A DNA stretch of 64,000 bases, from the NCBI GenBank assembly GCA_963703955.1, contig CAVPGK010000021.1, positions 1 to 64,000 on the forward strand, written 5' to 3'. The translations under genes and the position numbers were made by a program. The notes beneath the pieces were generated by a model, which was not told the DNA's origin, searched no databases, and saw nothing but the letters and a program-made list of their open reading frames with translations. How positions within the stretch are numbered: position 1 is the first letter of the stretch; every line of letters begins with the position of its first letter. Positions 1 through 64,000 of the stretch are shown here, one piece after another. This DNA is from Nitrospirota bacterium. Lineage in GTDB: Bacteria; Nitrospirota; Nitrospiria; Nitrospirales; Nitrospiraceae.

Positions 1-224
1 AGGTTGACTTGGACGTCGAGCTGGCGGCTGTCCGCCTGGGCCGCCGCGTCCTGGGCGGGTCCAGCGACGGCGCCGAGCAGGACGAGGCCAAGGCCAAGCC
101 ATCCACCGCGCGCCAGCCACCATTCCCGCGATGTGCACAACCGCAACGCCAACGAGGCGGCGGAACAGGACGAGTGCCCAGGGGCAGGGCGCTCGCATCT
201 GTCGAAGAGCTTCATCTTCGCCAT
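1..224 (-). CDS. Partial (runs off left edge) putative secreted protein
   Basis: Manual translation: MAKMKLF...WLGLGLVLLGAVAGPAQDAAAQADSRQLDVQVN; signal-peptide-like segment; lies just downstream of the VOC gene. Confidence 0.35.
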   Translation of the reverse strand, partial: MAKMKLFDRCERPAPGHSSCSAASLALRLCTSREWWLARGGWLGLGLVLLGAVAGPAQDAAAQADSRQLDVQVN

Positions 225-256
225 ACGCAACGCCGGGTTCGGCGCTACCCACCGCC

Positions 257-691
257 TCAATCCCATTCCGCCAGTTCCACGGTGACGCCCTCCGGTCCGG
301 AAAGGAAGACCAGCTTCCGGTCATGGAAGTCCATGACCTCGTTCCGAAGTTGGACGCCCTTGGCCTTCAGCCGTGCCACCTCGGCCTCCAGATCGTCGAC
401 GGCGAAGCAGACATGGTTGAACCCCAGTTTGGTGAGGTTGCCAATGGCCGGGTCGGGGAGCGGATTCGGGTGGCGGTACTTCAGCAACTGCACCTCCGTT
501 CGCGGCGAGACGTTGGCCAGGGCGAGCGTGACGTGTTCGGCCTCGATGCCGTCCACGCCCATGTAGGTCGAGAACTGTGGGCCCGCGATCACGACGGACG
601 TGTCTTCCTCGAACCCGAGCAGGCCAAAAAACTGCTTGGCGGCCTCGACATCTCTCACCACGATGGTGACGTGGTCGAAGTGTTTGATCAT
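257..691 (-). CDS. VOC/glyoxalase family protein
   Basis: Paired VOC motifs FDHVTIVVRDVEAAKQFF and GFNHVCFAVDDLEA...GPEGVTVELAE; ATG at 691. Confidence 0.9.
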   Translation of the reverse strand: MIKHFDHVTIVVRDVEAAKQFFGLLGFEEDTSVVIAGPQFSTYMGVDGIEAEHVTLALANVSPRTEVQLLKYRHPNPLPDPAIGNLTKLGFNHVCFAVDDLEAEVARLKAKGVQLRNEVMDFHDRKLVFLSGPEGVTVELAEWD

Positions 692-1277
692 GGCGCCTGC
701 TCCTGTCACTGGTTGGCACTCACCTTGTATCCCCCTCAATCAATGATCATCCAAGCACTGCGGAACTCCTCAGGCTGCCGGGGAGGGCCTGCCAGCCTCC
801 CCCTGTGGCCAGGGGCCGCCGAACTATTAAAGTGTGCTGCGGGCGACCTGTGCAGCATAGCGTGGTGACCTGAAAGCCCAACTGACGCGAAAGTCTACTG
901 CAAGCTCGCAGGGTTATCTAGCGGGTGGCCCTGCTTAGCCCGCCTGGATATACGGCGAATCCTGCAGTCTATCCGGTTCCCAGCCCGCAGTGTATCCCAG
1001 CAGACAACTTGCAGTCAGAGACGGTCCGCGCGCAAATTTGTGAAACCACCGCCCAGGTACCTGCTTCGGGGATCATCGCTTCACGACCGAATGTGCGGTC
1101 TTTGTGCTGAGGTTTGCCGGCAATGCGCGGAGAACTGTGTGCCAGTAGCAGGAGACCGCCCGCATTTAGACGGCTGAATACCCTTTTTCTTCTTCCGCGA
1201 TTCGCCCTGTGTGACTCTATCTCGCTTTAGCACTATGTTTTGTTATAGTGTACGTTTCCAGCAATGCGAGGTAGAGC

Positions 1278-2870
1278 TTGCGGCACAGGAGGCCTGACGT
1301 TTTTTCACGCTGTATTGGGTGGACGCTCGTCTGTGCGCTCCTGGTTGCCTGTTCGGTGACCAAAGAGCCGGACCCGACTTCCGGCACCTCCGCAGCCGGG
1401 ACCGCTCGGATGGGAAGTTCCTCCGCCGATGTCTGCCCAGGCGCTACTGCCGCCGGACTGGCTCAAGGGGCCGCACTACCTGGTCCAAAACGAAGTCGTG
1501 AACGACGGCGCCCAGCACCACTTTGTCGTGAACTCTGACTTCGGGGCGTTTCCCGCCACCGGTACGTCCATGCTTCGAACCCGGATCGTAGAAAGCGAGG
1601 CCATAGCGGCGTTGAAGGACGCGCGCCGATCAGAGGTGTTCGCCAATGCCCTCAAGTTCCAAGTCCTCCACCCCTTCCGCGGCGTGAAGATGCTCATCAC
1701 GGACCCTGGACGCGTCGTGCGTAGTGTCGGCGGGGGACTCTTGGAGTTTCGTGATGCCCGGACGGTTTCTCAACTTTGAATCAAGCGATCAGGAGGATTC
1801 TGTGACGAAGTCGACGATTGGGTTTTCTTATATGAAGCGAAATCTCGCGTTTCAGTTCGGGGTGGATCCCTATTCGTCCAATCCCGTGCTGCAAGACGAA
1901 CTCAATGAACTGGCCTGGATTGCTTTCACCGCCGATCTGGCGCCTCAGGTCGGGTATTTCTTCATGCCGGCAGGCGCCATCCTTTGGATGACCTTTAGCG
2001 CGACTCGCTGGACCTCCTACCTCGATGAGCAGGTCCGCGAGTTTCTCCACGAGGTGCGTACTCCTGCGCGCTCGCGACCGAGGCAGATTGGAGAAGATGG
2101 GCGTGAGTGAGGAAGACATCAACCTGTTCTTCCTCAATCCGCAGTATTCACCGCGACACTGGACCATCATTACCACCGCGCTCGAGGAATTGTCCGGTGT
2201 CGATCATCGTGAAGCCTTCCTCGCCGTGGCGAGCGAGGCGAATTCCGAGCAAGTGGTCCTGTTTTACCAGCACGTGGCGGAGATGATGCGTGGTTATCAC
2301 CTGCACGTAGACTCCGTCGACCGGCTGCTTGCGCTGCCGCGTATCCCGGCACTCTATACCAAGGATCGAACTCTCGTCGTGATGCTGCCCGTCGATCATC
2401 TGTTTTGGACCTCGCGCGTCGCATCGGTTGCGCAGGCCTTGACGGCCCACGTTCCCCGTCGGCCCCGTATTGCTCGGCGTGAGCTGTGGATCGCCGGACG
2501 AATTTCTCCTCGTGCCAGGCACGAATTCGAATGGCTTGGATGGGAGGTGTACGAGCAGGTATCCGAGAGGTTCTGCCGCCGCCATAACGGAGCACCGGTG
2601 GGGACAGGGGCCAGGCGTCTGAGGGACATCGAGAGCGGCCTGCGCTGCGACGCAAAGGAAGCAAAACCATTCGCAATAAAGAGTGGTTCCACATGGTTAA
2701 TGACGACATTATTTCGATGCCCGACATCTCATGGCGGTCACCGTATCCACGCCGGCACCCTCCTCCCCCCTATCTGGCCGTCTTGTCGGGCTCAAGGCTC
2801 TGATTCAGCAGATCCGCGAGCACTGGTTTGGCACGCCGTTTTAGCCCCAATTGCTGCATATACCGGGTGA
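1278..2870 (+). pseudogene. Conserved hypothetical lipoprotein split over four ORFs (frameshifts or assembly errors); true 3' end probably near 2600
   Basis: Lipobox LLVAC in the 1278 ORF; protein-like text continues through ORFs 1429, 1724 and 2025 in successive frames. Confidence 0.6.
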
Positions 2871-3052
2871 GGGCATTGGCGAGTTGTTGCCGTTGGTGGA
2901 CCCGACGTGTCAGACTGTGTGTCTCGAAAGGTTAATCAAACCGGCATAAACATTGGAGGGAAGAGTGATTGACTCTTTCTTCCAGCTTCCCCAGAATTTA
3001 CCTCGTTTCCCGATCCATTTCACAGGGCCGGGCTCGAAAAGGAGCATCCACC

Positions 3053-3235
3053 ATGGGTAAAGCCATCGAGTGTGCCAAGGTTGATCCGTCGTCCGGATGC
3101 AAGCATGTCGTTCGCGGGAACACTGAAGAGGAAGTCCTGAAGAACGCCATGGAACACGCCAAGCAGCATGGGATTCGGGAGGTGACGCCTGAACTCAGAG
3201 CTAAAGCGAAGGCAGCGATCCGGGACGAAAAGTAA
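3053..3235 (+). CDS. DUF1059-like small metal-binding protein
   Basis: MGKAIEC...GCKHVVRGNTEEEVLKNAMEHAKQH pattern; AGGAG RBS. Confidence 0.8.
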   Translation: MGKAIECAKVDPSSGCKHVVRGNTEEEVLKNAMEHAKQHGIREVTPELRAKAKAAIRDEK

Positions 3236-3450
3236 AACCCGCCAAGACAATCGGGATCGAACTGATCGCTAGAGAGAAATCTGACTACGGTGTCGATCAT
3301 CTGGCGTGAAGAAATACACCCAATTGGGGTGTCTACTCCAAGTTGAGCGGCAAAGCGATCAGCTTGCGGGCGCTTTTTTGCTAGGCCAGGATAACAAATG
3401 TGTAATCCTTTAAATGCGGTCTGCTCCATCTTCCTGCATTCAACGAAACC

Positions 3451-5104
3451 ATGCTGACGATTGACGACATCCGGGTGATTCCGCTGTTCTCGACACTCCC
3501 TGTCACCGAACTTGAGCGTCTCGCGCAGACGTCCGCCGACCTGCATCTCAGTGCCGGAGAATTCGCTGTTCCTGAGGGTGGAGACCGTGCCCTCTACGCG
3601 GTCCTCTCCGGCAAGATCGAGGTCGTCAAGATGATCGACGGCATCGAACGGACGCTGGGCTGGCGCCTTCCGGGCACAATTTTCGGCGAAGTGCCGATGA
3701 CCTTCGGCACGCCGTTTATTGCGGGCTATCGGGCGTCAGAGCCCTCGCGCGTCTTGCGTGTGGATCCGAAGCAGTATTACGCGATTGCGGCGGCGGCGCC
3801 GGAGGTCTCTGTGAAGGTCGGGATCCCTCGCACTCGACCGCATCGGAGGGCTTCAGGATATCGCTGCTGAACCACCCAAGGCGCGCGTCACAATGGTCGG
3901 TCACCGATGGGACGCCGCCACCAGCGCGCTGCGCCAGTTCCTCGCGCGCAACCAGATCAGCTATGACTGGATGACGCCCGATGCGCCTGATCTGTCAACG
4001 CGGTGGCCCGGAACCCGCCCGTCGGACGACGATTGCCCTGCGCTGAGACTGGCCGACGGGATGCTCCTCAGTCGACCCGCGACACGGGACCTTGCCCAGC
4101 TCCTTGGCCTGCAAACGAAGGCACGTCTCGCTGAATACGACACCATGATCATCGGGGGTGGGCCGGCCGGCCTCGCAGCAGCAGTGTACGGCGCGTCCGA
4201 AGGACTGCGCACTGTAGTGGTGGAGCGCGAGGCTCCAGGAGGTCAGGCCGGCATGTCCTCGCGCATCGAAAACTATCTCGGCTTCCCTAGCGGCGTCTCG
4301 GGCGACGAGCTCGCGAACCGTGCACTGCAACAGGCAAGGCGCCTCGGGGCGGAAATCCTGGTCACGCGCTCTGTCACTCGCCTCGATCCGAAAACGCGTC
4401 AGGTTTACCTCGATGGCGACGACGTCGTCCGGGCGCGGACGATCATTCTTGCCACTGGCGTCACGTGGCGCCGCCTCGCGATCGACGGCTTCGATCAGCT
4501 TATCGGCAAAGGTATTTACTATGGTGCGGCACGCAGCGAAGCGAGCGCGACCCATGGACTCGACATCCACCTCATCGGTGGGGGAAACTCTGCCGGCCAG
4601 GCCGCTCTATACTTCGCCAATCATGCCCGCAGGGTGACGCTCGTCGTCCGTGGCGATTCCCTGGATAAGAGCATGTCTCGCTACCTGATTGAGCAGCTCG
4701 GTGGAAAGTCGAACGTGACGGTCCAGGTGGGGTCGGAAGTAGTCGCCGCACACGGTGACACCCATCTAAGGGCGATCGACATACGCGATGAGGCGAGCGC
4801 AAAGGTGCGCCGACACGACTGTGGTGGCCTTTTCGTTTTCATTGGAGCCGATGCAGAGACCGGATGGTTGCCGGCAGACATCGCGCGCGACAAACGAGGG
4901 TATGTTCTTACCGGTGACGACGTGGTGAAGGCCGGGCGCTGGCCGCACAGCCGCGATCCCTACCTCCTCGAATCGAGTGTCCCTGGTGTGTTCGCCTGTG
5001 GGGATGTGAGGTTGAGCCCGGTCAAACGCGTGGCTTCCGCGGTCGGTGAGGGCAGCATGGCGATCGCTTTCGTTCACAAGTATCTGCAGCAGGACGCGCA
5101 GTAG
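3451..5104 (+). CDS. cNMP-binding domain fused to thioredoxin-reductase-like FAD oxidoreductase (one frameshift at about 3820)
   Basis: cNMP domain (GTIFGE); GGGPAGL, GGGNSA and GVFACGDV motifs; removing one G at 3820-3822 joins the ORFs (VGSLALDRIGGLQDIAAEPPKARVTMVGHRW). Confidence 0.85.
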
Positions 5105-5600
5105 CACTCGCGAGCACGGTGAAGCGTATCCGTGTTTGGCAGGCCAGGCGTTCTGCCGACATGATTGAACACATGTAAATTACGAGAGACGTAGGAATGG
5201 GACTGCGTAGCTTTGTTTGTGTGTGGTGAGGGGGGTGTGAGTCCTTATTAGTAGTTTTTTAATTTTCCAGAAATTTGCGTCACGACTTTGCCATGACACT
5301 GTATGCCTCTGTACCCTACCGGTGCCTGGCGACCACCTTGCTAGTGAAACAAGGGTGCCGGGGGGTCCGTCTGGGGCATAGGGTGCAGACAGTCGACCCT
5401 TCTTGACCCTTCATGAAACCTCTCGCAATGGTCATTCTAAAGTGCCCACCGAGTGTCCACGGAGATCAGGGGAACGGGGGGAATTAGAGGGAACTGGTAG
5501 GATCAACATTGAGAGCAAGAAGTGTAGAAGTCGCAGTATTCAGAAGGGGTTGTGGCGGTTTTCAAGGGATTTGGAACAGGCCCCGCAGTGTTCGAGTTAG

Positions 5601-5641
5601 GGTTTACGAAACCGCTGCTCTGCCAACTGAGCTACGCCGGC
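5601..5641 (-). tRNA. 5' half of tRNA-Thr(CGT), att-site fragment
   Basis: Reverse complement GCCGGCGTAGCTCAGTTGGCAGAGCAGCGGTTTCGTAAACC, then non-tRNA sequence with no T-arm or acceptor 3' strand. Confidence 0.85.
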
Positions 5642-5684
5642 TACCGACTGGTGAGAAACCTAAGGCGGGCAAGAGATCGTCGGC

Positions 5685-5713
5685 ATCATACCGAGGGCCT
5701 GTGAACCTGTCAA
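5685..5713 (-). promoter_or_regulatory. Sigma70-type promoter upstream of the tRNA-Thr fragment
   Basis: TTGACA-17bp-TATGAT on the minus strand. Confidence 0.75.
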
Positions 5714-5733
5714 TCTCAAGTCAGGAGCGGCCT

Positions 5734-7608
5734 TCATTTCACGCGGCCGAGAACGAACTGCGACGTCTTCGTTTGAGAACCGAGCGGAGGCAAGCAAGCC
5801 GGTTCTTGTGCGTTGTGAAATTGTTCCTTGGCCGTCTGTACCACCTGCTCATGGACATACCCACACAATTCTCCGACAGCGATGATCCCGTTGCGATCCC
5901 GGTCCGCGGCCCCACCCAGCCCTTTCAAGAGAAAGTAGGTGAAGAGCCCGTGCCGCCCTTCTTCGTATTGATGCGCCTCCTGCCGGCCGCTCACGCCAAC
6001 CACCTGTACGAGTTTGTCTTCCCGAAGCGCCGGCGGCACCGCGTCCCACAGAGGAGCCTTTCCATTCTGCGCTCCGTTGGGTGAGGGCTCGAACAGCGCC
6101 AGGTCCATCAAGAGCACCACGCGCTGGATCGGAAGGCGCGCCAGGTTGTCATACAGTCGACGCAGCGAAAACAGGCGGGCGACGGACGACGGATCCGCCT
6201 CGTACGGAATCAGCGACACACCGCCGGTGGCCGGATTGACCCATGCGCGACCGGCGAGAAAAATAAAGACCACGCTGCCCGGCGCGACCTGCTCAGGCAA
6301 CCATTCCTCGAAGAGTTCGACCAGATCGTCCTTCAATGCATGATCATCCGTCGCCAGCCGGATCTGTGTCGGTGAAATGCCGGCCACAGCCTGAAAATAT
6401 TCCGCCATCACTTCGGCATCACGCGCGGCAAATTCAACCGCCGGAACCTCGCCGTTTCGAAAGGTGCCGACCCCGACTGCGATGCCGACCGCTTTCTGCC
6501 GCTCATAGCCGGACGCTCGCTCGGGAATCAAGTCCACATCCACCTCGCGCGCCTCTTTAACGGATGGTTTCGGCTCCAACGCCAATTGGAATTTCTTCTG
6601 ATTCGGTAGATCCGCGGGCGGGAGCGGGGCCTCAACGGAGATGATCAATTCAGCCTCGGTGATGGACTCCGCCTCAGGAGCGGTCCCTTCAATAGCGATG
6701 TGCTTGGTCTCGCCGGGCTGCACATCTCCAACCGGCATCGGGTTGGCGAATTGCGCGACCAAGGCGGGCGTTCCGCTCAGGCCGATTGCGACATGTTGGA
6801 CGACGGCCCCGCCGGTATTCCTGACTTCAACCTCCAAAGAGATCGTCTCTCCACTCTGGAGCCGCTGATCCTGGTTCTCGTCTTGGAGCATGACGCGAGA
6901 CACGAGGCTCGCGGGCCCGGCGGACGAGACCGGAACCTCCCCGACCAATACCGGTGACGCGCCGGCCGTTGCCGTTGATCCTGAAGCCGGTGATGCCGTT
7001 CCTCGGTGTTGTTCTTCCACGGCAAGCGCGGCTTCCCTGATTTTGGTCGAGGTGCCCAATTGCTTTTTCAGCCCCTGGGCCAAGGTCCCAGCAGCCTGAT
7101 TCGCCAAGGCGGCGAGCCCACGGACGTCACACTGCTGATCTTTGGTTTCCACCGTACCGCGGGCGTCGGTTCGCAGGTTCTTGGTATAGAGCACCATCCC
7201 GGTCGAGTCCGTATAGTCTATGGTCGCGCCTAGCGTCACGGTGGCCGGGTAACTCTTCGTCGCTTGACGATAAATCGAGACAGCGACTTCCTGCAGCCCG
7301 AGCGCAACTTGCACCACGCCGTCGGGCGGCCTCTGTGATGAGCCGGAGCCCACGGTGACCCGCTCAAAGACGGTCCCGATTTCTCGTTTCAACGAGTCCT
7401 TCAGGCGATCCCCGATAGGAAGCGTCTGCGGTTTCCGGCAGGCGTCGGTGTACTGAAGCTGCGCCTCCGTGACGCTGGCATCCAGGCGCAGGTCAACCGT
7501 CAACGGCAGCCAGTACCCCTGTGGATCACTGAGCCGGTGGAAGAGTTTTGACGGCCCACAGGCTGAGAGAGCAAGCAGCGACAGAATGGAAATTGCCGCA
7601 CGAGTCAT
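5734..7608 (-). CDS. Lipoprotein with Ig/CARDB-like segment and C-terminal caspase-like (peptidase C14) domain, probably inactive
   Basis: Lipobox LSAC; AVGVGTF...FAARDAE, HGLFTYFLLKGLGGAAD motifs. Confidence 0.8.
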   Translation of the reverse strand: MTRAAISILSLLALSACGPSKLFHRLSDPQGYWLPLTVDLRLDASVTEAQLQYTDACRKPQTLPIGDRLKDSLKREIGTVFERVTVGSGSSQRPPDGVVQVALGLQEVAVSIYRQATKSYPATVTLGATIDYTDSTGMVLYTKNLRTDARGTVETKDQQCDVRGLAALANQAAGTLAQGLKKQLGTSTKIREAALAVEEQHRGTASPASGSTATAGASPVLVGEVPVSSAGPASLVSRVMLQDENQDQRLQSGETISLEVEVRNTGGAVVQHVAIGLSGTPALVAQFANPMPVGDVQPGETKHIAIEGTAPEAESITEAELIISVEAPLPPADLPNQKKFQLALEPKPSVKEAREVDVDLIPERASGYERQKAVGIAVGVGTFRNGEVPAVEFAARDAEVMAEYFQAVAGISPTQIRLATDDHALKDDLVELFEEWLPEQVAPGSVVFIFLAGRAWVNPATGGVSLIPYEADPSSVARLFSLRRLYDNLARLPIQRVVLLMDLALFEPSPNGAQNGKAPLWDAVPPALREDKLVQVVGVSGRQEAHQYEEGRHGLFTYFLLKGLGGAADRDRNGIIAVGELCGYVHEQVVQTAKEQFHNAQEPACLPPLGSQTKTSQFVLGRVK

Positions 7609-7754
7609 GGCTTGAGGCCGGCGAGAGGAAGAGAAACAGACAAGCCTCACGGTGAACGACGTATACCCCAAACGGTCCAAGAAGGCAATGCTCGAGGAGT
7701 TATGCCGCTCGGCCTGCGTTGACACCTCCGGGGACCTCCAGTAATGTTGCCCCA

Positions 7755-8678
7755 ATGTCTGACCCCGTCCCGTCGGATCACTCTTCCGTCGACCTCGCTC
7801 AGTCCGGCCGTTCTCCTGACCGCGTGGCTTGGTCCGCCGTGGGCCGCCTCCTTCGTCTATCCAACCAATCCGGGACGCTGCTCCTGATGTTGCCGACCCT
7901 TTGGGCGTTGGCCTTGGCGTCGGAGGGCCGGCCCTCGGTCGGGCTCCTTCTGATCTTTGCCGCGGGATCGTTTATCATGCGAAGCGCCGGGGTCATCATG
8001 AACGACCTTGCCGATCGCTCGTTCGACAGGAGAGTGGCTCGGACACGAACGCGTCCGCTCGCCAGCGGCGCGATCAGTCCACGCACGGCCCTGTTCATCA
8101 TTCTCGTTCTGCTCGTGATCGCCGCCGCACTCCTCTCCCTCCTGAACCGGTTCACCATTCTCCTTAGCCCGGTGGCCGTCTTGCTGGCAGCGGTCTATCC
8201 GCTCTCCAAACGAATCGTGCGGATTCCCCAGGCCGTGCTCGGTATAGCCTTCGGATGGGGGGTGATCATGGCCTGGGCTGCCGTGCAAAACCGGTTACCA
8301 CTTCCGGCATGGCTGCTCTATGCGGCTACCATCTGTTGGGCGGTGGCATATGACAGTATCTATGCGCTACAGGATCGGGACGATGATCTTCGGATCGGGG
8401 TGAAATCTTCAGCGATTCTCTTCGGCTCATGCACGTGGATAGCCGTCGGGGTCGCATTGACCATCATGTTTATTCTGCTTGCGGTGACCGGTTCACTGAT
8501 CGGAATGAATGCGGCGTTTTATGGCGTGCTGATCGCCCTCGCCGGGTTCTTAAGCCAACAGGTCTGGAGACTGAGAACACCGGTCTCCTCTGCGCACGCC
8601 TTCAGTCTGTTCAAACAACACGTCTGGGTCGGATGGGCGATCTTGGCGGGAATCTGGTTGGGACTGTTGGAGTTCTGA
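7755..8678 (+). CDS. ubiA: 4-hydroxybenzoate polyprenyltransferase
   Basis: MRSAGVIMNDLADRSFDRRVARTRTRPLASG and YDSIYALQDRDDD motifs. Confidence 0.92.
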   Translation: MSDPVPSDHSSVDLAQSGRSPDRVAWSAVGRLLRLSNQSGTLLLMLPTLWALALASEGRPSVGLLLIFAAGSFIMRSAGVIMNDLADRSFDRRVARTRTRPLASGAISPRTALFIILVLLVIAAALLSLLNRFTILLSPVAVLLAAVYPLSKRIVRIPQAVLGIAFGWGVIMAWAAVQNRLPLPAWLLYAATICWAVAYDSIYALQDRDDDLRIGVKSSAILFGSCTWIAVGVALTIMFILLAVTGSLIGMNAAFYGVLIALAGFLSQQVWRLRTPVSSAHAFSLFKQHVWVGWAILAGIWLGLLEF

Positions 8679-8731
8679 GTGCCGAGTGGTGAGTTTCCAG
8701 AAAAACTCAGCACTCATCACTCGGAACTTAA
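8671..8731. repeat. Inverted tandem heptamer repeat hairpin between convergent genes (likely bidirectional terminator)
   Basis: agttctg-agtgccg-agtggtg-agtttcc facing aactcag-cactcat-cactcgg-aacttaa. Confidence 0.65.
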
Positions 8732-8741
8732 AACCTCGTCT

Positions 8742-9791
8742 TCAGTTGGAGGCTTTTTCGATCGGCTTCGCCTCACCTGCCGGCTTCTCCGGGCGTGGCG
8801 CGCGCAAGGTGGTCAGATACATCGCGACGGCCTTGGCATCGGGATCGCTGAGCCCGAGATTCGGCATCCGTGTTTCGGGTTTCATGCTCTGCGGGTATTT
8901 GATCCATCGATAGACCCAGGTAGCATTCAGCCGAAACCCTGCGCGATCCAGCGCCGGGCCCACGACTCCACCCTCCTCGCCGACACGGTGGCAGCCGTTA
9001 CATCCATACTTGCTCGAATACAGACGCTTTCCGACATGAGCCAACTTGGCCGCCTCGGCAGAAGGCATCGTCAGATCCGGCCTCTGCACCGCGGCGAGCT
9101 TGGGGCGGGACGTAAACGAGGCCGCAGCAGCTTTTACCTTCTCGAGTTCCTTCGATGCCGCGCCAAACGCCGCTTGCTCTTTAGCGAAGGCCTCATCGTC
9201 GACTTCGGCCCCTTTTGCTTGCGCCTCGTCGTTGGCTTTCTTTTCCGCGGCATCAAGAGCCTGCTTGGCCTGGTCATAGGCTTGCTGCGCGGCCTGGACA
9301 TGGCTCCCCAGTTCCTTCTTTCGCCCTTCCAAATCGTAGGTGAGCTTCATTCCATGCAAGGTGCGGACGTACGCCACGATCGCCCAGATCTCTTCCTCCG
9401 ACAGGGTGTACTTGAAGCTGGGCATGGTAGGCACGGCAAACTCGTCGTCCCCGATCTTCTCGCCGCCTTCAGGGCTCGTGTCCTTCATGTCGCGGGAAAT
9501 GGTCCCAAAAATTTCCTCGTCCTTAAACGTGGACATCTCGGCTTTGGCCGAGAGATCTTTCGGGCGCGGATCGGGCATCGCACTCCAGTTATAGCCCTCA
9601 TTCTGCCGTCCGTTTTCTCCGTGGCAATGCAGGCAGTAGTGAGCGTACAGGTCCTTCCCCTTGGAGATCTGCTCGCTTTGAAAGAGGGCGCACCCCACAA
9701 GCCCCGCGGCGGCGCAGATGCTCGCCACCGCCGCCGTCAGGACGAACCTCCGAAGATTCCGCGTCCCTTCCATGCCCATGGTCGCCCTCAT
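8742..9791 (-). CDS. Di-heme c-type cytochrome (lipoprotein)
   Basis: CLHCH and CNGCH; lipobox LVGC; ATGA overlap with the upstream gene. Confidence 0.88.
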   Translation of the reverse strand: MRATMGMEGTRNLRRFVLTAAVASICAAAGLVGCALFQSEQISKGKDLYAHYCLHCHGENGRQNEGYNWSAMPDPRPKDLSAKAEMSTFKDEEIFGTISRDMKDTSPEGGEKIGDDEFAVPTMPSFKYTLSEEEIWAIVAYVRTLHGMKLTYDLEGRKKELGSHVQAAQQAYDQAKQALDAAEKKANDEAQAKGAEVDDEAFAKEQAAFGAASKELEKVKAAAASFTSRPKLAAVQRPDLTMPSAEAAKLAHVGKRLYSSKYGCNGCHRVGEEGGVVGPALDRAGFRLNATWVYRWIKYPQSMKPETRMPNLGLSDPDAKAVAMYLTTLRAPRPEKPAGEAKPIEKASN

Positions 9792-10621
9792 GTGGAGGAC
9801 CCTTTCTTCAGTTTTCGAATGACGACGAACTGAAACACCGCGGCAATCCCCACCGCCAACGCCGCATAGAGATATCCCGAATAGTCCGGAGGTGGTTCCG
9901 CGCGGAAATACCACCAGGACGACACCGCTTTCTGCGAGCCCTTTTCCTTCAGATCGCCGCTCTCCAATTTCTTGCCGTCCCAGACGGCGAACGCAATATT
10001 GATGAAGTCGCCCGGCTTGATCTGGGTGTCATGCTCCGGATCGTCGGTGGACAAGGCGCGCGTAAAGACGACCTTCCAGACTCCATTTTGATAGACGCCC
10101 TTGCCCTTGGTGTCTTGCCGGTCCTGAACTTTTAAGGTGCCGAACCCCTGCGCATTCATATCGAGCACCTTGTTATCCTTGTTTTTCCAGTACCAGATAT
10201 TCACCGGGCCGCCTTCCACCAGAGTCATCGGCTGGCCATGCGCAAAATGCGCCTTCTTATCCCCGATCATGAACTCCAGCGCCGCCGCGTCATCCGGGTC
10301 TTGCGTGGGGTCTTCATATTCCACTAGGATCGCCAGCGTGCTCCCGTCATGAAGACCGCGAACCTTGATCGACTTGGCCGTCGCTTCGCCGATTCGAGTG
10401 GGCCAATGGACCTGCGGAGACAGGGGAAACTCGGAGAGCGGCGCGCTATTCCATGCTGCGGCCGTTGGATCGTCCGCCGGCAGACCGCCTTTGGCCAGGA
10501 CAGCGCGAACGGCCACACTTTCCTGAGCAGACCCGACACCCGCACTGACCAGACCGACCGCCAAGCACAACCCGCCAATGATTCCGAGTCGTGTCATCTG
10601 AAATCGTCTCAAACTTCTCAT
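9788..10621 (-). CDS. Ethylbenzene-dehydrogenase-gamma-like (EB_dh) heme b protein; NxrC-like candidate
   Basis: Signal peptide; GPVNIWYW, GVWKVVFTRAL, IAFAVWDG, KAVSSW motifs; C-terminal TM anchor. Confidence 0.8.
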   Translation of the reverse strand: MRSLRRFQMTRLGIIGGLCLAVGLVSAGVGSAQESVAVRAVLAKGGLPADDPTAAAWNSAPLSEFPLSPQVHWPTRIGEATAKSIKVRGLHDGSTLAILVEYEDPTQDPDDAAALEFMIGDKKAHFAHGQPMTLVEGGPVNIWYWKNKDNKVLDMNAQGFGTLKVQDRQDTKGKGVYQNGVWKVVFTRALSTDDPEHDTQIKPGDFINIAFAVWDGKKLESGDLKEKGSQKAVSSWWYFRAEPPPDYSGYLYAALAVGIAAVFQFVVIRKLKKGSST

Positions 10622-10690
10622 ACTTGCCTTACCTTTTTCCTTCAACTCTCCCTCACCCGATGGGTGAACGTCCTACTGCGCGCATGTTTT

Positions 10691-10730
10691 CACCCACCCA
10701 CCCCAGGCGCGCCAAGACGCGCCCCTTCCC
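10691..10730. repeat. Repeat family A (C-rich leader plus hairpin with CCAAGA loop), inserted into a degenerate family B core
   Basis: cacccacccaccccaGGCGCG-ccaaga-CGCGCCccttccc, preceded by tactgcgcgcat. Confidence 0.85.
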
Positions 10731-10757
10731 GGAGCGAGCGTCTCACCCTCCCTCTTA

Positions 10758-10853
10758 GAGAGGGCGGATGGGGTGGCTCCCACTGAGCGCATCGAGCGAG
10801 CACTTCCGATGTGCGCGCTCTGCGAGCACAGGAGCCACCCCATCCGCCCTCTC
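10758..10853. repeat. Repeat family B: conserved core closed by a 23-bp perfect inverted repeat
   Basis: Arms 10758-10780 and 10831-10853 are exact reverse complements; core cactgagcgcatcgagcgagcac-N7-gtgcgcgctctgcgagcac. Confidence 0.9.
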
Positions 10854-10856
10854 CCT

Positions 10857-11576
10857 CTATTCCCACGTTCTCGGCTTCTGATGCGCGCCGTCATACTCAC
10901 CCATGATAATTTTCCAAATCCATTCGTCCGGCAGTTCCACCTCCCAGCGCGGCATGGCCGACTTCCAGGGCATGCCCTCATTAGGAAGCCCAACCCCGCC
11001 CTTCTTGATTCGCCAGAACAGATAACTTTCCTGGAGCATCGCGATGGTGGTGGAGTCCGAAAAGTTCGCCGGGGGCGGATTGAAGCCTTTGGCGGCCGGC
11101 CCCTTGCCGTCGAAATTTCCTCCATGACACGGAGAGCAAAACGCGGCATAGAGCCCTTTTCCCGTCATGACGTTGTCCGGGGTATTGAGCACCGGATTCG
11201 AGAGACCCACAAATTCACCCGGAGGAGCCGGATGGATCGTCCGGTTTTCAGCAGGCGGCGCATCGCTCGGCGCCGTGCTGTTATAGGTCTGCCATCCGAT
11301 CAGGAGCGGAAACAGCACCAGCACCAGCATGCGGGCCGTCTTCATGGTTCCATCTTGGCCCTCCCCGCTCAAGAACCGAAAGATGGGCCCTAAAAACGCC
11401 TCCGTGGAATCGCCGCTCAGTGTCTCGAAAATCACGATACCGGTCGCCACGAGCGCGATGTAAAGAAAGATCAAACTAGCCGGCAACGGCGCCGTAAATA
11501 AGGGCAGTACGAATTTCAGAAAGAGGTAGGTCCCGACAATGATGATGACGGGCTTGACCAGCGCGTGTCCCTTCAT
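10857..11576 (-). CDS. Membrane-anchored monoheme cytochrome c
   Basis: Three N-terminal TM segments; CSPCH; distal Met in SAMP. Confidence 0.88.
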   Translation of the reverse strand: MKGHALVKPVIIIVGTYLFLKFVLPLFTAPLPASLIFLYIALVATGIVIFETLSGDSTEAFLGPIFRFLSGEGQDGTMKTARMLVLVLFPLLIGWQTYNSTAPSDAPPAENRTIHPAPPGEFVGLSNPVLNTPDNVMTGKGLYAAFCSPCHGGNFDGKGPAAKGFNPPPANFSDSTTIAMLQESYLFWRIKKGGVGLPNEGMPWKSAMPRWEVELPDEWIWKIIMGEYDGAHQKPRTWE

Positions 11577-11596
11577 AACGTCCACCTTCCTCACTT

Positions 11597-11739
11597 CAGG
11601 CTGCTGAAAAAGTCATCCAGCAGGCATTCTGGAGTAGCATTACGGAAACGGCCGCCTCACCACTCGGCGGCGTGCGCAAACGTGATGCTCGTTATTCCTC
11701 GCATCGCGCACCTTGCTGAAGGCCTTTTTGAACAGTCTG
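11597..11739. mobile_element. 143-bp MITE-like element with IS-type terminal inverted repeats
   Basis: Left end caggctgctgaaaaag; right end reverse complement cagactgttcaaaaag; no ORF. Confidence 0.65.
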
Positions 11740-11749
11740 ACCATGCCCT

Positions 11750-12352
11750 TTAGTTCGCCTGAGCCACGGTCACGGCTGAGGCGGTTTTCGTTGGCAGCGG
11801 CTGCGTAATCTCCGATGGGCTGACCGTGATCGGCTCTCCGCTCATCTGCTGCAGAAACGCGATCACGGACAGGATTTCATTATTGGAGAGTCCGATCGGG
11901 TTCTTATTGATGTGCGGCATCCGCGCGGGGTATTCCTTCGGCAGCCCCTCGTGCCGGTAGTCGAGATAGACGTACGCTTGCGGCTGCGTGAGACTCTCAT
12001 ACATGAATTCTCGGCTCAGCTTGGCTCCGATCCCCTTGAGGTCAGGGCACCGCGCCGACTCGCTCGGGCCGATCGAGTGACAGAGCGCGCACTGGCCCTT
12101 GCTGAAGAAGATCGTTTGGCCGATGGCGGCCATATCGGAGGCCGTCTTGATGGTGGCAACATCAAACTTCTCTTCAGCGGGCGGTAACGAAGCCATCTGC
12201 GGAACGCCCAGCGCAGTCATAGAAAACAGACCGAGAACGATGATGACGAATCCCACGACTCTAACGAATCGGGCCTGAATAAAAAGAAGGATGACGATCC
12301 CGAGGCCGATGACACAGAGACCAAGCACTTGCAACAACGCGACTTCACTCAT
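11750..12352 (-). CDS. Membrane-anchored monoheme cytochrome c
   Basis: Two TM helices; GQCALCH; RCPDLKGIG. Confidence 0.88.
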   Translation of the reverse strand: MSEVALLQVLGLCVIGLGIVILLFIQARFVRVVGFVIIVLGLFSMTALGVPQMASLPPAEEKFDVATIKTASDMAAIGQTIFFSKGQCALCHSIGPSESARCPDLKGIGAKLSREFMYESLTQPQAYVYLDYRHEGLPKEYPARMPHINKNPIGLSNNEILSVIAFLQQMSGEPITVSPSEITQPLPTKTASAVTVAQAN

Positions 12353-12402
12353 TTCCTTTTCCTCTCACACTCTCCCTCCACTGAGGCGCTGCTACTATTT
12401 AC

Positions 12403-12502
12403 GCGGGAGCGACCGCGTTGAGGTCCTACTGCGCGCATCGAGTGAGCACCGTCCTCGTGTGCGCACTCTGCGAGCACGGGACCTCAACGCGGTCGCTCCC
12501 GC
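12403..12502. repeat. Repeat family B copy with 24-bp perfect arms of different sequence
   Basis: gcgggagcgaccgcgttgaggtcc ... ggacctcaacgcggtcgctcccgc around tactgcgcgcatcgagtgagcac-N9-gtgcgcactctgcgagcac. Confidence 0.9.
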
Positions 12503-12524
12503 TTCCCACGACTAAAACAGCGCC

Positions 12525-14384
12525 TTATTTCCCTTCGTCCAGCGCCGGCGACCCTCCCGCCATGGCCGGCACTGCGCTTGCCGGAACCTTCTTCTCCCTG
12601 CCTGCCGGTCCCGGCGCTTTTCCCTTGTCCCCCATGGTGGCCACCCAGAAAATGAAGGCGACCAGCAGGCAGAACAAGAACGTGTTGAGCGACATGAGCG
12701 CCGCGGCATAGCCGAGGGCCGGAGAATAGGCATACTCGGAGGAGTCTCGCATCACCCCGTAGATATGCCAGTGGACGCGTGACGAGGAGCGCGCGTAGCC
12801 CATCAATGTCATGAGGAGGATGACCATCACCGCGTTCAACACCAGCGCGTACCCGGCCCGAGGCGGCATGCGGCCCCAGACCATCTCCGTCGTCGTTCTT
12901 GCGCTCCGCAACAGCACGGCTGTCAGAGGGGTGATCGTCACCATCACAAACAGTACGATCAACACCTGAGCAACTGAAAAGTAGTTAATCCGGACAATCG
13001 CCGGCACGAAATATCCCCAGACTCCCAACACGATCACCACGATCGCAGCCACGCCGAGGACTCCGGCATTGACCGCCTTGGCGATCTTTGCCCATGTCGC
13101 TGTCTCCTCCTTGCCGGCTCGCCAATACATGATAAAGCTCATGAACGTGACAAGAATCATGAGATTGGCCACGGTCATCTTAGCCGACATAACGCCGAAG
13201 ACCCCCAAGAGAGGATGGTGCGTCCCGCCCATCTTCCTGGCTTCTTCGAGCGAAGCAACCAGCGAGTGCGGGGTCATCCAGACACCCAGACAGAGCAGCA
13301 GGATCACGAGCATCGCCATGATCGGCTTCTTATACTTCACCTCCGCTCCCGGGATGCGGTAGGTGATCCCCAGCCAGAAATAATAGTTCGCCCCCAGGAA
13401 GAGCACACCGATCAGCATCGCTTGCAGGATGAACAGCCAGGATAAGAACCCGCCCATCAAGGTGATTCCCATCTGCTGGTTGTACTGATACACTTCGCGC
13501 ATCAGCCAATAACCGGCAAACGGCAACGGCAGCATTCCGAACACGCCGATGAAGTTTCCCACATACCCCATCCAATCGTAATGGTCCCGCTCCTCGGCGG
13601 TTGTGGCGGACAGATAGCGGATGCCGGCATAGGCGCCGCAGATGAAGCCGCCCAGCACCACATTGGCGATCAGACGATGGATATTCACCGGCCACCAGGT
13701 TGGGTTCCAGGTCGCCGCCCACGCGCGCGCGAAATCAGAGCCCTCGGCGATGACGACCGGGCTCGCCTGGAAGGTGGCCCAGGAGTTGGGCACGATCATG
13801 ATAAAGAACGCAAAGACGTTCAACAGGAACCCCAGAAACAGGTGAAAGACCTTGCCCCCCCCCTCTTGCATGGCGTCCCATCCGTACCAATACAAATACA
13901 GCGTGGCCGTTTCCAAGAGGAACAGAATGCAGTACACGACGAAAGAGGGAAAGAAGATGTCGGTCAAATAGTTCATCAGCTTGGGATAAAAGCCGATGAG
14001 CAGGAACAGCAGAATGCCTCCGAACAAGGCGGTCGTCGCATAGGAAGAGGTCAGCAGCTTGGTAAATTCTTTGGCCAGCTTGTCGTAGCGCTTCTCGCCG
14101 CCTTTCCACCCGACAATTTCGCACACCCACGCGAAGATCGGCACGCCCAAGACAAACCCAGCCAGCAGAAGGTGCAATTGTGCGACGATCCAGATGATGT
14201 TGCGGCTACCGAGCCCGGGAATATCACGATACGCGACCGCCGTCGTCGTCGTGGGAGCATCCTGTGAGAGAGCCAAGGCGGGAACGCCTATCAATCCAAT
14301 GAGTACGGCAAGCCCGGCGAGGCGCACTGCGTTGGTGCGCAGCGCATCGGCGAGCTTCTGTCGATGTCCGCCGTAAGTGTTCAT
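12525..14384 (-). CDS. Cytochrome bd-like oxidase subunit I homolog with extra His-His motif
   Basis: AQLHLLLAGFVLG and NIHRLIAN (CydA heme-ligand His positions); MTPH...GGTHHP; many TM helices. Confidence 0.85.
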   Translation of the reverse strand: MNTYGGHRQKLADALRTNAVRLAGLAVLIGLIGVPALALSQDAPTTTTAVAYRDIPGLGSRNIIWIVAQLHLLLAGFVLGVPIFAWVCEIVGWKGGEKRYDKLAKEFTKLLTSSYATTALFGGILLFLLIGFYPKLMNYLTDIFFPSFVVYCILFLLETATLYLYWYGWDAMQEGGGKVFHLFLGFLLNVFAFFIMIVPNSWATFQASPVVIAEGSDFARAWAATWNPTWWPVNIHRLIANVVLGGFICGAYAGIRYLSATTAEERDHYDWMGYVGNFIGVFGMLPLPFAGYWLMREVYQYNQQMGITLMGGFLSWLFILQAMLIGVLFLGANYYFWLGITYRIPGAEVKYKKPIMAMLVILLLCLGVWMTPHSLVASLEEARKMGGTHHPLLGVFGVMSAKMTVANLMILVTFMSFIMYWRAGKEETATWAKIAKAVNAGVLGVAAIVVIVLGVWGYFVPAIVRINYFSVAQVLIVLFVMVTITPLTAVLLRSARTTTEMVWGRMPPRAGYALVLNAVMVILLMTLMGYARSSSRVHWHIYGVMRDSSEYAYSPALGYAAALMSLNTFLFCLLVAFIFWVATMGDKGKAPGPAGREKKVPASAVPAMAGGSPALDEGK

Positions 14385-14405
14385 AACGATCTCCTGTCCA
14401 GTGGG

Positions 14406-15380
14406 CTAGTGCTTATGCCCGTCGTCCGCCTGCTCACGCGAATCGGCTTTGCCTGCCCCAACGTCCTTCTTCGGCCCCTTCGCGGGTTCGGCCTTTGTCG
14501 CGCTGACCGGCTGGACCTTTGACGCGGGGGCGTTGACCGATCCCTTGCCTTTGTCCTTTTCTTTAGGATCCTTGCTTTCGGCCTGGGCCTTCGCTTCGAG
14601 CGCCTCAACAGCCGTCTCAGCCTGGGCAATCAATTTTTCTGTTCTCTGCAAGGTCTCGGTCGGCCTGATCGGCTGAACCTTTGCCGTTTTTACCTTCTCC
14701 TTATAATCCTCGTGAGGGTGGGGCGTCATTACCGGCATCACGGCCCAGAACAGCAACACCAGCACCACGCCCACCGCAGTAAAGGCGGCCAATAGAAGCG
14801 GCTGATCCACCGGCACTCGCATCAGATCCCACTGTCGCACCAAGGCCGGGTACGGCGCATCGGCGGGAGGCGCGGCCGATACCTGTTTCCGCACAATCCA
14901 TCCGACGAGATACAGCCAACCGAAGACCAGAATCAGCAAGATCGCAGTGGCCACACTGCTCCAGAGCACCAGCTCAATGCTGATGCGCTCCGCCACCGGG
15001 ATGCTCTGTAGCAGCGCCATGATGGAGGCCGTCACCGACTTGGCCACGGCCACTACCTGGCTTTCGATCATATAGGCGATGGGTAGGTAGACGGCGCTCA
15101 TGAGCGCGATTTGCCACCACAGCGTGAGCCCGATGGACTCCGGCGGTTTGATATGAAGACGTTCGAGAAAGACGGTCTTTGCCGTCACGTTGAGCGCCCA
15201 GATGTCGATGGGAATGGATAAGACGAGGAGGACAGCCAGCCCAGGCATCTCCCAAGGATGAACCCCCATGGCAAGCAGCAACAGTACGAGAACGCATTTG
15301 ATCGGAATACCGGTCCAGAAAGCCGGCCACGCGATGCTCAGGCCCAGTTTGACCGGCGGCATACTCGACATCTGTCCCAT
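14406..15380 (-). CDS. Hypothetical membrane protein of the respiratory operon
   Basis: Several TM helices; Lys/Ala-rich tail; operon position. Confidence 0.8.
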   Translation of the reverse strand: MGQMSSMPPVKLGLSIAWPAFWTGIPIKCVLVLLLLAMGVHPWEMPGLAVLLVLSIPIDIWALNVTAKTVFLERLHIKPPESIGLTLWWQIALMSAVYLPIAYMIESQVVAVAKSVTASIMALLQSIPVAERISIELVLWSSVATAILLILVFGWLYLVGWIVRKQVSAAPPADAPYPALVRQWDLMRVPVDQPLLLAAFTAVGVVLVLLFWAVMPVMTPHPHEDYKEKVKTAKVQPIRPTETLQRTEKLIAQAETAVEALEAKAQAESKDPKEKDKGKGSVNAPASKVQPVSATKAEPAKGPKKDVGAGKADSREQADDGHKH

Positions 15381-15388
15381 ACTCGTTT

Positions 15389-15559
15389 CACCGCCCAGCC
15401 CCAGCGTCATTTCACCCGGCCCGCCCTGAACCTGCCAAGACAGGCTCTTTCCCAGGACGCGCTCTTCCTATTTCACCCGCCCACCCCAGGCGTGCCGAGA
15501 CGCGCTCCTTCGTTCTATTGCACCCGCCCACCCCAAGCGCGCCGGGACGCGCTCCTTCC
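15389..15559. repeat. Cluster of family A repeats: one nested pair plus two tandem copies
   Basis: Outer copy 15389-15468 interrupted by inner copy 15413-15453 (cctg-ccaaga-cagg); further copies at 15474-15511 and 15521-15559. Confidence 0.85.
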
Positions 15560-15565
15560 GGCGGG

Positions 15566-16678
15566 CTATTCCAGGAACTCTCGGTTAATGATCGCGGATA
15601 CGGTAAAGACCAAAATTCCGATCATGACAAGCAGCCATCCGACGAGCGCGACCGGCCGCTTGAAGATGTTGCGCTCCGGACTTCGGTCGATGAAGGGTAA
15701 GGCCGCCAGCAGGGCCATGAATGCGCCAGGCAGCGCAATAGCCCCCAGGAACTGCCCGAATTCTCCAGCGAAAATTTTCAACCGCAACAGTTGGAAGAGA
15801 AATAGGAAGTACCACTCGGGCTCCGGATGGTACTCACCGGGATCCGGGGTGGCTTCTTCAAGCAGCACGACAGGCTCGATGAACGCGAGGCTGCAAATCG
15901 CGAAAAAGACGGCGGCCATCGCAACGACGTCCTTCCAGATCTGCCGCGGGAAGAAATAATCGGTTTTCGCCTTGAGTTCTTCTGAGCTTCCCCGGAAGGG
16001 ACCGGCCGGCCCGGCCTTTCTGAAGAAGAACAAATGGAGCCCGGCCAACGCCATGAGGGTCGCCGGAAGGATCATGACATGGATGACGAAGAACCGGCTG
16101 AGCGTCATTTGGCCGGGCGTCGGCCCGCCTTTCAAGAACCGGGCGATGAAGTCGCCGATGACCGGCGTCTTGTCCATGATCTCGACACCCACCGTCGTCG
16201 CCCAATAGGCGCGCTGGTCCCACGGCAGGAGATAGCCTGTGAACCCGAAGCCCATGACGATGCCGAACAGCGCGAGCCCCACCAGCCAGATCATCTCGCG
16301 TGGCTTTTTGTACGCGCCCCACAGAAACACCTGCGACATGTGGGCAAAGACCATCACGACCATAGCCGTGGAACCCCAGAAGTGATAGCTGAGCAAAAAC
16401 CACCCATAGTCCACTTCATGGATGATGTACTGGGTGCTGGCGTAGGCGTGATCGGCGCTGGGGACGTAATAGAACATGAGCATGATGCCGGTCACCGCCT
16501 GCATAATAAAGATGAAGAGCAGGACGGACCCGAACACGTAGGCCCAGCGGGAGCCGCCGGGAACGGGTTCATTGAGCATCTTGGCCTGAAGAGTCTTCAG
16601 ACCGACGCGCTCATCGATGAACGCGACAACTTTTTCGATCGCACTGGGTTGAGTGGCGACTGACCGCTCGGCATCCAT
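15566..16678 (-). CDS. qcrB: Cytochrome b subunit of a bc-type complex
   Basis: YHFWGS...AHM, GFTGYLLPWDQRAYWA, FFVIHV...GLH and PEWY motifs. Confidence 0.93.
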   Translation of the reverse strand: MDAERSVATQPSAIEKVVAFIDERVGLKTLQAKMLNEPVPGGSRWAYVFGSVLLFIFIMQAVTGIMLMFYYVPSADHAYASTQYIIHEVDYGWFLLSYHFWGSTAMVVMVFAHMSQVFLWGAYKKPREMIWLVGLALFGIVMGFGFTGYLLPWDQRAYWATTVGVEIMDKTPVIGDFIARFLKGGPTPGQMTLSRFFVIHVMILPATLMALAGLHLFFFRKAGPAGPFRGSSEELKAKTDYFFPRQIWKDVVAMAAVFFAICSLAFIEPVVLLEEATPDPGEYHPEPEWYFLFLFQLLRLKIFAGEFGQFLGAIALPGAFMALLAALPFIDRSPERNIFKRPVALVGWLLVMIGILVFTVSAIINREFLE

Positions 16679-16771
16679 AGCAATCCGAACCTCTCAGGGG
16701 CTCGCACTCGTCTCACGAGGCTACGTGTACGGGGACGCCTCGCGTGGTGGATTTATCCGTTTCCGTATCCG

Positions 16772-17710
16772 CTAGACGATCCGTACCTGCGCTTTCGTAC
16801 CCGCCTTGAACTCCATGTCGACAATCTCGATGGCGCCGTTGGCGGCCACTCGGATCGGCAAGACATCCAGCGGACGCGGGGCCGGCCCGTCCAAGACCTT
16901 CCCGCCCGCGTCGTAGATACTCAAATGGCATGGGCACAGGAACACCTGGCCGAGCTTCTTGTGTGAGCGCCACTTGTATCCGCAGCCGAGGTGCGGGCAT
17001 TTTCCGGAATAGGCGATGTACGGAAAATTATGCTTATTGGTCCAGACGCTTCGCCCGGTGGGATCGTGAAACTCCATGTCCTTGCCCTTGTACACCTGCT
17101 CCAGAACGGCGGGAGACGCTTTGATAATCCAGACATTCTTGTCGATCTCGGCTTCCGGCATGAAAGCTTCCTTCACCTTCTTCTTGTACTTGAACTGGAC
17201 GCCGATATCCTCGGTCTTGATCTTGTTCGCGTTGCCGATACTCAGCCAGCTATTGTCGAACGGCGCGTACATCGGCTTCATGAGGTACTTGAGCACAGGA
17301 TAGACGAGGGGAAGCGCTATCAGCGCGCCGATCACCTGCGTGAAGTTGGCGAAAAACGTTCGACGCTTGACGTTTTTCTCCAGGTCCGGCAACGGGACCA
17401 GCACTTCCCCGGGCTCGACATGCAGGTGATCCTCGAGGTGCGCGATCTCGACTTCGTGAATCGTCACGTAGTCATCGCGTCGTAAGACGGGGAATTGCGC
17501 CATTTCGCTCGAGGAGGCGCGGAGTTGGACCGCGTCTTCCGTGACCCCTTGAACCTGCGCCATCGGAACCTGCCGCTCTAACGCCCCGGCCCCGTCTCCT
17601 CCGACAACAATATGGCTGATCTCATGGGAGAGAGGATCGACGATGACTCGCGTCACCTCCCCGCACTCTCGATCAACGCAGCGGACTTTGGATTTGAGCT
17701 TGGGCTGCAT
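16772..17710 (-). CDS. qcrA: Rieske Fe-S subunit with N-terminal PRC-barrel-like domain
   Basis: CPHLGC and CPCHLSIY; internal Tat-like KRRTFF plus TM helix. Confidence 0.92.
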   Translation of the reverse strand: MQPKLKSKVRCVDRECGEVTRVIVDPLSHEISHIVVGGDGAGALERQVPMAQVQGVTEDAVQLRASSSEMAQFPVLRRDDYVTIHEVEIAHLEDHLHVEPGEVLVPLPDLEKNVKRRTFFANFTQVIGALIALPLVYPVLKYLMKPMYAPFDNSWLSIGNANKIKTEDIGVQFKYKKKVKEAFMPEAEIDKNVWIIKASPAVLEQVYKGKDMEFHDPTGRSVWTNKHNFPYIAYSGKCPHLGCGYKWRSHKKLGQVFLCPCHLSIYDAGGKVLDGPAPRPLDVLPIRVAANGAIEIVDMEFKAGTKAQVRIV

Positions 17711-17711
17711 G

Positions 17712-18536
17712 CTACTTCTTTTTGATCGGCTTCGGCGTATTCACAGCCGGATTCTTCAACGTGGCCAGAAAGACAACCAGCGCATCGATTTCTTTCTCCT
17801 CCATCAGCTCCTTGTACTTATCCGGCATCTTCTTCTTTTCGTATTCTTTTTCAAACCCCTCCGCCATCCAGCTCTGGGGATCGATGACCTTCTGACGGAG
17901 TTCGTCCGGCTGCATGAGACTGCCGATGTTGTCAAGCTCAGGTCCGCGCTTCTTTCCGCCTTCCCCGAAGAGTTTGTGACAGTTGTAGCATTCTTGCAGG
18001 TTGTATTGCTCCTTCCCCAGCGCGACGAGATCCCCGGCGGCCGCCGCCGGCGCACCGCCCGCCGGCTTCTCACTATCGGTCCCCGGAACAGCCGAGACGG
18101 CGCCACCGACGGACTTGAGACGCTGCATGATCACATCGGCTTTCTCGGACAGCGCTTTGGTTCTGGCCAGCAGCTCCTCGGCTTTTCCCTGTTCCGTGGC
18201 CGCACGTTTGGCTTTGAGCAGTTTTTCTATCTTGCCTTTTTCGTCTTCAGGGTCGTATTGGGGCAGGAATGAGGCTCCGCCGATGTACAGGCTGGACATG
18301 ACCACATAAAAGACAAGCAATCCGACTACCGCCTTTGCTCCGCTGATGGGGCGAACCGAGGGCGCGTCGAGCAAGATGAACACCGCCGCGCCCAGCATAG
18401 CGTAAATGAAAAACATGGTCTGAAAGACCGGGGGAAAGGAGAGTGCCTTGGCGACGGCCACCAAGATGCCGCCGACGACGAGACCGATGATGCCCTTCTT
18501 CAGAACATTTTTGATCATGCTCGGCTGTTGGCCCAT
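17712..18536 (-). CDS. Membrane-anchored cytochrome c
   Basis: Three TM helices; CYNCH; GPELDNIG. Confidence 0.88.
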   Translation of the reverse strand: MGQQPSMIKNVLKKGIIGLVVGGILVAVAKALSFPPVFQTMFFIYAMLGAAVFILLDAPSVRPISGAKAVVGLLVFYVVMSSLYIGGASFLPQYDPEDEKGKIEKLLKAKRAATEQGKAEELLARTKALSEKADVIMQRLKSVGGAVSAVPGTDSEKPAGGAPAAAAGDLVALGKEQYNLQECYNCHKLFGEGGKKRGPELDNIGSLMQPDELRQKVIDPQSWMAEGFEKEYEKKKMPDKYKELMEEKEIDALVVFLATLKNPAVNTPKPIKKK

Positions 18537-18584
18537 AAAAGCCTCATACGCCTCGACTTAAGACTCGACGTGGCTGCCCTGGGT

Positions 18585-20303
18585 CTACTTTGCGCCGGCC
18601 GGGAGCGGTTTTCCTTCCGGCACGTGGGCTTTGGCTTCGGACACCCGCAACGTCAGAATAATTGCAAAACTGACCACCACATAAAACGCCACCGTAATTC
18701 CCGTAATCCACCACGATGCGTAGGACAGCGTGGGGGTGAAGGACTCGCCCGTAAAATCAGGCACTAGATTATAGGTATGGAAATACTTTCGCAGCAGCGA
18801 CCGGATGGACCCCATCAGACCCATGGTCCAGATCATGCTGAAAGCCAAGAAGATCAGGACAAACTGGGAGGCAAAATCGATCTTGCCCCAGACAATAGTG
18901 CCTTGACGGATGGCGCGGTTGTACAGAATGTAATTCACCACGGTGACGAACACCAGCGTGAACGCGGCCGAATTCTTGGCCGGCATCAGCGCCAGGAATC
19001 CCCAGTCGGACGGTAGCTCCAGTTGCTCGGTGGCCAGCGCCTGAGTGGCGACGAACCCATGGGGCGTCATCCAGATGGCGTTGCCGATCACCACCATGAG
19101 AAAACCTACCTTAATAAAGGTTCTCGACGAAACAGTGATGCGTCCCAGCGGCGGAATGATCTTGCCGAGAATAAACGGCGCCAAGACCAAGGGCAGCAGG
19201 ATGGCGAGCGACATCGGGTCGGGCACCGGGAAAATCGTCCAGGTAGCGGTCATCACGAAGGGCAGCACGATCATGACGATCATGGTGAGCGCCGACATGC
19301 GCACTCGCTCCACCCCTTCAATCCGCTTTATGCTGAGCCAGATGTAGTAGTTGCTCGCGAGGAAGATCAGGCCCACCATCGCGCCCTGCATCTCAAAAAA
19401 CATCGACAGTTGATCGGCCATCATGTAAGGGCAGATCGACGCGTCGTAGTCGCACAGCTCATAGGCGTACAAGTAACCCATGAACGGCAGGAACAAGAGC
19501 GCCCCCACACCGATGAGGTTACCCACGAACCCCATCCAATCATAGTAGGCGCGCTCCTCGTCTCCTTTTGCGCTCATATACATGTAGGCCGCGATCAACC
19601 CGGCGATAAATCCGCCGAACGTGACGTTGCCGACCAGCCGGTGCAGGTTCATCGGGAGCCAACTATAGTTAAAAATCTTCTCCCAAAGGGAAGCGGTCTG
19701 GATGTATTCCACCAAGGACAGACCTTCCGCCGCCTTCGCCGGCGTATTCATGAACGAGGTCGGTCCATCAATGATGAACAGCGTGATCGTCCCGATCAGA
19801 TTGAGGAGGACACCGAGCGCAATGTGGCGTCCCTTCTTTTCACCCTTCCACACATCCCAGGTGTAGAAATACATGTACAGAACGATGGTCTCGCCGATAA
19901 ACAGCAGCGGGTAAATGACGGCGAAGATCAGAAAGAAGTGATTGATCAGCCAGGTCGTGAACTGAGGGTAGGTGGCGAGCAGCACGAAGATAAACAAGCC
20001 GCCGGTCAATGCAGTCATGCTGTACAGGATGACCGTGACCTTGGTGACCTCCTTGGCCAATCGATCGTACCGGACATCCTGCTTCCTGTACCCCAGCCAT
20101 TCAGAGATGACGACGAAGATCGGAGCCCCCAGGATAAATGCGGCAAAGAGGATGTGGAGTTGGGCAACGATCCAGACCGCTGTTCGGTTCCCCGTGTAGG
20201 GAAACTCGGCGAGGGGAGCGTTCGGAACCTGCGCATAGGCCGCTGTTCCGAACGCCAGCAATCCAAGCAGCACAAGCAGACTGCGACGCCATGCATTCAT
20301 CAT
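18585..20303 (-). CDS. Second cytochrome bd-like oxidase subunit I homolog
   Basis: AQLHILFAAFILG and NLHRLVGN; clear paralog of the 12525 gene; no HH motif. Confidence 0.85.
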   Translation of the reverse strand: MMNAWRRSLLVLLGLLAFGTAAYAQVPNAPLAEFPYTGNRTAVWIVAQLHILFAAFILGAPIFVVISEWLGYRKQDVRYDRLAKEVTKVTVILYSMTALTGGLFIFVLLATYPQFTTWLINHFFLIFAVIYPLLFIGETIVLYMYFYTWDVWKGEKKGRHIALGVLLNLIGTITLFIIDGPTSFMNTPAKAAEGLSLVEYIQTASLWEKIFNYSWLPMNLHRLVGNVTFGGFIAGLIAAYMYMSAKGDEERAYYDWMGFVGNLIGVGALLFLPFMGYLYAYELCDYDASICPYMMADQLSMFFEMQGAMVGLIFLASNYYIWLSIKRIEGVERVRMSALTMIVMIVLPFVMTATWTIFPVPDPMSLAILLPLVLAPFILGKIIPPLGRITVSSRTFIKVGFLMVVIGNAIWMTPHGFVATQALATEQLELPSDWGFLALMPAKNSAAFTLVFVTVVNYILYNRAIRQGTIVWGKIDFASQFVLIFLAFSMIWTMGLMGSIRSLLRKYFHTYNLVPDFTGESFTPTLSYASWWITGITVAFYVVVSFAIILTLRVSEAKAHVPEGKPLPAGAK

Positions 20304-20332
20304 ATCCAGCCGCTCCCAGGAGAATCCGATGG

Positions 20333-20914
20333 TTACTTCCCTCCGCTGGCGGTGGCAGTCGGCGCTCCGCCCGCCGGGGGCTTTGCAGCTCCAGCTCCGT
20401 CGCCACTCGGCGCCCCAGCCGCGGATGCGGTCCCAACCGGTACCCACGCCTTCTTCACGACATCCCACTCCTGTCCTTTGAGTCCGAAGGTGCGCTCATA
20501 GGCCATCACTTTCCATCGGTCTTCATCGGACAACTTGCTCTTCCACGGTTTCATTTTAGTGTTGGGCACACCTTCCGAAATGCGCCAGAACCAGGTCGAG
20601 TCCGAGTACAACTTCATCCGCTCGGTGACTCGGAAATCGCGGGCCCCCGCCTTGACAGGCTTCCCATCCTTCCCATGGCAACTGGCGCAATTCACATCAA
20701 TATTTTTCGCGCCGATGAAGATCTGCTTGCCTTCCTCGATAATCTTCTCATCGCCCCACCAGCCGGCAGGCATATGCTTGTCGGCGTATTCAGCCGGAGG
20801 CGGAGGCGGCGCGACGATCGGTCCTTCTCCTCCTTCACCGCATCCGACAACCGTCAATCCTCCGCCGGCCAATCCAAGCAGGAGAGCTGCCTTTATCCAC
20901 GACATGTGTTTCAT
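20333..20914 (-). CDS. Monoheme cytochrome c lipoprotein
   Basis: Lipobox VVGC; CASCH; TKMKPW. Confidence 0.88.
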   Translation of the reverse strand: MKHMSWIKAALLLGLAGGGLTVVGCGEGGEGPIVAPPPPPAEYADKHMPAGWWGDEKIIEEGKQIFIGAKNIDVNCASCHGKDGKPVKAGARDFRVTERMKLYSDSTWFWRISEGVPNTKMKPWKSKLSDEDRWKVMAYERTFGLKGQEWDVVKKAWVPVGTASAAGAPSGDGAGAAKPPAGGAPTATASGGK

Positions 20915-21121
20915 AATTGGCTACCTATTCCTTTCTCTGTGAGCCATATCCCGATCACCGAGGTTCAGCCGGCACGGTCGGCAAAACCCTTAACAAAAAA
21001 GACGCCTTTACTCAGGCCGAGCCTCGAGCAAAAGCGCCACCTGACAGATCGCTCTTCAATTGTGAAACTGCTGATTCTGCCTCGATCGCGTTCCAGATAG
21101 CGGTCTGCACCACGCAGAGTG

Positions 21122-21850
21122 TCAGGAATTTGATTGTGAGCGTTTACCCTTTCCTCGTTTCACCGGCTGCCGCCGTTTCCGCATCAGCCTTGCGCCCGCG
21201 AAGGCAGCCACCACAGCAACCCCCAGGCCTACGCCATAATAGACCCAGGGACTCGATTCCTCCTGCGTCACACAGCCGGTTCCGAAATTAGCCGTGACCT
21301 TACGCTCAGTTTTCAGATCGTTGGGATCGAATTTCGCAGCAATCCGTTGCTCTTGATCCTTGGCCGTAATGAGGATTGGGTCACCCTGATTATCATTATG
21401 TAAGTGAAGGGTGACCGTGTAATGCCCTCGGTTGTCCGTATATCCCATCTTCCCAACGGACACCCGCGTATCTTTAACCATCACCTCGGCTTCGGGAATC
21501 GCCTTCCCGTCGCTTCCGCAGACGAACCCTTCGACGATGAACCGATGGTCTATTTCATGTTCGGCAAGAACTTCCGAAGGAACCGGGCTCAGGCTCCCAA
21601 CCAAGACCCCAATGCCCAACGCACCTCCCCAGAAACAACGGACTCTCCATCCGAAGCATCCGACCCAACGCGCCCCTTCGCTAGTGGCTGCGACTGGGCT
21701 GACTTGGGAGTGTGGACCCGGCAAATTTCCCACAAGGCACAATGCACGGGATTTAAGGCGCACCCTTCTAGCATAGATGGTCTTTTTTGTCAACAGAGTC
21801 GTGGGATTAATATCGCCTTGACTGGCGCAGGGATTCTGCGTCGGCGGCAC
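21122..21850 (-). CDS. Exported beta-sandwich protein with C-terminal TM anchor (true start probably near 21650)
   Basis: VEGFVCGSDGKAIPEAEV...TDNRGHY pattern; TM helix plus basic tail. Confidence 0.65.
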   Translation of the reverse strand: MPPTQNPCASQGDINPTTLLTKKTIYARRVRLKSRALCLVGNLPGPHSQVSPVAATSEGARWVGCFGWRVRCFWGGALGIGVLVGSLSPVPSEVLAEHEIDHRFIVEGFVCGSDGKAIPEAEVMVKDTRVSVGKMGYTDNRGHYTVTLHLHNDNQGDPILITAKDQEQRIAAKFDPNDLKTERKVTANFGTGCVTQEESSPWVYYGVGLGVAVVAAFAGARLMRKRRQPVKRGKGKRSQSNS

Positions 21851-21929
21851 AACAGAAAATCTTCTATCGGCGGGATGGATGGGCGGGCAAAGTGAGGCTC
21901 GAAACGTGTCGCAACATGGCTAGGGAATT

Positions 21930-22319
21930 CTAGAGATGGCCACGCGCTCTGGCTTCTTCCGTGGCTTGTTGGGTCTCGGCTCGACGTTGCGATTCCTTCT
22001 TGGCGACCCAGGCTTCCCAGGACTTCCCGGAGGCGGTGTCCTTCCCGGTGATCGCAATCGATACCAGTTCGACGTACGCAATCGTGCGAAGCTTGTCCTC
22101 TCCCTTGGGGAAGATCTGGAGAATCGGCCGGGAGCCCGTTGCCTCGCGGTTGAAGACATACCCCTCAACCCTCTCACCCGACGTCAGTGTGACGGTCACA
22201 TCACCCCGATAGTCGAACGCCTGTTCGACCGCTTCGGCCAACTCCGCGGGGCTATTGGGCCGAAAGACACGCCCTTCGAGGGTCCCGGCTTCCGGCGTGT
22301 GATATTTGGAATCGGTCAT
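21930..22319 (-). CDS. Small hypothetical protein (Sm-like fold suspected) downstream of hpnH
   Basis: AFDYRGDVTVTLTSGERVEGYVFN; operon context. Confidence 0.7.
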   Translation of the reverse strand: MTDSKYHTPEAGTLEGRVFRPNSPAELAEAVEQAFDYRGDVTVTLTSGERVEGYVFNREATGSRPILQIFPKGEDKLRTIAYVELVSIAITGKDTASGKSWEAWVAKKESQRRAETQQATEEARARGHL

Positions 22320-22332
22320 CGGCAGAGTGCGT

Positions 22333-22457
22333 GGTTAGGCTGACCTCCGTGCTGGAGCGCGCTTGTTTCACCCAACCGCCCCAGGCGCGCCAAGACGCGC
22401 CCCTTCCCGGGAGCAGAGTGTGACTCGGCGGACGCACGCAGGGAGGTCAGCCTAGCC
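22333..22457. repeat. Family B copy (opposite orientation, 16-bp arms) with a family A copy inserted at 22369-22408
   Basis: Arms ggttaggctgacctcc / ggaggtcagcctagcc; B core halves flank ggcgcg-ccaaga-cgcgcc. Confidence 0.8.
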
Positions 22458-22467
22458 GCCCTTGAAG

Positions 22468-23485
22468 TTAGCGAAGGTTCGGCATTAGGGTGGCTTTGAC
22501 GGTGCGCCCGAAGCCGGACCAGGACCCGAACGTGTCCTCGACCGCTGAGGCTTCATACCCGCAGTGGACCATGCAGTCGGCGCACTTCTCGTTCCGTCCG
22601 GTCCCGTATTTCTCCCATTTGGTGTCGTTGATTAGCTCCTGAAACGTCTTCACATAGCCCTCTTGGAGCAAGTAGCAGGGCTTTTGCCACCCGAATATAT
22701 TGTACGTAGGATTCCCCCAGAGGCGTGCACTGATATTCGCGTTCTCCCATCAGGAACTCGAGAAAGAGCGGGGATTGATTGAAGCGCCAGGTCCTTTTGC
22801 GGTCGCTCAGAATTCTGGCAAACAGATCCCGTGTCCGGTTCCGCTTCAAGAAGTTCTTCTGATCCGGGGCCTTCTGGTAGCTGTACCCTGGTGAAATCAT
22901 CATCCCTTCGACGCCCAGCTTCATCATTTCGTCGAAAAAGCCCCGCACTCGTTCCGGGTTCGCATCATCAAACAGGGTCGTATTGGTGGTCACACGGAAT
23001 CCCCGATCGAGCGCCGCCCGAATAGCCTTGACGGCTACCTCGTAGACGCCGTCACGGCAGACCGCCAAATCGTGTTCCTCCCGCAGGCCATCCATATGAA
23101 TGCTGAAGGTCAAGTATTTCGAGGGGGCATAGTCGTTCAACTTCCGCTCGAGTAGGATCGCATTGGTGCAGAGATACACGTATTTCTTGCGTGCGACCAG
23201 ACCCCGAACAATCTCCGGCATTTCCGGGTGGATCAGCGGTTCCCCTCCCGGGATGCTCACCATCGGAGCACCGCACTCCTCAGCCGCGGCCCAGCATTGC
23301 TCAGGGGTCAGGCGCTTATCCAGCACATGATCGGGGTACTGAATCTTTCCACAGCCCGCGCAGGCCAAGTTACAACGAAAGAGCGGTTCGATCATGAGGA
23401 CGAGCGGGTAGCGCTTCACACCTTTGATCTTCTGGGTCAGAACATACTTCGCTACCGTATACGTTTGAGAAACGGGAACGGCCAT
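22468..23485 (-). CDS. hpnH: Adenosyl-hopene transferase, radical SAM (one frameshift at about 22720)
   Basis: EPLFRCNLACAGCGKI; CTPWGNP restored by removing one base; C-terminal CADCMVHCGYE in ORF 22468-22671. Confidence 0.92.
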
Positions 23486-23603
23486 CCTGGCTCCTTCCTG
23501 AAATATAAAAGACCCCGATTCGCCGGGGTCTGGTGAAACCTACTACAAACCCCTCAATATTTCAAGTAAAGTATCGGTTGGGCAGCCCACCCGCGACGAT
23601 TGT

Positions 23604-24465
23604 ATGCAAAATTCGAAGCAGACCGTGTGGATTACGGGCGTCGGAGGGCTGATTGGGAGTTATGTCATTCAGACAGCTTCCCGGTATGCTCCTGACTGGC
23701 AGGTTTATGGCTCCACGCGGGCTCAGGTGGATCTAACGGATCTAATCGCGGTCCAAGAGGCCTTTCACCAAATCCGGCCGCAGGCCCTAGTCCACTGCGC
23801 GGGCCTGACTAGATCCGGTGTGTGCGAACAGCAACCCGGTCTTGCGAGGAGGCTAAACCTGGAAGTCACGGCACGTCTCGCGGAATTAGCCAGCGATATT
23901 CGGTTCATCTTCTTCTCCACTGATCTCGTCTTTGACGGTCGGCGAGGACACTATGATGAGACGGATCAGGTGAATCCGCTGAGCGTGTATGCCGAAACCA
24001 AGGCCGAGGCCGAACGCCTGGTGCTGGCCAATCCCAACCATACGGTCATCCGCACGTCACTGAACGGCGGAACCTCCCCGACCGGTGATCGCGGCTTCAA
24101 TGAAGACATGCGCTGCGCCTGGGAGGCCGGACGGACGCTGAAATTGTTTACCGATGAATTTCGCTGCCCGATTCCAGCCGCAGTGACCGCTCGCGCCGAC
24201 GTGGGAACTGATTGTCAAGGGTGAGCCCGGACTCTACCATCTGGCAGGGGCCGAGCGTCTCTCGCGCTGGCAAATCGGCCAGGTCCTCGCCCAGCGCTGG
24301 ACGCGCCTGAATCCAAAGATGGAGCCGGCTTCGCGCCTGGACTATGCGGGTCCACCTCGCTCGGCCGACACCTCGCTGAACTGCGCGAAACTCCAACAGC
24401 TCCTCTCCTTCCCCCTCCCCGGCCTGACTGGCTGGCTGGCAGCGCATTCGGACGAGGTTTTTTAG
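23604..24465 (+). CDS. RmlD-like SDR oxidoreductase (one frameshift at about 24197)
   Basis: ITGVGGLIG, STDLVFDG, YAETK; continuation GLYHLAG...DTSLNC ends at TAG 24463-24465. Confidence 0.85.
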
Positions 24466-24516
24466 AGACCATGGTATGGTAGAGAAGGCACCCGTAAATT
24501 ATGGAGGTCTCGCCAG

Positions 24517-25011
24517 ATGCAGCTCGCAATTCTTCTTCCATTCATCATCATTATTATGATGACGGGATGTGCAGCCCTCGGGCCGGATCAAACAAGGGAC
24601 CTTGATGCCAAGGAACTGGAGCGGCAAGATGGGTTAAAGAACCTTGCGGCCATCAGGGAGATTATGGCTTCCTGGCCCAGGCAGCAGGACCAACCCGCTT
24701 CGCCGACCAGCAAACCAGACGAATATCACAGCAACGATTCTGCTCGGGTTATTCCGCAGGTCTATGAGACCGATAAGCCAGTTGAGCCTCTATCATTGTT
24801 CGCGATCCCGAAACGGGAGCCCGCCCAACCGCAACCCCTCCAGATCAGACCGCCCCTCAGCAGGCCCCAGAATTACACCGACTCCCGCGTGCTGAATCCA
24901 CCATTGATCCCACCCTACACCTTCTATGCACCGATCGGCTCTGCCTATCCCGGTTCCATCCGCTGCATGCCAGACTATCTAGGCGGTTCCCGCTGCTCGG
25001 TTCATCCCTGA
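24517..25011 (+). CDS. Hypothetical Pro-rich lipoprotein
   Basis: GGAGG RBS; hydrophobic leader plus MTGC. Confidence 0.6.
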   Translation: MQLAILLPFIIIIMMTGCAALGPDQTRDLDAKELERQDGLKNLAAIREIMASWPRQQDQPASPTSKPDEYHSNDSARVIPQVYETDKPVEPLSLFAIPKREPAQPQPLQIRPPLSRPQNYTDSRVLNPPLIPPYTFYAPIGSAYPGSIRCMPDYLGGSRCSVHP

Positions 25012-25144
25012 AGAGCAACCTTACGGATGGCCACAGATTCTGAATCCGGCGTCGATTTTTTGACGAGGTTCGCGTATCCTTCTGGTTTGCAGAGAGACTT
25101 CCTGACTCGATTCATGAACCTCGCACCGTAGAAGGATCATCGCC

Positions 25145-25831
25145 TTGGCATCGCCGCCTGTGCGCCCGGCCTTCATCGTGGTCATCTTGAGTATGATCGT
25201 CCTCGGACTCATATGGGTCGCGGTTTTCCTCAGCCTTCCGAAGCCCGAGGAGATGACGGCGGTCGATGCTCCTCAGTCGCCTCCTCAGCCTTCGCCTCAG
25301 CCGCCTCCCACTCAACTTCCGCCCCCGCCGGCTCAGTCTCTCCAGGTTCCTTCGCCCAAGACTCCTGCGCAGACCCCACCAATGGTTAAGAAACCACCCC
25401 GACGGAGCACGTCGGCACGTAAAGAGCCGTTTCAACCTGCTCCTGGTTCAGTGCCGCAGCTCGCCTCTCAGCGTCCGCGGAGTTCGCCAACTGACGAGGA
25501 CGCGCTTGTCAGCCAAGGCATGTCGCCCAACTGCATGGCGGAACTGGAGAAACTCTGCCCGGGCAACCAATCCGGGAATGCGCGGAAAAAGTGTTTTCAA
25601 AACAACGAAGGCAAACTCTCCCCGGCCTGCCGGCAGCAGCTTGATGCGATGGCGGTCCGCATCACGGAAGACATGCAGAACTTCAAGGTGGCTTGTGACG
25701 CGGATGTCAGACGATTGTGCCGGAACGTGGAGCCAGGAGGGGGGCGGATTCTGCAGTGTCTAGAAGAGAATTACCAGGACGTGTCCAATAGTTGTTATCA
25801 AGCCCTGCGGACCCGCCCGTTCCGAAAATAA
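25145..25831 (+). CDS. Membrane-anchored cysteine-rich-repeat protein
   Basis: TM helix, Pro linker, two C-x7-C...C...S-x-x-C repeats. Confidence 0.75.
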   Translation: MASPPVRPAFIVVILSMIVLGLIWVAVFLSLPKPEEMTAVDAPQSPPQPSPQPPPTQLPPPPAQSLQVPSPKTPAQTPPMVKKPPRRSTSARKEPFQPAPGSVPQLASQRPRSSPTDEDALVSQGMSPNCMAELEKLCPGNQSGNARKKCFQNNEGKLSPACRQQLDAMAVRITEDMQNFKVACDADVRRLCRNVEPGGGRILQCLEENYQDVSNSCYQALRTRPFRK

Positions 25832-25868
25832 CGCCTAGACCGGCGCAAAGGCTGTCCTCGTTTCCGAG

Positions 25869-26585
25869 CTAGGCTTTACTGGAATCCTTCAGGTAGAAAT
25901 ACATTTTTACCTTACCGATCTCCAGCAGGTCGCCGTCTTTCAAGTTAGCCTGTCCCTTCACGGCTTGGTTGTTGACCCGAATGGTTTTCACCTCTTCCGA
26001 GGTACTCACAAAATAGCCCTCCCCGCGCCGACCGATCATGGCCGCGATCTTCGGAGCGAACCATCCGCTGAGTTTGATGGACGCGTTCTGCCGTGACCCG
26101 ATAATCGTTAGGTTGCTGATGAGCGGATACTCGTTGCGATCCGTCCTCCCCGAGATGATTTGAACCATGCCGACCTTCGGCGCGGCGCTGGGTTGTTCGG
26201 GTGTCTTCTGACTCTTGAGAACCATCGTCTTCTCCGGGTCGCCGAAGTCAGACGATATCGGGGCCGTTCCATTCTTAATCTCATCCCGAAAGATCAGTCG
26301 ATGCTTCCCGATCATCACGACATCGGTGTCCTGCAACTGCTGCCGGTCGATTCGCTTGTCGTTCACGTATGTCCCATTGGTGCTTCTCAAGTCCTCCAGG
26401 AAATAGACCTCCTGAACCTTGATCAGCCGGGCATGGTGCCCGGACACGGCCGGATTATCGATGACCAGGTCATTATCCGATTTTCGTCCGATGGAGAATT
26501 GTAGCTTCGTGACGTCTATTTCTTTGAGGACTGAGTCATGGAGCTTCAGGATGATCTTCGGCGACTGCAGACTGATATCCGGCAT
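25869..26585 (-). CDS. Double FHA-domain protein
   Basis: IGRKSDND...VSGHHA...STNGT; second degenerate FHA. Confidence 0.9.
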   Translation of the reverse strand: MPDISLQSPKIILKLHDSVLKEIDVTKLQFSIGRKSDNDLVIDNPAVSGHHARLIKVQEVYFLEDLRSTNGTYVNDKRIDRQQLQDTDVVMIGKHRLIFRDEIKNGTAPISSDFGDPEKTMVLKSQKTPEQPSAAPKVGMVQIISGRTDRNEYPLISNLTIIGSRQNASIKLSGWFAPKIAAMIGRRGEGYFVSTSEEVKTIRVNNQAVKGQANLKDGDLLEIGKVKMYFYLKDSSKA

Positions 26586-26622
26586 GATGCCTCCTTCTCT
26601 CTGAGGGATTGTCCCTGGTTCG

Positions 26623-27450
26623 TTAGGTGATAATGCGATTGCGAATCCGGCCCCATACACCGGTCCGAGCGCTCTCCGGCACTGAGACCACAACTACGGT
26701 CGTGTTGTCCTCGCCGCCGGCCGCGTTGGCCATCTGAACCAATCGCTCCGAGACGGCTTGGGAATCTTCTTCGCTGCGAACCGCATGCAGAATGTCTTCA
26801 GCCTTCACCCCACGGGTCAGCCCGTCGGAGCACAGCATCAGGATGTCCCCGCTCATGACCGGGACCTCGCACAACTCCACGTCGACGGTAACCTCAACGC
26901 CTAAGGCTCTGGTCACGACATTTTTCCGAGGGGACCGTTCAGCTTCCTCCTCGGTCAGCAGCCCTTCGCGGACCTGCTCCGCGACCAAGGAGTGATCGGC
27001 TGTCAACGGTTGAATCGCGTCCCCTCTGATCAGGTACATGCGGCTGTCCCCGACATGGGCGATCGACAAGACCTGCCCACTGAGCACCGCCGACACGACG
27101 GTGGTTCCCATCCCGGCGTAGTGCGGCTGAGTCTGCGCCTCGCAGTAGATAATGTGATTGGCAAGACGGATAGCGCTGGCGAGTCGGTTCGTCTGCTGTG
27201 AGAAGGCCGGATCGTCGTAGCCGATCATGGGAAGAGCGGGATTCTCATGCGCGTCGCGGACATGCTTTTCGATCACCTCAACCGCCAACCGGCTGGCCAC
27301 CTCTCCGGCGTTGTGCCCTCCCATGCCGTCACAGACCACGTACAGCCCAAGATCCGGATCAACGCAAAACCGGTCCTCGTTATGGCTGCGCTTTAGTCCC
27401 ACATCCGACTTGGCGCCATACGTCATGTCCATCTTCGGCTGTCCTTGCAT
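26623..27450 (-). CDS. PP2C (Stp1/PrpC-type) Ser/Thr phosphatase
   Basis: NED, VCDGMGG, HVGDSR, CSDGL, GGEDNTT motifs. Confidence 0.93.
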   Translation of the reverse strand: MQGQPKMDMTYGAKSDVGLKRSHNEDRFCVDPDLGLYVVCDGMGGHNAGEVASRLAVEVIEKHVRDAHENPALPMIGYDDPAFSQQTNRLASAIRLANHIIYCEAQTQPHYAGMGTTVVSAVLSGQVLSIAHVGDSRMYLIRGDAIQPLTADHSLVAEQVREGLLTEEEAERSPRKNVVTRALGVEVTVDVELCEVPVMSGDILMLCSDGLTRGVKAEDILHAVRSEEDSQAVSERLVQMANAAGGEDNTTVVVVSVPESARTGVWGRIRNRIIT

Positions 27451-28862
27451 CACACCGGAAGGCCCGACAGGCAGTCGCTTAGATCGTGCGCCAGCTCCCC
27501 AGCAGTCTGATGCCTGTCGTCTGGATCCTTCTGCAGCGCCCGGTCCAGAATGATCTGACACCACATGGGTAGATCGGGACGAATGGTTCTTGGTGAAGGA
27601 TGCGGTTCATGGGCAATCTTGAACAGCAGCGAGGAGATACTCTCGGCCTCAAAAGGTTTCTCTCCCGTCACAAGTTCAAACAGCACCACCCCCAACGAAA
27701 AGACATCCGACCGCCCATCCACCGGAGCTCCGTCCAGTTGTTCCGGAGACATGTAGCTGGGCGTCCCAAGGATCACACGCGTCTGTGTTTTGACTGAGGT
27801 CATGATTCTGGCAATGCCGAAATCCATGACCTTGATCATGCCGTGCTTGCCCACCATGATATTGGCCGGCTTAATATCCCGGTGTACCACCCCTTGGCCG
27901 TGGGCATAGTCCAAAGCCCCGGCGACTGTAGCCATAATTTCCATAACCTGCTTGAGAGGGAGCAGCTTCTCTTTTCCGCACCAAAGCTTCAGGGCCTTCC
28001 CTTCCAGCAATTCCATGGCGATATAACCCAGTTCCCCTTCCTCGCCCGCGTCATAGATGGTCACGATATTGGGATGCGAGAGCCGACCGGTTGATTCGGC
28101 CTCGAGGAAGAACCGTTCTTTGAAGTCTTTCAACTCATCGGGATCATCGACTTGATCCAACCGCATAGTCTTGACCGCGACGGGCCGGTTGATGGTTGGG
28201 TCTTTTCCCAAATACACCACGCCCATCGACCCCCGGCCCAGCTCCTTGATGATTTCGTACCGGCCGAGCGAAGGTTTCACCTTTCGCCTGTCCTTTCGCG
28301 TGTTCATAACGACGGTGCCGTCAGGACCGGCCTTAAATCCGGCAGTTCTCGCCCATGTCCTCTCGGCAAGATCGGGGACACGCCGTGAGGAGTCACCGGT
28401 CTCCCCGCTGCGCTGCCAACTTTCAATACATTTGATTAGCGCCCCTGCGTGGCGCAGCCATGCGAAGGTCAACCACGCCGCGGCGGTGAGGATGCCCAGG
28501 ACGTAGAGCCAGTTGTAAACCGATCTCACGGTGTTGCCGAAAATCGTCGAGTTGAAGGAGAGAAGAAGCTTGTATCCGAAAAACACCAGACCCACGGCGG
28601 CCATCGGTCTGAGAATCGCGCGCAGAAAGGTGAGCCCCTCCCCGTCCTCGCGGATCTCCCGTGAGGCCCTGTGGGAAAGCAGCCACAACATGATCAGCGC
28701 CCCCCCATAGCCCGTGTACCATGCAACATGAGAAGTTCGCAGACCCATGCTAGCGATGAAGGTATGGGTAAATAGCGGGACCCGACCCAGGATGGTGCCT
28801 AACCCGAGAGCCAAAAGGATGGCAATCGCATACTGCCCTAACCACCCCCAGTTTCCGGACAT
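27450..28862 (-). CDS. Hanks-type Ser/Thr kinase with four N-terminal TM helices
   Basis: GRGSMG, VAVK, HRDIKPAN, DFG, YMSPEQ motifs. Confidence 0.93.
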   Translation of the reverse strand: MSGNWGWLGQYAIAILLALGLGTILGRVPLFTHTFIASMGLRTSHVAWYTGYGGALIMLWLLSHRASREIREDGEGLTFLRAILRPMAAVGLVFFGYKLLLSFNSTIFGNTVRSVYNWLYVLGILTAAAWLTFAWLRHAGALIKCIESWQRSGETGDSSRRVPDLAERTWARTAGFKAGPDGTVVMNTRKDRRKVKPSLGRYEIIKELGRGSMGVVYLGKDPTINRPVAVKTMRLDQVDDPDELKDFKERFFLEAESTGRLSHPNIVTIYDAGEEGELGYIAMELLEGKALKLWCGKEKLLPLKQVMEIMATVAGALDYAHGQGVVHRDIKPANIMVGKHGMIKVMDFGIARIMTSVKTQTRVILGTPSYMSPEQLDGAPVDGRSDVFSLGVVLFELVTGEKPFEAESISSLLFKIAHEPHPSPRTIRPDLPMWCQIILDRALQKDPDDRHQTAGELAHDLSDCLSGLPV

Positions 28863-29355
28863 TGATCTCCTCGTTCTGAGCACCCTTGAAGAGTCTAGCT
28901 TCGGATTTGACTTTGTCAAAGATTCTCGCGGTGTTATCGCCGCAATGAGGCGCACCACACTATGCAGGCACCATCGAAAAACTCGACAATCGCTGAACGG
29001 CGTTCAGAAACGGTCGTGTTACGTGCTGGACGGCCTGGAATAGACGAAAGTAAGGAGGCCTAGCGGGGCCCTACAGGGTGGCGATCAGGGAGATGGAAAA
29101 TGAACCAAAGGCTCGTCATCAACTGATCAGGTCCCTGAGGTCCACGAATGACCACCCGATGAGTATCCGATTAGATATCTTGTTATCTGGCTAGATACGG
29201 CGTACAACGTCTTCTGCAGCGGCTTTCAGTCCTCACCCCTTCACATCTTCTTTGAGAATTCGAACGATGGCTTTTCTACTTGACCCGGGCAAATCAATTG
29301 CTCACTTTCAGGAGGATCAGTTGAAGAATTCGTGGCCCATGCTTGGGGGGTAGCG

Positions 29356-32340
29356 ATGAGCATCACCGGACAGAATGGAGACGCGCCTCTCCTTCTTTTC
29401 CAAATGTTGGAAGACGAATATCAAACGCTGCACGGCCCACTTCCTGACCATTACCAAGAAGCGAAGCGGAAAATCCTCAGCCGAACTCCCATAGAGAATA
29501 ATGAGAGTCAGGTCAACGAAACGCTTGTATCGGAACTGTACAGATGTATCCATGCGAAACAACCGGCGGCCCTCTGCCTTTCCGGTGGAGGCATCCGCAG
29601 CGCGACCTTCGGATTGGGAGTCCTGCAAGGTCTCGCTCGACGCGGCCTGCTCGAGCAGTTTCACTATCTCTCGACCGTGTCGGGGGGAGGTTATCTCGGG
29701 AGTTGGCTGACGTCATGGATTCATCGCAAAGCGCTTCCCGCCGTTCTTGAAGAGCTGAGGAACCCTCCGCAGTCTAAACTGAATCCAGAAGCCAAGCCAA
29801 TTCGATACCTCCGAGAGTACAGCAATTACCTCACCCCTCAATTAGGGTTGCTCTCAGCGGATACATGGACGCTCATCGCCACCTACCTGCGCAATCTCTT
29901 CGTGAACTGGTTTGTGTGGCTACCGCTCCTGATGGCGATCCTCATGCTCCCCCGATTTATTGTGACGATTGCGGGGTACACGCCAAATCAGCATTGGCCT
30001 GTCATCCTCCTCCTTGGCGCCGGGCTCATTCCTGTCATTCTTGCTTTTGCTTATATCTTCCTAAACCTGCCCTCTGTTCGGGATGCCCTGGGAGGCGATG
30101 ATCATTTTTTCCGACGTCGTGAGACGCAAGAAAGTTTTCTCAGATGGTGTCTGGCTCCACTCTTGATCTCTGCCTTCTTGCTGACGACGGCGTGGGCTTG
30201 GCTTCGAAACTCGCAAAAAATGCCTCTTGCCGAGCTACCCTTTGTTCGTAACCTCCCGATGTGGGAGTCGATTCTCATTTTTGTTGCCATAGGCATGGTC
30301 ATGCACCTGCTCGGGTGGTTGATGGCGGTGGGATTTCTTATCCGGCCCAGGAAGCGTGAGACGGGTCAAGGCAGTCTGAAAGCGATTGGTCGATTTGTGG
30401 GGGCGTATCACTTTTCCGAGATCCTCGCCATTGTGATATCAGGCGCCGTTGGCGGTGTCGCTGCATGGGCGCTGGCCACCAAGATCTTCCCCGATCCATC
30501 GGATGAGCGGCACTTCGACTTCTATGCCTGCTTTGCTGTGCCCCTTCTTCTCCTTTCGTTTCTCATCGGCGGGGCTGTCTATGTCGGTTTGGCCAGCCGT
30601 TGGACCAATGACGATGATCGCGAATGGTGGGCGAGATCGAGTGGATGGATTATCATTGCCCTTGTCGCCTGGATAGGGTTAGCCGCAATCGTCATCTTTG
30701 GCCCTTCCTTATTACTAGAGATTCCTTACATTCTCGTTCCGCTCGGTGGCGCCACGGGCCTCCTGACCTTGTTGCTTGGATTTAGCGCCAAAACCCTTGC
30801 CAAGGGCGACCAGGCCGATGAAGGAGGTTGGCAGGCTCTTCTCTTCAAAGTCGCGCCTGTCCTCGCTGCTCCGGTCGCGATTCTTTCTCTTGCAGCTTTT
30901 CTGGCGCTCCTCACCAGTTGGATGATGCATGGGTTGCCCGGGATGGTCGCAGTTCAGCCTGATACAGACCATGCCGGTTCTCTGCCGAGCCTTTTTGACC
31001 GGGCTTATCACCGGATCGTCATCCACCACACGAACGGATGGTGGCTGTTGGTCCTGACGGGATTCCTGGTTCTGATTGCTGTGCCCATGGCCTTGCTCAT
31101 CAACGTCAACAAATTCTCCCTGCATTCCATCTACCGGAACCGGTTGGTTCGCGCGTACCTTGGCGCTTCAAACGAGGACCGCAATCCCAATCCATTTACC
31201 GGCTTTGACCCCCAGGACAATATCGAGATGTACCGATGCGCCCCTGATGCGCCGTCCGCCACAGCGGGTCCTCGACTCCTGCACATCGTCAACATTGCGC
31301 TGAATCTCGTGGGGAAGAAGAAAGAAAAGCTGGCGTGGCAAGAGCGGAAAGCCGAATCCTTCACGATGAGTCCGCTCCACGTCGGAAATTGGCAACTCGG
31401 TTATCGACGCACTGAAGACTACGGCAAGAGCAAGAGAGGAGAGGCCATTTCACTCGGAACGGCCATCGGCATTTCCGGAGCGGCTGCAAGTCCGAACATG
31501 GGATACCACTCCTCTCCGGCCGTCACGTTTCTCATGACCTTGTTCAATGTCCGACTCGGCTGGTGGCTTGGTAACCCCGGGAAAGCCGGGCGGGACACGT
31601 TTGATCAGCCCAGCCCGACGTTTTCGATTGGGCCGATGATCTATGAGGCTCTGGGATTCACCAATGATGATTACAAGTACGTGTACCTGTCTGATGGGGG
31701 TCACTTCGAAAACCTCGGTCTCTACGAGATGGTGCTGCGCCATTGTCGATTCATTCTGGCCATCGACTCAGGTCGAGATCCCGAGTGTGCGTTTGTAGAT
31801 CTCGGGAACGCCATCCGAAAGATTCGCATCGACTTGGGGATCCCCATCACGCTCCACAAGGTCCGTATCTACTCCCGGTCCAACCAGACGTGGAAACAGG
31901 ATAACATTCCGAAGTACTGTGCGCTCGGCGAAATCGGTTACAAGGCTCTCGACAGGCATCTGGAGAACGGCATCCTCCTCTATGTGAAGCCGGCCCTGAG
32001 CGGAGATGAACCGACCGATATCTACAATTATTCTCAAACCAATCGCGGATTCCCCCACGAATCCACCAGCGATCAGTGGTTTAGTGAAACCCAATTCGAG
32101 AGCTATCGGATGCTCGGTTCCCACATCATTCAACAAATGTGCATGAAAGACTGGGACGAGCAGTGGACAGGGGACGTCGTAACCGGCAAACAACCGCCGC
32201 TCGAATTCTTCAAAGCCCAGGTCGAAAAATACCTCAACCTCACGAACGAGCAGACCTCAGAACCAAAGCCATCCCCGGATGGCACCGGCACTCCCGTGGT
32301 CGAAAAGGTGCAGACGGACTCCAACCCCATGAAAGCTTAA
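29356..32340 (+). CDS. Large patatin/cPLA2-like phospholipase with inserted multi-TM domain
   Basis: SGGGIRSA, STVSGG (nucleophile), SDGGHFEN; many TM helices between the catalytic halves. Confidence 0.88.
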   Translation: MSITGQNGDAPLLLFQMLEDEYQTLHGPLPDHYQEAKRKILSRTPIENNESQVNETLVSELYRCIHAKQPAALCLSGGGIRSATFGLGVLQGLARRGLLEQFHYLSTVSGGGYLGSWLTSWIHRKALPAVLEELRNPPQSKLNPEAKPIRYLREYSNYLTPQLGLLSADTWTLIATYLRNLFVNWFVWLPLLMAILMLPRFIVTIAGYTPNQHWPVILLLGAGLIPVILAFAYIFLNLPSVRDALGGDDHFFRRRETQESFLRWCLAPLLISAFLLTTAWAWLRNSQKMPLAELPFVRNLPMWESILIFVAIGMVMHLLGWLMAVGFLIRPRKRETGQGSLKAIGRFVGAYHFSEILAIVISGAVGGVAAWALATKIFPDPSDERHFDFYACFAVPLLLLSFLIGGAVYVGLASRWTNDDDREWWARSSGWIIIALVAWIGLAAIVIFGPSLLLEIPYILVPLGGATGLLTLLLGFSAKTLAKGDQADEGGWQALLFKVAPVLAAPVAILSLAAFLALLTSWMMHGLPGMVAVQPDTDHAGSLPSLFDRAYHRIVIHHTNGWWLLVLTGFLVLIAVPMALLINVNKFSLHSIYRNRLVRAYLGASNEDRNPNPFTGFDPQDNIEMYRCAPDAPSATAGPRLLHIVNIALNLVGKKKEKLAWQERKAESFTMSPLHVGNWQLGYRRTEDYGKSKRGEAISLGTAIGISGAAASPNMGYHSSPAVTFLMTLFNVRLGWWLGNPGKAGRDTFDQPSPTFSIGPMIYEALGFTNDDYKYVYLSDGGHFENLGLYEMVLRHCRFILAIDSGRDPECAFVDLGNAIRKIRIDLGIPITLHKVRIYSRSNQTWKQDNIPKYCALGEIGYKALDRHLENGILLYVKPALSGDEPTDIYNYSQTNRGFPHESTSDQWFSETQFESYRMLGSHIIQQMCMKDWDEQWTGDVVTGKQPPLEFFKAQVEKYLNLTNEQTSEPKPSPDGTGTPVVEKVQTDSNPMKA

Positions 32341-32382
32341 GAATGCGCGTGACGGGACTGAGATGACAAGGAGGAGATCGCG

Positions 32383-32630
32383 ATGAAACACCGTTGTCAT
32401 CTTGGGGATCACTCTGTGTCTGGGCCTGGTCACCGTCACCCATGGGACCGATGGTCAAGACCGACAAAAACTTATCCTTCATTACGGAAACGGCAAGACA
32501 GACTTAACCGATTCTGAACTTGCGGGCACGCAGCTTTGGTTCGACGCGACAGCCGGCAATGCAGCATCGGTTCGGGGAAGACCTCTCGCTGATCGCGTTT
32601 CTGGCAACGTTGTAACCAAAGGACGGCACC
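32383..32630 (+). pseudogene. N-terminal remnant of a secreted protein
   Basis: GGAGGAG RBS plus ATG; frameshift after MK; signal peptide then ...ELAGTQLWFDATAGNA, then lost. Confidence 0.45.
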
Positions 32631-33503
32631 ATGCCATATCACACCTCTCGACTGACCTTGTTGCTCGTGGTCGCGCTCCTGGCCGGATGCGGTGAGTCTG
32701 CGCCACCACCCGTGAGCTTCGCGCCCAGCGGTGACGGATATGACTCCAAAATGGATTTTGCTCGGCTTGAGCACGAACTGCCGCTCACGCCGGCCGACCT
32801 CATGAAGATCACGCCGAAGAACCTCCAAGGCGCCACGCAAGAAGAAGTTGACCAGATCTACGCCAGGCTGACGGCTGGGCCGATCCCTGATGGGGCCTTC
32901 AAGGGCGAGATGTTCTTCCCTAAAGGCGGCAGTCGCCGGGCGCGAGTGGCTGAAATCGTAGGGAGTGGTCTGAAAGGACGCCTCGTGGATTTCAAATCCG
33001 CCAAGCTCGAACACGTTGGCGAGATCGTCTGGAAAGGGAAAGTCTTCTACCGCAACCAACGAGTCCTGCGGAACCGAGTGGATGATTTGGCGGTGCTCAC
33101 CCCGTTGCTCGGGAAGAGTATCGGGAGCATCCAGAAGCTGGAGGTGGACGGGAAGGACACCTGGCTGCTATTTCCCGCCAAGTTGTACTGCGGGCAGAGC
33201 CTGCTGGATGGTCGGCGGGAGTCCATCATCATCGACTACGCGTTCACCGACGACATCGATGGGTATCGTGAGATGCCCGACGCCCTGGCCGGGCGCGAGG
33301 GACTGCAGATTCGGGACGAAATTCGAATGGTCCGGCCCGGCTTTTATCTCGGGCGCGCGTATGCGCAGCGCGCATTTCTGTTGAATTTCACGCTGATCAA
33401 CAAAGAGATCGAGGCCAAGGAGTCCGATGCGTTCAAGGCAACGGGCAAGATCGACGAGGACTGTTGGGTGGGCCCTCAGCGAACGACGGCTATGGCGAAA
33501 TAG
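32631..33503 (+). CDS. Hypothetical lipoprotein (beta-barrel-like C-terminus)
   Basis: Lipobox LAGC; WKGKVF and IIIDY...IRDEIRMVRPGFYLGRAY motifs. Confidence 0.85.
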   Translation: MPYHTSRLTLLLVVALLAGCGESAPPPVSFAPSGDGYDSKMDFARLEHELPLTPADLMKITPKNLQGATQEEVDQIYARLTAGPIPDGAFKGEMFFPKGGSRRARVAEIVGSGLKGRLVDFKSAKLEHVGEIVWKGKVFYRNQRVLRNRVDDLAVLTPLLGKSIGSIQKLEVDGKDTWLLFPAKLYCGQSLLDGRRESIIIDYAFTDDIDGYREMPDALAGREGLQIRDEIRMVRPGFYLGRAYAQRAFLLNFTLINKEIEAKESDAFKATGKIDEDCWVGPQRTTAMAK

Positions 33504-34021
33504 TGAGACGGTTGCCAATCGATCATGTCGATCGTACCCGATGACGTGACAGTGACGGACTGGCCATATTCCGTTGGTCTCTTCCTCATGGCGCTTGTCG
33601 CCCTGGTTTCGTGCAGCCGCGAGTCGCCCGATGACCCACCGTCCTCTTTAGGCAAGACGAAGGGCTCTGCTCACGCGGTCCAGGCCCAGGTGAATCGCTG
33701 TGCGGAGCGCATCTTCTTTCGCTTGCGAATGTGGGGACTGGGCGGCTCACGCCCCTCCTGAAAGAGACCCTCTGGTCGAAGAGATTACCTTCTATCCATC
33801 CTACAGCCAGTTAATCCAAAAGCTTCTGTACCCTAACGCGGAGGCAATGTCGATCTCTGCCCACTCAAGCCGATTAGGGTTGACCTAAGACCAGCCTATC
33901 GGATACTGTCTGCCCAAAATGGGCTACGGGGCCAGTTTTTCTGAGTTACCCGCCTGAGGCTGTGGAACGCAGGCTCTCACCAGGTCATCGCGGTAATAAT
34001 TTTGAGTGCTCAAAGGAGCGC

Positions 34022-34158
34022 ATCGTGCTCGACTACTCTGAGACGTCGTTCTTCGCCCATTGGATCCGCGATGAGCTACGACAGATCGGGCCGCGCTTTT
34101 ATCTCAGCAAGGTGTATTGGAAAAAAGACGGCTGATCGATTTCTGTCTGCCGTTCTGA
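34022..34158 (+). pseudogene. 3' remnant of a homolog of the 32631 gene
   Basis: IVLDYSETSFFAHWIRDELRQIGPRFYLSKVYW, then frameshift to RLIDFCLPF*. Confidence 0.65.
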
Positions 34159-34162
34159 TGCC

Positions 34163-35461
34163 GTGACGCCGCAGTCCCAATTCATGCTGGTGGCACAGGT
34201 CACCCCAGGCCGCGAGCGCGCCCTGCGGGAACTGCTGGAGACGATGAACCCGGAGCCGGGTATGGCCGACCCGGCGAACGCGGTGTTACCGTTCGGGCAA
34301 TTCGAACGCCTGCATTTTGCGCGGCTGGCGGTGCTGGACGATCCCACGCTCGGCGACATTGAAGCGCACGGTGTCCCGCGCCCGAGCCTCCCCGTCTACC
34401 TTGTGTTTATCGGCAGTTGTGATGGGCCCGCAGGCGAGTGCATCGCGGATCTGGCACAGCGCGCGGGCACGGGCCTACGCCGAATCTTCATGCACTGCGA
34501 CGGCTTCGACGCGCAGGGCGACCTGCTGGCCTGGATGCAAGCGCATCAACGTCAACTCGCTGCCAATTACATCAATTGGGTCGGTCGTACGGTGCGACAG
34601 ATTAAGGAGGAAAGCGCACTGCGACGCGCTCTCGCCGCAAAGGTGCCGCGCGCGCCGCTCGCATCGGCCGCGCAAGCCCAGCAACTCCGGCGCGAGCTGA
34701 TCGACTTCGTCGATGCCGAAGTAAGCGCCGGGAGGCTTGGCCTGACGCCGCCAGAGCCGACACCACTGCGCTGGCAAATCGCAAAGCTCCTGCATCTCGT
34801 TTCGATTCCGCTGGCGGGCCTGATCTTGCTGCCGTTTTTGATTGTCCTGTCGCCGCTCTTGATCTTCATCTTGCGCACGAAAGAGAACAGCGACGCCGAA
34901 ATCTGCCCGCCCCCGGACCGCGCGGTGCTGCTGGAATTGCAGCATCTGGAAGACTACGACGTGACCAACCAATACACGGCGATCGGCTCGGTCAAGCCGG
35001 GATTGTTTCGCCGTTGGCTCGTGACTGTGCTGCTGGTGCTGATCGACTACACCTGCCGCCATGTCTTTACGCGCGGTTTTCTCGCACGCGTGCAGACGAT
35101 TCATTTCGCGTTCTGGGCCTTTCTCGATGACAAGCGCCGGCTTGTCTTCATGAGCAACTATGACGGCGGCCACGAGGCCTACATGGACGACTTCATCAAC
35201 AAGGTGGCGTGGGGCCTGAATCTCGCTTTCAGCCACGGCGTGGGCTGGCCGCGCACGCGTTGGTTGGTCGCGCGCGGAGCGCGCATTGAAAACAAGTTCA
35301 AGCACTACCAGCGGCGCCATCAGTTGCCGACACAGGTCTGGTACAGAGCCTACCCGGGCCTGGCCCTGGTCGACCTCAAGCGCAACCAGCGCATTAGGAA
35401 AGGGCTGGAGCTTGCGACCGTGACTGATGCGCAGGCTCAGGCCTGGTTGCGGCTGCTATGA
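34163..35461 (+). CDS. Hypothetical membrane-associated protein coupled to the Dyp peroxidase
   Basis: Two repeated HFA...D domains (LHFARLAVLDD; IHFAFWAFLDD...SNYDG); ATGA overlap with the next gene. Confidence 0.85.
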   Translation: MTPQSQFMLVAQVTPGRERALRELLETMNPEPGMADPANAVLPFGQFERLHFARLAVLDDPTLGDIEAHGVPRPSLPVYLVFIGSCDGPAGECIADLAQRAGTGLRRIFMHCDGFDAQGDLLAWMQAHQRQLAANYINWVGRTVRQIKEESALRRALAAKVPRAPLASAAQAQQLRRELIDFVDAEVSAGRLGLTPPEPTPLRWQIAKLLHLVSIPLAGLILLPFLIVLSPLLIFILRTKENSDAEICPPPDRAVLLELQHLEDYDVTNQYTAIGSVKPGLFRRWLVTVLLVLIDYTCRHVFTRGFLARVQTIHFAFWAFLDDKRRLVFMSNYDGGHEAYMDDFINKVAWGLNLAFSHGVGWPRTRWLVARGARIENKFKHYQRRHQLPTQVWYRAYPGLALVDLKRNQRIRKGLELATVTDAQAQAWLRLL

Positions 35462-36981
35462 GCACAATCGTCAGCCAGGGCAGATCCGTGGAACTGGACG
35501 ACATGCAGGGCCTGGTACGGTTCGGGTACAAGCACCTGACGGAAGCTTGTTTTTTCCTACTGCGCGTCAAGGATCCGGCCGCTGCGCGCGCCTGGTTGGC
35601 GCAGGCTCCCATAACGAGGGCAGTCAAGGTCGATCCACTGCCCCAGACTGCGCTCCAGGTCGCATTCACGAGCGAGGGGCTGCGTGCATTGGAGGTCGCC
35701 ACTGACCTATGCGAGGGATTTTCAGCCGAATTTGTCGCTGGCATGGCCAGTGACGCCGCACGGGCACGCCGTCTGGGAGATGTAGGCGCCAATGATCCAG
35801 GTGGCTGGAGATGGGGCGCCGGCGAGCGGGTACCGCACGTCGCCCTGCTCCTCTATGCCCGGTCCGGGCGACTGGCGGGGTGGGAACAGGAGATCGAAGC
35901 GCAATGCGCGGCCGGCTTCGTGCGCATCGAACGCCTGTCGACGTCCGATACGCAGGGCCTGGAGCCGTTTGGATTTGTCGACGGCATTTCACAACCGCAA
36001 GTCGATTGGGAGCGCAAGCGCCCGGTGCGCGACCAGGACCAGCTCGAGTACAGCAACGTCAGTTGTCTCGGCGAGTTCCTTCTCGGCTATCCCAACGAAT
36101 ACGGGCTCTACACACCGCGTCCGCTGCTTGCTCCACAGCGTGACCCAATTGGTCTGCTGCCGAGGGCCGAAGACGCACCGGACCAAGCCGACCTCGGACG
36201 CAACGGCTGCTATCTGGTGATACGCCAGTTGCGGCAAGACGTGCAACGCTTCTGGCGCGAACTGGACCGGCAAGCGGACGGCGATGCGGACTTGCGCGAG
36301 CGGCTGGCCGCGGCGATGGTGGGCCGAAGGAAAAATGGCGAACCTCTGGTAGGGCCAAACGAGGAGTCGGTCGCTGACGGCGCTTCGCCGCCGCAATCGA
36401 AACTGAACGCCTTCACCTACCAGGCCGATCCACAAGGCCTGCGCTGCCCGTTGGGCGCGCACATTCGACGGACCAATCCGCGCAATGCGGATTTGCCGCC
36501 CGGTGTGCGTGGAATCCTCTCGCGTCTGTGGCGTATGCTGGGATTCATCGCGGCGGCGCGGGAGCAGGATTTGGTTGCATCCACACGCTTTCATCGCCTG
36601 CTTCGCCGCGGACGAACATTCGGTGCAGGCGTGGCGCCGGCGTTGTCTGCGACGCAATCCTCGCCCGGCGCAGATACCGGGCTCTATTTCATCTGCCTTG
36701 TGGCCAATATCAAGCGCCAGTTCGAATTCGTGCAAAGCGCGTGGTTGATAGGGAACAAATTTGCCGGGCTCACCGCCGAAAGCGATCCATTGCTCGGCCA
36801 CCGATTGCCGGACCCGGGGGACTCTCCAACCGACGGCTTCTCGATTCCGCAAGCCGATGGTCCGGATCGTCGGTTGAGCGGCCTGCCGCAGTTCGTCACC
36901 GTGCAAGGCGGCGCCTACTTTTTCCTGCCCGGTATTCGCGCCTTGCGTTACCTCGCGACGACGCACTCAAAGGGGTCGTGA
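35458..36981 (+). CDS. Dyp-type heme peroxidase
   Basis: FGFVDGISQP (GxxDG), GAHIRRTNPR, LLRRG, QFEFVQ, GGAYFFLP. Confidence 0.9.
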   Translation: MSTIVSQGRSVELDDMQGLVRFGYKHLTEACFFLLRVKDPAAARAWLAQAPITRAVKVDPLPQTALQVAFTSEGLRALEVATDLCEGFSAEFVAGMASDAARARRLGDVGANDPGGWRWGAGERVPHVALLLYARSGRLAGWEQEIEAQCAAGFVRIERLSTSDTQGLEPFGFVDGISQPQVDWERKRPVRDQDQLEYSNVSCLGEFLLGYPNEYGLYTPRPLLAPQRDPIGLLPRAEDAPDQADLGRNGCYLVIRQLRQDVQRFWRELDRQADGDADLRERLAAAMVGRRKNGEPLVGPNEESVADGASPPQSKLNAFTYQADPQGLRCPLGAHIRRTNPRNADLPPGVRGILSRLWRMLGFIAAAREQDLVASTRFHRLLRRGRTFGAGVAPALSATQSSPGADTGLYFICLVANIKRQFEFVQSAWLIGNKFAGLTAESDPLLGHRLPDPGDSPTDGFSIPQADGPDRRLSGLPQFVTVQGGAYFFLPGIRALRYLATTHSKGS

Positions 36982-38222
36982 TGCAAAGGAACGTGTTGGG
37001 CTCAATGACGAGCCGCCCGGTGCCGCCTTCTAATACCGGGTCGGCAGTCCTGAACTGGATCAGCGACACGTCACTGCGACTACTACAACTGGAGCGGCGC
37101 ATCGATCCCTGGATGCGTCCGGCCTTCGATGCGGTGCTGCGCGACCCGATCGCACGCCTGACCACCGCGTTGATCAACTGGCGGCGCCCGAACGAAGGAC
37201 TAAAGATCGCCGAGGAACGGCTGCAACCGGACGAAGAGGCCTCACTCCAATCGATCATCGATACCTTCCGGGCCCAGATGCGCGGGCTCTGGAAGCCGGG
37301 CGGATTCGAACGCGGCGGCAACACTAAGACCCACGGCATCGTGCGTGCGGAGTTCATCGTCCACGACGGCCTGCCGCCGCGGTTCCGGCACGGCATCTTC
37401 GCGCAACCCAAAACCTATCGCGCATGGGTACGCTTTTCCGGACCCGGGCCGTACGTGACGCCGGACATCGACGACGTGGGTTTCATGAGCATCAGCATCA
37501 AGCTGATGGGAGTTCCCGGTCCCAAATTGATGGACGAGGAGAAATTCACGCAGGACATGTTCGGCGTGTCCACGCCTACTTTTGTGACGCCGGACACGCG
37601 CGCGAACGCTCAGTTGCAGCTTGAGAGCCTAAAGAACGCACAGATTTTCTACTTCCTGAATCTACACAGGCCGCACGTGCTGGACTTCATCATGCAGGGA
37701 CTGTGGGTCAAGACTCAGAGCAGTCCATTCGAGACGCCATATTTCAGTTGTGTGCCTTATCTTCTGGGAGAAGGGCAGGCGATGCAGTATTCGGTATGGC
37801 CGAAGTCAAGCAAGAAAACACCGATCCCACGCCTGCCGCTGCGGCCGCCTGATGACTACCTGCGCAACGCCATGGTTGCCGCGCTCAATCAGCGCGATGT
37901 CGAGCTTGACATTCGCCTGCAGTTGCAGACTGATCCTCATCTGATGCCGATCGAAAACAATGCGGTGCTGTGGCCGGAGCGGCTGTCGCCCCGCGTTTCG
38001 GCGGCCACGTTGCGCATCCCGAAGCAGAAATTCGATTCGCCGGCGCAGATCGCGTTCGCGCGACGTCTTTCCTACAATCCGTGGCACTGCATCGCCGAAC
38101 ATCGCCCGCTCGGCAATCAAAGCCGGGCCCGGCGCCGCATGTATTTCGAGTTGTCGAAGTTGCGGCACGACATGAACGGTGTGCCGCACTATGAGCCGAG
38201 TGGGGATGAAACGTTTGCTTAG
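36981..38222 (+). CDS. Catalase-like (small catalase-related) heme protein
   Basis: KTHGIVRAEF, WVRFS, SYNPWH...HRPLG..RARRRMY (proximal Tyr); TGATG overlap. Confidence 0.85.
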   Translation: MQRNVLGSMTSRPVPPSNTGSAVLNWISDTSLRLLQLERRIDPWMRPAFDAVLRDPIARLTTALINWRRPNEGLKIAEERLQPDEEASLQSIIDTFRAQMRGLWKPGGFERGGNTKTHGIVRAEFIVHDGLPPRFRHGIFAQPKTYRAWVRFSGPGPYVTPDIDDVGFMSISIKLMGVPGPKLMDEEKFTQDMFGVSTPTFVTPDTRANAQLQLESLKNAQIFYFLNLHRPHVLDFIMQGLWVKTQSSPFETPYFSCVPYLLGEGQAMQYSVWPKSSKKTPIPRLPLRPPDDYLRNAMVAALNQRDVELDIRLQLQTDPHLMPIENNAVLWPERLSPRVSAATLRIPKQKFDSPAQIAFARRLSYNPWHCIAEHRPLGNQSRARRRMYFELSKLRHDMNGVPHYEPSGDETFA

Positions 38223-38364
38223 GCACGCTCGCAGAAACCCCGGATAGCGGCCGCTGCCCCTCCTGGAAGAGATCCTCCGGTCAAGAGGTTTACCTTCGAT
38301 CCATCCTGCGGTTCGATAAACTCACCGTCCCGATGAAGATCGAGGGACAGCTAGTTAACCCTGG

Positions 38365-38401
38365 TTGACAAATATAGTCATAATAGTAAACAACGTGACT
38401 A
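38365..38401 (+). promoter_or_regulatory. Promoter/operator of the TA module
   Basis: TTGACA followed by inverted repeat tagtca...tgacta. Confidence 0.55.
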
Positions 38402-38411
38402 GATTGGATGA

Positions 38412-38818
38412 ATGAACATGCGTACGGTCAACATTGCCAAGCTTAAAGCTAGACTGAGTGAATACATCCGTGCGGCCCGGGCTGGAGAAACGATGCGTAT
38501 TCTTGATCGCCGTCAGGAAGTCGCCCGGCTTTCAGGCGTCCATGCTCCGGACGTCGTGCGGGTTGCCAAAATACTGGTCGAGCGAGGCCTTGCGGAATGG
38601 CGCGGCGGGGTAAGCCCGTCATCAAGCCCTTGAAACCGCGTAAGGGGGCAGCGCATCTGGCTGATGCTGTGCTAGAAGACCTGATGATTCTCTACCTTGA
38701 TACTTCGAGCCTGCTGAAGCTGTACGTTGAAGGGACAGGGACGAATGAGGTCATGGAAAGGACCGCGCTGTCCGATGTCATCGACATAGCGAAGGAGCTT
38801 TGTCCAAAACACAGTTAA
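38412..38818 (+). pseudogene. Decayed Phd/YefM antitoxin - VapC (PIN) toxin module
   Basis: VNIAKLKARLSEYIR antitoxin (frameshift at about 38607); MILYLDTSSLLKLYVE from 38684 stops after about 44 aa. Confidence 0.8.
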
Positions 38819-38871
38819 AGCCCGTCTTGGAGACGTTATGACATTCCGCTGATCTGCAGGGAGGATGACTC

Positions 38872-40329
38872 ATGGCCATACCGAAGTACTGCCTATCGAT
38901 CTCCGTTCTTTTTCTTTCGTTCCTGTTCGCAGGTTGCTTTGCACACGTCCAACATCTTCCAAAAGCCGATCCTGCCCAGCCGAGCTTTCAGCCCTTGCCC
39001 GATCCTGAGCACACGAAAACGCTCGTGGGGATCGCGCTCTCAGGTGGCGGAAGCCGAGCCGCCTACTTCGGCGCGGCTGGACTCGAGGCCTTGGCCCAGG
39101 TGCGTCTTGCTCCAGGTCAACCGTCGCTCCTGGAGCAGGTCGCCTACCTGTCCAGCGTGTCGGGAGGAAGCGTAGCGTCTAGCTATTTTGCCACGCAGAA
39201 ACCGGAAGCCGCCGTGCCCGTGCTGAATCCGAACGGCGCGCTGACCCCGACTTATCGTCATTTTTTCGATGAGTACCGCACCGCGATGAGCAAGAACCTT
39301 CAATGGTCTATGGAATGGCGCCAGTTCTCTAACGTCCGATGGCTCAACTCGAACCAACGCGCCACCTCTCTCAGTGAAGCGCTGGACGCCCATTTCCTGA
39401 ACGGAATCACGTTTGAACAATTTTACGAGCGTGAAAAGACCAGACGCAGCCCGCGCCTGATTCTCAATGCCACTCTCTATAACGACGGGCGGCGGTTTGT
39501 CTTGACCACGGTTCCTCGAGATGACTTCCGCTACGATTTCATTCGCAAGCTGCAAGACAAATTGGAAGAGCGGGAACGGCAAACGACGAGTCGGCCACCC
39601 AAGTCGTTACCGGAGGCGCTCGAACGAGCCAAGGACGCGCTGAACCCGCTGACCTTCCAGGATGAGAGCGCCGACCCACGTCCCATTCCTCTTTCGCAGG
39701 CTGTGGCAGCGTCGGCTTCTTTTCCGTTCGTGATCGGGCCGATTACCGCTCAGGTAAAAGGGGAGTCTAGCTATCTCCATGTCGGAGACGGGGGACTCTT
39801 CGACAATCAAGGCACCGAATCGCTGGTGCAACTATTTTTGAAAAAACTGGAAGATAAGAAGGCCACCCGTGCGCTGGTCATCGCCTTCGACAGTTCCTTT
39901 CCGTTCTGGGTGAAGAATAATACCCTCGATGGCCTGAAGAACGGTTTCGACATTTTCAAGCAAGACACCGGGCGAATCGTCGGCATTATGGAACAGCGAG
40001 CGAATGCGTATCAGAGCATGGTATGGCACATTCTCCAAAGCGAGAGGATCGTCCTCCCGGATGAGGACACGATCAAGGTCATTGTCCTCCGTCATACCGA
40101 CGCCGTCTGGCCAGAAAACCCGCAATCCGTTTTGCCTGACGCCTGCCGGAGTGACGCAGCCAAATTGGCCAGCAAAGAAAAAATCAGAGAACGGCTGGCC
40201 CTGATTCCCACCAAGTTGAAGCTCACCGACGAGTGCGACAAGGCCTTGCTCCGCGAAGCCGCCGTCAAGGTGGTGGAACAGAAAAAAGAGGAAATCCTCA
40301 CGTTCCTCCAAGGCAAAACAGGGAGCTAA
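38872..40329 (+). CDS. Patatin-like phospholipase lipoprotein
   Basis: Lipobox FAGC; SGGGSRAA, SSVSGGS, GDGGLFDN. Confidence 0.9.
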   Translation: MAIPKYCLSISVLFLSFLFAGCFAHVQHLPKADPAQPSFQPLPDPEHTKTLVGIALSGGGSRAAYFGAAGLEALAQVRLAPGQPSLLEQVAYLSSVSGGSVASSYFATQKPEAAVPVLNPNGALTPTYRHFFDEYRTAMSKNLQWSMEWRQFSNVRWLNSNQRATSLSEALDAHFLNGITFEQFYEREKTRRSPRLILNATLYNDGRRFVLTTVPRDDFRYDFIRKLQDKLEERERQTTSRPPKSLPEALERAKDALNPLTFQDESADPRPIPLSQAVAASASFPFVIGPITAQVKGESSYLHVGDGGLFDNQGTESLVQLFLKKLEDKKATRALVIAFDSSFPFWVKNNTLDGLKNGFDIFKQDTGRIVGIMEQRANAYQSMVWHILQSERIVLPDEDTIKVIVLRHTDAVWPENPQSVLPDACRSDAAKLASKEKIRERLALIPTKLKLTDECDKALLREAAVKVVEQKKEEILTFLQGKTGS

Positions 40330-40451
40330 GGAAAGCGCTTGTCCGATTCAGGCTCCGAAGAGGGATTGCATGGACAGAGTTCAAAAAATCCTACGCGAGG
40401 TTTCCACAAGCACCCTAGAAAAACCGAAAGCGAAAAGAGTAGCATACGGCG

Positions 40452-41687
40452 ATGACGGCCCTGCTTGCCACTTCGCGTTCTCTTCATTCCGTTCTCACTC
40501 AGGCTCGCGCCCGCACTGATAGGCTCTTTGGTCTTGTGCGCTCCGACGCATTCTCTTACCGGCCCGTTCCCGAACGTCATCGCATTATTTTCTATCTGGG
40601 CCATCTGGAAGCATTTGACTGGAATCTGATCGCGAACGCGTTAGCACTTCCGTCATTCCATGCCGGATTCGACCGCCTCTTCGCGTTTGGCATCGACCCC
40701 CCACCTGGGCAACTCCCGCAGGATTCGGCTTCAGATTGGCCGGAGGTCTCAGAGGTCCGCCGATATAACGCGCAGGTGCGTCGCACGCTTAATCGCGTGC
40801 TCAATGACCTCCCGGAACTCCTCCTGCATGTCGCGATCGAACATCGATTGATGCACGCGGAGACGTTCGCGTATCTCCTTCATCATCTGGCGTCCGAGCA
40901 CAAGCTCATTCCGGCGCAATCGTCGCCCCCGCAAGGGCCGCGCCCCGTGCGTGCTATGATCGAGATCCCTCCGGGATACGCGACCCTTGGGCAAAGCCGA
41001 ACCGGTCTCTCGAACGAAGGACCATTTGGATGGGATAATGAATCCGAGAGTCATTCGGTGGCCGTCCCCACCTTTGCCATGAACAAGCATAAAGTCACCA
41101 ATGGTCAATACCTCGAATTCGTTCGGGAAGGAGCCGCCGCTCCCCACTTCTGGATTCGTCGCAACGACGGCTGGTGCTGGAGGACAATGGCCGGTGAGAT
41201 CCCCCTGCCGCTCGACTGGCCGGTGTACGTCACCCAGCGCGAAGCCCGTGAGTACGCCGTCTGGGCGGGCGCCTCGTTGCCGACTGAAGCTCAGTTTCAT
41301 CGGGCAGCCTATGGTACCCCCTGCGGAGAGGAACGGGCCTACCCGTGGGGGGACACGCCTCCTGATGCCTCACGCGGCAATTTCAATTTTCGCTTCTCGA
41401 ATCCCATTTCGGTTTCCGCTTCACCCCGTGGAGATAGCGCCTTTGGTGTATCCCAACTTGTCGGCAACGGATGGGAATGGACATCGACGGTCTTTCATCC
41501 GTTCCCCGGTTTTCAACCCTTCCCGTTTTACCCTGGATATTCGGCTCCATTTTTTGACGGCGCTCACTTTGTCATGAAGGGCGGATCGTCACAGACTGCC
41601 TCGCGGCTGTTGCGCCGGTCATTTCGCAATTGGTTTCGATCGGACTATCCATATGCCTATGCCGGATTTCGAGTGGTCCAGAACTGA
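40452..41687 (+). CDS. egtB: Sulfoxide synthase, EgtB/OvoA family (DinB plus FGE-sulfatase domains)
   Basis: RHRIIFYLGH; HRLMHAE metal motif; LPTEAQF, GNGWEW, RRSFRNWF. Confidence 0.8.
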   Translation: MTALLATSRSLHSVLTQARARTDRLFGLVRSDAFSYRPVPERHRIIFYLGHLEAFDWNLIANALALPSFHAGFDRLFAFGIDPPPGQLPQDSASDWPEVSEVRRYNAQVRRTLNRVLNDLPELLLHVAIEHRLMHAETFAYLLHHLASEHKLIPAQSSPPQGPRPVRAMIEIPPGYATLGQSRTGLSNEGPFGWDNESESHSVAVPTFAMNKHKVTNGQYLEFVREGAAAPHFWIRRNDGWCWRTMAGEIPLPLDWPVYVTQREAREYAVWAGASLPTEAQFHRAAYGTPCGEERAYPWGDTPPDASRGNFNFRFSNPISVSASPRGDSAFGVSQLVGNGWEWTSTVFHPFPGFQPFPFYPGYSAPFFDGAHFVMKGGSSQTASRLLRRSFRNWFRSDYPYAYAGFRVVQN

Positions 41688-42681
41688 ATCGATCTCTTCT
41701 GCTGCCCTCTCTCCGCAAGAACTGCCGGATTTCGCGCGGGCGGTTCGTGAAGGCCTGAGCAAGCCGGGTCAGCGAGAACTTCCGTCCATCTATCTGTATG
41801 ATGAGCTCGGGACGGCCTTGTTTGAGGCCATCACCGTCACGCCCGAATACGGCTTGACCCGGGCGGATGAGCGCCTCCTCCAACGGTATGCCACGGCCAT
41901 CTTGGAATACGTTGCCCCTCCTGTGTTGGTCGTCGAACTGGGCAGCGGAAGCGGGAGAAAAACTCGATGGCTCTTGGAGGCTCTGGCGCACCGTGAAGCC
42001 GTATTCTACTTTCCCATCGACCTCTCGACGTCCGCCCTCCTGAAATGCCGGCAACAACTGCACGACCTGGGGAGCGTCAGTATCGTGGGGCTCGAGAAAT
42101 CCTACCTGGAGGGCTTACAGGAGGTCGCCTGTCGCCGGCGAGGAGGCCAAAGACTGCTGGTGCTCTTTCTGGGAAGCAGTATCGGCAACTTCGATCGTCC
42201 TGCCGGAGACACCTTCTTGCGTGAGATCCGACGCTGCTTGGCTCCAGGCGATGCCCTGCTGCTCGGGATGGATCTTGAGAAGTCTGCCGGCGAGATGCTC
42301 TTGGCCTATAATGACGCTGCCGGCGTCACCGCCGCGTTCAATCTGAATCTACTCGCTCGCATCAATCGCGAGCTACAGGGCGATTTTGTCCTGAGAGCGT
42401 TTGAGCATGAGGCGCGGTACAACGCCCAGGAGCGTCGAATTGAAATGCATCTCCGGTCGAAGGTGGATCAGAGGGTGTCGATCAATGGTGCGGAGCTCTC
42501 CATCACACTGCGAGAAGGCGAAACGATCTGGACGGAAGCCTGTCACAAATACCGCCTCACGGAGATCCCCGAGATGGCACACCGGACTGGGTTTACGTGC
42601 GAAGCCCAGTGGGTGGACGGAGAATGGAGTTTTGCCGAAAATCTGTGGATCGCCGCTCCCGCTTCCGCCTCAGCCCAATGA
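41653..42681 (+). CDS. egtD: L-histidine N-alpha-methyltransferase
   Basis: LYDELGTALFEAIT..PEY, ELGSGSGRKT, FLGSSIGNF, AYND..GVTAAFNLN. Confidence 0.92.
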   Translation: MPMPDFEWSRTESISSAALSPQELPDFARAVREGLSKPGQRELPSIYLYDELGTALFEAITVTPEYGLTRADERLLQRYATAILEYVAPPVLVVELGSGSGRKTRWLLEALAHREAVFYFPIDLSTSALLKCRQQLHDLGSVSIVGLEKSYLEGLQEVACRRRGGQRLLVLFLGSSIGNFDRPAGDTFLREIRRCLAPGDALLLGMDLEKSAGEMLLAYNDAAGVTAAFNLNLLARINRELQGDFVLRAFEHEARYNAQERRIEMHLRSKVDQRVSINGAELSITLREGETIWTEACHKYRLTEIPEMAHRTGFTCEAQWVDGEWSFAENLWIAAPASASAQ

Positions 42682-43421
42682 GCCCCCTTGTCTCATTCCA
42701 GAACGTCTCCGCCCGCATCGGCTCGAAAGATATCCTCCGCGAGGTCAGTTTCGACATGGAAGCCGGAGAAACGCTGGTGCTCTTGGGCCGTAGCGGATCC
42801 GGCAAGACGACCGCGCTGAAGCTGGTCAATGCCTTACTACAACCGAGTACCGGCGAAGTCCTGGTCGAGGACAAACCCACGACCAAGTGGGACCCTATTC
42901 GACTACGGCGTCGGATCGGCTACGTGATCCAGGAGGGAGGTCTCTTTCCGCACTTCACTATCGCGGACAACGTCGGTTTGGTCCCTCGGCTGGAGGGTTG
43001 GTCACGAGACGACGTCAAGGCGCGTGTCGAGTCGTTGCTCACTCAGGTCGGCCTTCCTCCGGAAGACTTCGCCACCCGATATCCGCGAGAACTTTCCGGC
43101 GGGCAGCGCCAGCGGGTGGGCGTGGCGCGCGCGCTCGCCGGGGACCCGCAGCTCCTGCTGTTCGACGAACCGTTCGGCGCGGTGGATCCCGTCACACGAC
43201 TCGATCTGCAGCGGCAATTCCTCGCGTTGCGTCGCCGGTATGGCAAGACCGCGCTCTTCGTCACGCACGACATGCGAGAGGCCCTGGCGCTCGGCACGCG
43301 CATCGGGCTCCTTCACCATGGCAGGCTGGAACTTTTGACCACGCCGTCCGATTTTCTTCAGACCAAGAACGAGGAAGCTCAAGCCTTTCTGGCGTGTCTC
43401 AATCCAACCACGGAGATGTGA
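42678..43421 (+). CDS. OpuA/ProV-type ABC transporter ATPase
   Basis: GRSGSGKT, LSGGQRQR, DEPFGAVD. Confidence 0.92.
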   Translation: MSPLVSFQNVSARIGSKDILREVSFDMEAGETLVLLGRSGSGKTTALKLVNALLQPSTGEVLVEDKPTTKWDPIRLRRRIGYVIQEGGLFPHFTIADNVGLVPRLEGWSRDDVKARVESLLTQVGLPPEDFATRYPRELSGGQRQRVGVARALAGDPQLLLFDEPFGAVDPVTRLDLQRQFLALRRRYGKTALFVTHDMREALALGTRIGLLHHGRLELLTTPSDFLQTKNEEAQAFLACLNPTTEM

Positions 43422-44038
43422 TGCCGTCGATTTTGATCCAAGAAATTAGTGACCAGACCTTGGAGCATCTCTTTCTTGTGACGGTCACCATGGTTATCGC
43501 GGCCTTGCTTGGCATTCCTGCCGGAATCTTCCTGACCAGACAGGCTAGACTGCAGAGATGGGTCATGGGGTTCATCAGCGCGGCGCAGACCATCCCCAGC
43601 TTGGCATTGTTCGGCTTCCTGATTCCGCTCCCGTTTCTGGGCGGCATCGGCAAGTCCACGGCAATCATCGCGCTGGTTCTGTATGCGCTCTTGCCGATTG
43701 TGCAGAATACCGTGGCCGGTATCCTAGGGGTGGACAGAGTCGTGAAAGAATCCGCCATCGCCATGGGACTCACGAATCGGCAACTGTTGTGGGAGATTGA
43801 ATTTCCCTTGGCGGGACGGACGATTCTGACGGGTCTCAGAATCGCCACGGTCACCACCATCGGCACGGCCACCATTGCGGCTGCAATCGGAGCAGGCGGA
43901 CTGGGGGTCTTTATTTTTCGAGGCCTGGCTTCGGTTGACGCAACCCTGCTCCTCGCCGGAGCGATTCCTGCCGCCATCATGGCTATCATCCTCGATCGGG
44001 GGCTCGAATGGGTCGTACAAAAGGTCTCGCCGGTGTAA
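43421..44038 (+). CDS. OpuB/ProW-type ABC permease
   Basis: QTIPSLALFG, ESAIAMG, IGAGGLG. Confidence 0.92.
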   Translation: MPSILIQEISDQTLEHLFLVTVTMVIAALLGIPAGIFLTRQARLQRWVMGFISAAQTIPSLALFGFLIPLPFLGGIGKSTAIIALVLYALLPIVQNTVAGILGVDRVVKESAIAMGLTNRQLLWEIEFPLAGRTILTGLRIATVTTIGTATIAAAIGAGGLGVFIFRGLASVDATLLLAGAIPAAIMAIILDRGLEWVVQKVSPV

Positions 44039-44898
44039 CGCTCCTTGTCGTGGCCGGTTGGATGAGCGCCTGTGATGGGGAGCGCCCTATTACGGTCGGC
44101 GCCAAAAACTTTACCGAGCAGGTCATCTTGGGAGAAATTGTCGCGCAACACCTCGAGCGCAGGCTGGGTCGTCGCGTCGACCGCAAATTGAACCTGGGCG
44201 GGACACTCCTGGCGCATCAAGCTCTCGTCAAAGGTGACATCGACCTGTATCCCGAATACGCGGGGACCGCACTAACGGCGGTTCTAAAACTTCCGGCCTC
44301 TTCCGATCCGAGCCACGTATGGCAACTGGTCAAGGACCACTATCAGCGCCGGTTTGACATTGAATGGTTGGATCCCCTTGGCTTCAACAATACGTTCGCC
44401 ATGGTGATCCGCGGGGAGGACGCTCGACGACATCGCATCACATCACTAAGCGACGCCGCTGGGTATAAGCCCGGTTGGAAAGTCGGAATGGGGTATGAAT
44501 TTCAGCAACGGCCGGACGGCCTTGCCGGTCTGATGAAGACCTACAACCTTCCCCTCAAGGGATCACCCGTCACCCTGGACCTCGGGTTGCTATACCAGGC
44601 GCTCGAAGGGAGACAGGTCGATATGGTGGCAGGAAACGCGACGGATGGGAGGCTAGCAGTCCTGGACGTCGTCATCCTGTCTGATGACAAACAATACTTT
44701 CCTCCCTACCAGGCCGCATTGGCGGTGCGCACCGAGGCGGTGAAAGCGGAACCGCTCCTCCGACAAGTCTTAAACGAACTCTCCGGCAGATTGTCAGACG
44801 CGGCCATGCGAACACTGAACCACCAAGTTGACGGCGAACACCTCCCTCTTCAAAAAGTCGCCGAGCGGTTCCTGCGGGAAGCGGAGCTTGCCGACTGA
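44008..44898 (+). CDS. Betaine-type ABC substrate-binding lipoprotein
   Basis: GAKNFTEQ, YPEYAGT, GFNNTFA, FPPY. Confidence 0.92.
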   Translation: MGRTKGLAGVTLLVVAGWMSACDGERPITVGAKNFTEQVILGEIVAQHLERRLGRRVDRKLNLGGTLLAHQALVKGDIDLYPEYAGTALTAVLKLPASSDPSHVWQLVKDHYQRRFDIEWLDPLGFNNTFAMVIRGEDARRHRITSLSDAAGYKPGWKVGMGYEFQQRPDGLAGLMKTYNLPLKGSPVTLDLGLLYQALEGRQVDMVAGNATDGRLAVLDVVILSDDKQYFPPYQAALAVRTEAVKAEPLLRQVLNELSGRLSDAAMRTLNHQVDGEHLPLQKVAERFLREAELAD

Positions 44899-45007
44899 CG
44901 ATGGACGTAGCGCCAACGCGTGCTACACTTTTCCTGACAGGCCGGTAAGACGGCCTTCCCGCCAAACAACAATAGATCGCGACAACACTTTCAAGGGGAA
45001 CAAAGCT

Positions 45008-45544
45008 ATGAGTTCAGCAGGTTGGAACACCGTTGCAGTTCTAGGAATCCTGGCCTTCGTCGCCGCCACATTTTTGGCTACCAGCGCCGCGTTGTTCTTA
45101 GGGCTGTTGCCGATCTACCGAGAACGACATCAGCGTCGCGAGCAAGCCTCACTGATGCGCTCCCAACTGCTGGCTCACCTGAGAGTGATACGAGAATCCA
45201 TCGCGCCTCGCAGTCACCCGTTGGACTTGTTGCAACGGGAAGCCTACGAACCTCTTCAATATTTGTGGATACAGGCGCATGTTCTTGAAGCTGAGGAACT
45301 ACGACTAGTCAATCGGGCTCATGCCCTACTGCTCACCCTGCGCAACAGGCCCTCGATCAACCAGAGAGAGACACGAATGGCACAAGATCTGATCGATCAG
45401 ACGTGCATGGCACTGGAACGATACGATCTGGACTCCCGTTCAGAAAGAGCCAAGCTATCCCCCGCTGATGTACTGTTTGCCTACGTGCAAACTCGATGGG
45501 CCTCTCGTAGCGGCTCATTGAGCAAGCGGATAGAACCAGCCTAA
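45008..45544 (+). CDS. Hypothetical membrane-anchored protein
   Basis: N-terminal TM helix; helical soluble domain. Confidence 0.6.
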   Translation: MSSAGWNTVAVLGILAFVAATFLATSAALFLGLLPIYRERHQRREQASLMRSQLLAHLRVIRESIAPRSHPLDLLQREAYEPLQYLWIQAHVLEAEELRLVNRAHALLLTLRNRPSINQRETRMAQDLIDQTCMALERYDLDSRSERAKLSPADVLFAYVQTRWASRSGSLSKRIEPA

Positions 45545-45771
45545 CCAACCTCCCCGGAACGCAAAGCCGCCACGCCGCATGTAATCGAAGCGGCGATTCA
45601 CGCCAAGCAATGTCTACCTGAGGTATTGACTCTCCGCATCTGATCGAAGCGGGCAGCTCAAGAATGTAATGCAGGGGATCGCTGGAGGCACTTATCCGGG
45701 CGCATCAGTTGGAGGTATTGGGTCTCCGGGCCGATTTGATCGAACGGCCCCGGCTCACACGAAGTGCGGTT

Positions 45772-45847
45772 TGGAGGCGCCGAGCGGGTTCGAACCGCTG
45801 CATCGCAGTTTTGCAGACTGCTCCCTTAGCCACTTGGGTACGGCGCC
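45772..45847 (-). tRNA. tRNA-Cys(GCA), complete with CCA
   Basis: GGCGCCG...GCAGT CTGCAAA ACTGC...GGTTCGAACC...CGGCGCCTCCA cloverleaf. Confidence 0.97.
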
Positions 45848-45871
45848 TTTGGTTGTGTTTTCAAGCATTTC

Positions 45872-47074
45872 TCACGCAGGCTGCGCCTGGCTCACTAGGC
45901 CAGGTTGCGTCAGGGTTGCGGATTTGGCCGCTTCGGCGCTCATTCCCGGCCCTGCGTCTTGTGGGTCATCCAGTGCCTGCACATGGTGACGATTCGCACC
46001 TGGAAACAGGTAACAATAGATATTCAACGTGACGGAGATAGTACCATGGCCGAGTTGCTCCTGGATATACTTTGGATTGGCCCCTTGCTGAATGAGCAGG
46101 GACGCGAAGGTATGGCGCAGGTCATGAAATCGGACATGCCGCAGACCGGCCGCCTCCAGGCTGCGATACAGGGCCTTCCTCAGCGTGCGGGCACTCAACC
46201 GTTGATCGGAGGGGCCGAGAAATACCCACTCCGGCATCGGCTGGCCCTTCATCGCATACTCTAAACGCCTTGTCTCTTTCAAGGCCGCCAGGACAGCCGC
46301 TAATTGCGGTGACAGATCGACACGCCGGATCTTATGCGTCTTGGGCGTCGTCACCTGATGGCGCACGATTCCGCGCCGCACCTCAAGAAATTGGCCCCGG
46401 AAGTCGATATCCCCCCATTGCAGTCCGATCAATTCGCTTTCCCGCAGTCCGGTTCTGACCGCACAGAGCAAGACGGGATAGAACGCCGCCCAACGGTCCT
46501 GTGCCGTTTTGAGGAGGAGGCGGACTTCCTCAGCGGTCAACGGGTCAATATGGCTATTCGACGTGTCCCGCCGGCTGACCAAGCGGCCAGCGTTCAGGAC
46601 TGGATTGACGGTCACCAATCCATCATCGATGGCATGGTTGTAGGCCTCTTTCAGCGGTGTGAGAATGTTGTGCACGGTTTGCTTCTTGCGCCCGCTCGTC
46701 ACCAGCTCGGCAATCAGGCGCTTGACATCACTCCGCGTGACTTCATGCAGGGACCGCCCGCCGAGCGCCGGCAGAATGTGTTTCACAATGACCTTGCGAT
46801 ACTCGCTCGCCGTGCTTGCCTTACAATGCACGTCCGCATACGAGGAAAGCCACTCCATCAGATAATCCGCCACCGTGGGGATGCGGCCATCCGGCCGGGT
46901 GAGCGCACCTGTTCGCCACTCTGTTCGGCCCATTTCAGCTTGGCCGATAGTTTTTCGGCAAAGGCCTTTGCCTGTTTCTTGTCCTTGCCAAAGATCTTCG
47001 CCTTGCGCCGACCCTTCCAATCCGTCAGAACATACCAACCCTTTCCTGGTCGCTCACGTCAGTTTGACGCCCAT
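45872..47074 (-). CDS. Tyrosine integrase (two frameshifts in the N-terminal region)
   Basis: TGLRESE, HDLRHTFAS, LGH...TLNIY; AAGGAGG RBS plus MGVKL/RERPGKGWY start at 47074. Confidence 0.9.
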
Positions 47075-47216
47075 GGGACTTCACCTCCTTCTCGCCGAGC
47101 TCTCGCTCCAACAAGCTCCGAATATACCCGCTCGCGGTGTAGCTCTGTGTCCGCAAAGCGTCGAGCTTCGCCTTCAAGGATAGTGGCAATTGAATGACCA
47201 CTCGTTTCATTTGCAT
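47025..47216 (-). CDS. Small ribbon-helix-helix-like DNA-binding protein upstream of the integrase
   Basis: MKRVVIQLPLSLKAKLDAL...ASGYIRSLLEREL. Confidence 0.65.
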   Translation of the reverse strand: MQMKRVVIQLPLSLKAKLDALRTQSYTASGYIRSLLERELGEKEVKSHGRQTDVSDQERVGMF

Positions 47217-47236
47217 CTAACTTCATCCTCTCATCC

Positions 47237-47274
47237 GATAATATGGTGTATGATAATATGGTCCCATGATATCA
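47237..47274. promoter_or_regulatory. Operator-like repeats between divergent RHH genes
   Basis: gataatatggt twice (47237, 47252) plus palindrome tgatatca. Confidence 0.6.
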
Positions 47275-47342
47275 AACTAGCAAGATTGATGTAAAGTGAA
47301 TAAGATTGACAGCAACGATGCACGTGGTTACGGTACCGAGCG

Positions 47343-47522
47343 ATGTCGAACGAGACTACACGGCCCGCTAAACAGCAGCTTGGTATCCGTATCGACCAGG
47401 ACGTTGTTGTCGAAACCAAGGTCCTGGCTGCACGCCAGCGCCGACGCGTAAATGAGGTCGTGGAAGAAGCGCTCAAGGATTTACTGAAGAAATATCAGGG
47501 GAAGCGGAAGGAACGGCGATAG
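47343..47522 (+). CDS. 59-aa ribbon-helix-helix protein (not in the ORF track)
   Basis: Manual translation MSNETTRPAKQQLGIRIDQDVVVETKVLAARQRRRVNEVVEEALKDLLKKYQGKRKERR*. Confidence 0.75.
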   Translation: MSNETTRPAKQQLGIRIDQDVVVETKVLAARQRRRVNEVVEEALKDLLKKYQGKRKERR

Positions 47523-47534
47523 GAGTATATTGCC

Positions 47535-48125
47535 TTGACTGAATTCGTTACGTTTGGCGCCCTTGGCGTCATTGTTCTGATCATTGTCCTTGCTGGACGC
47601 CTCCCCCAGATGGGAGAACGTTTGGGGCAACTCCTCAAGCGGAGGCAGGCTTCCGGCAAAAGGGCCTCAGCGGCAGCGATACGTCACGAATCGGTACTTG
47701 CGGAGCAGTGGGCTCCGGCGTGCAGGAGACTAGATACCATCCTAGCCGTTCTCGGTCAGATCGGCGATGCTTTAGTTGTTGAAAGTGAAGCTATGGGGAC
47801 CAAAATTGCGGGGTTAGAGCGGCAGTTCGAACGAGAGTCAACCGCTGACAGAACCGAGGCCTTCAAAGCCCTACAGGATTCTAGTGAAAGGCAGAACCGA
47901 CGTTTGGAAATGGCCCGAGGCCTCTGGGACGAAGCCAATACGCTCGTACGGATTCTCTCTTTGAGTGCTGATGAATTAGCGCTTCAAGGGCATGCGGGGC
48001 GTTTGGGTCTCGGGAACAAGAATCGTGCTTGTCATTTCGCGGGCTTCCAGCGAGTTCGGTTTCTTGTTTTGCTTGTTCCCTTAGATTTACTTTGTCGCGC
48101 AGAAAATTCGCAGACCGGCGTATAA
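47535..48125 (+). CDS. Hypothetical protein with TatA-like N-terminal TM/amphipathic helix and coiled coil
   Basis: AGGAG RBS; VIVLIIVLAGRLPQMGERLG. Confidence 0.45.
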   Translation: MTEFVTFGALGVIVLIIVLAGRLPQMGERLGQLLKRRQASGKRASAAAIRHESVLAEQWAPACRRLDTILAVLGQIGDALVVESEAMGTKIAGLERQFERESTADRTEAFKALQDSSERQNRRLEMARGLWDEANTLVRILSLSADELALQGHAGRLGLGNKNRACHFAGFQRVRFLVLLVPLDLLCRAENSQTGV

Positions 48126-48499
48126 AGACTGATTGGTGGCTACGGTCACTAATCGCTGTCCTATTTCTCAAGCTAGTGAAGCCGTGGCGGGCAGCCACTT
48201 TTGCGAAATGTGCGGAGTCAGCCTGGATCATCGGCGGGCCAACGCACGCACTTGCGGACCGCGATGTCGAAAGCGCTTGAGCCTACGACGCTTACGGCAG
48301 TAAGGGGCTTAGGGCTGGGGTGACTCTTTTCGGCTTCCATCTTTAAATTTCTTAAAATTGTTCAGCCAACCGAGGATGGAGTGGGATGATGGACAGGCGC
48401 GCGGCATCTTGCGTACGCGTGGCTATCGCGGGTTGTTCTATCCGCCTCATCTCCGTTATTCATGCGCCTCTCCTGCCGTTTTCCGGCGATGAAGGACAC

Positions 48500-48640
48500 G
48501 TTTCCCGTATTGTCACGAGGAGTGCAGGAGTTGGGCGGATGGGCCAGCCTCTCACTCGTCCAGCGGTATGCGCACGTTTCCCCCGTCCAGGAAGGCGGAG
48601 GCGGTCGAAGAGCTCGTGAGAAATTCTACTACGCTATTTA
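48500..48640 (+). pseudogene. 3' remnant of a second tyrosine integrase
   Basis: VQELGGWASLSLVQRYAHVSP matches the box II / catalytic Tyr region. Confidence 0.75.
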
Positions 48641-48686
48641 CTACGCCCGAAACGCGGCAATTGGTAACCGCTTGAAACTACGGCCC

Positions 48687-48728
48687 GGAGGGGTGACGGA
48701 GCGGCCGAACGTGCCGGTCTTGAAAACC
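48687..48728 (+). tRNA. 5' half of tRNA-Ser(TGA) within an attP-like relic
   Basis: GGAGGGGTGACGGAGCGGCCGAACGTGCCGGTCTTGAAAACC; D-stem and anticodon loop intact, remainder absent. Confidence 0.8.
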
Positions 48729-48981
48729 TCGCGGAGCGGGGTAACGGAACCCGATGAAAACGCGTGAAACACTGCATGGATACTGGCGAAACGCAGTGAG
48801 CGATCGTTCCCCCGCCGTACCCGAAAGTACCCCGATTTACCCCGGCATTCCCCTACGCGATTCACTACATTTTCTCGCGGCCCCTAGCGATTGCAACGCG
48901 ACAAGGGCGGACACTCTCTCTGCCTTGGGGCCGCGTCTTTGGAGAGGCGCGAGGAGAGACGCGCATGGGCACCACACGAGC

Positions 48982-49158
48982 ATGTGGAATCAGGACTGGT
49001 TCAAGGAAGATGATTACGACGCCGATGACCTGGGCCGATTCCCGCAGGGCGTCGGCTTTCCCGGCGCACAGTCAGCCGACTGGGGCTGGGCGCAACACAT
49101 GCTGGCATCTCTGGCCGAAAACGGACGAGCCGCGATCGTCATCGACACCGCGGGCTAA
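48982..49158 (+). pseudogene. hsdM: Internal fragment of a type I R-M methyltransferase subunit
   Basis: MWNQ...GRFP...SADWGWAQHMLASLAENGRAAIVIDT. Confidence 0.7.
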
Positions 49159-49267
49159 AGTGGGGCAGTTCTCTTTTTGAGCAACAAAGCTATCTCACTT
49201 TACCTGACTGCAATTCAGCAGCATACGATCCTGATAGACTTTGGCCCCGAATAAGTCGCGCTTTTAG

Positions 49268-50854
49268 GTGTCGTCAAGGATGCCCCACGAATACAAGACT
49301 CTCCCGCTCGCTGTCTGGAAGCCAATGGCTCAACTTTTCAAGAGAATTTCCGGTTCTACGATTGCGAGCGTTTTGATCCTCATCTGTCTGATCAGCATCC
49401 CGGAGTACATCGTCCAGGGATTGTCGCTGTTTCGTCTCGACGAAGCGGGATACGGAGACAGCTACATCCTCTACGATGTGCTCCAGTTCCAGAAAACCGG
49501 TAGGATCTATCGAAACCTGGCAGAGCCGCCCTTTTTGCCGGCGCAGTACAGCCCTCTCGTTTATGTGCTCTACTCACTTCCAGGGCGCGTGGCGAGTTGG
49601 GAGAATCTCTTCGTGGCGCCGCGGCTGGTCGCGATTGCCGCATTCCTTGCCTGCATCTGTCTGATTACATCCATTGTCCGTGTTCTCTTTCGTTCAGGCC
49701 TGGTTTGGGTCTGGGGTCTTCTCCTTCCGTTTTCAATCCGCCTTATACCCCTCTGGATTCTTCAGCTGCGTGGCGACTTTCCGGGGCTCGCTCTCAGTCT
49801 GCTTGCGATTCGCTTCCTGTTATCCGACTCTCGCTGGGCGGTGCCGCTTGCCGCGGTGTGTGCAGGATTGGCAGTACAAGTAAAGTTCACATTCGTCGCT
49901 GCGGCCTCAGCAGGGGCTGCATGGCTGCTGGTTCAAAGACGATGGCGAGACCTCGCTCGATTTATCGCGTTCTTTGCGGTCTCATCCATGGGCCTGTTTC
50001 TTCTCTATTCTCTGCGTGAGCCAGGGATGATTTCACAAATGCTCTCCCTGTCTCCCGGTGTCAGAAACGTCGGCGGAAACGTGGTGCTCATGAATAAGGT
50101 AGCCGGCGAACTCGTGATACTTCTGAGCCTGGTCGGTCTGGCAAGTATGGAATGGCGCGCGTCGGCAAAGGAAACCCTCCTGGCTCTCTATCTTGCAACA
50201 TCCTTCATGGTTGCCGCCGTGACGGCCGTTCAGGCAGGTGCGAATACCAACTACTATTGGGAAACGCTCTTCGCTTCCATCCCCTTTGCTGTGCTCGGAG
50301 TGTTGCGGCTGATGGAACTGGCAGGACGGCATACGGCGCTGGGGCCGGCACTGGCTGTCTTCCTTTTCATTCATTCCCTCTTTCCTGTCGCGATGAGCGC
50401 GTATGAAGGCGTCCCAACGCTCAAAAAGGGATGGGCGGAATCCGGCGACGATGAAATGCGCAAACTGAGCCAGGTTCTGGCAGGCTCGCGCATGTTCTCA
50501 TCGTTTCCGCGTCTGGCTCTCCTTGACCCCAATCCTCCCTTGACGGAACCTTTCCTTCTGTCCTACCTTCACCGCCTCGGGAAAGTGGATCTGGGACCCT
50601 TCACACAGCCTCTCCTCAGACGCGAATATGATGTTGTGATTACCTATGATTCGCCGCGCGTCTATCGCAATGTCAACCAGTTAGACCCGGAACTGCGTAG
50701 CGCCATCGCGAGTTCGTACAAGCCGTATTGCACGTTCCACCATGGCCTGTTCCACTTCCCGGATGGTGTGGATCCGTCCACGAGCATCCTGAAGGGGCGC
50801 TTGAGAGAGATTGGTTGCTCGCCGGTTTCCGACGAAGGCACGAAGAACTGGTAG
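49268..50854 (+). CDS. Polytopic membrane protein, GT-C-like glycosyltransferase candidate
   Basis: About 11 TM helices; QYSPLVY, LRGD motifs; periplasmic tail. Confidence 0.65.
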   Translation: MSSRMPHEYKTLPLAVWKPMAQLFKRISGSTIASVLILICLISIPEYIVQGLSLFRLDEAGYGDSYILYDVLQFQKTGRIYRNLAEPPFLPAQYSPLVYVLYSLPGRVASWENLFVAPRLVAIAAFLACICLITSIVRVLFRSGLVWVWGLLLPFSIRLIPLWILQLRGDFPGLALSLLAIRFLLSDSRWAVPLAAVCAGLAVQVKFTFVAAASAGAAWLLVQRRWRDLARFIAFFAVSSMGLFLLYSLREPGMISQMLSLSPGVRNVGGNVVLMNKVAGELVILLSLVGLASMEWRASAKETLLALYLATSFMVAAVTAVQAGANTNYYWETLFASIPFAVLGVLRLMELAGRHTALGPALAVFLFIHSLFPVAMSAYEGVPTLKKGWAESGDDEMRKLSQVLAGSRMFSSFPRLALLDPNPPLTEPFLLSYLHRLGKVDLGPFTQPLLRREYDVVITYDSPRVYRNVNQLDPELRSAIASSYKPYCTFHHGLFHFPDGVDPSTSILKGRLREIGCSPVSDEGTKNW

Positions 50855-51011
50855 TTAAGTGCTATAGGCATCCTGATACCAAGATGTTAGAGTTACTGCC
50901 ACTTCTGAACCTGCGTTTGCTGGAAGTCTGAAACGAAGCTTCTACATACGATTGGTTTGTCATCTCCTTCTGTTAGGTGTCGAAAAGCAGCTGAGAGCAG
51001 AATGGTGAACC

Positions 51012-52022
51012 ATGCGAAAAGTCGTCACAGCCACCTCTGCAACGCAAGCCAGGAGGCTGCCTCCTCTTTTCTTCTTGGGCAGCCTCATGATCGTATTCGG
51101 CCTCGGTGTGTATTTCTTCGGCATCGTCTTCTCGATGTTCCGCCTGATCTTCCAGTTGGGAGAACCGTTCTATACGTGGAACACGATGATTCTGTGGTAT
51201 AGCGGTCTTCCTACCACACTGGGCGTTTGTCTCGCAGGTCTTGATCTGGCCCTGCTGTTTCCCGCAAAGCGCAGAGAGTCGCGGCGAAGGATTCTCGCTC
51301 CCGTTCTGGACAGACACGTGGTCGTGGCGCTGACAGCCTACAATGACGAAAAGAGCATAGGGCTTGCGGTGGCGGATTTCGTGAGCCACCCACTAGTAAA
51401 GCGCGTCATCGTTGTCGACAACAACAGCCGTGATCGGACTTCCGAAGCTGCCATGGAAGCGGGAGCCCGTGTCGTTGTGGAAAAAGAACCGGGATATGGA
51501 CGATGCGTCTATAGATGCTTCAAGGAAGCCCTGAGCGAAGACGGCGAATTGATCGTTCTCTGCGAGGGCGATATGACCTTCCGCGCCGGCGACATTGACA
51601 AACTGCTGGCCTATGTCGACCATGCCGATGTCGTGAATGGCACGCGTATCGTCGAGCAACTGCGGGATTACTCCACGCAGTTATCGACGTTCATGTATTA
51701 CGGCAACTTCTTTGTGGGAAAGTTGCTGGAACTGAAGCATCTGGGACGCGGCACATTCACGGACATCGGAACAACCTATAAGCTGCTCCGGAGAGACAGT
51801 CTTGTGCGTCTGATGCCGCAACTGAATCCGGCGGTCAATATGGAGTTCAATGCGCACTTTCTCGACACGGCTCTTGGAAGCGGCGAAAGGCTCGTCGAGT
51901 GTCCGATTACGTTTCACCCCAGAGTGGGTGTAAGCAAGGGCGGCAATGTGAATAATGGGCGTGCACTGAAAGTCGGACTCCGGATGATCCTGGGCTTGTG
52001 CTTTGGATGGCCTACCCCATGA
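51012..52022 (+). CDS. GT2 (DPM/GtrB-like) glycosyltransferase with N-terminal TM helices
   Basis: TAYNDE, VVDNNSRDRT, GYG, EGD motifs. Confidence 0.88.
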   Translation: MRKVVTATSATQARRLPPLFFLGSLMIVFGLGVYFFGIVFSMFRLIFQLGEPFYTWNTMILWYSGLPTTLGVCLAGLDLALLFPAKRRESRRRILAPVLDRHVVVALTAYNDEKSIGLAVADFVSHPLVKRVIVVDNNSRDRTSEAAMEAGARVVVEKEPGYGRCVYRCFKEALSEDGELIVLCEGDMTFRAGDIDKLLAYVDHADVVNGTRIVEQLRDYSTQLSTFMYYGNFFVGKLLELKHLGRGTFTDIGTTYKLLRRDSLVRLMPQLNPAVNMEFNAHFLDTALGSGERLVECPITFHPRVGVSKGGNVNNGRALKVGLRMILGLCFGWPTP

Positions 52023-52657
52023 CGCGAGAAATGTACTTTAAGACGCGGTTCGTGCAGGACGCACAACGCGATGTCCTCTGGCAGACTCTTTGTCGCTACT
52101 ACTTCAGCCATCGGATTAACCCTGACGATTGCGTGCTGGAACTTGGCGCGGGATATGCCTGCTTTATCAATGCCGTCGTCGCCAAGCGAAGAATCGCTGT
52201 CGATTCATGGGATGGTTTCACCAAACATCTGGTATCCGGTGTGGAAGGCCACGTCGGTGACGTGACCGATCTCGGATTTCTAAAGCCTTCATCCGTGAAT
52301 TTCGTTTTCGCCAGTAACCTCTTCGAGCACGTCAGCCAGGAGGCCTTCGCCTTGGTGTTGCAACAACTGAAGACTGCGCTGGCGCGCGGCGGAACTCTGA
52401 ATATCCTGCAGCCCAACTACTATTACGCATATCGGGAGTACTTCGACGATTACACCCACCGCACCGTATATACCCACAAGAGCATTTGTGATTTTCTGGA
52501 AGCATATGGCTACAAGGTAATGGAATGCCATCCGCGATTCCTGCCACTCACGGTGAAATCCCGGTTACCTGTCTCACCGATACTGATACGACTTTATCTG
52601 TCCCTTCCCTGGAAGCCGATGGGGAAGCAGATGTTCATTCGCGCAAGGGTGAAGTGA
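52019..52657 (+). CDS. Class I SAM-dependent methyltransferase
   Basis: VLELGAG, SNLFEH, FDDYTH; ATGA overlap. Confidence 0.88.
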   Translation: MTREMYFKTRFVQDAQRDVLWQTLCRYYFSHRINPDDCVLELGAGYACFINAVVAKRRIAVDSWDGFTKHLVSGVEGHVGDVTDLGFLKPSSVNFVFASNLFEHVSQEAFALVLQQLKTALARGGTLNILQPNYYYAYREYFDDYTHRTVYTHKSICDFLEAYGYKVMECHPRFLPLTVKSRLPVSPILIRLYLSLPWKPMGKQMFIRARVK

Positions 52658-53072
52658 AGAACGCCGGGCTCACGCGTAGTGAGACCCGGGATAGAGCAGT
52701 TCATCCTAGCGTTTGGAGATCGTGTTTACCGCCTGGCATACAAGCACCTGCGGCCAGAGGAGTACAGCCTGCTGGTCAGGCTGCCCCACTACAGCCGTAG
52801 GATCAGCCAGGAAGCGCATAGGACCGTCCTTCGCACCGATCCCCGAGAGGCGGTCATTTTCAAAAGTTGTGCGGGAGGGATAAACGCCACTGAGACGGTG
52901 GTGGCTGGGGGAGCGCTGCCCCCGGCCTCCCACCATCCCTTGAATGCCGGCGCCCCGCGCAGGTTGCGGCTGGGTTGCGGAGTTGCGGACAGGTGGCTAA
53001 GGTATGACGCAACCTGCCCACTGCCTGACACACAAGATGTTGTGGAACCAAGCACTTAGGGTGGACTACTAT

Positions 53073-53114
53073 CAGTTTTGCAGACTGCTCCCTTAGCCAC
53101 TTGGGTACGGCGCC
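53073..53114 (-). tRNA. 5' half of tRNA-Cys (att duplicate)
   Basis: Identical to 45806-45847; diverges at the last anticodon-stem base. Confidence 0.92.
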
Positions 53115-53122
53115 TTGACGGC

Positions 53123-53152
53123 ATTATAGCGAGCCGTCCCGCTACAACTCAA
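53123..53152 (-). promoter_or_regulatory. Native tRNA-Cys promoter, now upstream of the 5' fragment
   Basis: TTGAGT-18bp-TATAAT ending 8 bp before tRNA G1. Confidence 0.75.
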
Positions 53153-53220
53153 GGCGAGTACCTGCCCACCTCTCCTGCAGAGGCAATGGTATTGAGGTTG
53201 AAATCAGAAGGTTGAAAAGT

Positions 53221-54420
53221 CTACCGCTTGTTGGGAAGGACGGGGATTTCTCGAGTCGAGGACGACTGTGTGCTTGTCAATGACACCGGCTGTTCGGGGT
53301 ACCTTTTTCCACCATGAAGTGATGGGGCCGATTCGATCTGGTCAGAATCCTCCGCTTCTTTCTCTTTCGCCAAAATTTCGACTTCCTGAATCAGTGTCTC
53401 CATCAACTCTTCGGAGGGCACCTTGCGCAAAAGCTTGCCCTTCTTGAAAAGAATCCCGACACCTTCGCCGCCCGCGATGCCGATATCCGCTTCCTTCCCC
53501 TCGCCGATGCCGTTGACCACGCAGCCTAACACCGAGACGTTCAACGGGGCTCTGATGTGGCCGAGGCGCTTCTCCAACTCGTTCGCCAGGCGGACCACAT
53601 CGATCTCCACTCGGCCGCAGGTGGGGCAGGCGATCACGTTGATCCCGCGGTGGCGCAGTTCCAGCGACTTCAGAATTTCAAATCCGACCTTGACCTCTTC
53701 CACGGGGTCGGCCGCCAACGAGACACGGAGCGTATCACCGATGCCTTGCGACAGCAGCCAGCCGATGCCGATGGCCGATTTCACCGAGCCGGTCAGAATC
53801 GTACCGGCTTCGGTGATCCCCAAATGGAGCGGGAAATTGGACTGCTGCGAGAACAGCCAGTAGGCATCGACCGCCATGTGCACGTCAGACGCTTTCAGCG
53901 ACACTTTCATGTTGGTAAAGCCCACGTCCTCAAGCGCGTGCACGGCGTTCAGCGCAGATTCCGCCAGGGCTTCAGCCGTCGGATAGCCATATTTGTCGAG
54001 CAGGTGTCTCTCTAACGACCCGCCGTTTACGCCGATGCGTAAAGGAATCCCCCGGTCATTGACCGCCCTGATGACCTCGGCGGTCTTCCACCACGCACCG
54101 ATATTGCCCGGATTGATGCGCACGCAATCAACCACTTCGGCCGCCTTCAACGCCAGCCTATGGTCGAAATGAATATCGGAGATCAGCGGCACGGTCATCT
54201 GCGCCTTGATTTTGGGCAGCGCGTTGGCAGCCTCCATGTCCGGCACCGCCACGCGGATGACCTCGCAGCCAGCCTCCTCTAAACGGCGAATCTGCTCGAC
54301 CGTCGCCTTGATGTCGCGAGTGTCGGTAGTCGTCATGGATTGGACGGAGACTGGCGCGTCCCCTCCGATCTTGACCTTGCCGACCTTGATCTGTCTGGTT
54401 TTTCGCCGCGTGATGTACAT
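53221..54420 (-). CDS. ispG: HMBPP synthase
   Basis: VQSMT, DIHF, RINPGN, ACPTCGR, GCVVNG. Confidence 0.97.
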
Positions 54421-54441
54421 GCTCGTAGAGCTATCTTATTC

Positions 54442-56418
54442 TTAACTGCCCTGTTCATCGCCCTCGGATTGACTTCTCGCTCCAGGAACCACGGTGAACA
54501 ACTGGTTCCGGGCAGCGGTAGTCGGACGTGCTTTTGGCTCGGAGGATATCTGGTCCAGCAACGCTTTTGCGCTTTCGTAGATGCCTTCCGCCGTCAAGCC
54601 ATATCGTTCGCGCAGCAAATCCTGCGGTCCTTGCTCGATGTACCAATCCGGGAGCCCGACGATTTTCGTCGGCAGGTGCGTGACGCCTTGGTCGGACAGC
54701 GCTTCTAACACCGCTGATCCGAATCCGCCCATGCGAGCTCCTTCTTCCACCGTCAGTAGACACCGTACACCCTTGGCCACGTCGCCGATCAGAGCGGTAT
54801 CGAGCGGCTTCACAAATCGCCCATTCACGACCGCAGCGGAGATCCCTTCCTGCTCCAATCGTTCCGCCGCCTTGACGGCGGGCCAAACCGTCACGCCGAT
54901 GGCGACAATCGCGATGTCGCTTCCCGGCCTGAGGATCTCGCCTTTTCCGACAGGCAACGCGACCGGCTCCGGGTCCATCTGGACCCCGAGGCTCGTTCCG
55001 CGGGGATACCGCACCGATGCCGGTCCCTCGCAGCGCAGACAGGTCTTGATCATGTGCTGCAGTTCATTCTCATCCTTTGGCGCCATGACGATCATGTTGG
55101 GGACATGACGCAGGTAGGCAAAATCAAACGCGCCATGATGCGTCGTCCCATCCTCGGCTACCAGCCCGCCGCGATCAATGCAGAACGTGACCGGCAAATT
55201 CTGGGTGGCGACGTCATGGACGACCTGATCATACGCTCGCTGCAGGAAGGTGGCGTACATGGCCACGACCGGCCGCATGCCTTGCGCCGCAAGGCCGCCG
55301 GCGAAGGTGACCGCATGCTGCTCCGCAATGCCCACATCGTACAGGCGGTCGGGAAATTCCTTTTCAAAAGCCGTCAGTCCGGTTCCTTCGCACATAGCTG
55401 CCGTGATCGCCACGATCCGCTTGTCTTGCCTGGCCAATTTGGCCAGCGTGTTCATGGCAATGGCGGTGTAGGTCGGACGCGGCGACTTCTTGGCCGGCTT
55501 GCCGGTTTCGCGCTCGAACGCCGGGCAGGCGTGAAACCAGACGGGGTCTTGCATCGCCGGTCCGAATCCCAGGCCTTTCCTCGTAATGATGTGCAACAGG
55601 GTCGGACCTTTGAGTTTGAGGACGTTCTGGAGAGTCGGCAGGAGATGTTGGAAGTCGTGACCGTCGATCGGACCCACATAGCGGAACCCGAGTTCTTCGA
55701 ACAGCAACCCCGGAAGAATGAGCCCCTTCGCCAACTCCTCGGCCCGCCGGGCCATCTTCTGCATGGGCTCACCAATTTGAGGAATCGAGCGTAGAAACTG
55801 TCCGGTTTCCTCCCGGATGCGCGTGTAGAACTCGCCGGTGAACGTCCGATTCAAATACGACGAGATGGCTCCCACGTTCTTGGAAATGGACATCTGGTTG
55901 TCGTTCAGGATGACGAGAAAGTCCTTGCCCAAGCCACCGGCGTGGTGCAACCCTTCGAGGGTCATTCCCGCCGTCATGGCCCCATCGCCGACGACGCACG
56001 CGACCTTATGCGATTGCCCGAGTTGCTCTCGGGCTTCGACCATGCCGATGGCCGCGGACACGCCGGTGCCTGCATGGCCGGCATTAAAGGTGTCGTACTC
56101 GCTCTCTTCGCGCTTGCAGAACCCGCTCAATCCACCATACTGCCGAAGTGTGTGAAATCGCTCGCGACGTCCAGTGAGCAGCTTGTGCGTATAGGCCTGA
56201 TTGCTGGTATCCCAGACAATCTTGTCCTTGGGGGTATCCAGCAGATAATGCAGAGCCACAGTCAACTCCACGACCCCGAGATTTGAAGCAAGATGGCCCC
56301 CAACATTGGAGACCACGGAGATGATCTGTTCACGGATCTCCTGGGAGAGGGTCGGAAATTGTGCCGGAGACAGCCGTTTCAGATCATCTGGGCTATGAAT
56401 AGTTTTCAACAACGACAT
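54442..56418 (-). CDS. dxs: 1-deoxy-D-xylulose-5-phosphate synthase
   Basis: GGHLASNLGVVEL, GDGAMT, VGIAEQHA, IDRGG. Confidence 0.97.
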   Translation of the reverse strand: MSLLKTIHSPDDLKRLSPAQFPTLSQEIREQIISVVSNVGGHLASNLGVVELTVALHYLLDTPKDKIVWDTSNQAYTHKLLTGRRERFHTLRQYGGLSGFCKREESEYDTFNAGHAGTGVSAAIGMVEAREQLGQSHKVACVVGDGAMTAGMTLEGLHHAGGLGKDFLVILNDNQMSISKNVGAISSYLNRTFTGEFYTRIREETGQFLRSIPQIGEPMQKMARRAEELAKGLILPGLLFEELGFRYVGPIDGHDFQHLLPTLQNVLKLKGPTLLHIITRKGLGFGPAMQDPVWFHACPAFERETGKPAKKSPRPTYTAIAMNTLAKLARQDKRIVAITAAMCEGTGLTAFEKEFPDRLYDVGIAEQHAVTFAGGLAAQGMRPVVAMYATFLQRAYDQVVHDVATQNLPVTFCIDRGGLVAEDGTTHHGAFDFAYLRHVPNMIVMAPKDENELQHMIKTCLRCEGPASVRYPRGTSLGVQMDPEPVALPVGKGEILRPGSDIAIVAIGVTVWPAVKAAERLEQEGISAAVVNGRFVKPLDTALIGDVAKGVRCLLTVEEGARMGGFGSAVLEALSDQGVTHLPTKIVGLPDWYIEQGPQDLLRERYGLTAEGIYESAKALLDQISSEPKARPTTAARNQLFTVVPGARSQSEGDEQGS

Positions 56419-56597
56419 ACAGTCTTCTCCTCGTAAGGTGGCGGCTTAGCCTTCTGAGCTTATGAATGAAGTAGCTTGCTGACAGGGGTTCTTCGCAGGT
56501 ATGGGGTAGTTGACTAAGCTTCCGGCTAGTTTCCCACAGATTGTTTGTCATGTCAAGCACTTAGGCCAAGATCTTTAGACCGGCCTAGCTAATAGGG

Positions 56598-57629
56598 TCA
56601 CCGAGGAAACCGATAGGTGACGACGGTGGACAGGGTAAAATCAGCCGCCGCTCCCGTGATCAAATCTACATTCTGAATCCCATAGACCTGCCAGAGCAGA
56701 TTGTTCCGGAGGCGATAGTTGAACCCTGCGGCGACTTCAGTGACACCCCGATCTAGGACCTTGATACCGGTTCCATAGTAAGGACTTGAATAATAATCAA
56801 ATTGTGCGGTGATGGAGAACCGCGGCGACCAGAGATACTCGAGCCCGACGAGGCTCGTTATGAACGGTTGCAGTGTCAGACCCTCCACCTTACCTGTGGG
56901 AAAAACACCATTGACGTTGCCATAAAAAACCAGGGTCGACCGAACCGCCTTTTCGATCGCCAGCCCGATTCCGAGATCGACCTCGCCGCTCCCGAACAGT
57001 TGGCTAGAGTTTCCGGTGGGCGCCTTGACTGCAACACGTAAGGACACGGCAGGGAGACGTTCGGTCTGGGACAGGAGCAGATACTTACCGTGCAGCGAAA
57101 TATCGCTCAATCCGAACTGATCCTCCCCTCCCGCAAACAGCGTCTGGCCGTTTTTACTGACGTTGTACGCGTATCCGATCCCTTGCAAGGCCTGCCGGGT
57201 TCCGGACAACCCGCTTGTGGCTCGTTCAACCGCGGTGATGAGCCCGTTCAGCGCCCCTCCGCCGTACCGATAGATAGCCGGGATCTCAAGCCCAACTTCC
57301 AGGCGGTTGGTGAGCCCATAACGAAGGAACAGCGCCGAGCGCTCCGTCTCCAGATTCATCGTCGTCCGTACAAGCGCGAAGAAGGGTGGGTTTGTCTCCT
57401 CACTGGCGATCATATTCGTCACCGCCAACTCGACCCGAACATCCAGCGTGCCTTTCTTGAGGACAGCCGCCGGAGCTCCGGGCATGTTCAAAAACAAGAG
57501 CTGCAGGGGTTGGAAATTCCTGACCGGAAGCGGGCCGAATCCCTCGGCTTCTGCCTCGGCTTGGTGAGCACCGACGAGCACAAGGAGAACGGCCACAGTC
57601 GCCGCCCAAGCGAGTTTCAGACGACTCAT
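56598..57629 (-). CDS. Outer-membrane beta-barrel-like protein (DUF3187-like)
   Basis: Signal peptide; GPLPVRN; alternating beta strands; C-terminal YRF. Confidence 0.7.
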   Translation of the reverse strand: MSRLKLAWAATVAVLLVLVGAHQAEAEAEGFGPLPVRNFQPLQLLFLNMPGAPAAVLKKGTLDVRVELAVTNMIASEETNPPFFALVRTTMNLETERSALFLRYGLTNRLEVGLEIPAIYRYGGGALNGLITAVERATSGLSGTRQALQGIGYAYNVSKNGQTLFAGGEDQFGLSDISLHGKYLLLSQTERLPAVSLRVAVKAPTGNSSQLFGSGEVDLGIGLAIEKAVRSTLVFYGNVNGVFPTGKVEGLTLQPFITSLVGLEYLWSPRFSITAQFDYYSSPYYGTGIKVLDRGVTEVAAGFNYRLRNNLLWQVYGIQNVDLITGAAADFTLSTVVTYRFPR

Positions 57630-57646
57630 GCTTCGCGGGTGCTCAG

Positions 57647-58846
57647 CTAGAAGGGAAAATCAAGTCCGGCAAAGACCGCGCCTCCTTCGCTGCTGTAGCC
57701 ATAATCGATCCGCCCGACCATACTCGGCCTGACCAATCCGCGAAAACCGATGCCCGGCGTGACTTCATAGTCGCGGAGCGGTCGCTTACTGAACGCGTTA
57801 AAGACTTTGCCCATATCGACGAAGGGCGCGATTTCAAAATCGGCTGCCACGTTAAAAATCTTGGTTCGCATCACGTGAATGCGTTCTTCAATGTTCAGCA
57901 CCACCAGATGGTCGTCGATAAACCGGTCCACACCATAGCCTCGAAGGTTATTCTGCCCACCGAGTGAGCTTAGTTCATAAAAGGGCACCTGACTCCCGAA
58001 TGTCAATTGCATCTCGCCGCGCACCACGAGGATCATCCGCTTCGACTCGCTCGGAAACAGCTTTTTGACCTCGAGCCCATACCGGTAGTACAACGGATTG
58101 TCCCCGTTGCTGAAATTTTGATTCAGTTCTGCGTAGGCGGTGAATCGAGTCCCGGCCGTCGGCGTCACCAAACTGTCGCGGGTATCGTAATAGAACGTGA
58201 CCCGACTGCCCAGAATCGAAGCCCCGTCCATTCCGGCCACCTGCGGAAACACCTGGGCAGAGAACGGCAGGTCGGGCACGATGCCTGGCTCGACACGCAC
58301 GTCGCGATACCGTTGACCTACCGAGACTTGCGTCACCTCATTGAGATGCAAACCGAATCTCCAACTGGCACGAATTTCTCTGGCCGTATAGTTCGTCTGA
58401 TCGCTTAACGTCGTCTGTTGGCTGATCCCGAAGAAACGTGACGTCGCATTCTTGAAGAACGAACCGCCGACATCGAATGCGTATCGGCCATGGCTGAAGG
58501 CAGGGTCCGAGTAACTGAGGACAAGCTTCCGCTCGATTTTTTCCGAATACGATCCGATGAATACGAACTGCCGCCCCCCTGGCTCGTACTTGAACAGATT
58601 GAAGGACCCTCGGGCGCCCACGAACGAATTCACGATGAACATCGGGGCGACGAGGTACTTAAGCTCTCCGTCCGGGGCCGTCTTAAGAATCGGCACGATG
58701 AATCCGGCATCATTGCCGTCATTTTTGCTGGTCGAGACGGAAGGAATCGGAAAGTACGACGTATCGGCGCGAGTCGGCTTGACACTACCGAGAACACAGG
58801 CAAGTGCCACGAGAAGAGACAGGAAGACGCGCAAGCCCGCAGGCAT
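57647..58846 (-). CDS. BamA/TamA (Omp85) family barrel-only protein (start approximate)
   Basis: LGGQNNLRGY; C-terminal GLDFPF; no POTRA region. Confidence 0.82.
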   Translation of the reverse strand: MPAGLRVFLSLLVALACVLGSVKPTRADTSYFPIPSVSTSKNDGNDAGFIVPILKTAPDGELKYLVAPMFIVNSFVGARGSFNLFKYEPGGRQFVFIGSYSEKIERKLVLSYSDPAFSHGRYAFDVGGSFFKNATSRFFGISQQTTLSDQTNYTAREIRASWRFGLHLNEVTQVSVGQRYRDVRVEPGIVPDLPFSAQVFPQVAGMDGASILGSRVTFYYDTRDSLVTPTAGTRFTAYAELNQNFSNGDNPLYYRYGLEVKKLFPSESKRMILVVRGEMQLTFGSQVPFYELSSLGGQNNLRGYGVDRFIDDHLVVLNIEERIHVMRTKIFNVAADFEIAPFVDMGKVFNAFSKRPLRDYEVTPGIGFRGLVRPSMVGRIDYGYSSEGGAVFAGLDFPF

Positions 58847-59031
58847 TCGGGACACAACGCAGGATCGTTGCAGAATATTGAACCGCACCAACACCGTCGC
58901 GCTCGGTTGGTCACATCTCCTTGTCGATCGAGCGACCCTGCAGGCGATTCGAGTGCCTGTCACACCACCGCATCTGGGCAGCTATGCGGCCGAATCGGGA
59001 GCCCAGAGCAGCTAGACCAACCGTGGAACAC

Positions 59032-59691
59032 TCACCTGTCTTTGTCGTCAGCCTTCGGAGCTGAGAAGGTGTCCGACTTATGGCGCAGCTTCTCGACCAA
59101 ATCTTCATACGAGGACGAGTGGAGAATCTTGGAGAATTGCCCTCGGTAGTTGCTGACCATACTGACCCCATCCAACACAAGGTCATAGACACGCCACTCA
59201 TCTGATTTTTTCAGGAGCCGATAATCCAGAGGGATTTCGGTCTTGCCTGTCATGATCTTGGTTCGCACCTCGGCATACCCGTCCTTGAGCCGCTCGTTCA
59301 GGAACTTGACCTGTTGCCCCGAGTAATCTTGGATTCTACTGGCGTACGTGTTGGTAAGGAGTTTCTGAAACAGTCCCACGAATTCGTGCTGTTGTGTTTC
59401 ATCCAATTTCGGCCACTGCGCGCCCAGGGATCTCTTGGCCATTTCCTCATAACTGAACCGTTCCTCGAACAGCTTTTCGAGTTTCTGGCGCCGCTCCCTA
59501 GCGTGCTCCGGCTTTTTCAGTTCCTTGTCCTCTAAAACGTGAACCATTTGATCAAGCAGATTCTGCACCGATTCGGTCGCGGTCATGGTGGCCAGACTCC
59601 GCGACCCCCCTATCATGAGGCTTCCCATGACAAGACCGAGCACGATCGGCCTCGCAGCGTACCGATTCGGTCTTTGAATCAACGACCACAT
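59032..59691 (-). CDS. mlaC: MlaC/Ttg2D (HpnM-like) lipid-binding protein
   Basis: MAKRSLG..W; WRVYDLVLDGVSMVSNYRGQF. Confidence 0.9.
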   Translation of the reverse strand: MWSLIQRPNRYAARPIVLGLVMGSLMIGGSRSLATMTATESVQNLLDQMVHVLEDKELKKPEHARERRQKLEKLFEERFSYEEMAKRSLGAQWPKLDETQQHEFVGLFQKLLTNTYASRIQDYSGQQVKFLNERLKDGYAEVRTKIMTGKTEIPLDYRLLKKSDEWRVYDLVLDGVSMVSNYRGQFSKILHSSSYEDLVEKLRHKSDTFSAPKADDKDR

Positions 59692-59733
59692 ATTCCCTCC
59701 ACTTTCGTTAAGCCTTCTTGCCTGTCTTGTCCA

Positions 59734-59834
59734 ACTGCGCGCATCGATTACACCCGCCCACCCCAGGCGCCATCTCACCCGCCCGCCCCGAGCTGGCCAA
59801 GACCAGCTCTTTGCCCGATGGACGCGCCCCTTCC
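59734..59834. repeat. Truncated family B core followed by a nested pair of family A repeats
   Basis: actgcgcgcatcga; then outer A 59751-59834 interrupted by inner A (gagctgg-ccaaga-ccagctc). Confidence 0.82.
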
Positions 59835-59863
59835 TGAAGGGTCCCCTCTCTTCACACCTTACA

Positions 59864-59959
59864 AGCGGGTAGTTCGGCTTGCCACTACTGCGCGCGTCCA
59901 CCGAGCACATTCTTATCGTGCGCGGTGCGCGAGCACGGTGGCTAGCCGAGCTACCCGCT
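59864..59959. repeat. Family B copy with 22-bp arms
   Basis: agcgggtagttcggcttgccac ... gtggctagccgagctacccgct around tactgcgcgcgtccaccgagcac-N9-gtgcgcggtgcgcgagcac. Confidence 0.88.
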
Positions 59960-59966
59960 CCTCCAT

Positions 59967-60410
59967 TCATTTTACGTTACCATGAATAAACTGACCAAGC
60001 AGTTGCTCCAAGTCAAGACCTGACTCCGTATCATGAATCTTATCGCCGGCTTTCAACGCCTCTCCGCCTCCGCCCGGTGACAACCCGACAAATTTTTCTC
60101 CGATGATGCCGCGCGTCTTGACCGACGCGATCGTATCGCTGTACAGCGTGACGCCGTCCTGAATCGCCATCTTGATGGAAGCCCGATCCTCCTTCAAGGT
60201 GATCGCCTTGATGCGCCCCACTTCCACTCCGGCGATTTCCACGGTGGCTCCCGGCTTCAATCCGGACGCCGAATCGAATTCCGCCTCAACTTCGTAAATG
60301 TGGCCGCCGATGAGCTCCAACTTCCCCAGCTTGATCGACAGATACCCTAGACAGACAAGGCCGATCGCGACGAAGATACCCACGATCAATTCCAGTTTGA
60401 CTTTCTCCAT
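59967..60410 (-). CDS. mlaD: MCE-domain protein MlaD
   Basis: GLKPGATVEIAGVEVGRI; TRGIIGEKFV. Confidence 0.93.
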   Translation of the reverse strand: MEKVKLELIVGIFVAIGLVCLGYLSIKLGKLELIGGHIYEVEAEFDSASGLKPGATVEIAGVEVGRIKAITLKEDRASIKMAIQDGVTLYSDTIASVKTRGIIGEKFVGLSPGGGGEALKAGDKIHDTESGLDLEQLLGQFIHGNVK

Positions 60411-60504
60411 GCCCCCTCCGCGGACGTGAGTCGTTACACGTTAATTGTCAAAGGGATTTTCAATCTCCTGAGCCAGATCATCCATCGAGCATCCCGATTC
60501 ACGA

Positions 60505-61254
60505 TTAACGATCAACCTTCAACGGTACGCTCCCTCCCGCCGTAATGAACTCCCGCACAGCCGGATCCGTTGTGCGTTGAAATTCCTCCGTGGGCGCCAT
60601 CACGGCAATCTTCCCGTCCTTCAGCATTGCGACCCAGTCTGAAATGGAAAAAATCTCCGGGATCTCATGGCTCACCATCACGGCGGTGAACTTGAACCGC
60701 TGCTGCGTCGCTGTGATCAGATCATGGATCGTCTTGGCCATTAGCGGATCCAATCCTGTGGTCGGCTCATCAAACAGGATGATTTCTGGCTCCATCACCA
60801 GGGCACGCGCGAGGCCCGTCCGCTTTTTCATCCCGCCGCTTAACTCGGCCGGAAACTTATACCCCATCCCGGACAGGCCGACCTGCTGCAGCTTCTCCTC
60901 GACCCGCCGCGTCACCTCCGTATTCGGCAGCCGGAGTTTCTCCCGCAACGGAAACGCGACGTTCTCAAAGACCGTCAAGGAATCAAACAGGGCCGCTCCT
61001 TGAAACAGCATCGCAAAGCGTTTTCTCACCTCGTTCAATTCTTTCGATTTGAGACGTGAGATTTCCACTCCATCGACCCAGACCTCCCCCTTGTCCGGCT
61101 GCAAGAGTCCGATGATGTGTTTGAGCAGCACGCTCTTTCCCCCGCCGCTCCGCCCGATCACGGTAGTCAGCTGACGAGCTGGGATCGTCAGATCGACCCC
61201 ATTCAGAACCGGCTGACCACCAAGTCTTTTCTCAACGCCGACAAGTTTGATCAT
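60505..61254 (-). CDS. mlaF: MlaF ABC ATPase
   Basis: GRSGGGKS, FQGAALFDS, LSGGMKKR. Confidence 0.93.
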   Translation of the reverse strand: MIKLVGVEKRLGGQPVLNGVDLTIPARQLTTVIGRSGGGKSVLLKHIIGLLQPDKGEVWVDGVEISRLKSKELNEVRKRFAMLFQGAALFDSLTVFENVAFPLREKLRLPNTEVTRRVEEKLQQVGLSGMGYKFPAELSGGMKKRTGLARALVMEPEIILFDEPTTGLDPLMAKTIHDLITATQQRFKFTAVMVSHEIPEIFSISDWVAMLKDGKIAVMAPTEEFQRTTDPAVREFITAGGSVPLKVDR

Positions 61255-61267
61255 GCGAATTCAACAC

Positions 61268-61320
61268 CGAGGACTGAGTGCTGAGGACTGAGGGAGTTCC
61301 TACACTCAGCACTCAGCGCT
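61268..61320. repeat. Inverted tandem heptamer repeat
   Basis: cgaggac-tgagtgc-tgaggac-tgaggga facing cactcag-cactcag. Confidence 0.65.
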
Positions 61321-61322
61321 TC

Positions 61323-62096
61323 CTAGAGCAGCACCGAGGTCAGGAAATAATCCCATACCAAGATCACAACCGACGACAAGACGACCGCTTGTGTCGTTGC
61401 CATTCCCAAGCCTTCGGCGCTCATTCTCGTGTAGTACCCCTTGTAGCAGCACACCCAGGTGATCAGGAGCCCGAAGCTGATGGACTTGAGAATGCCGCCA
61501 TAGACATCTTTCCATTCGACAGCCGACTCGATGGAGCTCCAATACGAGCCTGCGTTGACGCCCAGCAGATCGACCCCGACAAGATAGCCACCGTAAATTC
61601 CGACAACATCGAAAATCGCCACCAACAGAGGCACGCCGATCAGCCCTGCCACCACCTTCGGTGCAATGAGGTACTGCTGAGGATTGATGGCCATGGTATC
61701 GAGCGCGTCGATCTGTTCCGTAATGCGCATGATGCCGATTTCCGCCGTCATCGCCGACCCGGCGCGGGCGGTGACCATCAGCGAGGCCAGAACCGGTCCG
61801 AGTTCCCGAATCATACTCAACGCCACCGCGGAACCTAAGAGCGCTTCGGAGCCGAACTTTCTGAGCGTGTAATAGCCTTGCAATCCTAGCACCATGCCGG
61901 TAAAGGCGGCCGTGAGGATCACCACGAACATGGACTTATAGCCGATAAAGTGGAGTTGCTTGAAGATCTGGAACGGACGGAACGGCGGGCGAACGAGCCA
62001 CATGAAGGTGGTGAGCAGAAACAGCAGCATCCGCCCCATCTCCTCTACCAGCGACAGGGTCCTGCCGCCGAGGTGTGACAACGAGCGGATCACCAC
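61323..62096 (-). CDS. mlaE: MlaE permease
   Basis: RELGPVL..LMVTARAGSAMTAEIGIMRITEQIDAL. Confidence 0.95.
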   Translation of the reverse strand: MVIRSLSHLGGRTLSLVEEMGRMLLFLLTTFMWLVRPPFRPFQIFKQLHFIGYKSMFVVILTAAFTGMVLGLQGYYTLRKFGSEALLGSAVALSMIRELGPVLASLMVTARAGSAMTAEIGIMRITEQIDALDTMAINPQQYLIAPKVVAGLIGVPLLVAIFDVVGIYGGYLVGVDLLGVNAGSYWSSIESAVEWKDVYGGILKSISFGLLITWVCCYKGYYTRMSAEGLGMATTQAVVLSSVVILVWDYFLTSVLL

Positions 62097-62135
62097 TGGA
62101 ACATCCGCGTGACCATGAGGGTCCGGCGATGACGG

Positions 62136-62888
62136 CTATCCACGAAGATCATCGAAGAACCTCCCAAAAAAGACGGTGAGCCGGTCGGACGCCGTCGCGG
62201 CTTGTGAGCGCAGACGATGCAGGCCGATCAGAGAAGACGGTCGTGTCAAGCATGCCAACATTCCCTTCGGCCAGTCTATCGGATTTCTGAAGAGATTAAA
62301 ATCCACGGGAAGATCTTCGTCAAGCAAATCGGACACTGTCCGGATGACTGCAAACGGCATGTTCCATTCGACGGCACACATGCCCACGGCTGCGCTTTCC
62401 ATATCCAGACCAATGGCGCCGCTCTTGGCCGCGACCCTGCGCTTCTCATCGGCGCGCCATAGGATGCGCGGCACCGATACCACTCGACCGCTTCGCACTG
62501 AGATAGCTGTGGCTTTCGCTGCGATCACGGCCGCCTCGATCACATCGGAAACGCAGGAGATCGACTCACCTGCCCCGCCAAGATCATCGGGATTCTCTCC
62601 ACTGATCACATCCGTTCCGATCACCAGATCGCCGATACCGGAAGCGCTTAGCGCGCACACAAATCCTGAGGAGACAATCAGATCAAGCTGGTGATGTTGC
62701 AGCATCGCCCGGCAGGCCTCTTGCGCTTTGACCATCCCCACACCGGTTCGAATCACCATGACTTCGCACCGCCCCCGTTGCCCGATCAATCCGGGTCGGT
62801 CGCTAAGACGCCGCACCTTGCCGGAGAGCGCGCGGCGGACCGCGTTCAACTCCCATCGGGTTGCCATACAGATTCCGACCCGTTTCAC
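62136..62888 (-). CDS. hpnG: Nucleoside phosphorylase family protein, HpnG-like
   Basis: TGVG, DMESAA, RTVSD; directly downstream of shc. Confidence 0.7.
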   Translation of the reverse strand: MKRVGICMATRWELNAVRRALSGKVRRLSDRPGLIGQRGRCEVMVIRTGVGMVKAQEACRAMLQHHQLDLIVSSGFVCALSASGIGDLVIGTDVISGENPDDLGGAGESISCVSDVIEAAVIAAKATAISVRSGRVVSVPRILWRADEKRRVAAKSGAIGLDMESAAVGMCAVEWNMPFAVIRTVSDLLDEDLPVDFNLFRNPIDWPKGMLACLTRPSSLIGLHRLRSQAATASDRLTVFFGRFFDDLRG

Positions 62889-63093
62889 CCGGATGCACTC
62901 AACCGTTGCTTAGCCGTGTCGGTGAGAAGACTTTATCCGATCACACCAGCGAACCGAAAGGCTTCGGGTATGAGGACCGTTGAATGCATGCGCTATGCTC
63001 GGCGCTGATTCAACCAACCCTGGATGCGCGGCGTCTCGGCGAAAGAGCGAGCTTCGGCATGTTCGACCGGGCGGGGAACCCGTGTGGGGTGGC

Positions 63094-64000
63094 TTACCAT
63101 CCTGTATCAGACCGGAAGCACCCGGATTCCTGGGTGATCCGACGCAAGTCATCCGCCCGAGCGTACCCACGGGACCTGACGTTGCGATACATGGCGAGCG
63201 CCCAGAGAGGAAAGTATTGGCAGTACCAATGATAGCGGAGGTAGAAAACACGAGGGAACCCCGTGCCGGTGTGTCTGACCTCGACCCAAGATCCATCTTC
63301 CCGTTGATGCCGAAGTAGATAATTAACCCCCCGTACTGTGGTGAGCGAATCCGATACGCCGGCCGACAGCAAAGCCAGGATAGCCCAAGCCGTCTGCGAG
63401 GGCGTGCTGTCGCCCCGGCCGGCCTCGGCCTGATCCGCATAGGAGAGGCAGGATTCCCCCCATCCCCCGTCAGGATTCTGCTTGGACTGTAGCCACATGA
63501 CCGCTCGGCGGACCGACTCCGACGACATATCCTCGCCAATGGCCTTCAAGCCAGCTAAGACCGACCACGTGCCGTAAATATAGTTAACCCCCCAACGCCC
63601 ATACCAGCTTCCGTCGCTCTCCTGTTCTCGTCTGATAAATTCCAGCGCCGGTCGGACGGCCGGATGTCTGCGGTCATACCCAAGCGCCCCCAACATCTCA
63701 AGGCATCGCCCGGCAAGGTCGGCGGTACTGGGGTCCAGAAGCGCACGGTGGTCGGCAAACGGAATCAGATTGAAGACCATCTTATTGTTGTCTTTGTCGT
63801 AGGCGCCCCAGCCGCCATCAGAGCCTTGCATAGCCATGACCCACCGATATCCTCGAGCCATCGCCTGCTGCTGGACTTCACGATCAGCGAGGCGAAGCTT
63901 GGCCAACGCCATCAAGACCACGGCGCTATCATCGACGTCCGGATATCGCTCATTTTCAAACTGGAAGTACCATCCGCCGGGCTCTGCTGCGGGCGCCGAC
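63094..64000 (-). CDS. shc: Squalene-hopene cyclase, C-terminal part (runs off right edge)
   Basis: YPDVDDSA, QW repeats, GRWGVNYIYGT, GTGFPRVFYLRY. Confidence 0.97.
   Translation of the reverse strand, partial: SAPAAEPGGWYFQFENERYPDVDDSAVVLMALAKLRLADREVQQQAMARGYRWVMAMQGSDGGWGAYDKDNNKMVFNLIPFADHRALLDPSTADLAGRCLEMLGALGYDRRHPAVRPALEFIRREQESDGSWYGRWGVNYIYGTWSVLAGLKAIGEDMSSESVRRAVMWLQSKQNPDGGWGESCLSYADQAEAGRGDSTPSQTAWAILALLSAGVSDSLTTVRGVNYLLRHQREDGSWVEVRHTGTGFPRVFYLRYHWYCQYFPLWALAMYRNVRSRGYARADDLRRITQESGCFRSDTGW

What the first reader, a model, noticed from the sequence alone, without database searches (positions are those of the whole stretch)
10669..59834. Hierarchical nesting: A inserts into B and into the loop of A
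Seen: A follows the B left core actgcgcgcat at both about 10675 and about 59734, and sits in the central loop of B at 22369. A also interrupts the hairpin loop of another A at 15389-15468 and 59751-59834, where the outer stem resumes as ggacgcgc. Five nested events in 64 kb imply hairpin-targeted insertion. Inference: an active micro-element system whose mobiliser is not in this window.
Basis: partly seen in the sequence, partly recalled or inferred. Interest (0 to 1): 0.7.

Follow-up and report, generated by a model that had tools for sequence, protein, structure and literature searches.

The report
Russian-doll micro-repeats of Nitrospira bacteria
In this Nitrospira-type bacterium a 45-base hairpin repeat sits inside two larger repeats and inside copies of itself at six fixed spots; it likely jumps next to a short DNA motif rather than aiming at hairpin loops, the nested forms are likely copied onward as units, and the enzyme that would move it was not found.

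Summary
All five junctions are in the sequence at the stated places. A is a 45-nt asymmetric hairpin repeat (about 120 hits, 80 loci genome-wide) without terminal inverted repeats or target duplication. It sits at six fixed sites: two in B, three in a third repeat C (a miniature of an IS5-family element in this genome) and its own loop. A-bearing B and C copies are not one clade, so these sites were filled repeatedly or A was spread by gene conversion. At 37 sites outside the repeats A shows no hairpin preference (p=0.94); it follows a short G-poor 5' motif instead. A-in-A is a stereotyped 90-nt unit found in 12 other genomes, so the five nests are not five independent events. No mobiliser was found (Y1/Y2 HUH, RT, IS110, small GIY-YIG checked). 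The best model is single-strand insertion next to a motif, plus copying of composites. This scan noted the same family earlier on other contigs of this genome; my paper searches found no description.

The parts
10675..10685 (+). Left half of a B core (ACTGCGCGCAT), host of A at the left-core site
   Evidence: B consensus
10688..10732 (+). A, 45 nt: T-Y-N, CACCC/C-rich tract, 6-7 bp stem with CCAAGA loop, TTCCC-G-N tail
10733..10758 (+). Short continuation of the first B core and a pyrimidine-rich linker; the outer B right half is missing
   Evidence: the same pattern in L115, L145, L174, L194
10759..10852 (+). Complete empty B (23-bp arms, 22 of 23 paired, around a 50-nt core), just behind the stop codon of the cytochrome c gene on the minus strand
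11598..11738 (-). C, IS5-family-derived miniature element (this copy carries a D-type module, no A)
   Evidence: ends match the IS at G000:C6:156137-157460
12405..12500 (+). Complete empty B
15386..15468 (+). A-in-A composite (outer A with an inner A at about 15410-15455)
15471..15561 (+). Two further A copies head to tail (about 15471-15514 and 15518-15561)
   Evidence: the whole cluster is absent in an X6 contig and shorter in an X2 contig
22336..22453 (-). B on the minus strand, host of A in its terminal loop
22366..22410 (+). A inside the terminal loop of that B
59734..59747 (+). Left half of a B core, intact up to ATCGA, followed directly by A
59748..59837 (+). 90-nt A-in-A composite (inner A 59773-59818)
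59865..59958 (+). Complete empty B behind the mlaD stop codon

Best explanation
A is a 45-base non-coding repeat that has been inserted, without duplicating its target, at six fixed sites inside the repeats B, C and A and at many unrelated sites including genes; it likely moves as single-stranded DNA, cut and rejoined by an unidentified enzyme acting from elsewhere that likely recognises its hairpin and would join it just after a short G-poor motif, and the nested forms are likely copied further as whole units. Shown: the unit length, no duplication, the six sites, the 5' motif bias, the covarying stem, absence from orthologous sites, and non-monophyly of filled hosts. Inferred: that the motif belongs to the target, that filling was repeated rather than spread by conversion, the single-strand route and the enzyme. 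Composites likely persist because A lands away from the host's ends: C keeps its IS5-type termini and B keeps its arms, and A-in-A keeps both outer ends.
For: Unit of 45 nt (90 nt for A-in-A) and no duplication at 14 clean sites, mean shared run 1.7 vs 1.6 in the control. Stem covaries: 491 of 534 pairs Watson-Crick vs 358 in shuffles (max 382); loop CCRAGA in 76 of 89. Junctions fall only at B+32-38, B-40-45, C+19-26, C+57-65, C-18-26 and the A loop; none in B arms or C termini. 28 of 80 A loci touch B or C, which cover 1.3% of non-coding DNA. The 9 C copies filled at the first site are not a clade among 34 (AU p=3e-7); the 9 filled B are not among 28 (p=0.005; core only 0.0015). 16 of 20 unique sites in other genomes carry H-Y-H-W just 5' of A vs 11% background, with G at 4 of 80 positions; a prophage copy seen later also fits. 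Y at -3 in 88 and W at -1 in 90 of 105 starts in this genome. A is absent from 29 GlmU and 12 proteasome-ATPase orthologues and from 46 of 46 other cytb spacers. L097/L098 and L106/L108 share one B locus without and with A. Both simple A and A-in-A occur in the same host sites.
Against: No Y1 HUH gene in G000 (82% complete), G004 (95%) or G019. None of 30 Y1 loci from relatives is flanked by A. The motif was read from the same sites on which it was scored, and only 2 of the 8 A starts in this window match it strictly. Replication bias (41:18) is not separable from transcription bias (46:13; 8:6 on lagging-strand genes). The trees rest on about 100 columns, and conversion between copies also breaks monophyly; core exchange at fixed arms is seen.
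Confidence: 0.55

Rival explanations
1. A entered B, C and itself only a handful of times (about one founder per site); all other nested copies arose by copying of composites with their host and by gene conversion between homologous repeat copies.
For: A-in-A is stereotyped. Only 2 of 22 copies keep the outer left stem intact, 20 of 22 have G before the resumed GA (6 of 89 intact loops do), and only 1 of 22 has the commonest stem as the inner unit. In 17 printed copies from other genomes none has that inner stem. Shared derived composites exist (C22:15692 with C11:56275; C10:262624 with C11:149077). Inner subtypes track the site in G004 and G007. Cores are exchanged between B loci with fixed arms.
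Against: Two different cut positions at the first C site and varied junctions. The outer A at C3:9613 shares a private stem variant with its neighbouring solo A, which fits nesting in place. Homology arms of 15-25 nt are short for RecA (general knowledge).
Confidence: 0.22
2. A is aimed at single-stranded hairpin loops, so that any extruded loop is a target.
For: Three of the six sites are true terminal loops (B tip, C central hairpin, A loop) and two more are loops of local hairpins. One in-gene site (copA) lies in a 7-bp hairpin loop.
Against: No hairpin excess at 37 non-repeat sites (score 8.0 vs 8.6, p=0.94; 5 rows had a mis-parsed right end, and the other 32 give 3 at or above score 12 against 14% expected). 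No excess at 53 other loci of this genome (p=0.14, low power). Used motif sites average 0.46 unpaired against 0.42 for 35 unused ones (worked by hand). The same terminal loops on the opposite strand are unused.
Confidence: 0.13
3. A is a host-selected RNA or protein-binding hairpin whose copies spread slowly; nesting in loops only reflects what the cell tolerates.
For: Strong compensatory change in the stem and a conserved loop. The better-folding G-rich strand is mostly the mRNA strand (46:13; 16:6 outside B and C, p=0.05).
Against: Patchy presence at orthologous sites; insertions inside GlmU, the proteasome ATPase and CopA; no Rfam match; both orientations occur.
Confidence: 0.07
4. A spreads through an RNA copy made by a reverse transcriptase, such as a diversity-generating retroelement enzyme acting from elsewhere.
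For: The folding strand is often the transcribed strand and ends in a short A-rich run. DGR-type RT loci exist in G000 and G007, and one has an A stem-loop in its broken target region.
Against: No RT hit in G004, G019 or G032, which carry A. The G000 RT has an internal stop. Unit length is fixed and there is no target duplication.
Confidence: 0.03

Closest known systems
IS200/IS605 ends and their Y1 HUH transposases (IS608, ISDra2; PMC6006769, Background section read)
   Same: No inverted ends; a subterminal hairpin of about 20 nt; a short target motif on one side only; no target duplication found.
   Different: One hairpin rather than two; 45 nt in all; the motif is degenerate; no Y1 gene found in the genome; lagging-strand bias not separable from transcription.
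REP/REPIN/BIME repeats with RAYT (PMC3116915 passages; PMC6006769 passages)
   Same: [quoted passage not shown]
   Different: No GTAG/GTGG foot, arrays are head to tail rather than inverted doublets, a long one-sided tail, frequent in-frame copies in genes, and no RAYT flanked by A.
Small dispersed repeats (SDR) of Nostoc (Elhai et al. 2008; paper not held; seen only as a citation and one passage in PMC4390886 on precise SDR5 insertion in HIP1)
   Same: Very small mobile repeat with site-precise insertion and, as I recall it, no known transposase.
   Different: Different size, sequence and phylum; its target here is not a fixed palindrome. Detailed comparison was not possible.
Rickettsia palindromic elements (RPE; size from the table in PMC3184786; in-frame habit recalled)
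   Same: Hairpin repeat found in frame inside conserved proteins.
   Different: RPEs are about 105-146 nt end-to-end palindromes; A is 45 nt and asymmetric.
MITEs of IS5-family insertion sequences (for host C)
   Same: C has terminal inverted repeats matching an intact IS5-family element of the same genome (NF033581 above cut-off).
   Different: C is an ordinary MITE; what is unusual is the A and D cargo it carries at fixed internal sites.
Ssn/NTS single-strand nuclease repeats (PMC11893778 passages)
   Same: Directional hairpin repeat read as single-stranded DNA.
   Different: No small GIY-YIG gene in G000, and none of 21 such loci in relatives is bracketed by A.

Membership tests
IS200/IS605-derived miniature element (A) | Cognate Y1 HUH transposase in the genome or flanked by the element in kin | tested here: not met
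   PF01797 absent from G000 (82% complete), G004 and G019; 30 of the Y1 loci from 41 genomes carry no A
IS200/IS605-derived miniature element (A) | Separate subterminal hairpins at left and right ends | tested here: not met
   One hairpin only
IS200/IS605-derived miniature element (A) | No target-site duplication | tested here: met
   14 clean sites, 1.7 vs 1.6 nt in control
IS200/IS605-derived miniature element (A) | Conserved target tetranucleotide on one side | tested here: inconclusive
   Degenerate H-Y-H-W at 16 of 20 unique sites, defined on the same set; 2 of 8 window starts match strictly
IS200/IS605-derived miniature element (A) | Orientation tied to the lagging-strand template | tested here: inconclusive
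   41:18 with replication, 46:13 with transcription, 8:6 where they disagree; polarity inferred from skew in a draft
IS200/IS605-derived miniature element (A) | Circular single-stranded intermediate | not testable with these tools
   Only assembled contigs of public runs were available
REP/REPIN (A) | GTAG/GTGG tetranucleotide at the 5' foot of the hairpin | tested here: not met
   The foot reads CCCC/CCCA on one strand and AAGG on the other
REP/REPIN (A) | Inverted doublets as the unit | tested here: not met
   77 of 80 loci hold one orientation only
REP/REPIN (A) | RAYT gene flanked by copies | tested here: not met
   array neighbours are housekeeping genes
MITE (A) | Terminal inverted repeats and target duplication | tested here: not met
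IS5-family MITE (C) | Terminal inverted repeats shared with an autonomous IS5-family element | tested here: met
   G000:C6:156137-157460, 366-aa transposase, NF033581 249.5 bits over cut-off 140; the C consensus ends match the IS left end at 15-16 of the first 18 bases
IS5-family MITE (C) | Target-site duplication of the family | not tested
   Flanks were read but not scored
Ssn/NTS repeat (A) | Small GIY-YIG gene bracketed by the repeat | tested here: not met
   G000 has only a 700-aa UvrC-like hit; 21 small GIY-YIG loci checked, one with a tail-less A stem about 400 nt away in a broken DGR region
Nostoc SDR (A) | Sequence, size class and target rule of an SDR family | not testable with these tools
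   Primary paper not held

The most novel reading that the evidence does not exclude
A is the smallest member of an undescribed single-strand insertion system of Nitrospiria: one hairpin is enough for an enzyme outside the known Y1, Y2, DDE, IS110 and Ssn families (perhaps a host protein) to paste 45 nt, or 90 nt and more with cargo in the loop, next to a four-base motif without scarring, and it returns again and again to the same spots in other structured repeats.
Probability: 0.25. Interest if true: 0.8.

Novelty: new variant of a known kind. Interest (0 to 1): 0.52.

Why it matters
How tiny repeats without inverted ends or a linked transposase spread is an open question (REPs without RAYT, SDRs, RPEs). 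This family gives a testable case: a defined 45-nt unit, a candidate target motif, natural cargo in the loop, empty and filled alleles, and in-frame insertions in conserved genes (GlmU, proteasome ATPase, CopA). It also shows that Russian-doll repeats need not mean loop targeting: a few permissive sites plus copying of composites give the same picture. If an unknown enzyme is responsible, it would be a scar-free single-strand insertion chemistry.

Tried and rejected
Mobiliser searches that found nothing linked to A: PF01797, PF04986 (its control set did not ring either, so it shows nothing), PF00078, PF01548 (two IS110 copies, no A beside them), PF01541, genes next to the 13 larger arrays. Viral contigs: 0 matches with the long pattern and 2 contigs of one tailed-phage segment with the shorter one, no recombinase-like ORF recognised by eye. 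Plasmids: no real match. Rfam: only the tRNA at gathering level, and below-threshold miRNA hairpin hits. General hairpin targeting was rejected. The regex junction tables were noisy and are used only for individual junctions. The first C tree had duplicated rows and was redone; the first B tree had chimeric rows and was redone (one copy left out for lack of a left anchor). The hand-typed class counts were replaced by the recount. In-frame insertions in GlmU and the proteasome ATPase lie in variable loops, so they cannot fix the exact target. No reads or contigs were laid on the 59.7-kb site, so its alleles are unknown. The 80 metagenome loci reached only 87% protein identity. Six paper look-ups failed. 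Ten paper searches gave no description of these Nitrospira repeats; subscription papers are mostly outside the library.
Full report
Setting. The window is G000:C21:1-64000 of a 3.3-Mb, 82%-complete draft. Genomes that share the repeat are titled Nitrospira, Nitrospiraceae or Nitrospirales. The repeats lie in spacers of a cytochrome operon, a radical-SAM region and the mla operon. The five junctions are present as described.

Anatomy of A. A profile built from 29 seeds gives 122 hits (E up to 1) in 80 loci (E up to 0.5). The unit is T-Y-N, a CACCC-led C-rich tract, a 6-7 bp stem with a six-base loop, and TTCCC-G-N: 45 nt at clean sites and 90 nt for A-in-A. In 89 hairpins 491 of 534 stem positions pair, against 358 when right arms are shuffled among copies; the loop is CCAAGA or CCGAGA in 76. 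The G-rich strand folds slightly better (A-C 20 vs G-T 9 on the C-rich strand, p=0.06). There is no terminal inverted repeat and no duplication at 14 clean sites. A strict pattern occurs in 19 of 41 genomes of the order, with 16-42 matches in five and none in two families.

Hosts. B is a hairpin of about 96 nt: a 50-nt core between arms of about 23 bp that differ from copy to copy yet pair (361 Watson-Crick, 41 G-T and 9 A-C of 440 positions in 20 empty copies). It is antisense to the transcript in 35 of 36 informative cases. Its ends match an intact IS5-family element in the same genome, so C is an ordinary MITE with a mobiliser on hand.

Where A sits. Aligned to host consensus, junctions fall only at B+32-38, B-40-45, C+19-26, C+57-65 and C-18-26, plus the loop of A (22 copies, two of which are one duplicated segment). 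An automated count puts 28 of 80 A loci in B or C, which cover 1.3% of non-coding DNA; by eye about 18 more have half-decayed hosts. The same sites are filled in G004, G006, G007 and G019. The rest are solo copies, head-to-tail arrays (6 of 20 multi-copy loci lie between divergent genes) and in-frame insertions in genes.

A is an insertion. GlmU carries 450 nt where 29 orthologues have 258-288; the proteasome ATPase has 291 against 228-243 in 12. The spacer that holds the 15381-15565 cluster has no A in 46 of 46 other loci. In public runs, an X6 contig (14 differences in 401 nt) joins 15378 to 15566 with 20 other letters, an X2 contig (13 in 505) has a shorter allele, and an X1 contig has the window's allele and may be the source sample (4 of 24 listed runs laid, tables cut). 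These are relatives about 97% alike, so recent movement is suggested and present activity is not shown. At the spacer of window 10598-10856, B is present in 13 of 71 orthologous loci, needing 8 changes on the gene tree. L097/L098 and L106/L108 share the same B arms without and with A, but their cores also differ, so cores are exchanged between loci.

One founder or many? The 9 C copies filled at the first site are scattered among 25 empty ones (9 changes, AU p=3e-7). The 9 filled B copies are scattered among 19 empty ones (8 changes, p=0.005; core only 6 changes, p=0.0015). The alignments are short and most forks are open. Copying one composite therefore does not explain these sites; repeated insertion or gene conversion does. 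A-in-A is different. Only 2 of 22 copies keep the full outer left stem, 20 of 22 have G before the resumed GA where only 6 of 89 intact loops do, and only 1 of 22 has the commonest stem inside. The GTDB scan found the same build in 20 loci of 12 genomes (the pattern required the shortened outer stem). In the 17 printed it sits in B, in C, in arrays and at unique sites, some apparently coding. So A-in-A behaves as one old 90-nt unit, with a few independent nestings such as C3:9613, whose outer A shares a private stem with its neighbour. The two nested copies in this window are probably members of that unit.

What defines the target? Hairpins do not. At 37 sites outside repeats the best stem around the junction scores 8.0 against 8.6 at random positions (p=0.94; 5 rows were mis-parsed on the right, and leaving them out gives 3 of 32 high scores against 14% expected). 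A broader test in this genome was also negative but weak. Instead the four bases 5' of A are G-poor: H-Y-H-W at 16 of 20 unique sites in other genomes against 11% background (the motif was read from these sites, so the p-value is inflated), and at a prophage copy found afterwards. Over 105 starts in G000, -3 is a pyrimidine in 88 and -1 is A or T in 90. The used host sites coincide with this motif in the empty consensus, but 35 other motif sites are unused, and used sites are no more unpaired (0.46 vs 0.42, by hand). Only 2 of the window's 8 A starts match strictly. Three of the six host sites are real terminal loops, so a contribution of structure in the repeats is not excluded.

Strand. The C-rich strand of A is antisense in 46 of 59 loci and on the lagging-type strand in 41 of 59; where the two disagree the split is 8:6. 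Outside B and C it is 16:6 antisense. This fits insertion into exposed single strands but does not choose between replication, transcription and selection.

Mobiliser. None was found: no Y1 HUH gene in G000, G004 or G019 and no A beside 30 Y1 loci; one broken RT, and none in three of four other A-rich genomes; two IS110 copies without A; only a UvrC-sized GIY-YIG hit in G000 and no bracketing by A at 21 small GIY-YIG loci; housekeeping genes beside the arrays. G000 and G019 are incomplete.

Mechanism and comparison. Asymmetry, one structure-conserved hairpin, no duplication and a one-sided motif are how IS200/IS605 ends and REPs behave (PMC6006769, Background read, passages), so A most likely works like a single-strand cut-and-join element. 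It fails membership of that family, of REP/REPIN, of MITEs and of Ssn/NTS repeats (PMC11893778, passages). Insertion of repeats into repeats is known for REPINs (PMC3116915, passages), and precise insertion is reported for SDR5 (PMC4390886, one passage; the primary paper could not be read). RPE sizes are from PMC3184786 (passages). PMC12306157 lists Nitrospira only in a count table; bioRxiv 10.64898/2026.09.22.753630 does not mention it. No supplements were read. Earlier notes of this scan describe the same A and B families on other contigs of this genome.

Verdict. The nesting is real and worth attention. Its cause is more likely a small motif-guided element with favoured sites plus copying of composites than loop-seeking insertion. 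Interest 0.52; a new variant of small non-autonomous mobile repeats with the enzyme still unknown.

Noticed in passing
window 45772-53116: A tyrosine integrase (45872-47038) beside tRNA-Cys, with an exact 44-nt direct repeat at 45806 and 53073: a 7.3-kb island carrying an N6-methylase fragment, a glycosyltransferase, a methyltransferase and a 524-aa ORF without Pfam or NCBIfam match.
   Followed up: partly
window 10675-10852 and 59734-59958; L145, L115: B also nests in B: a B left half, a pyrimidine linker and a full B. L145 keeps a whole B inside the terminal loop of another.
   Followed up: partly
window 11630-11715; G000 C6:210190-210409 and others: A fourth module, D (about 70-80 nt), sits inside many C copies at two or more positions.
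   Followed up: no
L097/L098 versus L106/L108: B arms are inherited with the locus while the core is swapped; the L097 core is identical to the core at G000 C11:56599.
   Followed up: partly
G000 C6:156137-157460 (L222): Intact IS5-family element whose ends match C.
   Followed up: yes
G000 C22:6009-7802, C3:28298-30133, C12:146012-148777, C10:207856-212241: In-frame A insertions in GlmU (three or more units), proteasome ATPase, CopA and a probable Lhr-type helicase (name from recall); reading frames stay open.
   Followed up: partly
G000 C10:126444-130049 (L218); G007 C7:77125-81140 (L249, L252): Diversity-generating-retroelement-like loci (recognised by eye): a broken RT in G000; in G007 a small GIY-YIG gene between the accessory gene and the RT, and an A stem-loop in the truncated target region next to an IS30-like ORF.
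   Followed up: partly
L254 2664-2708, L255: A copy of A between tail-assembly and tape-measure genes of a tailed phage or prophage.
   Followed up: partly
G000 C8:10087-10486 and C20:90727-91126: The same A array and its flanks occur twice, as part of a duplicated segment.
   Followed up: no

Follow-up and report, generated by a model that had tools for sequence, protein, structure and literature searches.

Short palindromic intergenic repeats that lie near stop codons, as family B does, include ERIC/IRU, Correia and the IS5-derived MITEs, and repeats of this sort are frequently annotated, wrongly, as short hypothetical genes. Family B is an intergenic hairpin repeat of about 100 bases, present in dozens of copies in nitrifying Nitrospira-type bacteria, and it has features in common with several described systems. 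REPINs and their RAYT system resemble B in being non-coding, extragenic, multicopy hairpins of about 100 nt with compensated stem changes, whose asymmetric unit carries a single-stranded tail on its 5′ side and encodes no enzyme (PMC3116915, PMC6006769). The attC sites are, like B, single-strand hairpins defined by structure that follow a stop codon, retain conserved unpaired features in a variable stem and have their non-coding (bottom) strand favoured by G:T pairs (1.24 versus 0.39 G:T per site; PMC5027507). Finally, the oriIS end of IS91/ISCR has, as B does, one fixed end at a short pyrimidine-containing target, a subterminal palindrome, a variable other end and no regular target duplication (PMC13181058).

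Results

The window (the whole 64-kb stretch of DNA that was analysed) contains three intact copies of family B and one interrupted copy. A first-pass annotation, made from the sequence alone, had counted four full copies; those at 10758–10853, 12403–12502 and 59864–59959 on the forward strand are indeed intact, with the core that it described and near-perfect arms of 22–24 bp, whereas the reverse-strand copy at 22333–22457 is degenerate. Copy 1 has arms at 10758–10780 and 10831–10853 enclosing a core at 10782–10829, and ends 3 nt from the stop codon of a cytochrome c gene (10857–11576, reverse strand). It is preceded on the same strand by a pyrimidine-rich 5′ leader (10741–10757, putative boundary), homologous to that of the closest relative, L075, and by an older partial B core (10675–10740, forward strand) comprising about core positions 1–20, with the right half absent and with a family A insert splitting it at 10687–10731. 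Copy 2 has perfect 24-bp arms around a core at 12428–12477 and lies 22 nt from the stop at 12525. Copy 4 (core 59887–59936) lies 7 nt from the stop of mlaD (59967–60410, reverse strand) and is likewise preceded on the forward strand by a pyrimidine-rich leader (59848–59863) and an older partial B core (59734–59847), both with putative boundaries, the latter including tandem family A-type units at about 59748–59833. Copy 3 has 16-bp arms and a family A insert within its loop (22366–22410, forward strand), scores 25 bits (E 0.016) versus 96–102 bits for the other three, and lies about 10 nt after the stop of a frameshifted hpnH, so that the proximity of every copy to a stop codon (within about 25 bp) was correctly noted. 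It is the window's sole copy in mRNA-sense orientation; the strand displayed in the first-pass annotation is antisense to mRNA for copies 1, 2 and 4. The older half-copies upstream of copies 1 and 4 had been overlooked.

Family B is a real repeat. Its core pattern occurs three times in the window and in none of 20 Markov-resampled windows, and the DNA folding z-scores of copies 1, 2 and 4 are −10.7, −11.1 and −9.7, with none of 200 shuffles folding as well. The core has 37 matches in the Nitrospirota genome under study and is matched in most of the Nitrospiraceae genomes tested, with no match among 123 genomes of the phylum from outside that family; viral contigs contained no exact match to the core pattern. 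Rfam returned no family for B, either at gathering score, where the sole match in the window was a tRNA, or by E-value, where there were sub-threshold miRNA-type matches at seven loci. B was also undescribed in the literature searched on Nitrospira repeats and bacterial non-autonomous retroelements, a search that lay outside subscription journals and supplements (RepRanger REP lists, N. moscoviensis).

Arms of about 24 bp close the hairpin around a 50-nt tip, in which two purine mismatches and a TC bulge accompany a 9-nt loop. As delimited in nested cases, the whole unit consists of a pyrimidine-rich 5′ leader (mostly 11–60 nt), which makes this side ragged, a hairpin of about 96 nt and a 3′ trailer of about 5 nt; its ends lie outside the arms, the arms vary, and there are no terminal inverted repeats. 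The covariation first noticed in the inner stem held among 21 genome copies, where both partners vary in 29 of 40 pairs (a level attained by 0 of 500 shuffles) and pairing is 91% in place as compared with 34–49% in slid controls. The mismatches are retained as described: all 86 cluster representatives have the outer G·A, which the search pattern itself imposed in part, and 84 of the 86 have the inner A·G. A fold into two small hairpins was dropped because GAGGG core variants break its pairing.

The arms had been described as unrelated between copies and possibly generated by inverted copying of flanking DNA. Comparison of the copies supported neither proposal. Arm identity between copies is 42% (core, 80%) versus 30.5% (sd 0.5) after shuffling, and purine/pyrimidine identity is 68% versus 51% shuffled. 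Arm subfamilies recur at unrelated loci and in different genera, the set of 205 arms containing clusters of 23, 21, 19 and 12, and compensated double changes within subfamilies number 64 against about eight expected. Cores and arms recombine at fixed sites. Judged from these alignments, the arms are homologous and inherited, neither unique nor flank-derived. The outcome that would have told against the first-pass reading, a few arm subfamilies matching known IS ends, was borne out as to the subfamilies but not as to a match with any IS end examined.

Arm interiors read on the displayed strand and scored symmetrically show a marked excess of G·T over A·C, with 40 versus 6 in 26 genome copies, 80 versus 19 in 59 relatives, 167 versus 29 in the metagenome set and 123 versus 27 in 86 clusters represented by one copy each, as against 104 versus 96 in a control set of 107 other intergenic hairpins of the genome. 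The strand whose folding is favoured in this way, by about 4.5:1, is with few exceptions the one that is not in the mRNA, and at co-directional junctions antisense copies outnumber sense copies by 21 to 0, 33 to 5 and 41 to 10. The displayed strand also folds better in 25 of 28 copies as DNA and in 22 of 28 as RNA. When new single changes arising in place were counted at 13 orthologous sites of one genus, rows that were not B having been dropped beforehand, there were 20 G·T and 24 A·C. As decay in place carries no strand bias, selection on the fold is likely to act when the element is copied, rather than in mRNA. Replication-strand bias was a weaker trend, confounded with gene direction.

The 3′ end of B adjoins a stop codon or a −35 box. 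A stop lies within 25 nt of 22 of 26 genome copies but of only 31/61 and 30/102 copies elsewhere, and TTGAC occurs no more than 30 nt from the 3′ arm in 15 of the 49 copies with a same-strand 3′ gene, compared with 1 of 133. The neighbours are core operon genes, and Pfam analysis of 141 of the 163 proteins beside metagenome copies, along with 35 others, identified no transposase or recombinase. Flank repeats were no more frequent than in permuted pairs, giving no sign of general target duplication; TA was found at both ends of 1 copy in 205, and the target motif [CG]TT[CG] is weakly enriched outside nested cases (69/151, 55.5 expected). Next to the leader, 13/44 and 19/53 copies have low-GC DNA, against 0 and 1 on the other side. 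Gene capture by B was considered but not adopted, stop-adjacent copies having no low-GC excess over ordinary junctions (1/20, 2/23, 0/19). Separate attC-like sites were seen near B at some loci.

B also nests into older B copies. In 23 of 33 cases the sequence of the outer copy picks up again at core position 22, this fixed junction preceding C-CTTC, and the 5′ break ranges over core positions 7 to 43, so that junctions are precise at the 3′ side and variable at the 5′ side, some with overlaps of about 6 nt and some with deletions. The inner copies belong to at least three separate clades and are paired with many outer arm types; the nested cases may nevertheless descend from few events spread by recombination. 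At orthologous sites, whose comparison had been proposed at the outset, occupancy is patchy, B being present at 7 of 77 junctions at one site and, for copy 2, missing at 73 of the 73 recovered; a clean filled/empty pair at high identity was not found among the sites compared. Of the contigs from eight sequencing runs, none spanned an empty site. Orthologous spacers are mostly swapped whole, B alleles against heptamer-repeat alleles. At L117, B was gained from a distant lineage as part of a patch that includes the ribosome-binding region and the first 90 nt or so of the next gene, and an IS5-type MITE (MITE D) carries 12 of 205 copies as passengers.

Co-occurrence with a candidate recombinase had also been suggested, and was sought using Pfam/NCBIfam families and flank inspection, a minority of the matches being examined. 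At 54 of about 360 Y1 matches, B occurred once, in a MITE lying about 1.2 kb away from the Y1 gene; it was found at 0/32 reverse transcriptase (RT) loci, at 0/12 IS91 loci bar one match of E 0.024, at 1/30 IS110 loci (a truncated IS on B's leader side) and at 0/8 DDE loci. No Y1, IS91, IS110, RT or integrase gene was linked to B among the matches examined. IS91-type genes were present in only 9 of 200 family genomes. The genome with the most B matches, G017, is 99% complete and gave no match to Y1, IS91, RT, IS110 or DDE_Tnp_1 and no integron integrase above cut-off.

Discussion

The family B repeats of the Nitrospiraceae are polar, non-coding hairpins that nest in older copies of their own kind and adjoin stop codons or promoters. 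The preferred reading, to which we give about an even chance, is that B propagates in folded, single-stranded form through the action in trans of a putative enzyme, i.e. as a non-autonomous, REPIN-like element. A single-strand-recognized mobile element of REPIN or attC logic had been proposed at the outset, and the strand-specific G·T excess, the subfamilies at many loci, the nesting at a fixed base and the patchy occurrence all argue for it. Under this model, the conserved tip would be bound by a single-strand (HUH-type) enzyme resembling those of REPINs or IS91, which would attach the 3′ end at an exact position to a pyrimidine-rich target, leaving the 5′ end ragged. Copying would be limited to those copies whose own strand still folds, so that arms would drift by compensated changes via G·T. 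Insertions and 3′-side deletions would be tolerated as far as the first stop codon or −35 box encountered, copies in mRNA-sense orientation would be largely purged, and recombination among copies and genomes would then shuffle cores, arms and whole junction alleles. The data are compatible with either a DNA or an RNA intermediate.

It is conceivable, though we think it unlikely, that recombination alone suffices, an old repeat having been dispersed without a dedicated transposase by homologous exchange of alleles from genome to genome, conversion among copies, homology-anchored illegitimate joins (which would give one precise and one ragged end) and MITE carriage. The exchange of whole spacers between B and heptamer-repeat alleles, the L117 patch, the fixed-site recombination of cores and arms, the passengers of MITE D and the lack of an enzyme at the Y1, RT, IS91, IS110 and DDE loci examined are all as expected on this account; on its own, however, it leaves unexplained why there is a strand-specific G·T excess that change in place lacks, why the mismatches are invariant and why one subfamily can be present at many unrelated loci that lie outside MITE D. 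Target-primed reverse transcription gives precise 3′ and ragged 5′ junctions. A SINE-like element, whose displayed-strand RNA is reverse-transcribed in trans, would therefore account for the junctions seen in nested copies, including their overlaps and deletions; G·U pairing and mismatched purines sit well with RNA, RNA folding favours the displayed strand, and RT genes are present in 67 of 200 family genomes. Against this, the displayed strand is rarely in mRNA, same-strand copies often lie upstream of a −35 box, B was absent from the RT loci examined, neither G017 nor G004 has an RT match, the displayed strand is also the better folder as DNA, and a similar G:T skew is seen in attC sites, which are DNA elements (PMC5027507), all of which leaves this account rather improbable.

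A role in mRNA, as a stabilizer, RNase site or ribosome-stalling hairpin past stops that tunes operon stoichiometry, had been offered as the alternative to mobility, and would suit the stop-adjacent genome copies, the compensated changes that distinguish copy 1 from its orthologue L083 at one site and the finding (PMC12306157) that E. coli REPs less than 16 nt from a stop can lower translation. We nonetheless regard it as quite improbable, as the favoured fold is that of the non-mRNA strand, orthologous junctions mostly lack B, decay in place is strand-symmetric and copies elsewhere are far less regularly close to a stop; incidental effects on mRNA are possible. Identity with an attC-type site of an integron integrase, suggested by the position after stop codons, the fixed polarity and the bottom strand favoured by G·T, is largely refuted and only barely credible, since RYYYAAC plus GTTRRRY boxes occur in 0 of 205 copies, the neighbours are core operon genes, an integron integrase exceeded the cut-off in one of five genomes tested and the attC-like sites near B at some loci are separate from it. 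Family A has the same leader-hairpin-tail plan as B, and it is conceivable, though unlikely, that both are moved by something that belongs to none of the Y1, IS91, IS110, DDE or integrase classes known so far, either a conserved host enzyme that acts on single-stranded DNA in folded form or target-primed RT.

B is a family-wide repeat, hitherto uncatalogued, of bacteria that are key nitrifiers, and it helps to explain how fast intergenic DNA turns over in Nitrospira. It already yields rules for the strand that folds, the position of the fixed end and the base at which older copies are joined. As the richest genome has none of the usual transposase classes searched, identifying what moves B could reveal a new way for small elements to be mobile, and if this were target-primed RT of a small RNA, B would be a bacterial SINE-like element homing to its own tip.

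When B is set against the known systems, its identification as a TA-MITE, a REP with its guide or an attC site fails the respective motif test. Unlike ERIC/IRU, Correia and the IS5-derived MITEs, B lacks terminal inverted repeats at the unit ends, and TA at both ends is all but absent. It differs from attC in having neither an R-box consensus nor cassette arrays nor a link to IntI, and in sitting between core genes, and from IS91/ISCR in having no transposase gene, IS91-type genes being rare and none of those examined flanked by B, and a target motif that is only weakly enriched. The GT[AG]G guide tetranucleotide of REPs is all but missing from the foot of the B hairpin, where the displayed strand has GTAG in 2 and GTGG in 2 of 205 copies and the opposite strand has them in 12 and 17, and, one MITE-borne copy aside, no RAYT locus among the 54 Y1 loci is flanked by B. 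B is further set apart from REPINs by its strict polarity to genes and its self-nesting at one base. Above all, whereas REPINs keep their terminal REPs, B reverses the usual pattern, holding its tip fixed while its outer arms drift.

Distribution and conservation of family B

Three of the four window copies of family B, a repeat made up of a hairpin of about 96 nt with a conserved core and paired arms, a pyrimidine-rich 5′ leader and a short 3′ trailer, matched their description in the first-pass annotation (copy 1, 10758–10853; copy 2, 12403–12502; copy 4, 59864–59959), with DNA folding z-scores against shuffles of −10.7, −11.1 and −9.7, respectively. Copy 3 (22333–22457, reverse strand), previously listed as full, is instead degenerate, with family A, another intergenic repeat, inserted within it. 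The B pattern occurred three times in the window and never in 20 resampled windows. The source genome is 82 % complete, the window lying on contig C21, and the window proteins have their relatives in Nitrospiraceae. A core profile search of this genome gave 37 matches at E < 1e-3 among the 64 listed, with arms intact in 26 copies. Across an alignment of 21 copies, both sides had changed in 29 of 40 pairs, a covariation score equalled by none of 500 shuffles; Rfam gave no match to family B at gathering score.

Family B is real and family-wide. Its covariance model hit 16 of the 18 other family genomes searched; among 12 genomes from the order's other families it hit 2, with few candidate matches. 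In a phylum sample at E 1e-6 the model had matches in 14 of 17 family genomes versus 0 of 123 others. The exact pattern was found in no viral contigs. In metagenomes it occurred in at least 122 stretches, and the 80 retrieved form a set skewed towards subfamilies fitting that pattern. The family is apparently undescribed: no description was found in the papers searched, and in the available part of PMC12306157 N. moscoviensis is named in a count table only. A term search of PMC3184786, at abstract level, returned nothing.

Two other features of the window were noted. The hpnH gene (22467–23485, reverse strand) has a one-base frameshift near 22721; since relatives' contigs from two sequencing runs do not have the extra base, it reflects either a misassembly or a lesion private to this genome. 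The region 45775–53116 is an integrated element of about 7 kb, with a tRNA (45775–45847) whose 44-nt end is duplicated at 53073–53116 and a tyrosine-integrase-like gene at 45872–46933.

Arms, nesting and recombination

The arms, mostly 22–26 bp long, had been described as unrelated between copies and as possible inverted copies of flanking DNA. They are in fact homologous, with 42 % identity versus 30.5 % for shuffled arms (core, 80 %) and a purine/pyrimidine identity of 68 % versus 51 %. The 205 copies formed 98 arm clusters (78 singletons; the largest of 23, 21, 19 and 12), the large ones mostly scattered across unrelated loci and one subfamily being common to two genera, and within subfamilies 64 compensated double changes were seen versus about 8 doubles expected. 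The arms thus belong to the element itself rather than being duplicates of its flanks.

Copies of B also nest within one another. Of 33 cases flanked by B remnants on either side, 23 show the outer copy restarting at core position 22, past the trailer of about 5 nt, while the 5′ break varies from position 7 to 43 and is followed by the leader. Inner copies come from at least three clades and are paired with many outer arm types, so several nesting events must have occurred, although a few events may have been multiplied by recombination. Upstream B or A remnants lie in the same orientation at 65 of the 205 copies and in the opposite one at 10; window copies 1 and 4 show remnants of this kind. 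B is flanked by pyrimidines (69 % on the 5′ side, 80 % on the 3′ side), and no general target duplication was found. Family A (about 45 nt; 10687–10731, 15471–15562, 22366–22410 and 59748–59833) has a similar plan of pyrimidine leader, short hairpin and pyrimidine tail; it occurs in tandem, inserts into B and into the IS5-type MITE D, and rejoins B near position 15, again with a variable 5′ break. Family C (11645–11738 and genome-wide) is a further intergenic repeat nesting inside MITE D and B.

B was present at the copy 1 junction in 7 of 77 other genomes, dispersed on the tree, and at the copy 2 junction in none of 73; the clean filled/empty pair proposed as a check was not obtained. Comparison of locus L117 with L119, L112 and L126 showed B gained in one genome with the next gene's start as a recombined patch; exchanged between distant lineages, it covers the junction plus ~90 nt at the 5′ end of that gene (its signal peptide region). 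In genus g18, whole spacers switch between B and heptamer-repeat alleles, and recombination at fixed positions exchanges cores and arms of B. Heptamer tandem-repeat spacers stand in for B at the same operon junctions (L155–L174, L419–L422, L075–L154). Divergent B pairs flank low-GC genes that vary between species at the same site (L038:12328–13362, L403, L408, L230, L240, L222, L421, L424, L434); attC-like sites within the cargo of L038, L222 and L421 suggest that these are integrase-less cassette platforms. As raw occurrences, small toxin–antitoxin-type genes often lie beside B in relatives (L194, L222, L244, L247, L251, L036, L038, L427, L429).

Polarity and strand bias

By our own gene calls, B was antisense rather than sense to mRNA at co-directional junctions in 21 versus 0 cases in this genome (the score cut leaving the sense-oriented copy 3 and one weak copy outside the set), 33 versus 5 in relatives and 41 versus 10 in metagenomes. 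This bias may be partly general selection, because families A (20 : 3, antisense to mRNA), C (17 : 6) and D (16 : 4) are also one-sided. A stop codon lay within 25 nt of B at 22 of 26 copies here, 31 of 61 in relatives and 30 of 102 in metagenomes; stop-hugging is thus pronounced in this genome and less marked in the other sets. A TTGAC box lay within 30 nt 3′ of B in 15 of 49 copies with a same-strand 3′ neighbour versus 1 of 133.

On the displayed strand, mostly the non-mRNA strand, G·T exceeded A·C mismatches (40 versus 6 and 80 versus 19; 167 versus 29 in the metagenome set; 123 versus 27 with one copy per cluster), the noisy control set of 107 hairpins giving 104 versus 96. New single changes at 13 orthologous sites of one genus gave G·T 20 and A·C 24, a count that leaves out coding rows that are not B (four of them with counts) and retains three rows comparing differing alleles or chimeras. 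From this lack of excess in place, against the strong excess across copies, we infer that the fold is filtered while the element is copied, not where it sits. Of 28 copies, the displayed strand folded more stably in 22 when taken as RNA and in 25 when taken as DNA, and the available part of PMC5027507 gives attC sites a similar skew; the strand bias thus fits both DNA and RNA forms.

Candidate enzymes and comparison with known systems

Y1, RT, IS110 and IS91 enzymes were found in 131, 67, 99 and 9 of 200 family genomes, respectively. Among sampled loci, B lay at 1 of 54 for Y1 (inside a MITE), 0 of 32 for RT, 1 of 30 for IS110 (a truncated IS), 0 of 8 for DDE and 0 of 12 for IS91, aside from one match at E 0.024. 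The genome with most B matches, G017, had no Y1, RT, IS91, IS110 or DDE match and no integron integrase over the cut-off, and there was no transposase among 141 of 163 neighbouring proteins of B, nor among 35 others. MITE D carries 12 of the 205 B copies, none from this genome. An IS5-type element in genome G000 (L477:817–2140, contig C6), with a 367 aa transposase gene and MITE D terminal repeats at its ends, is likely the autonomous partner of this abundant MITE. G000 also has two IS110 copies and, at L188 (contig C10), a reverse transcriptase gene that contains an internal TGA.

B has no REP guide, no attC boxes, and neither the terminal repeats nor the TA duplication of a TA-MITE, and was assigned to none of these groups. 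We infer a single-strand mechanism for its spread. Family B is a variant of palindromic non-autonomous mobile repeats, and its one fixed and one ragged end resemble those of IS91 as described in the available part of PMC13181058.
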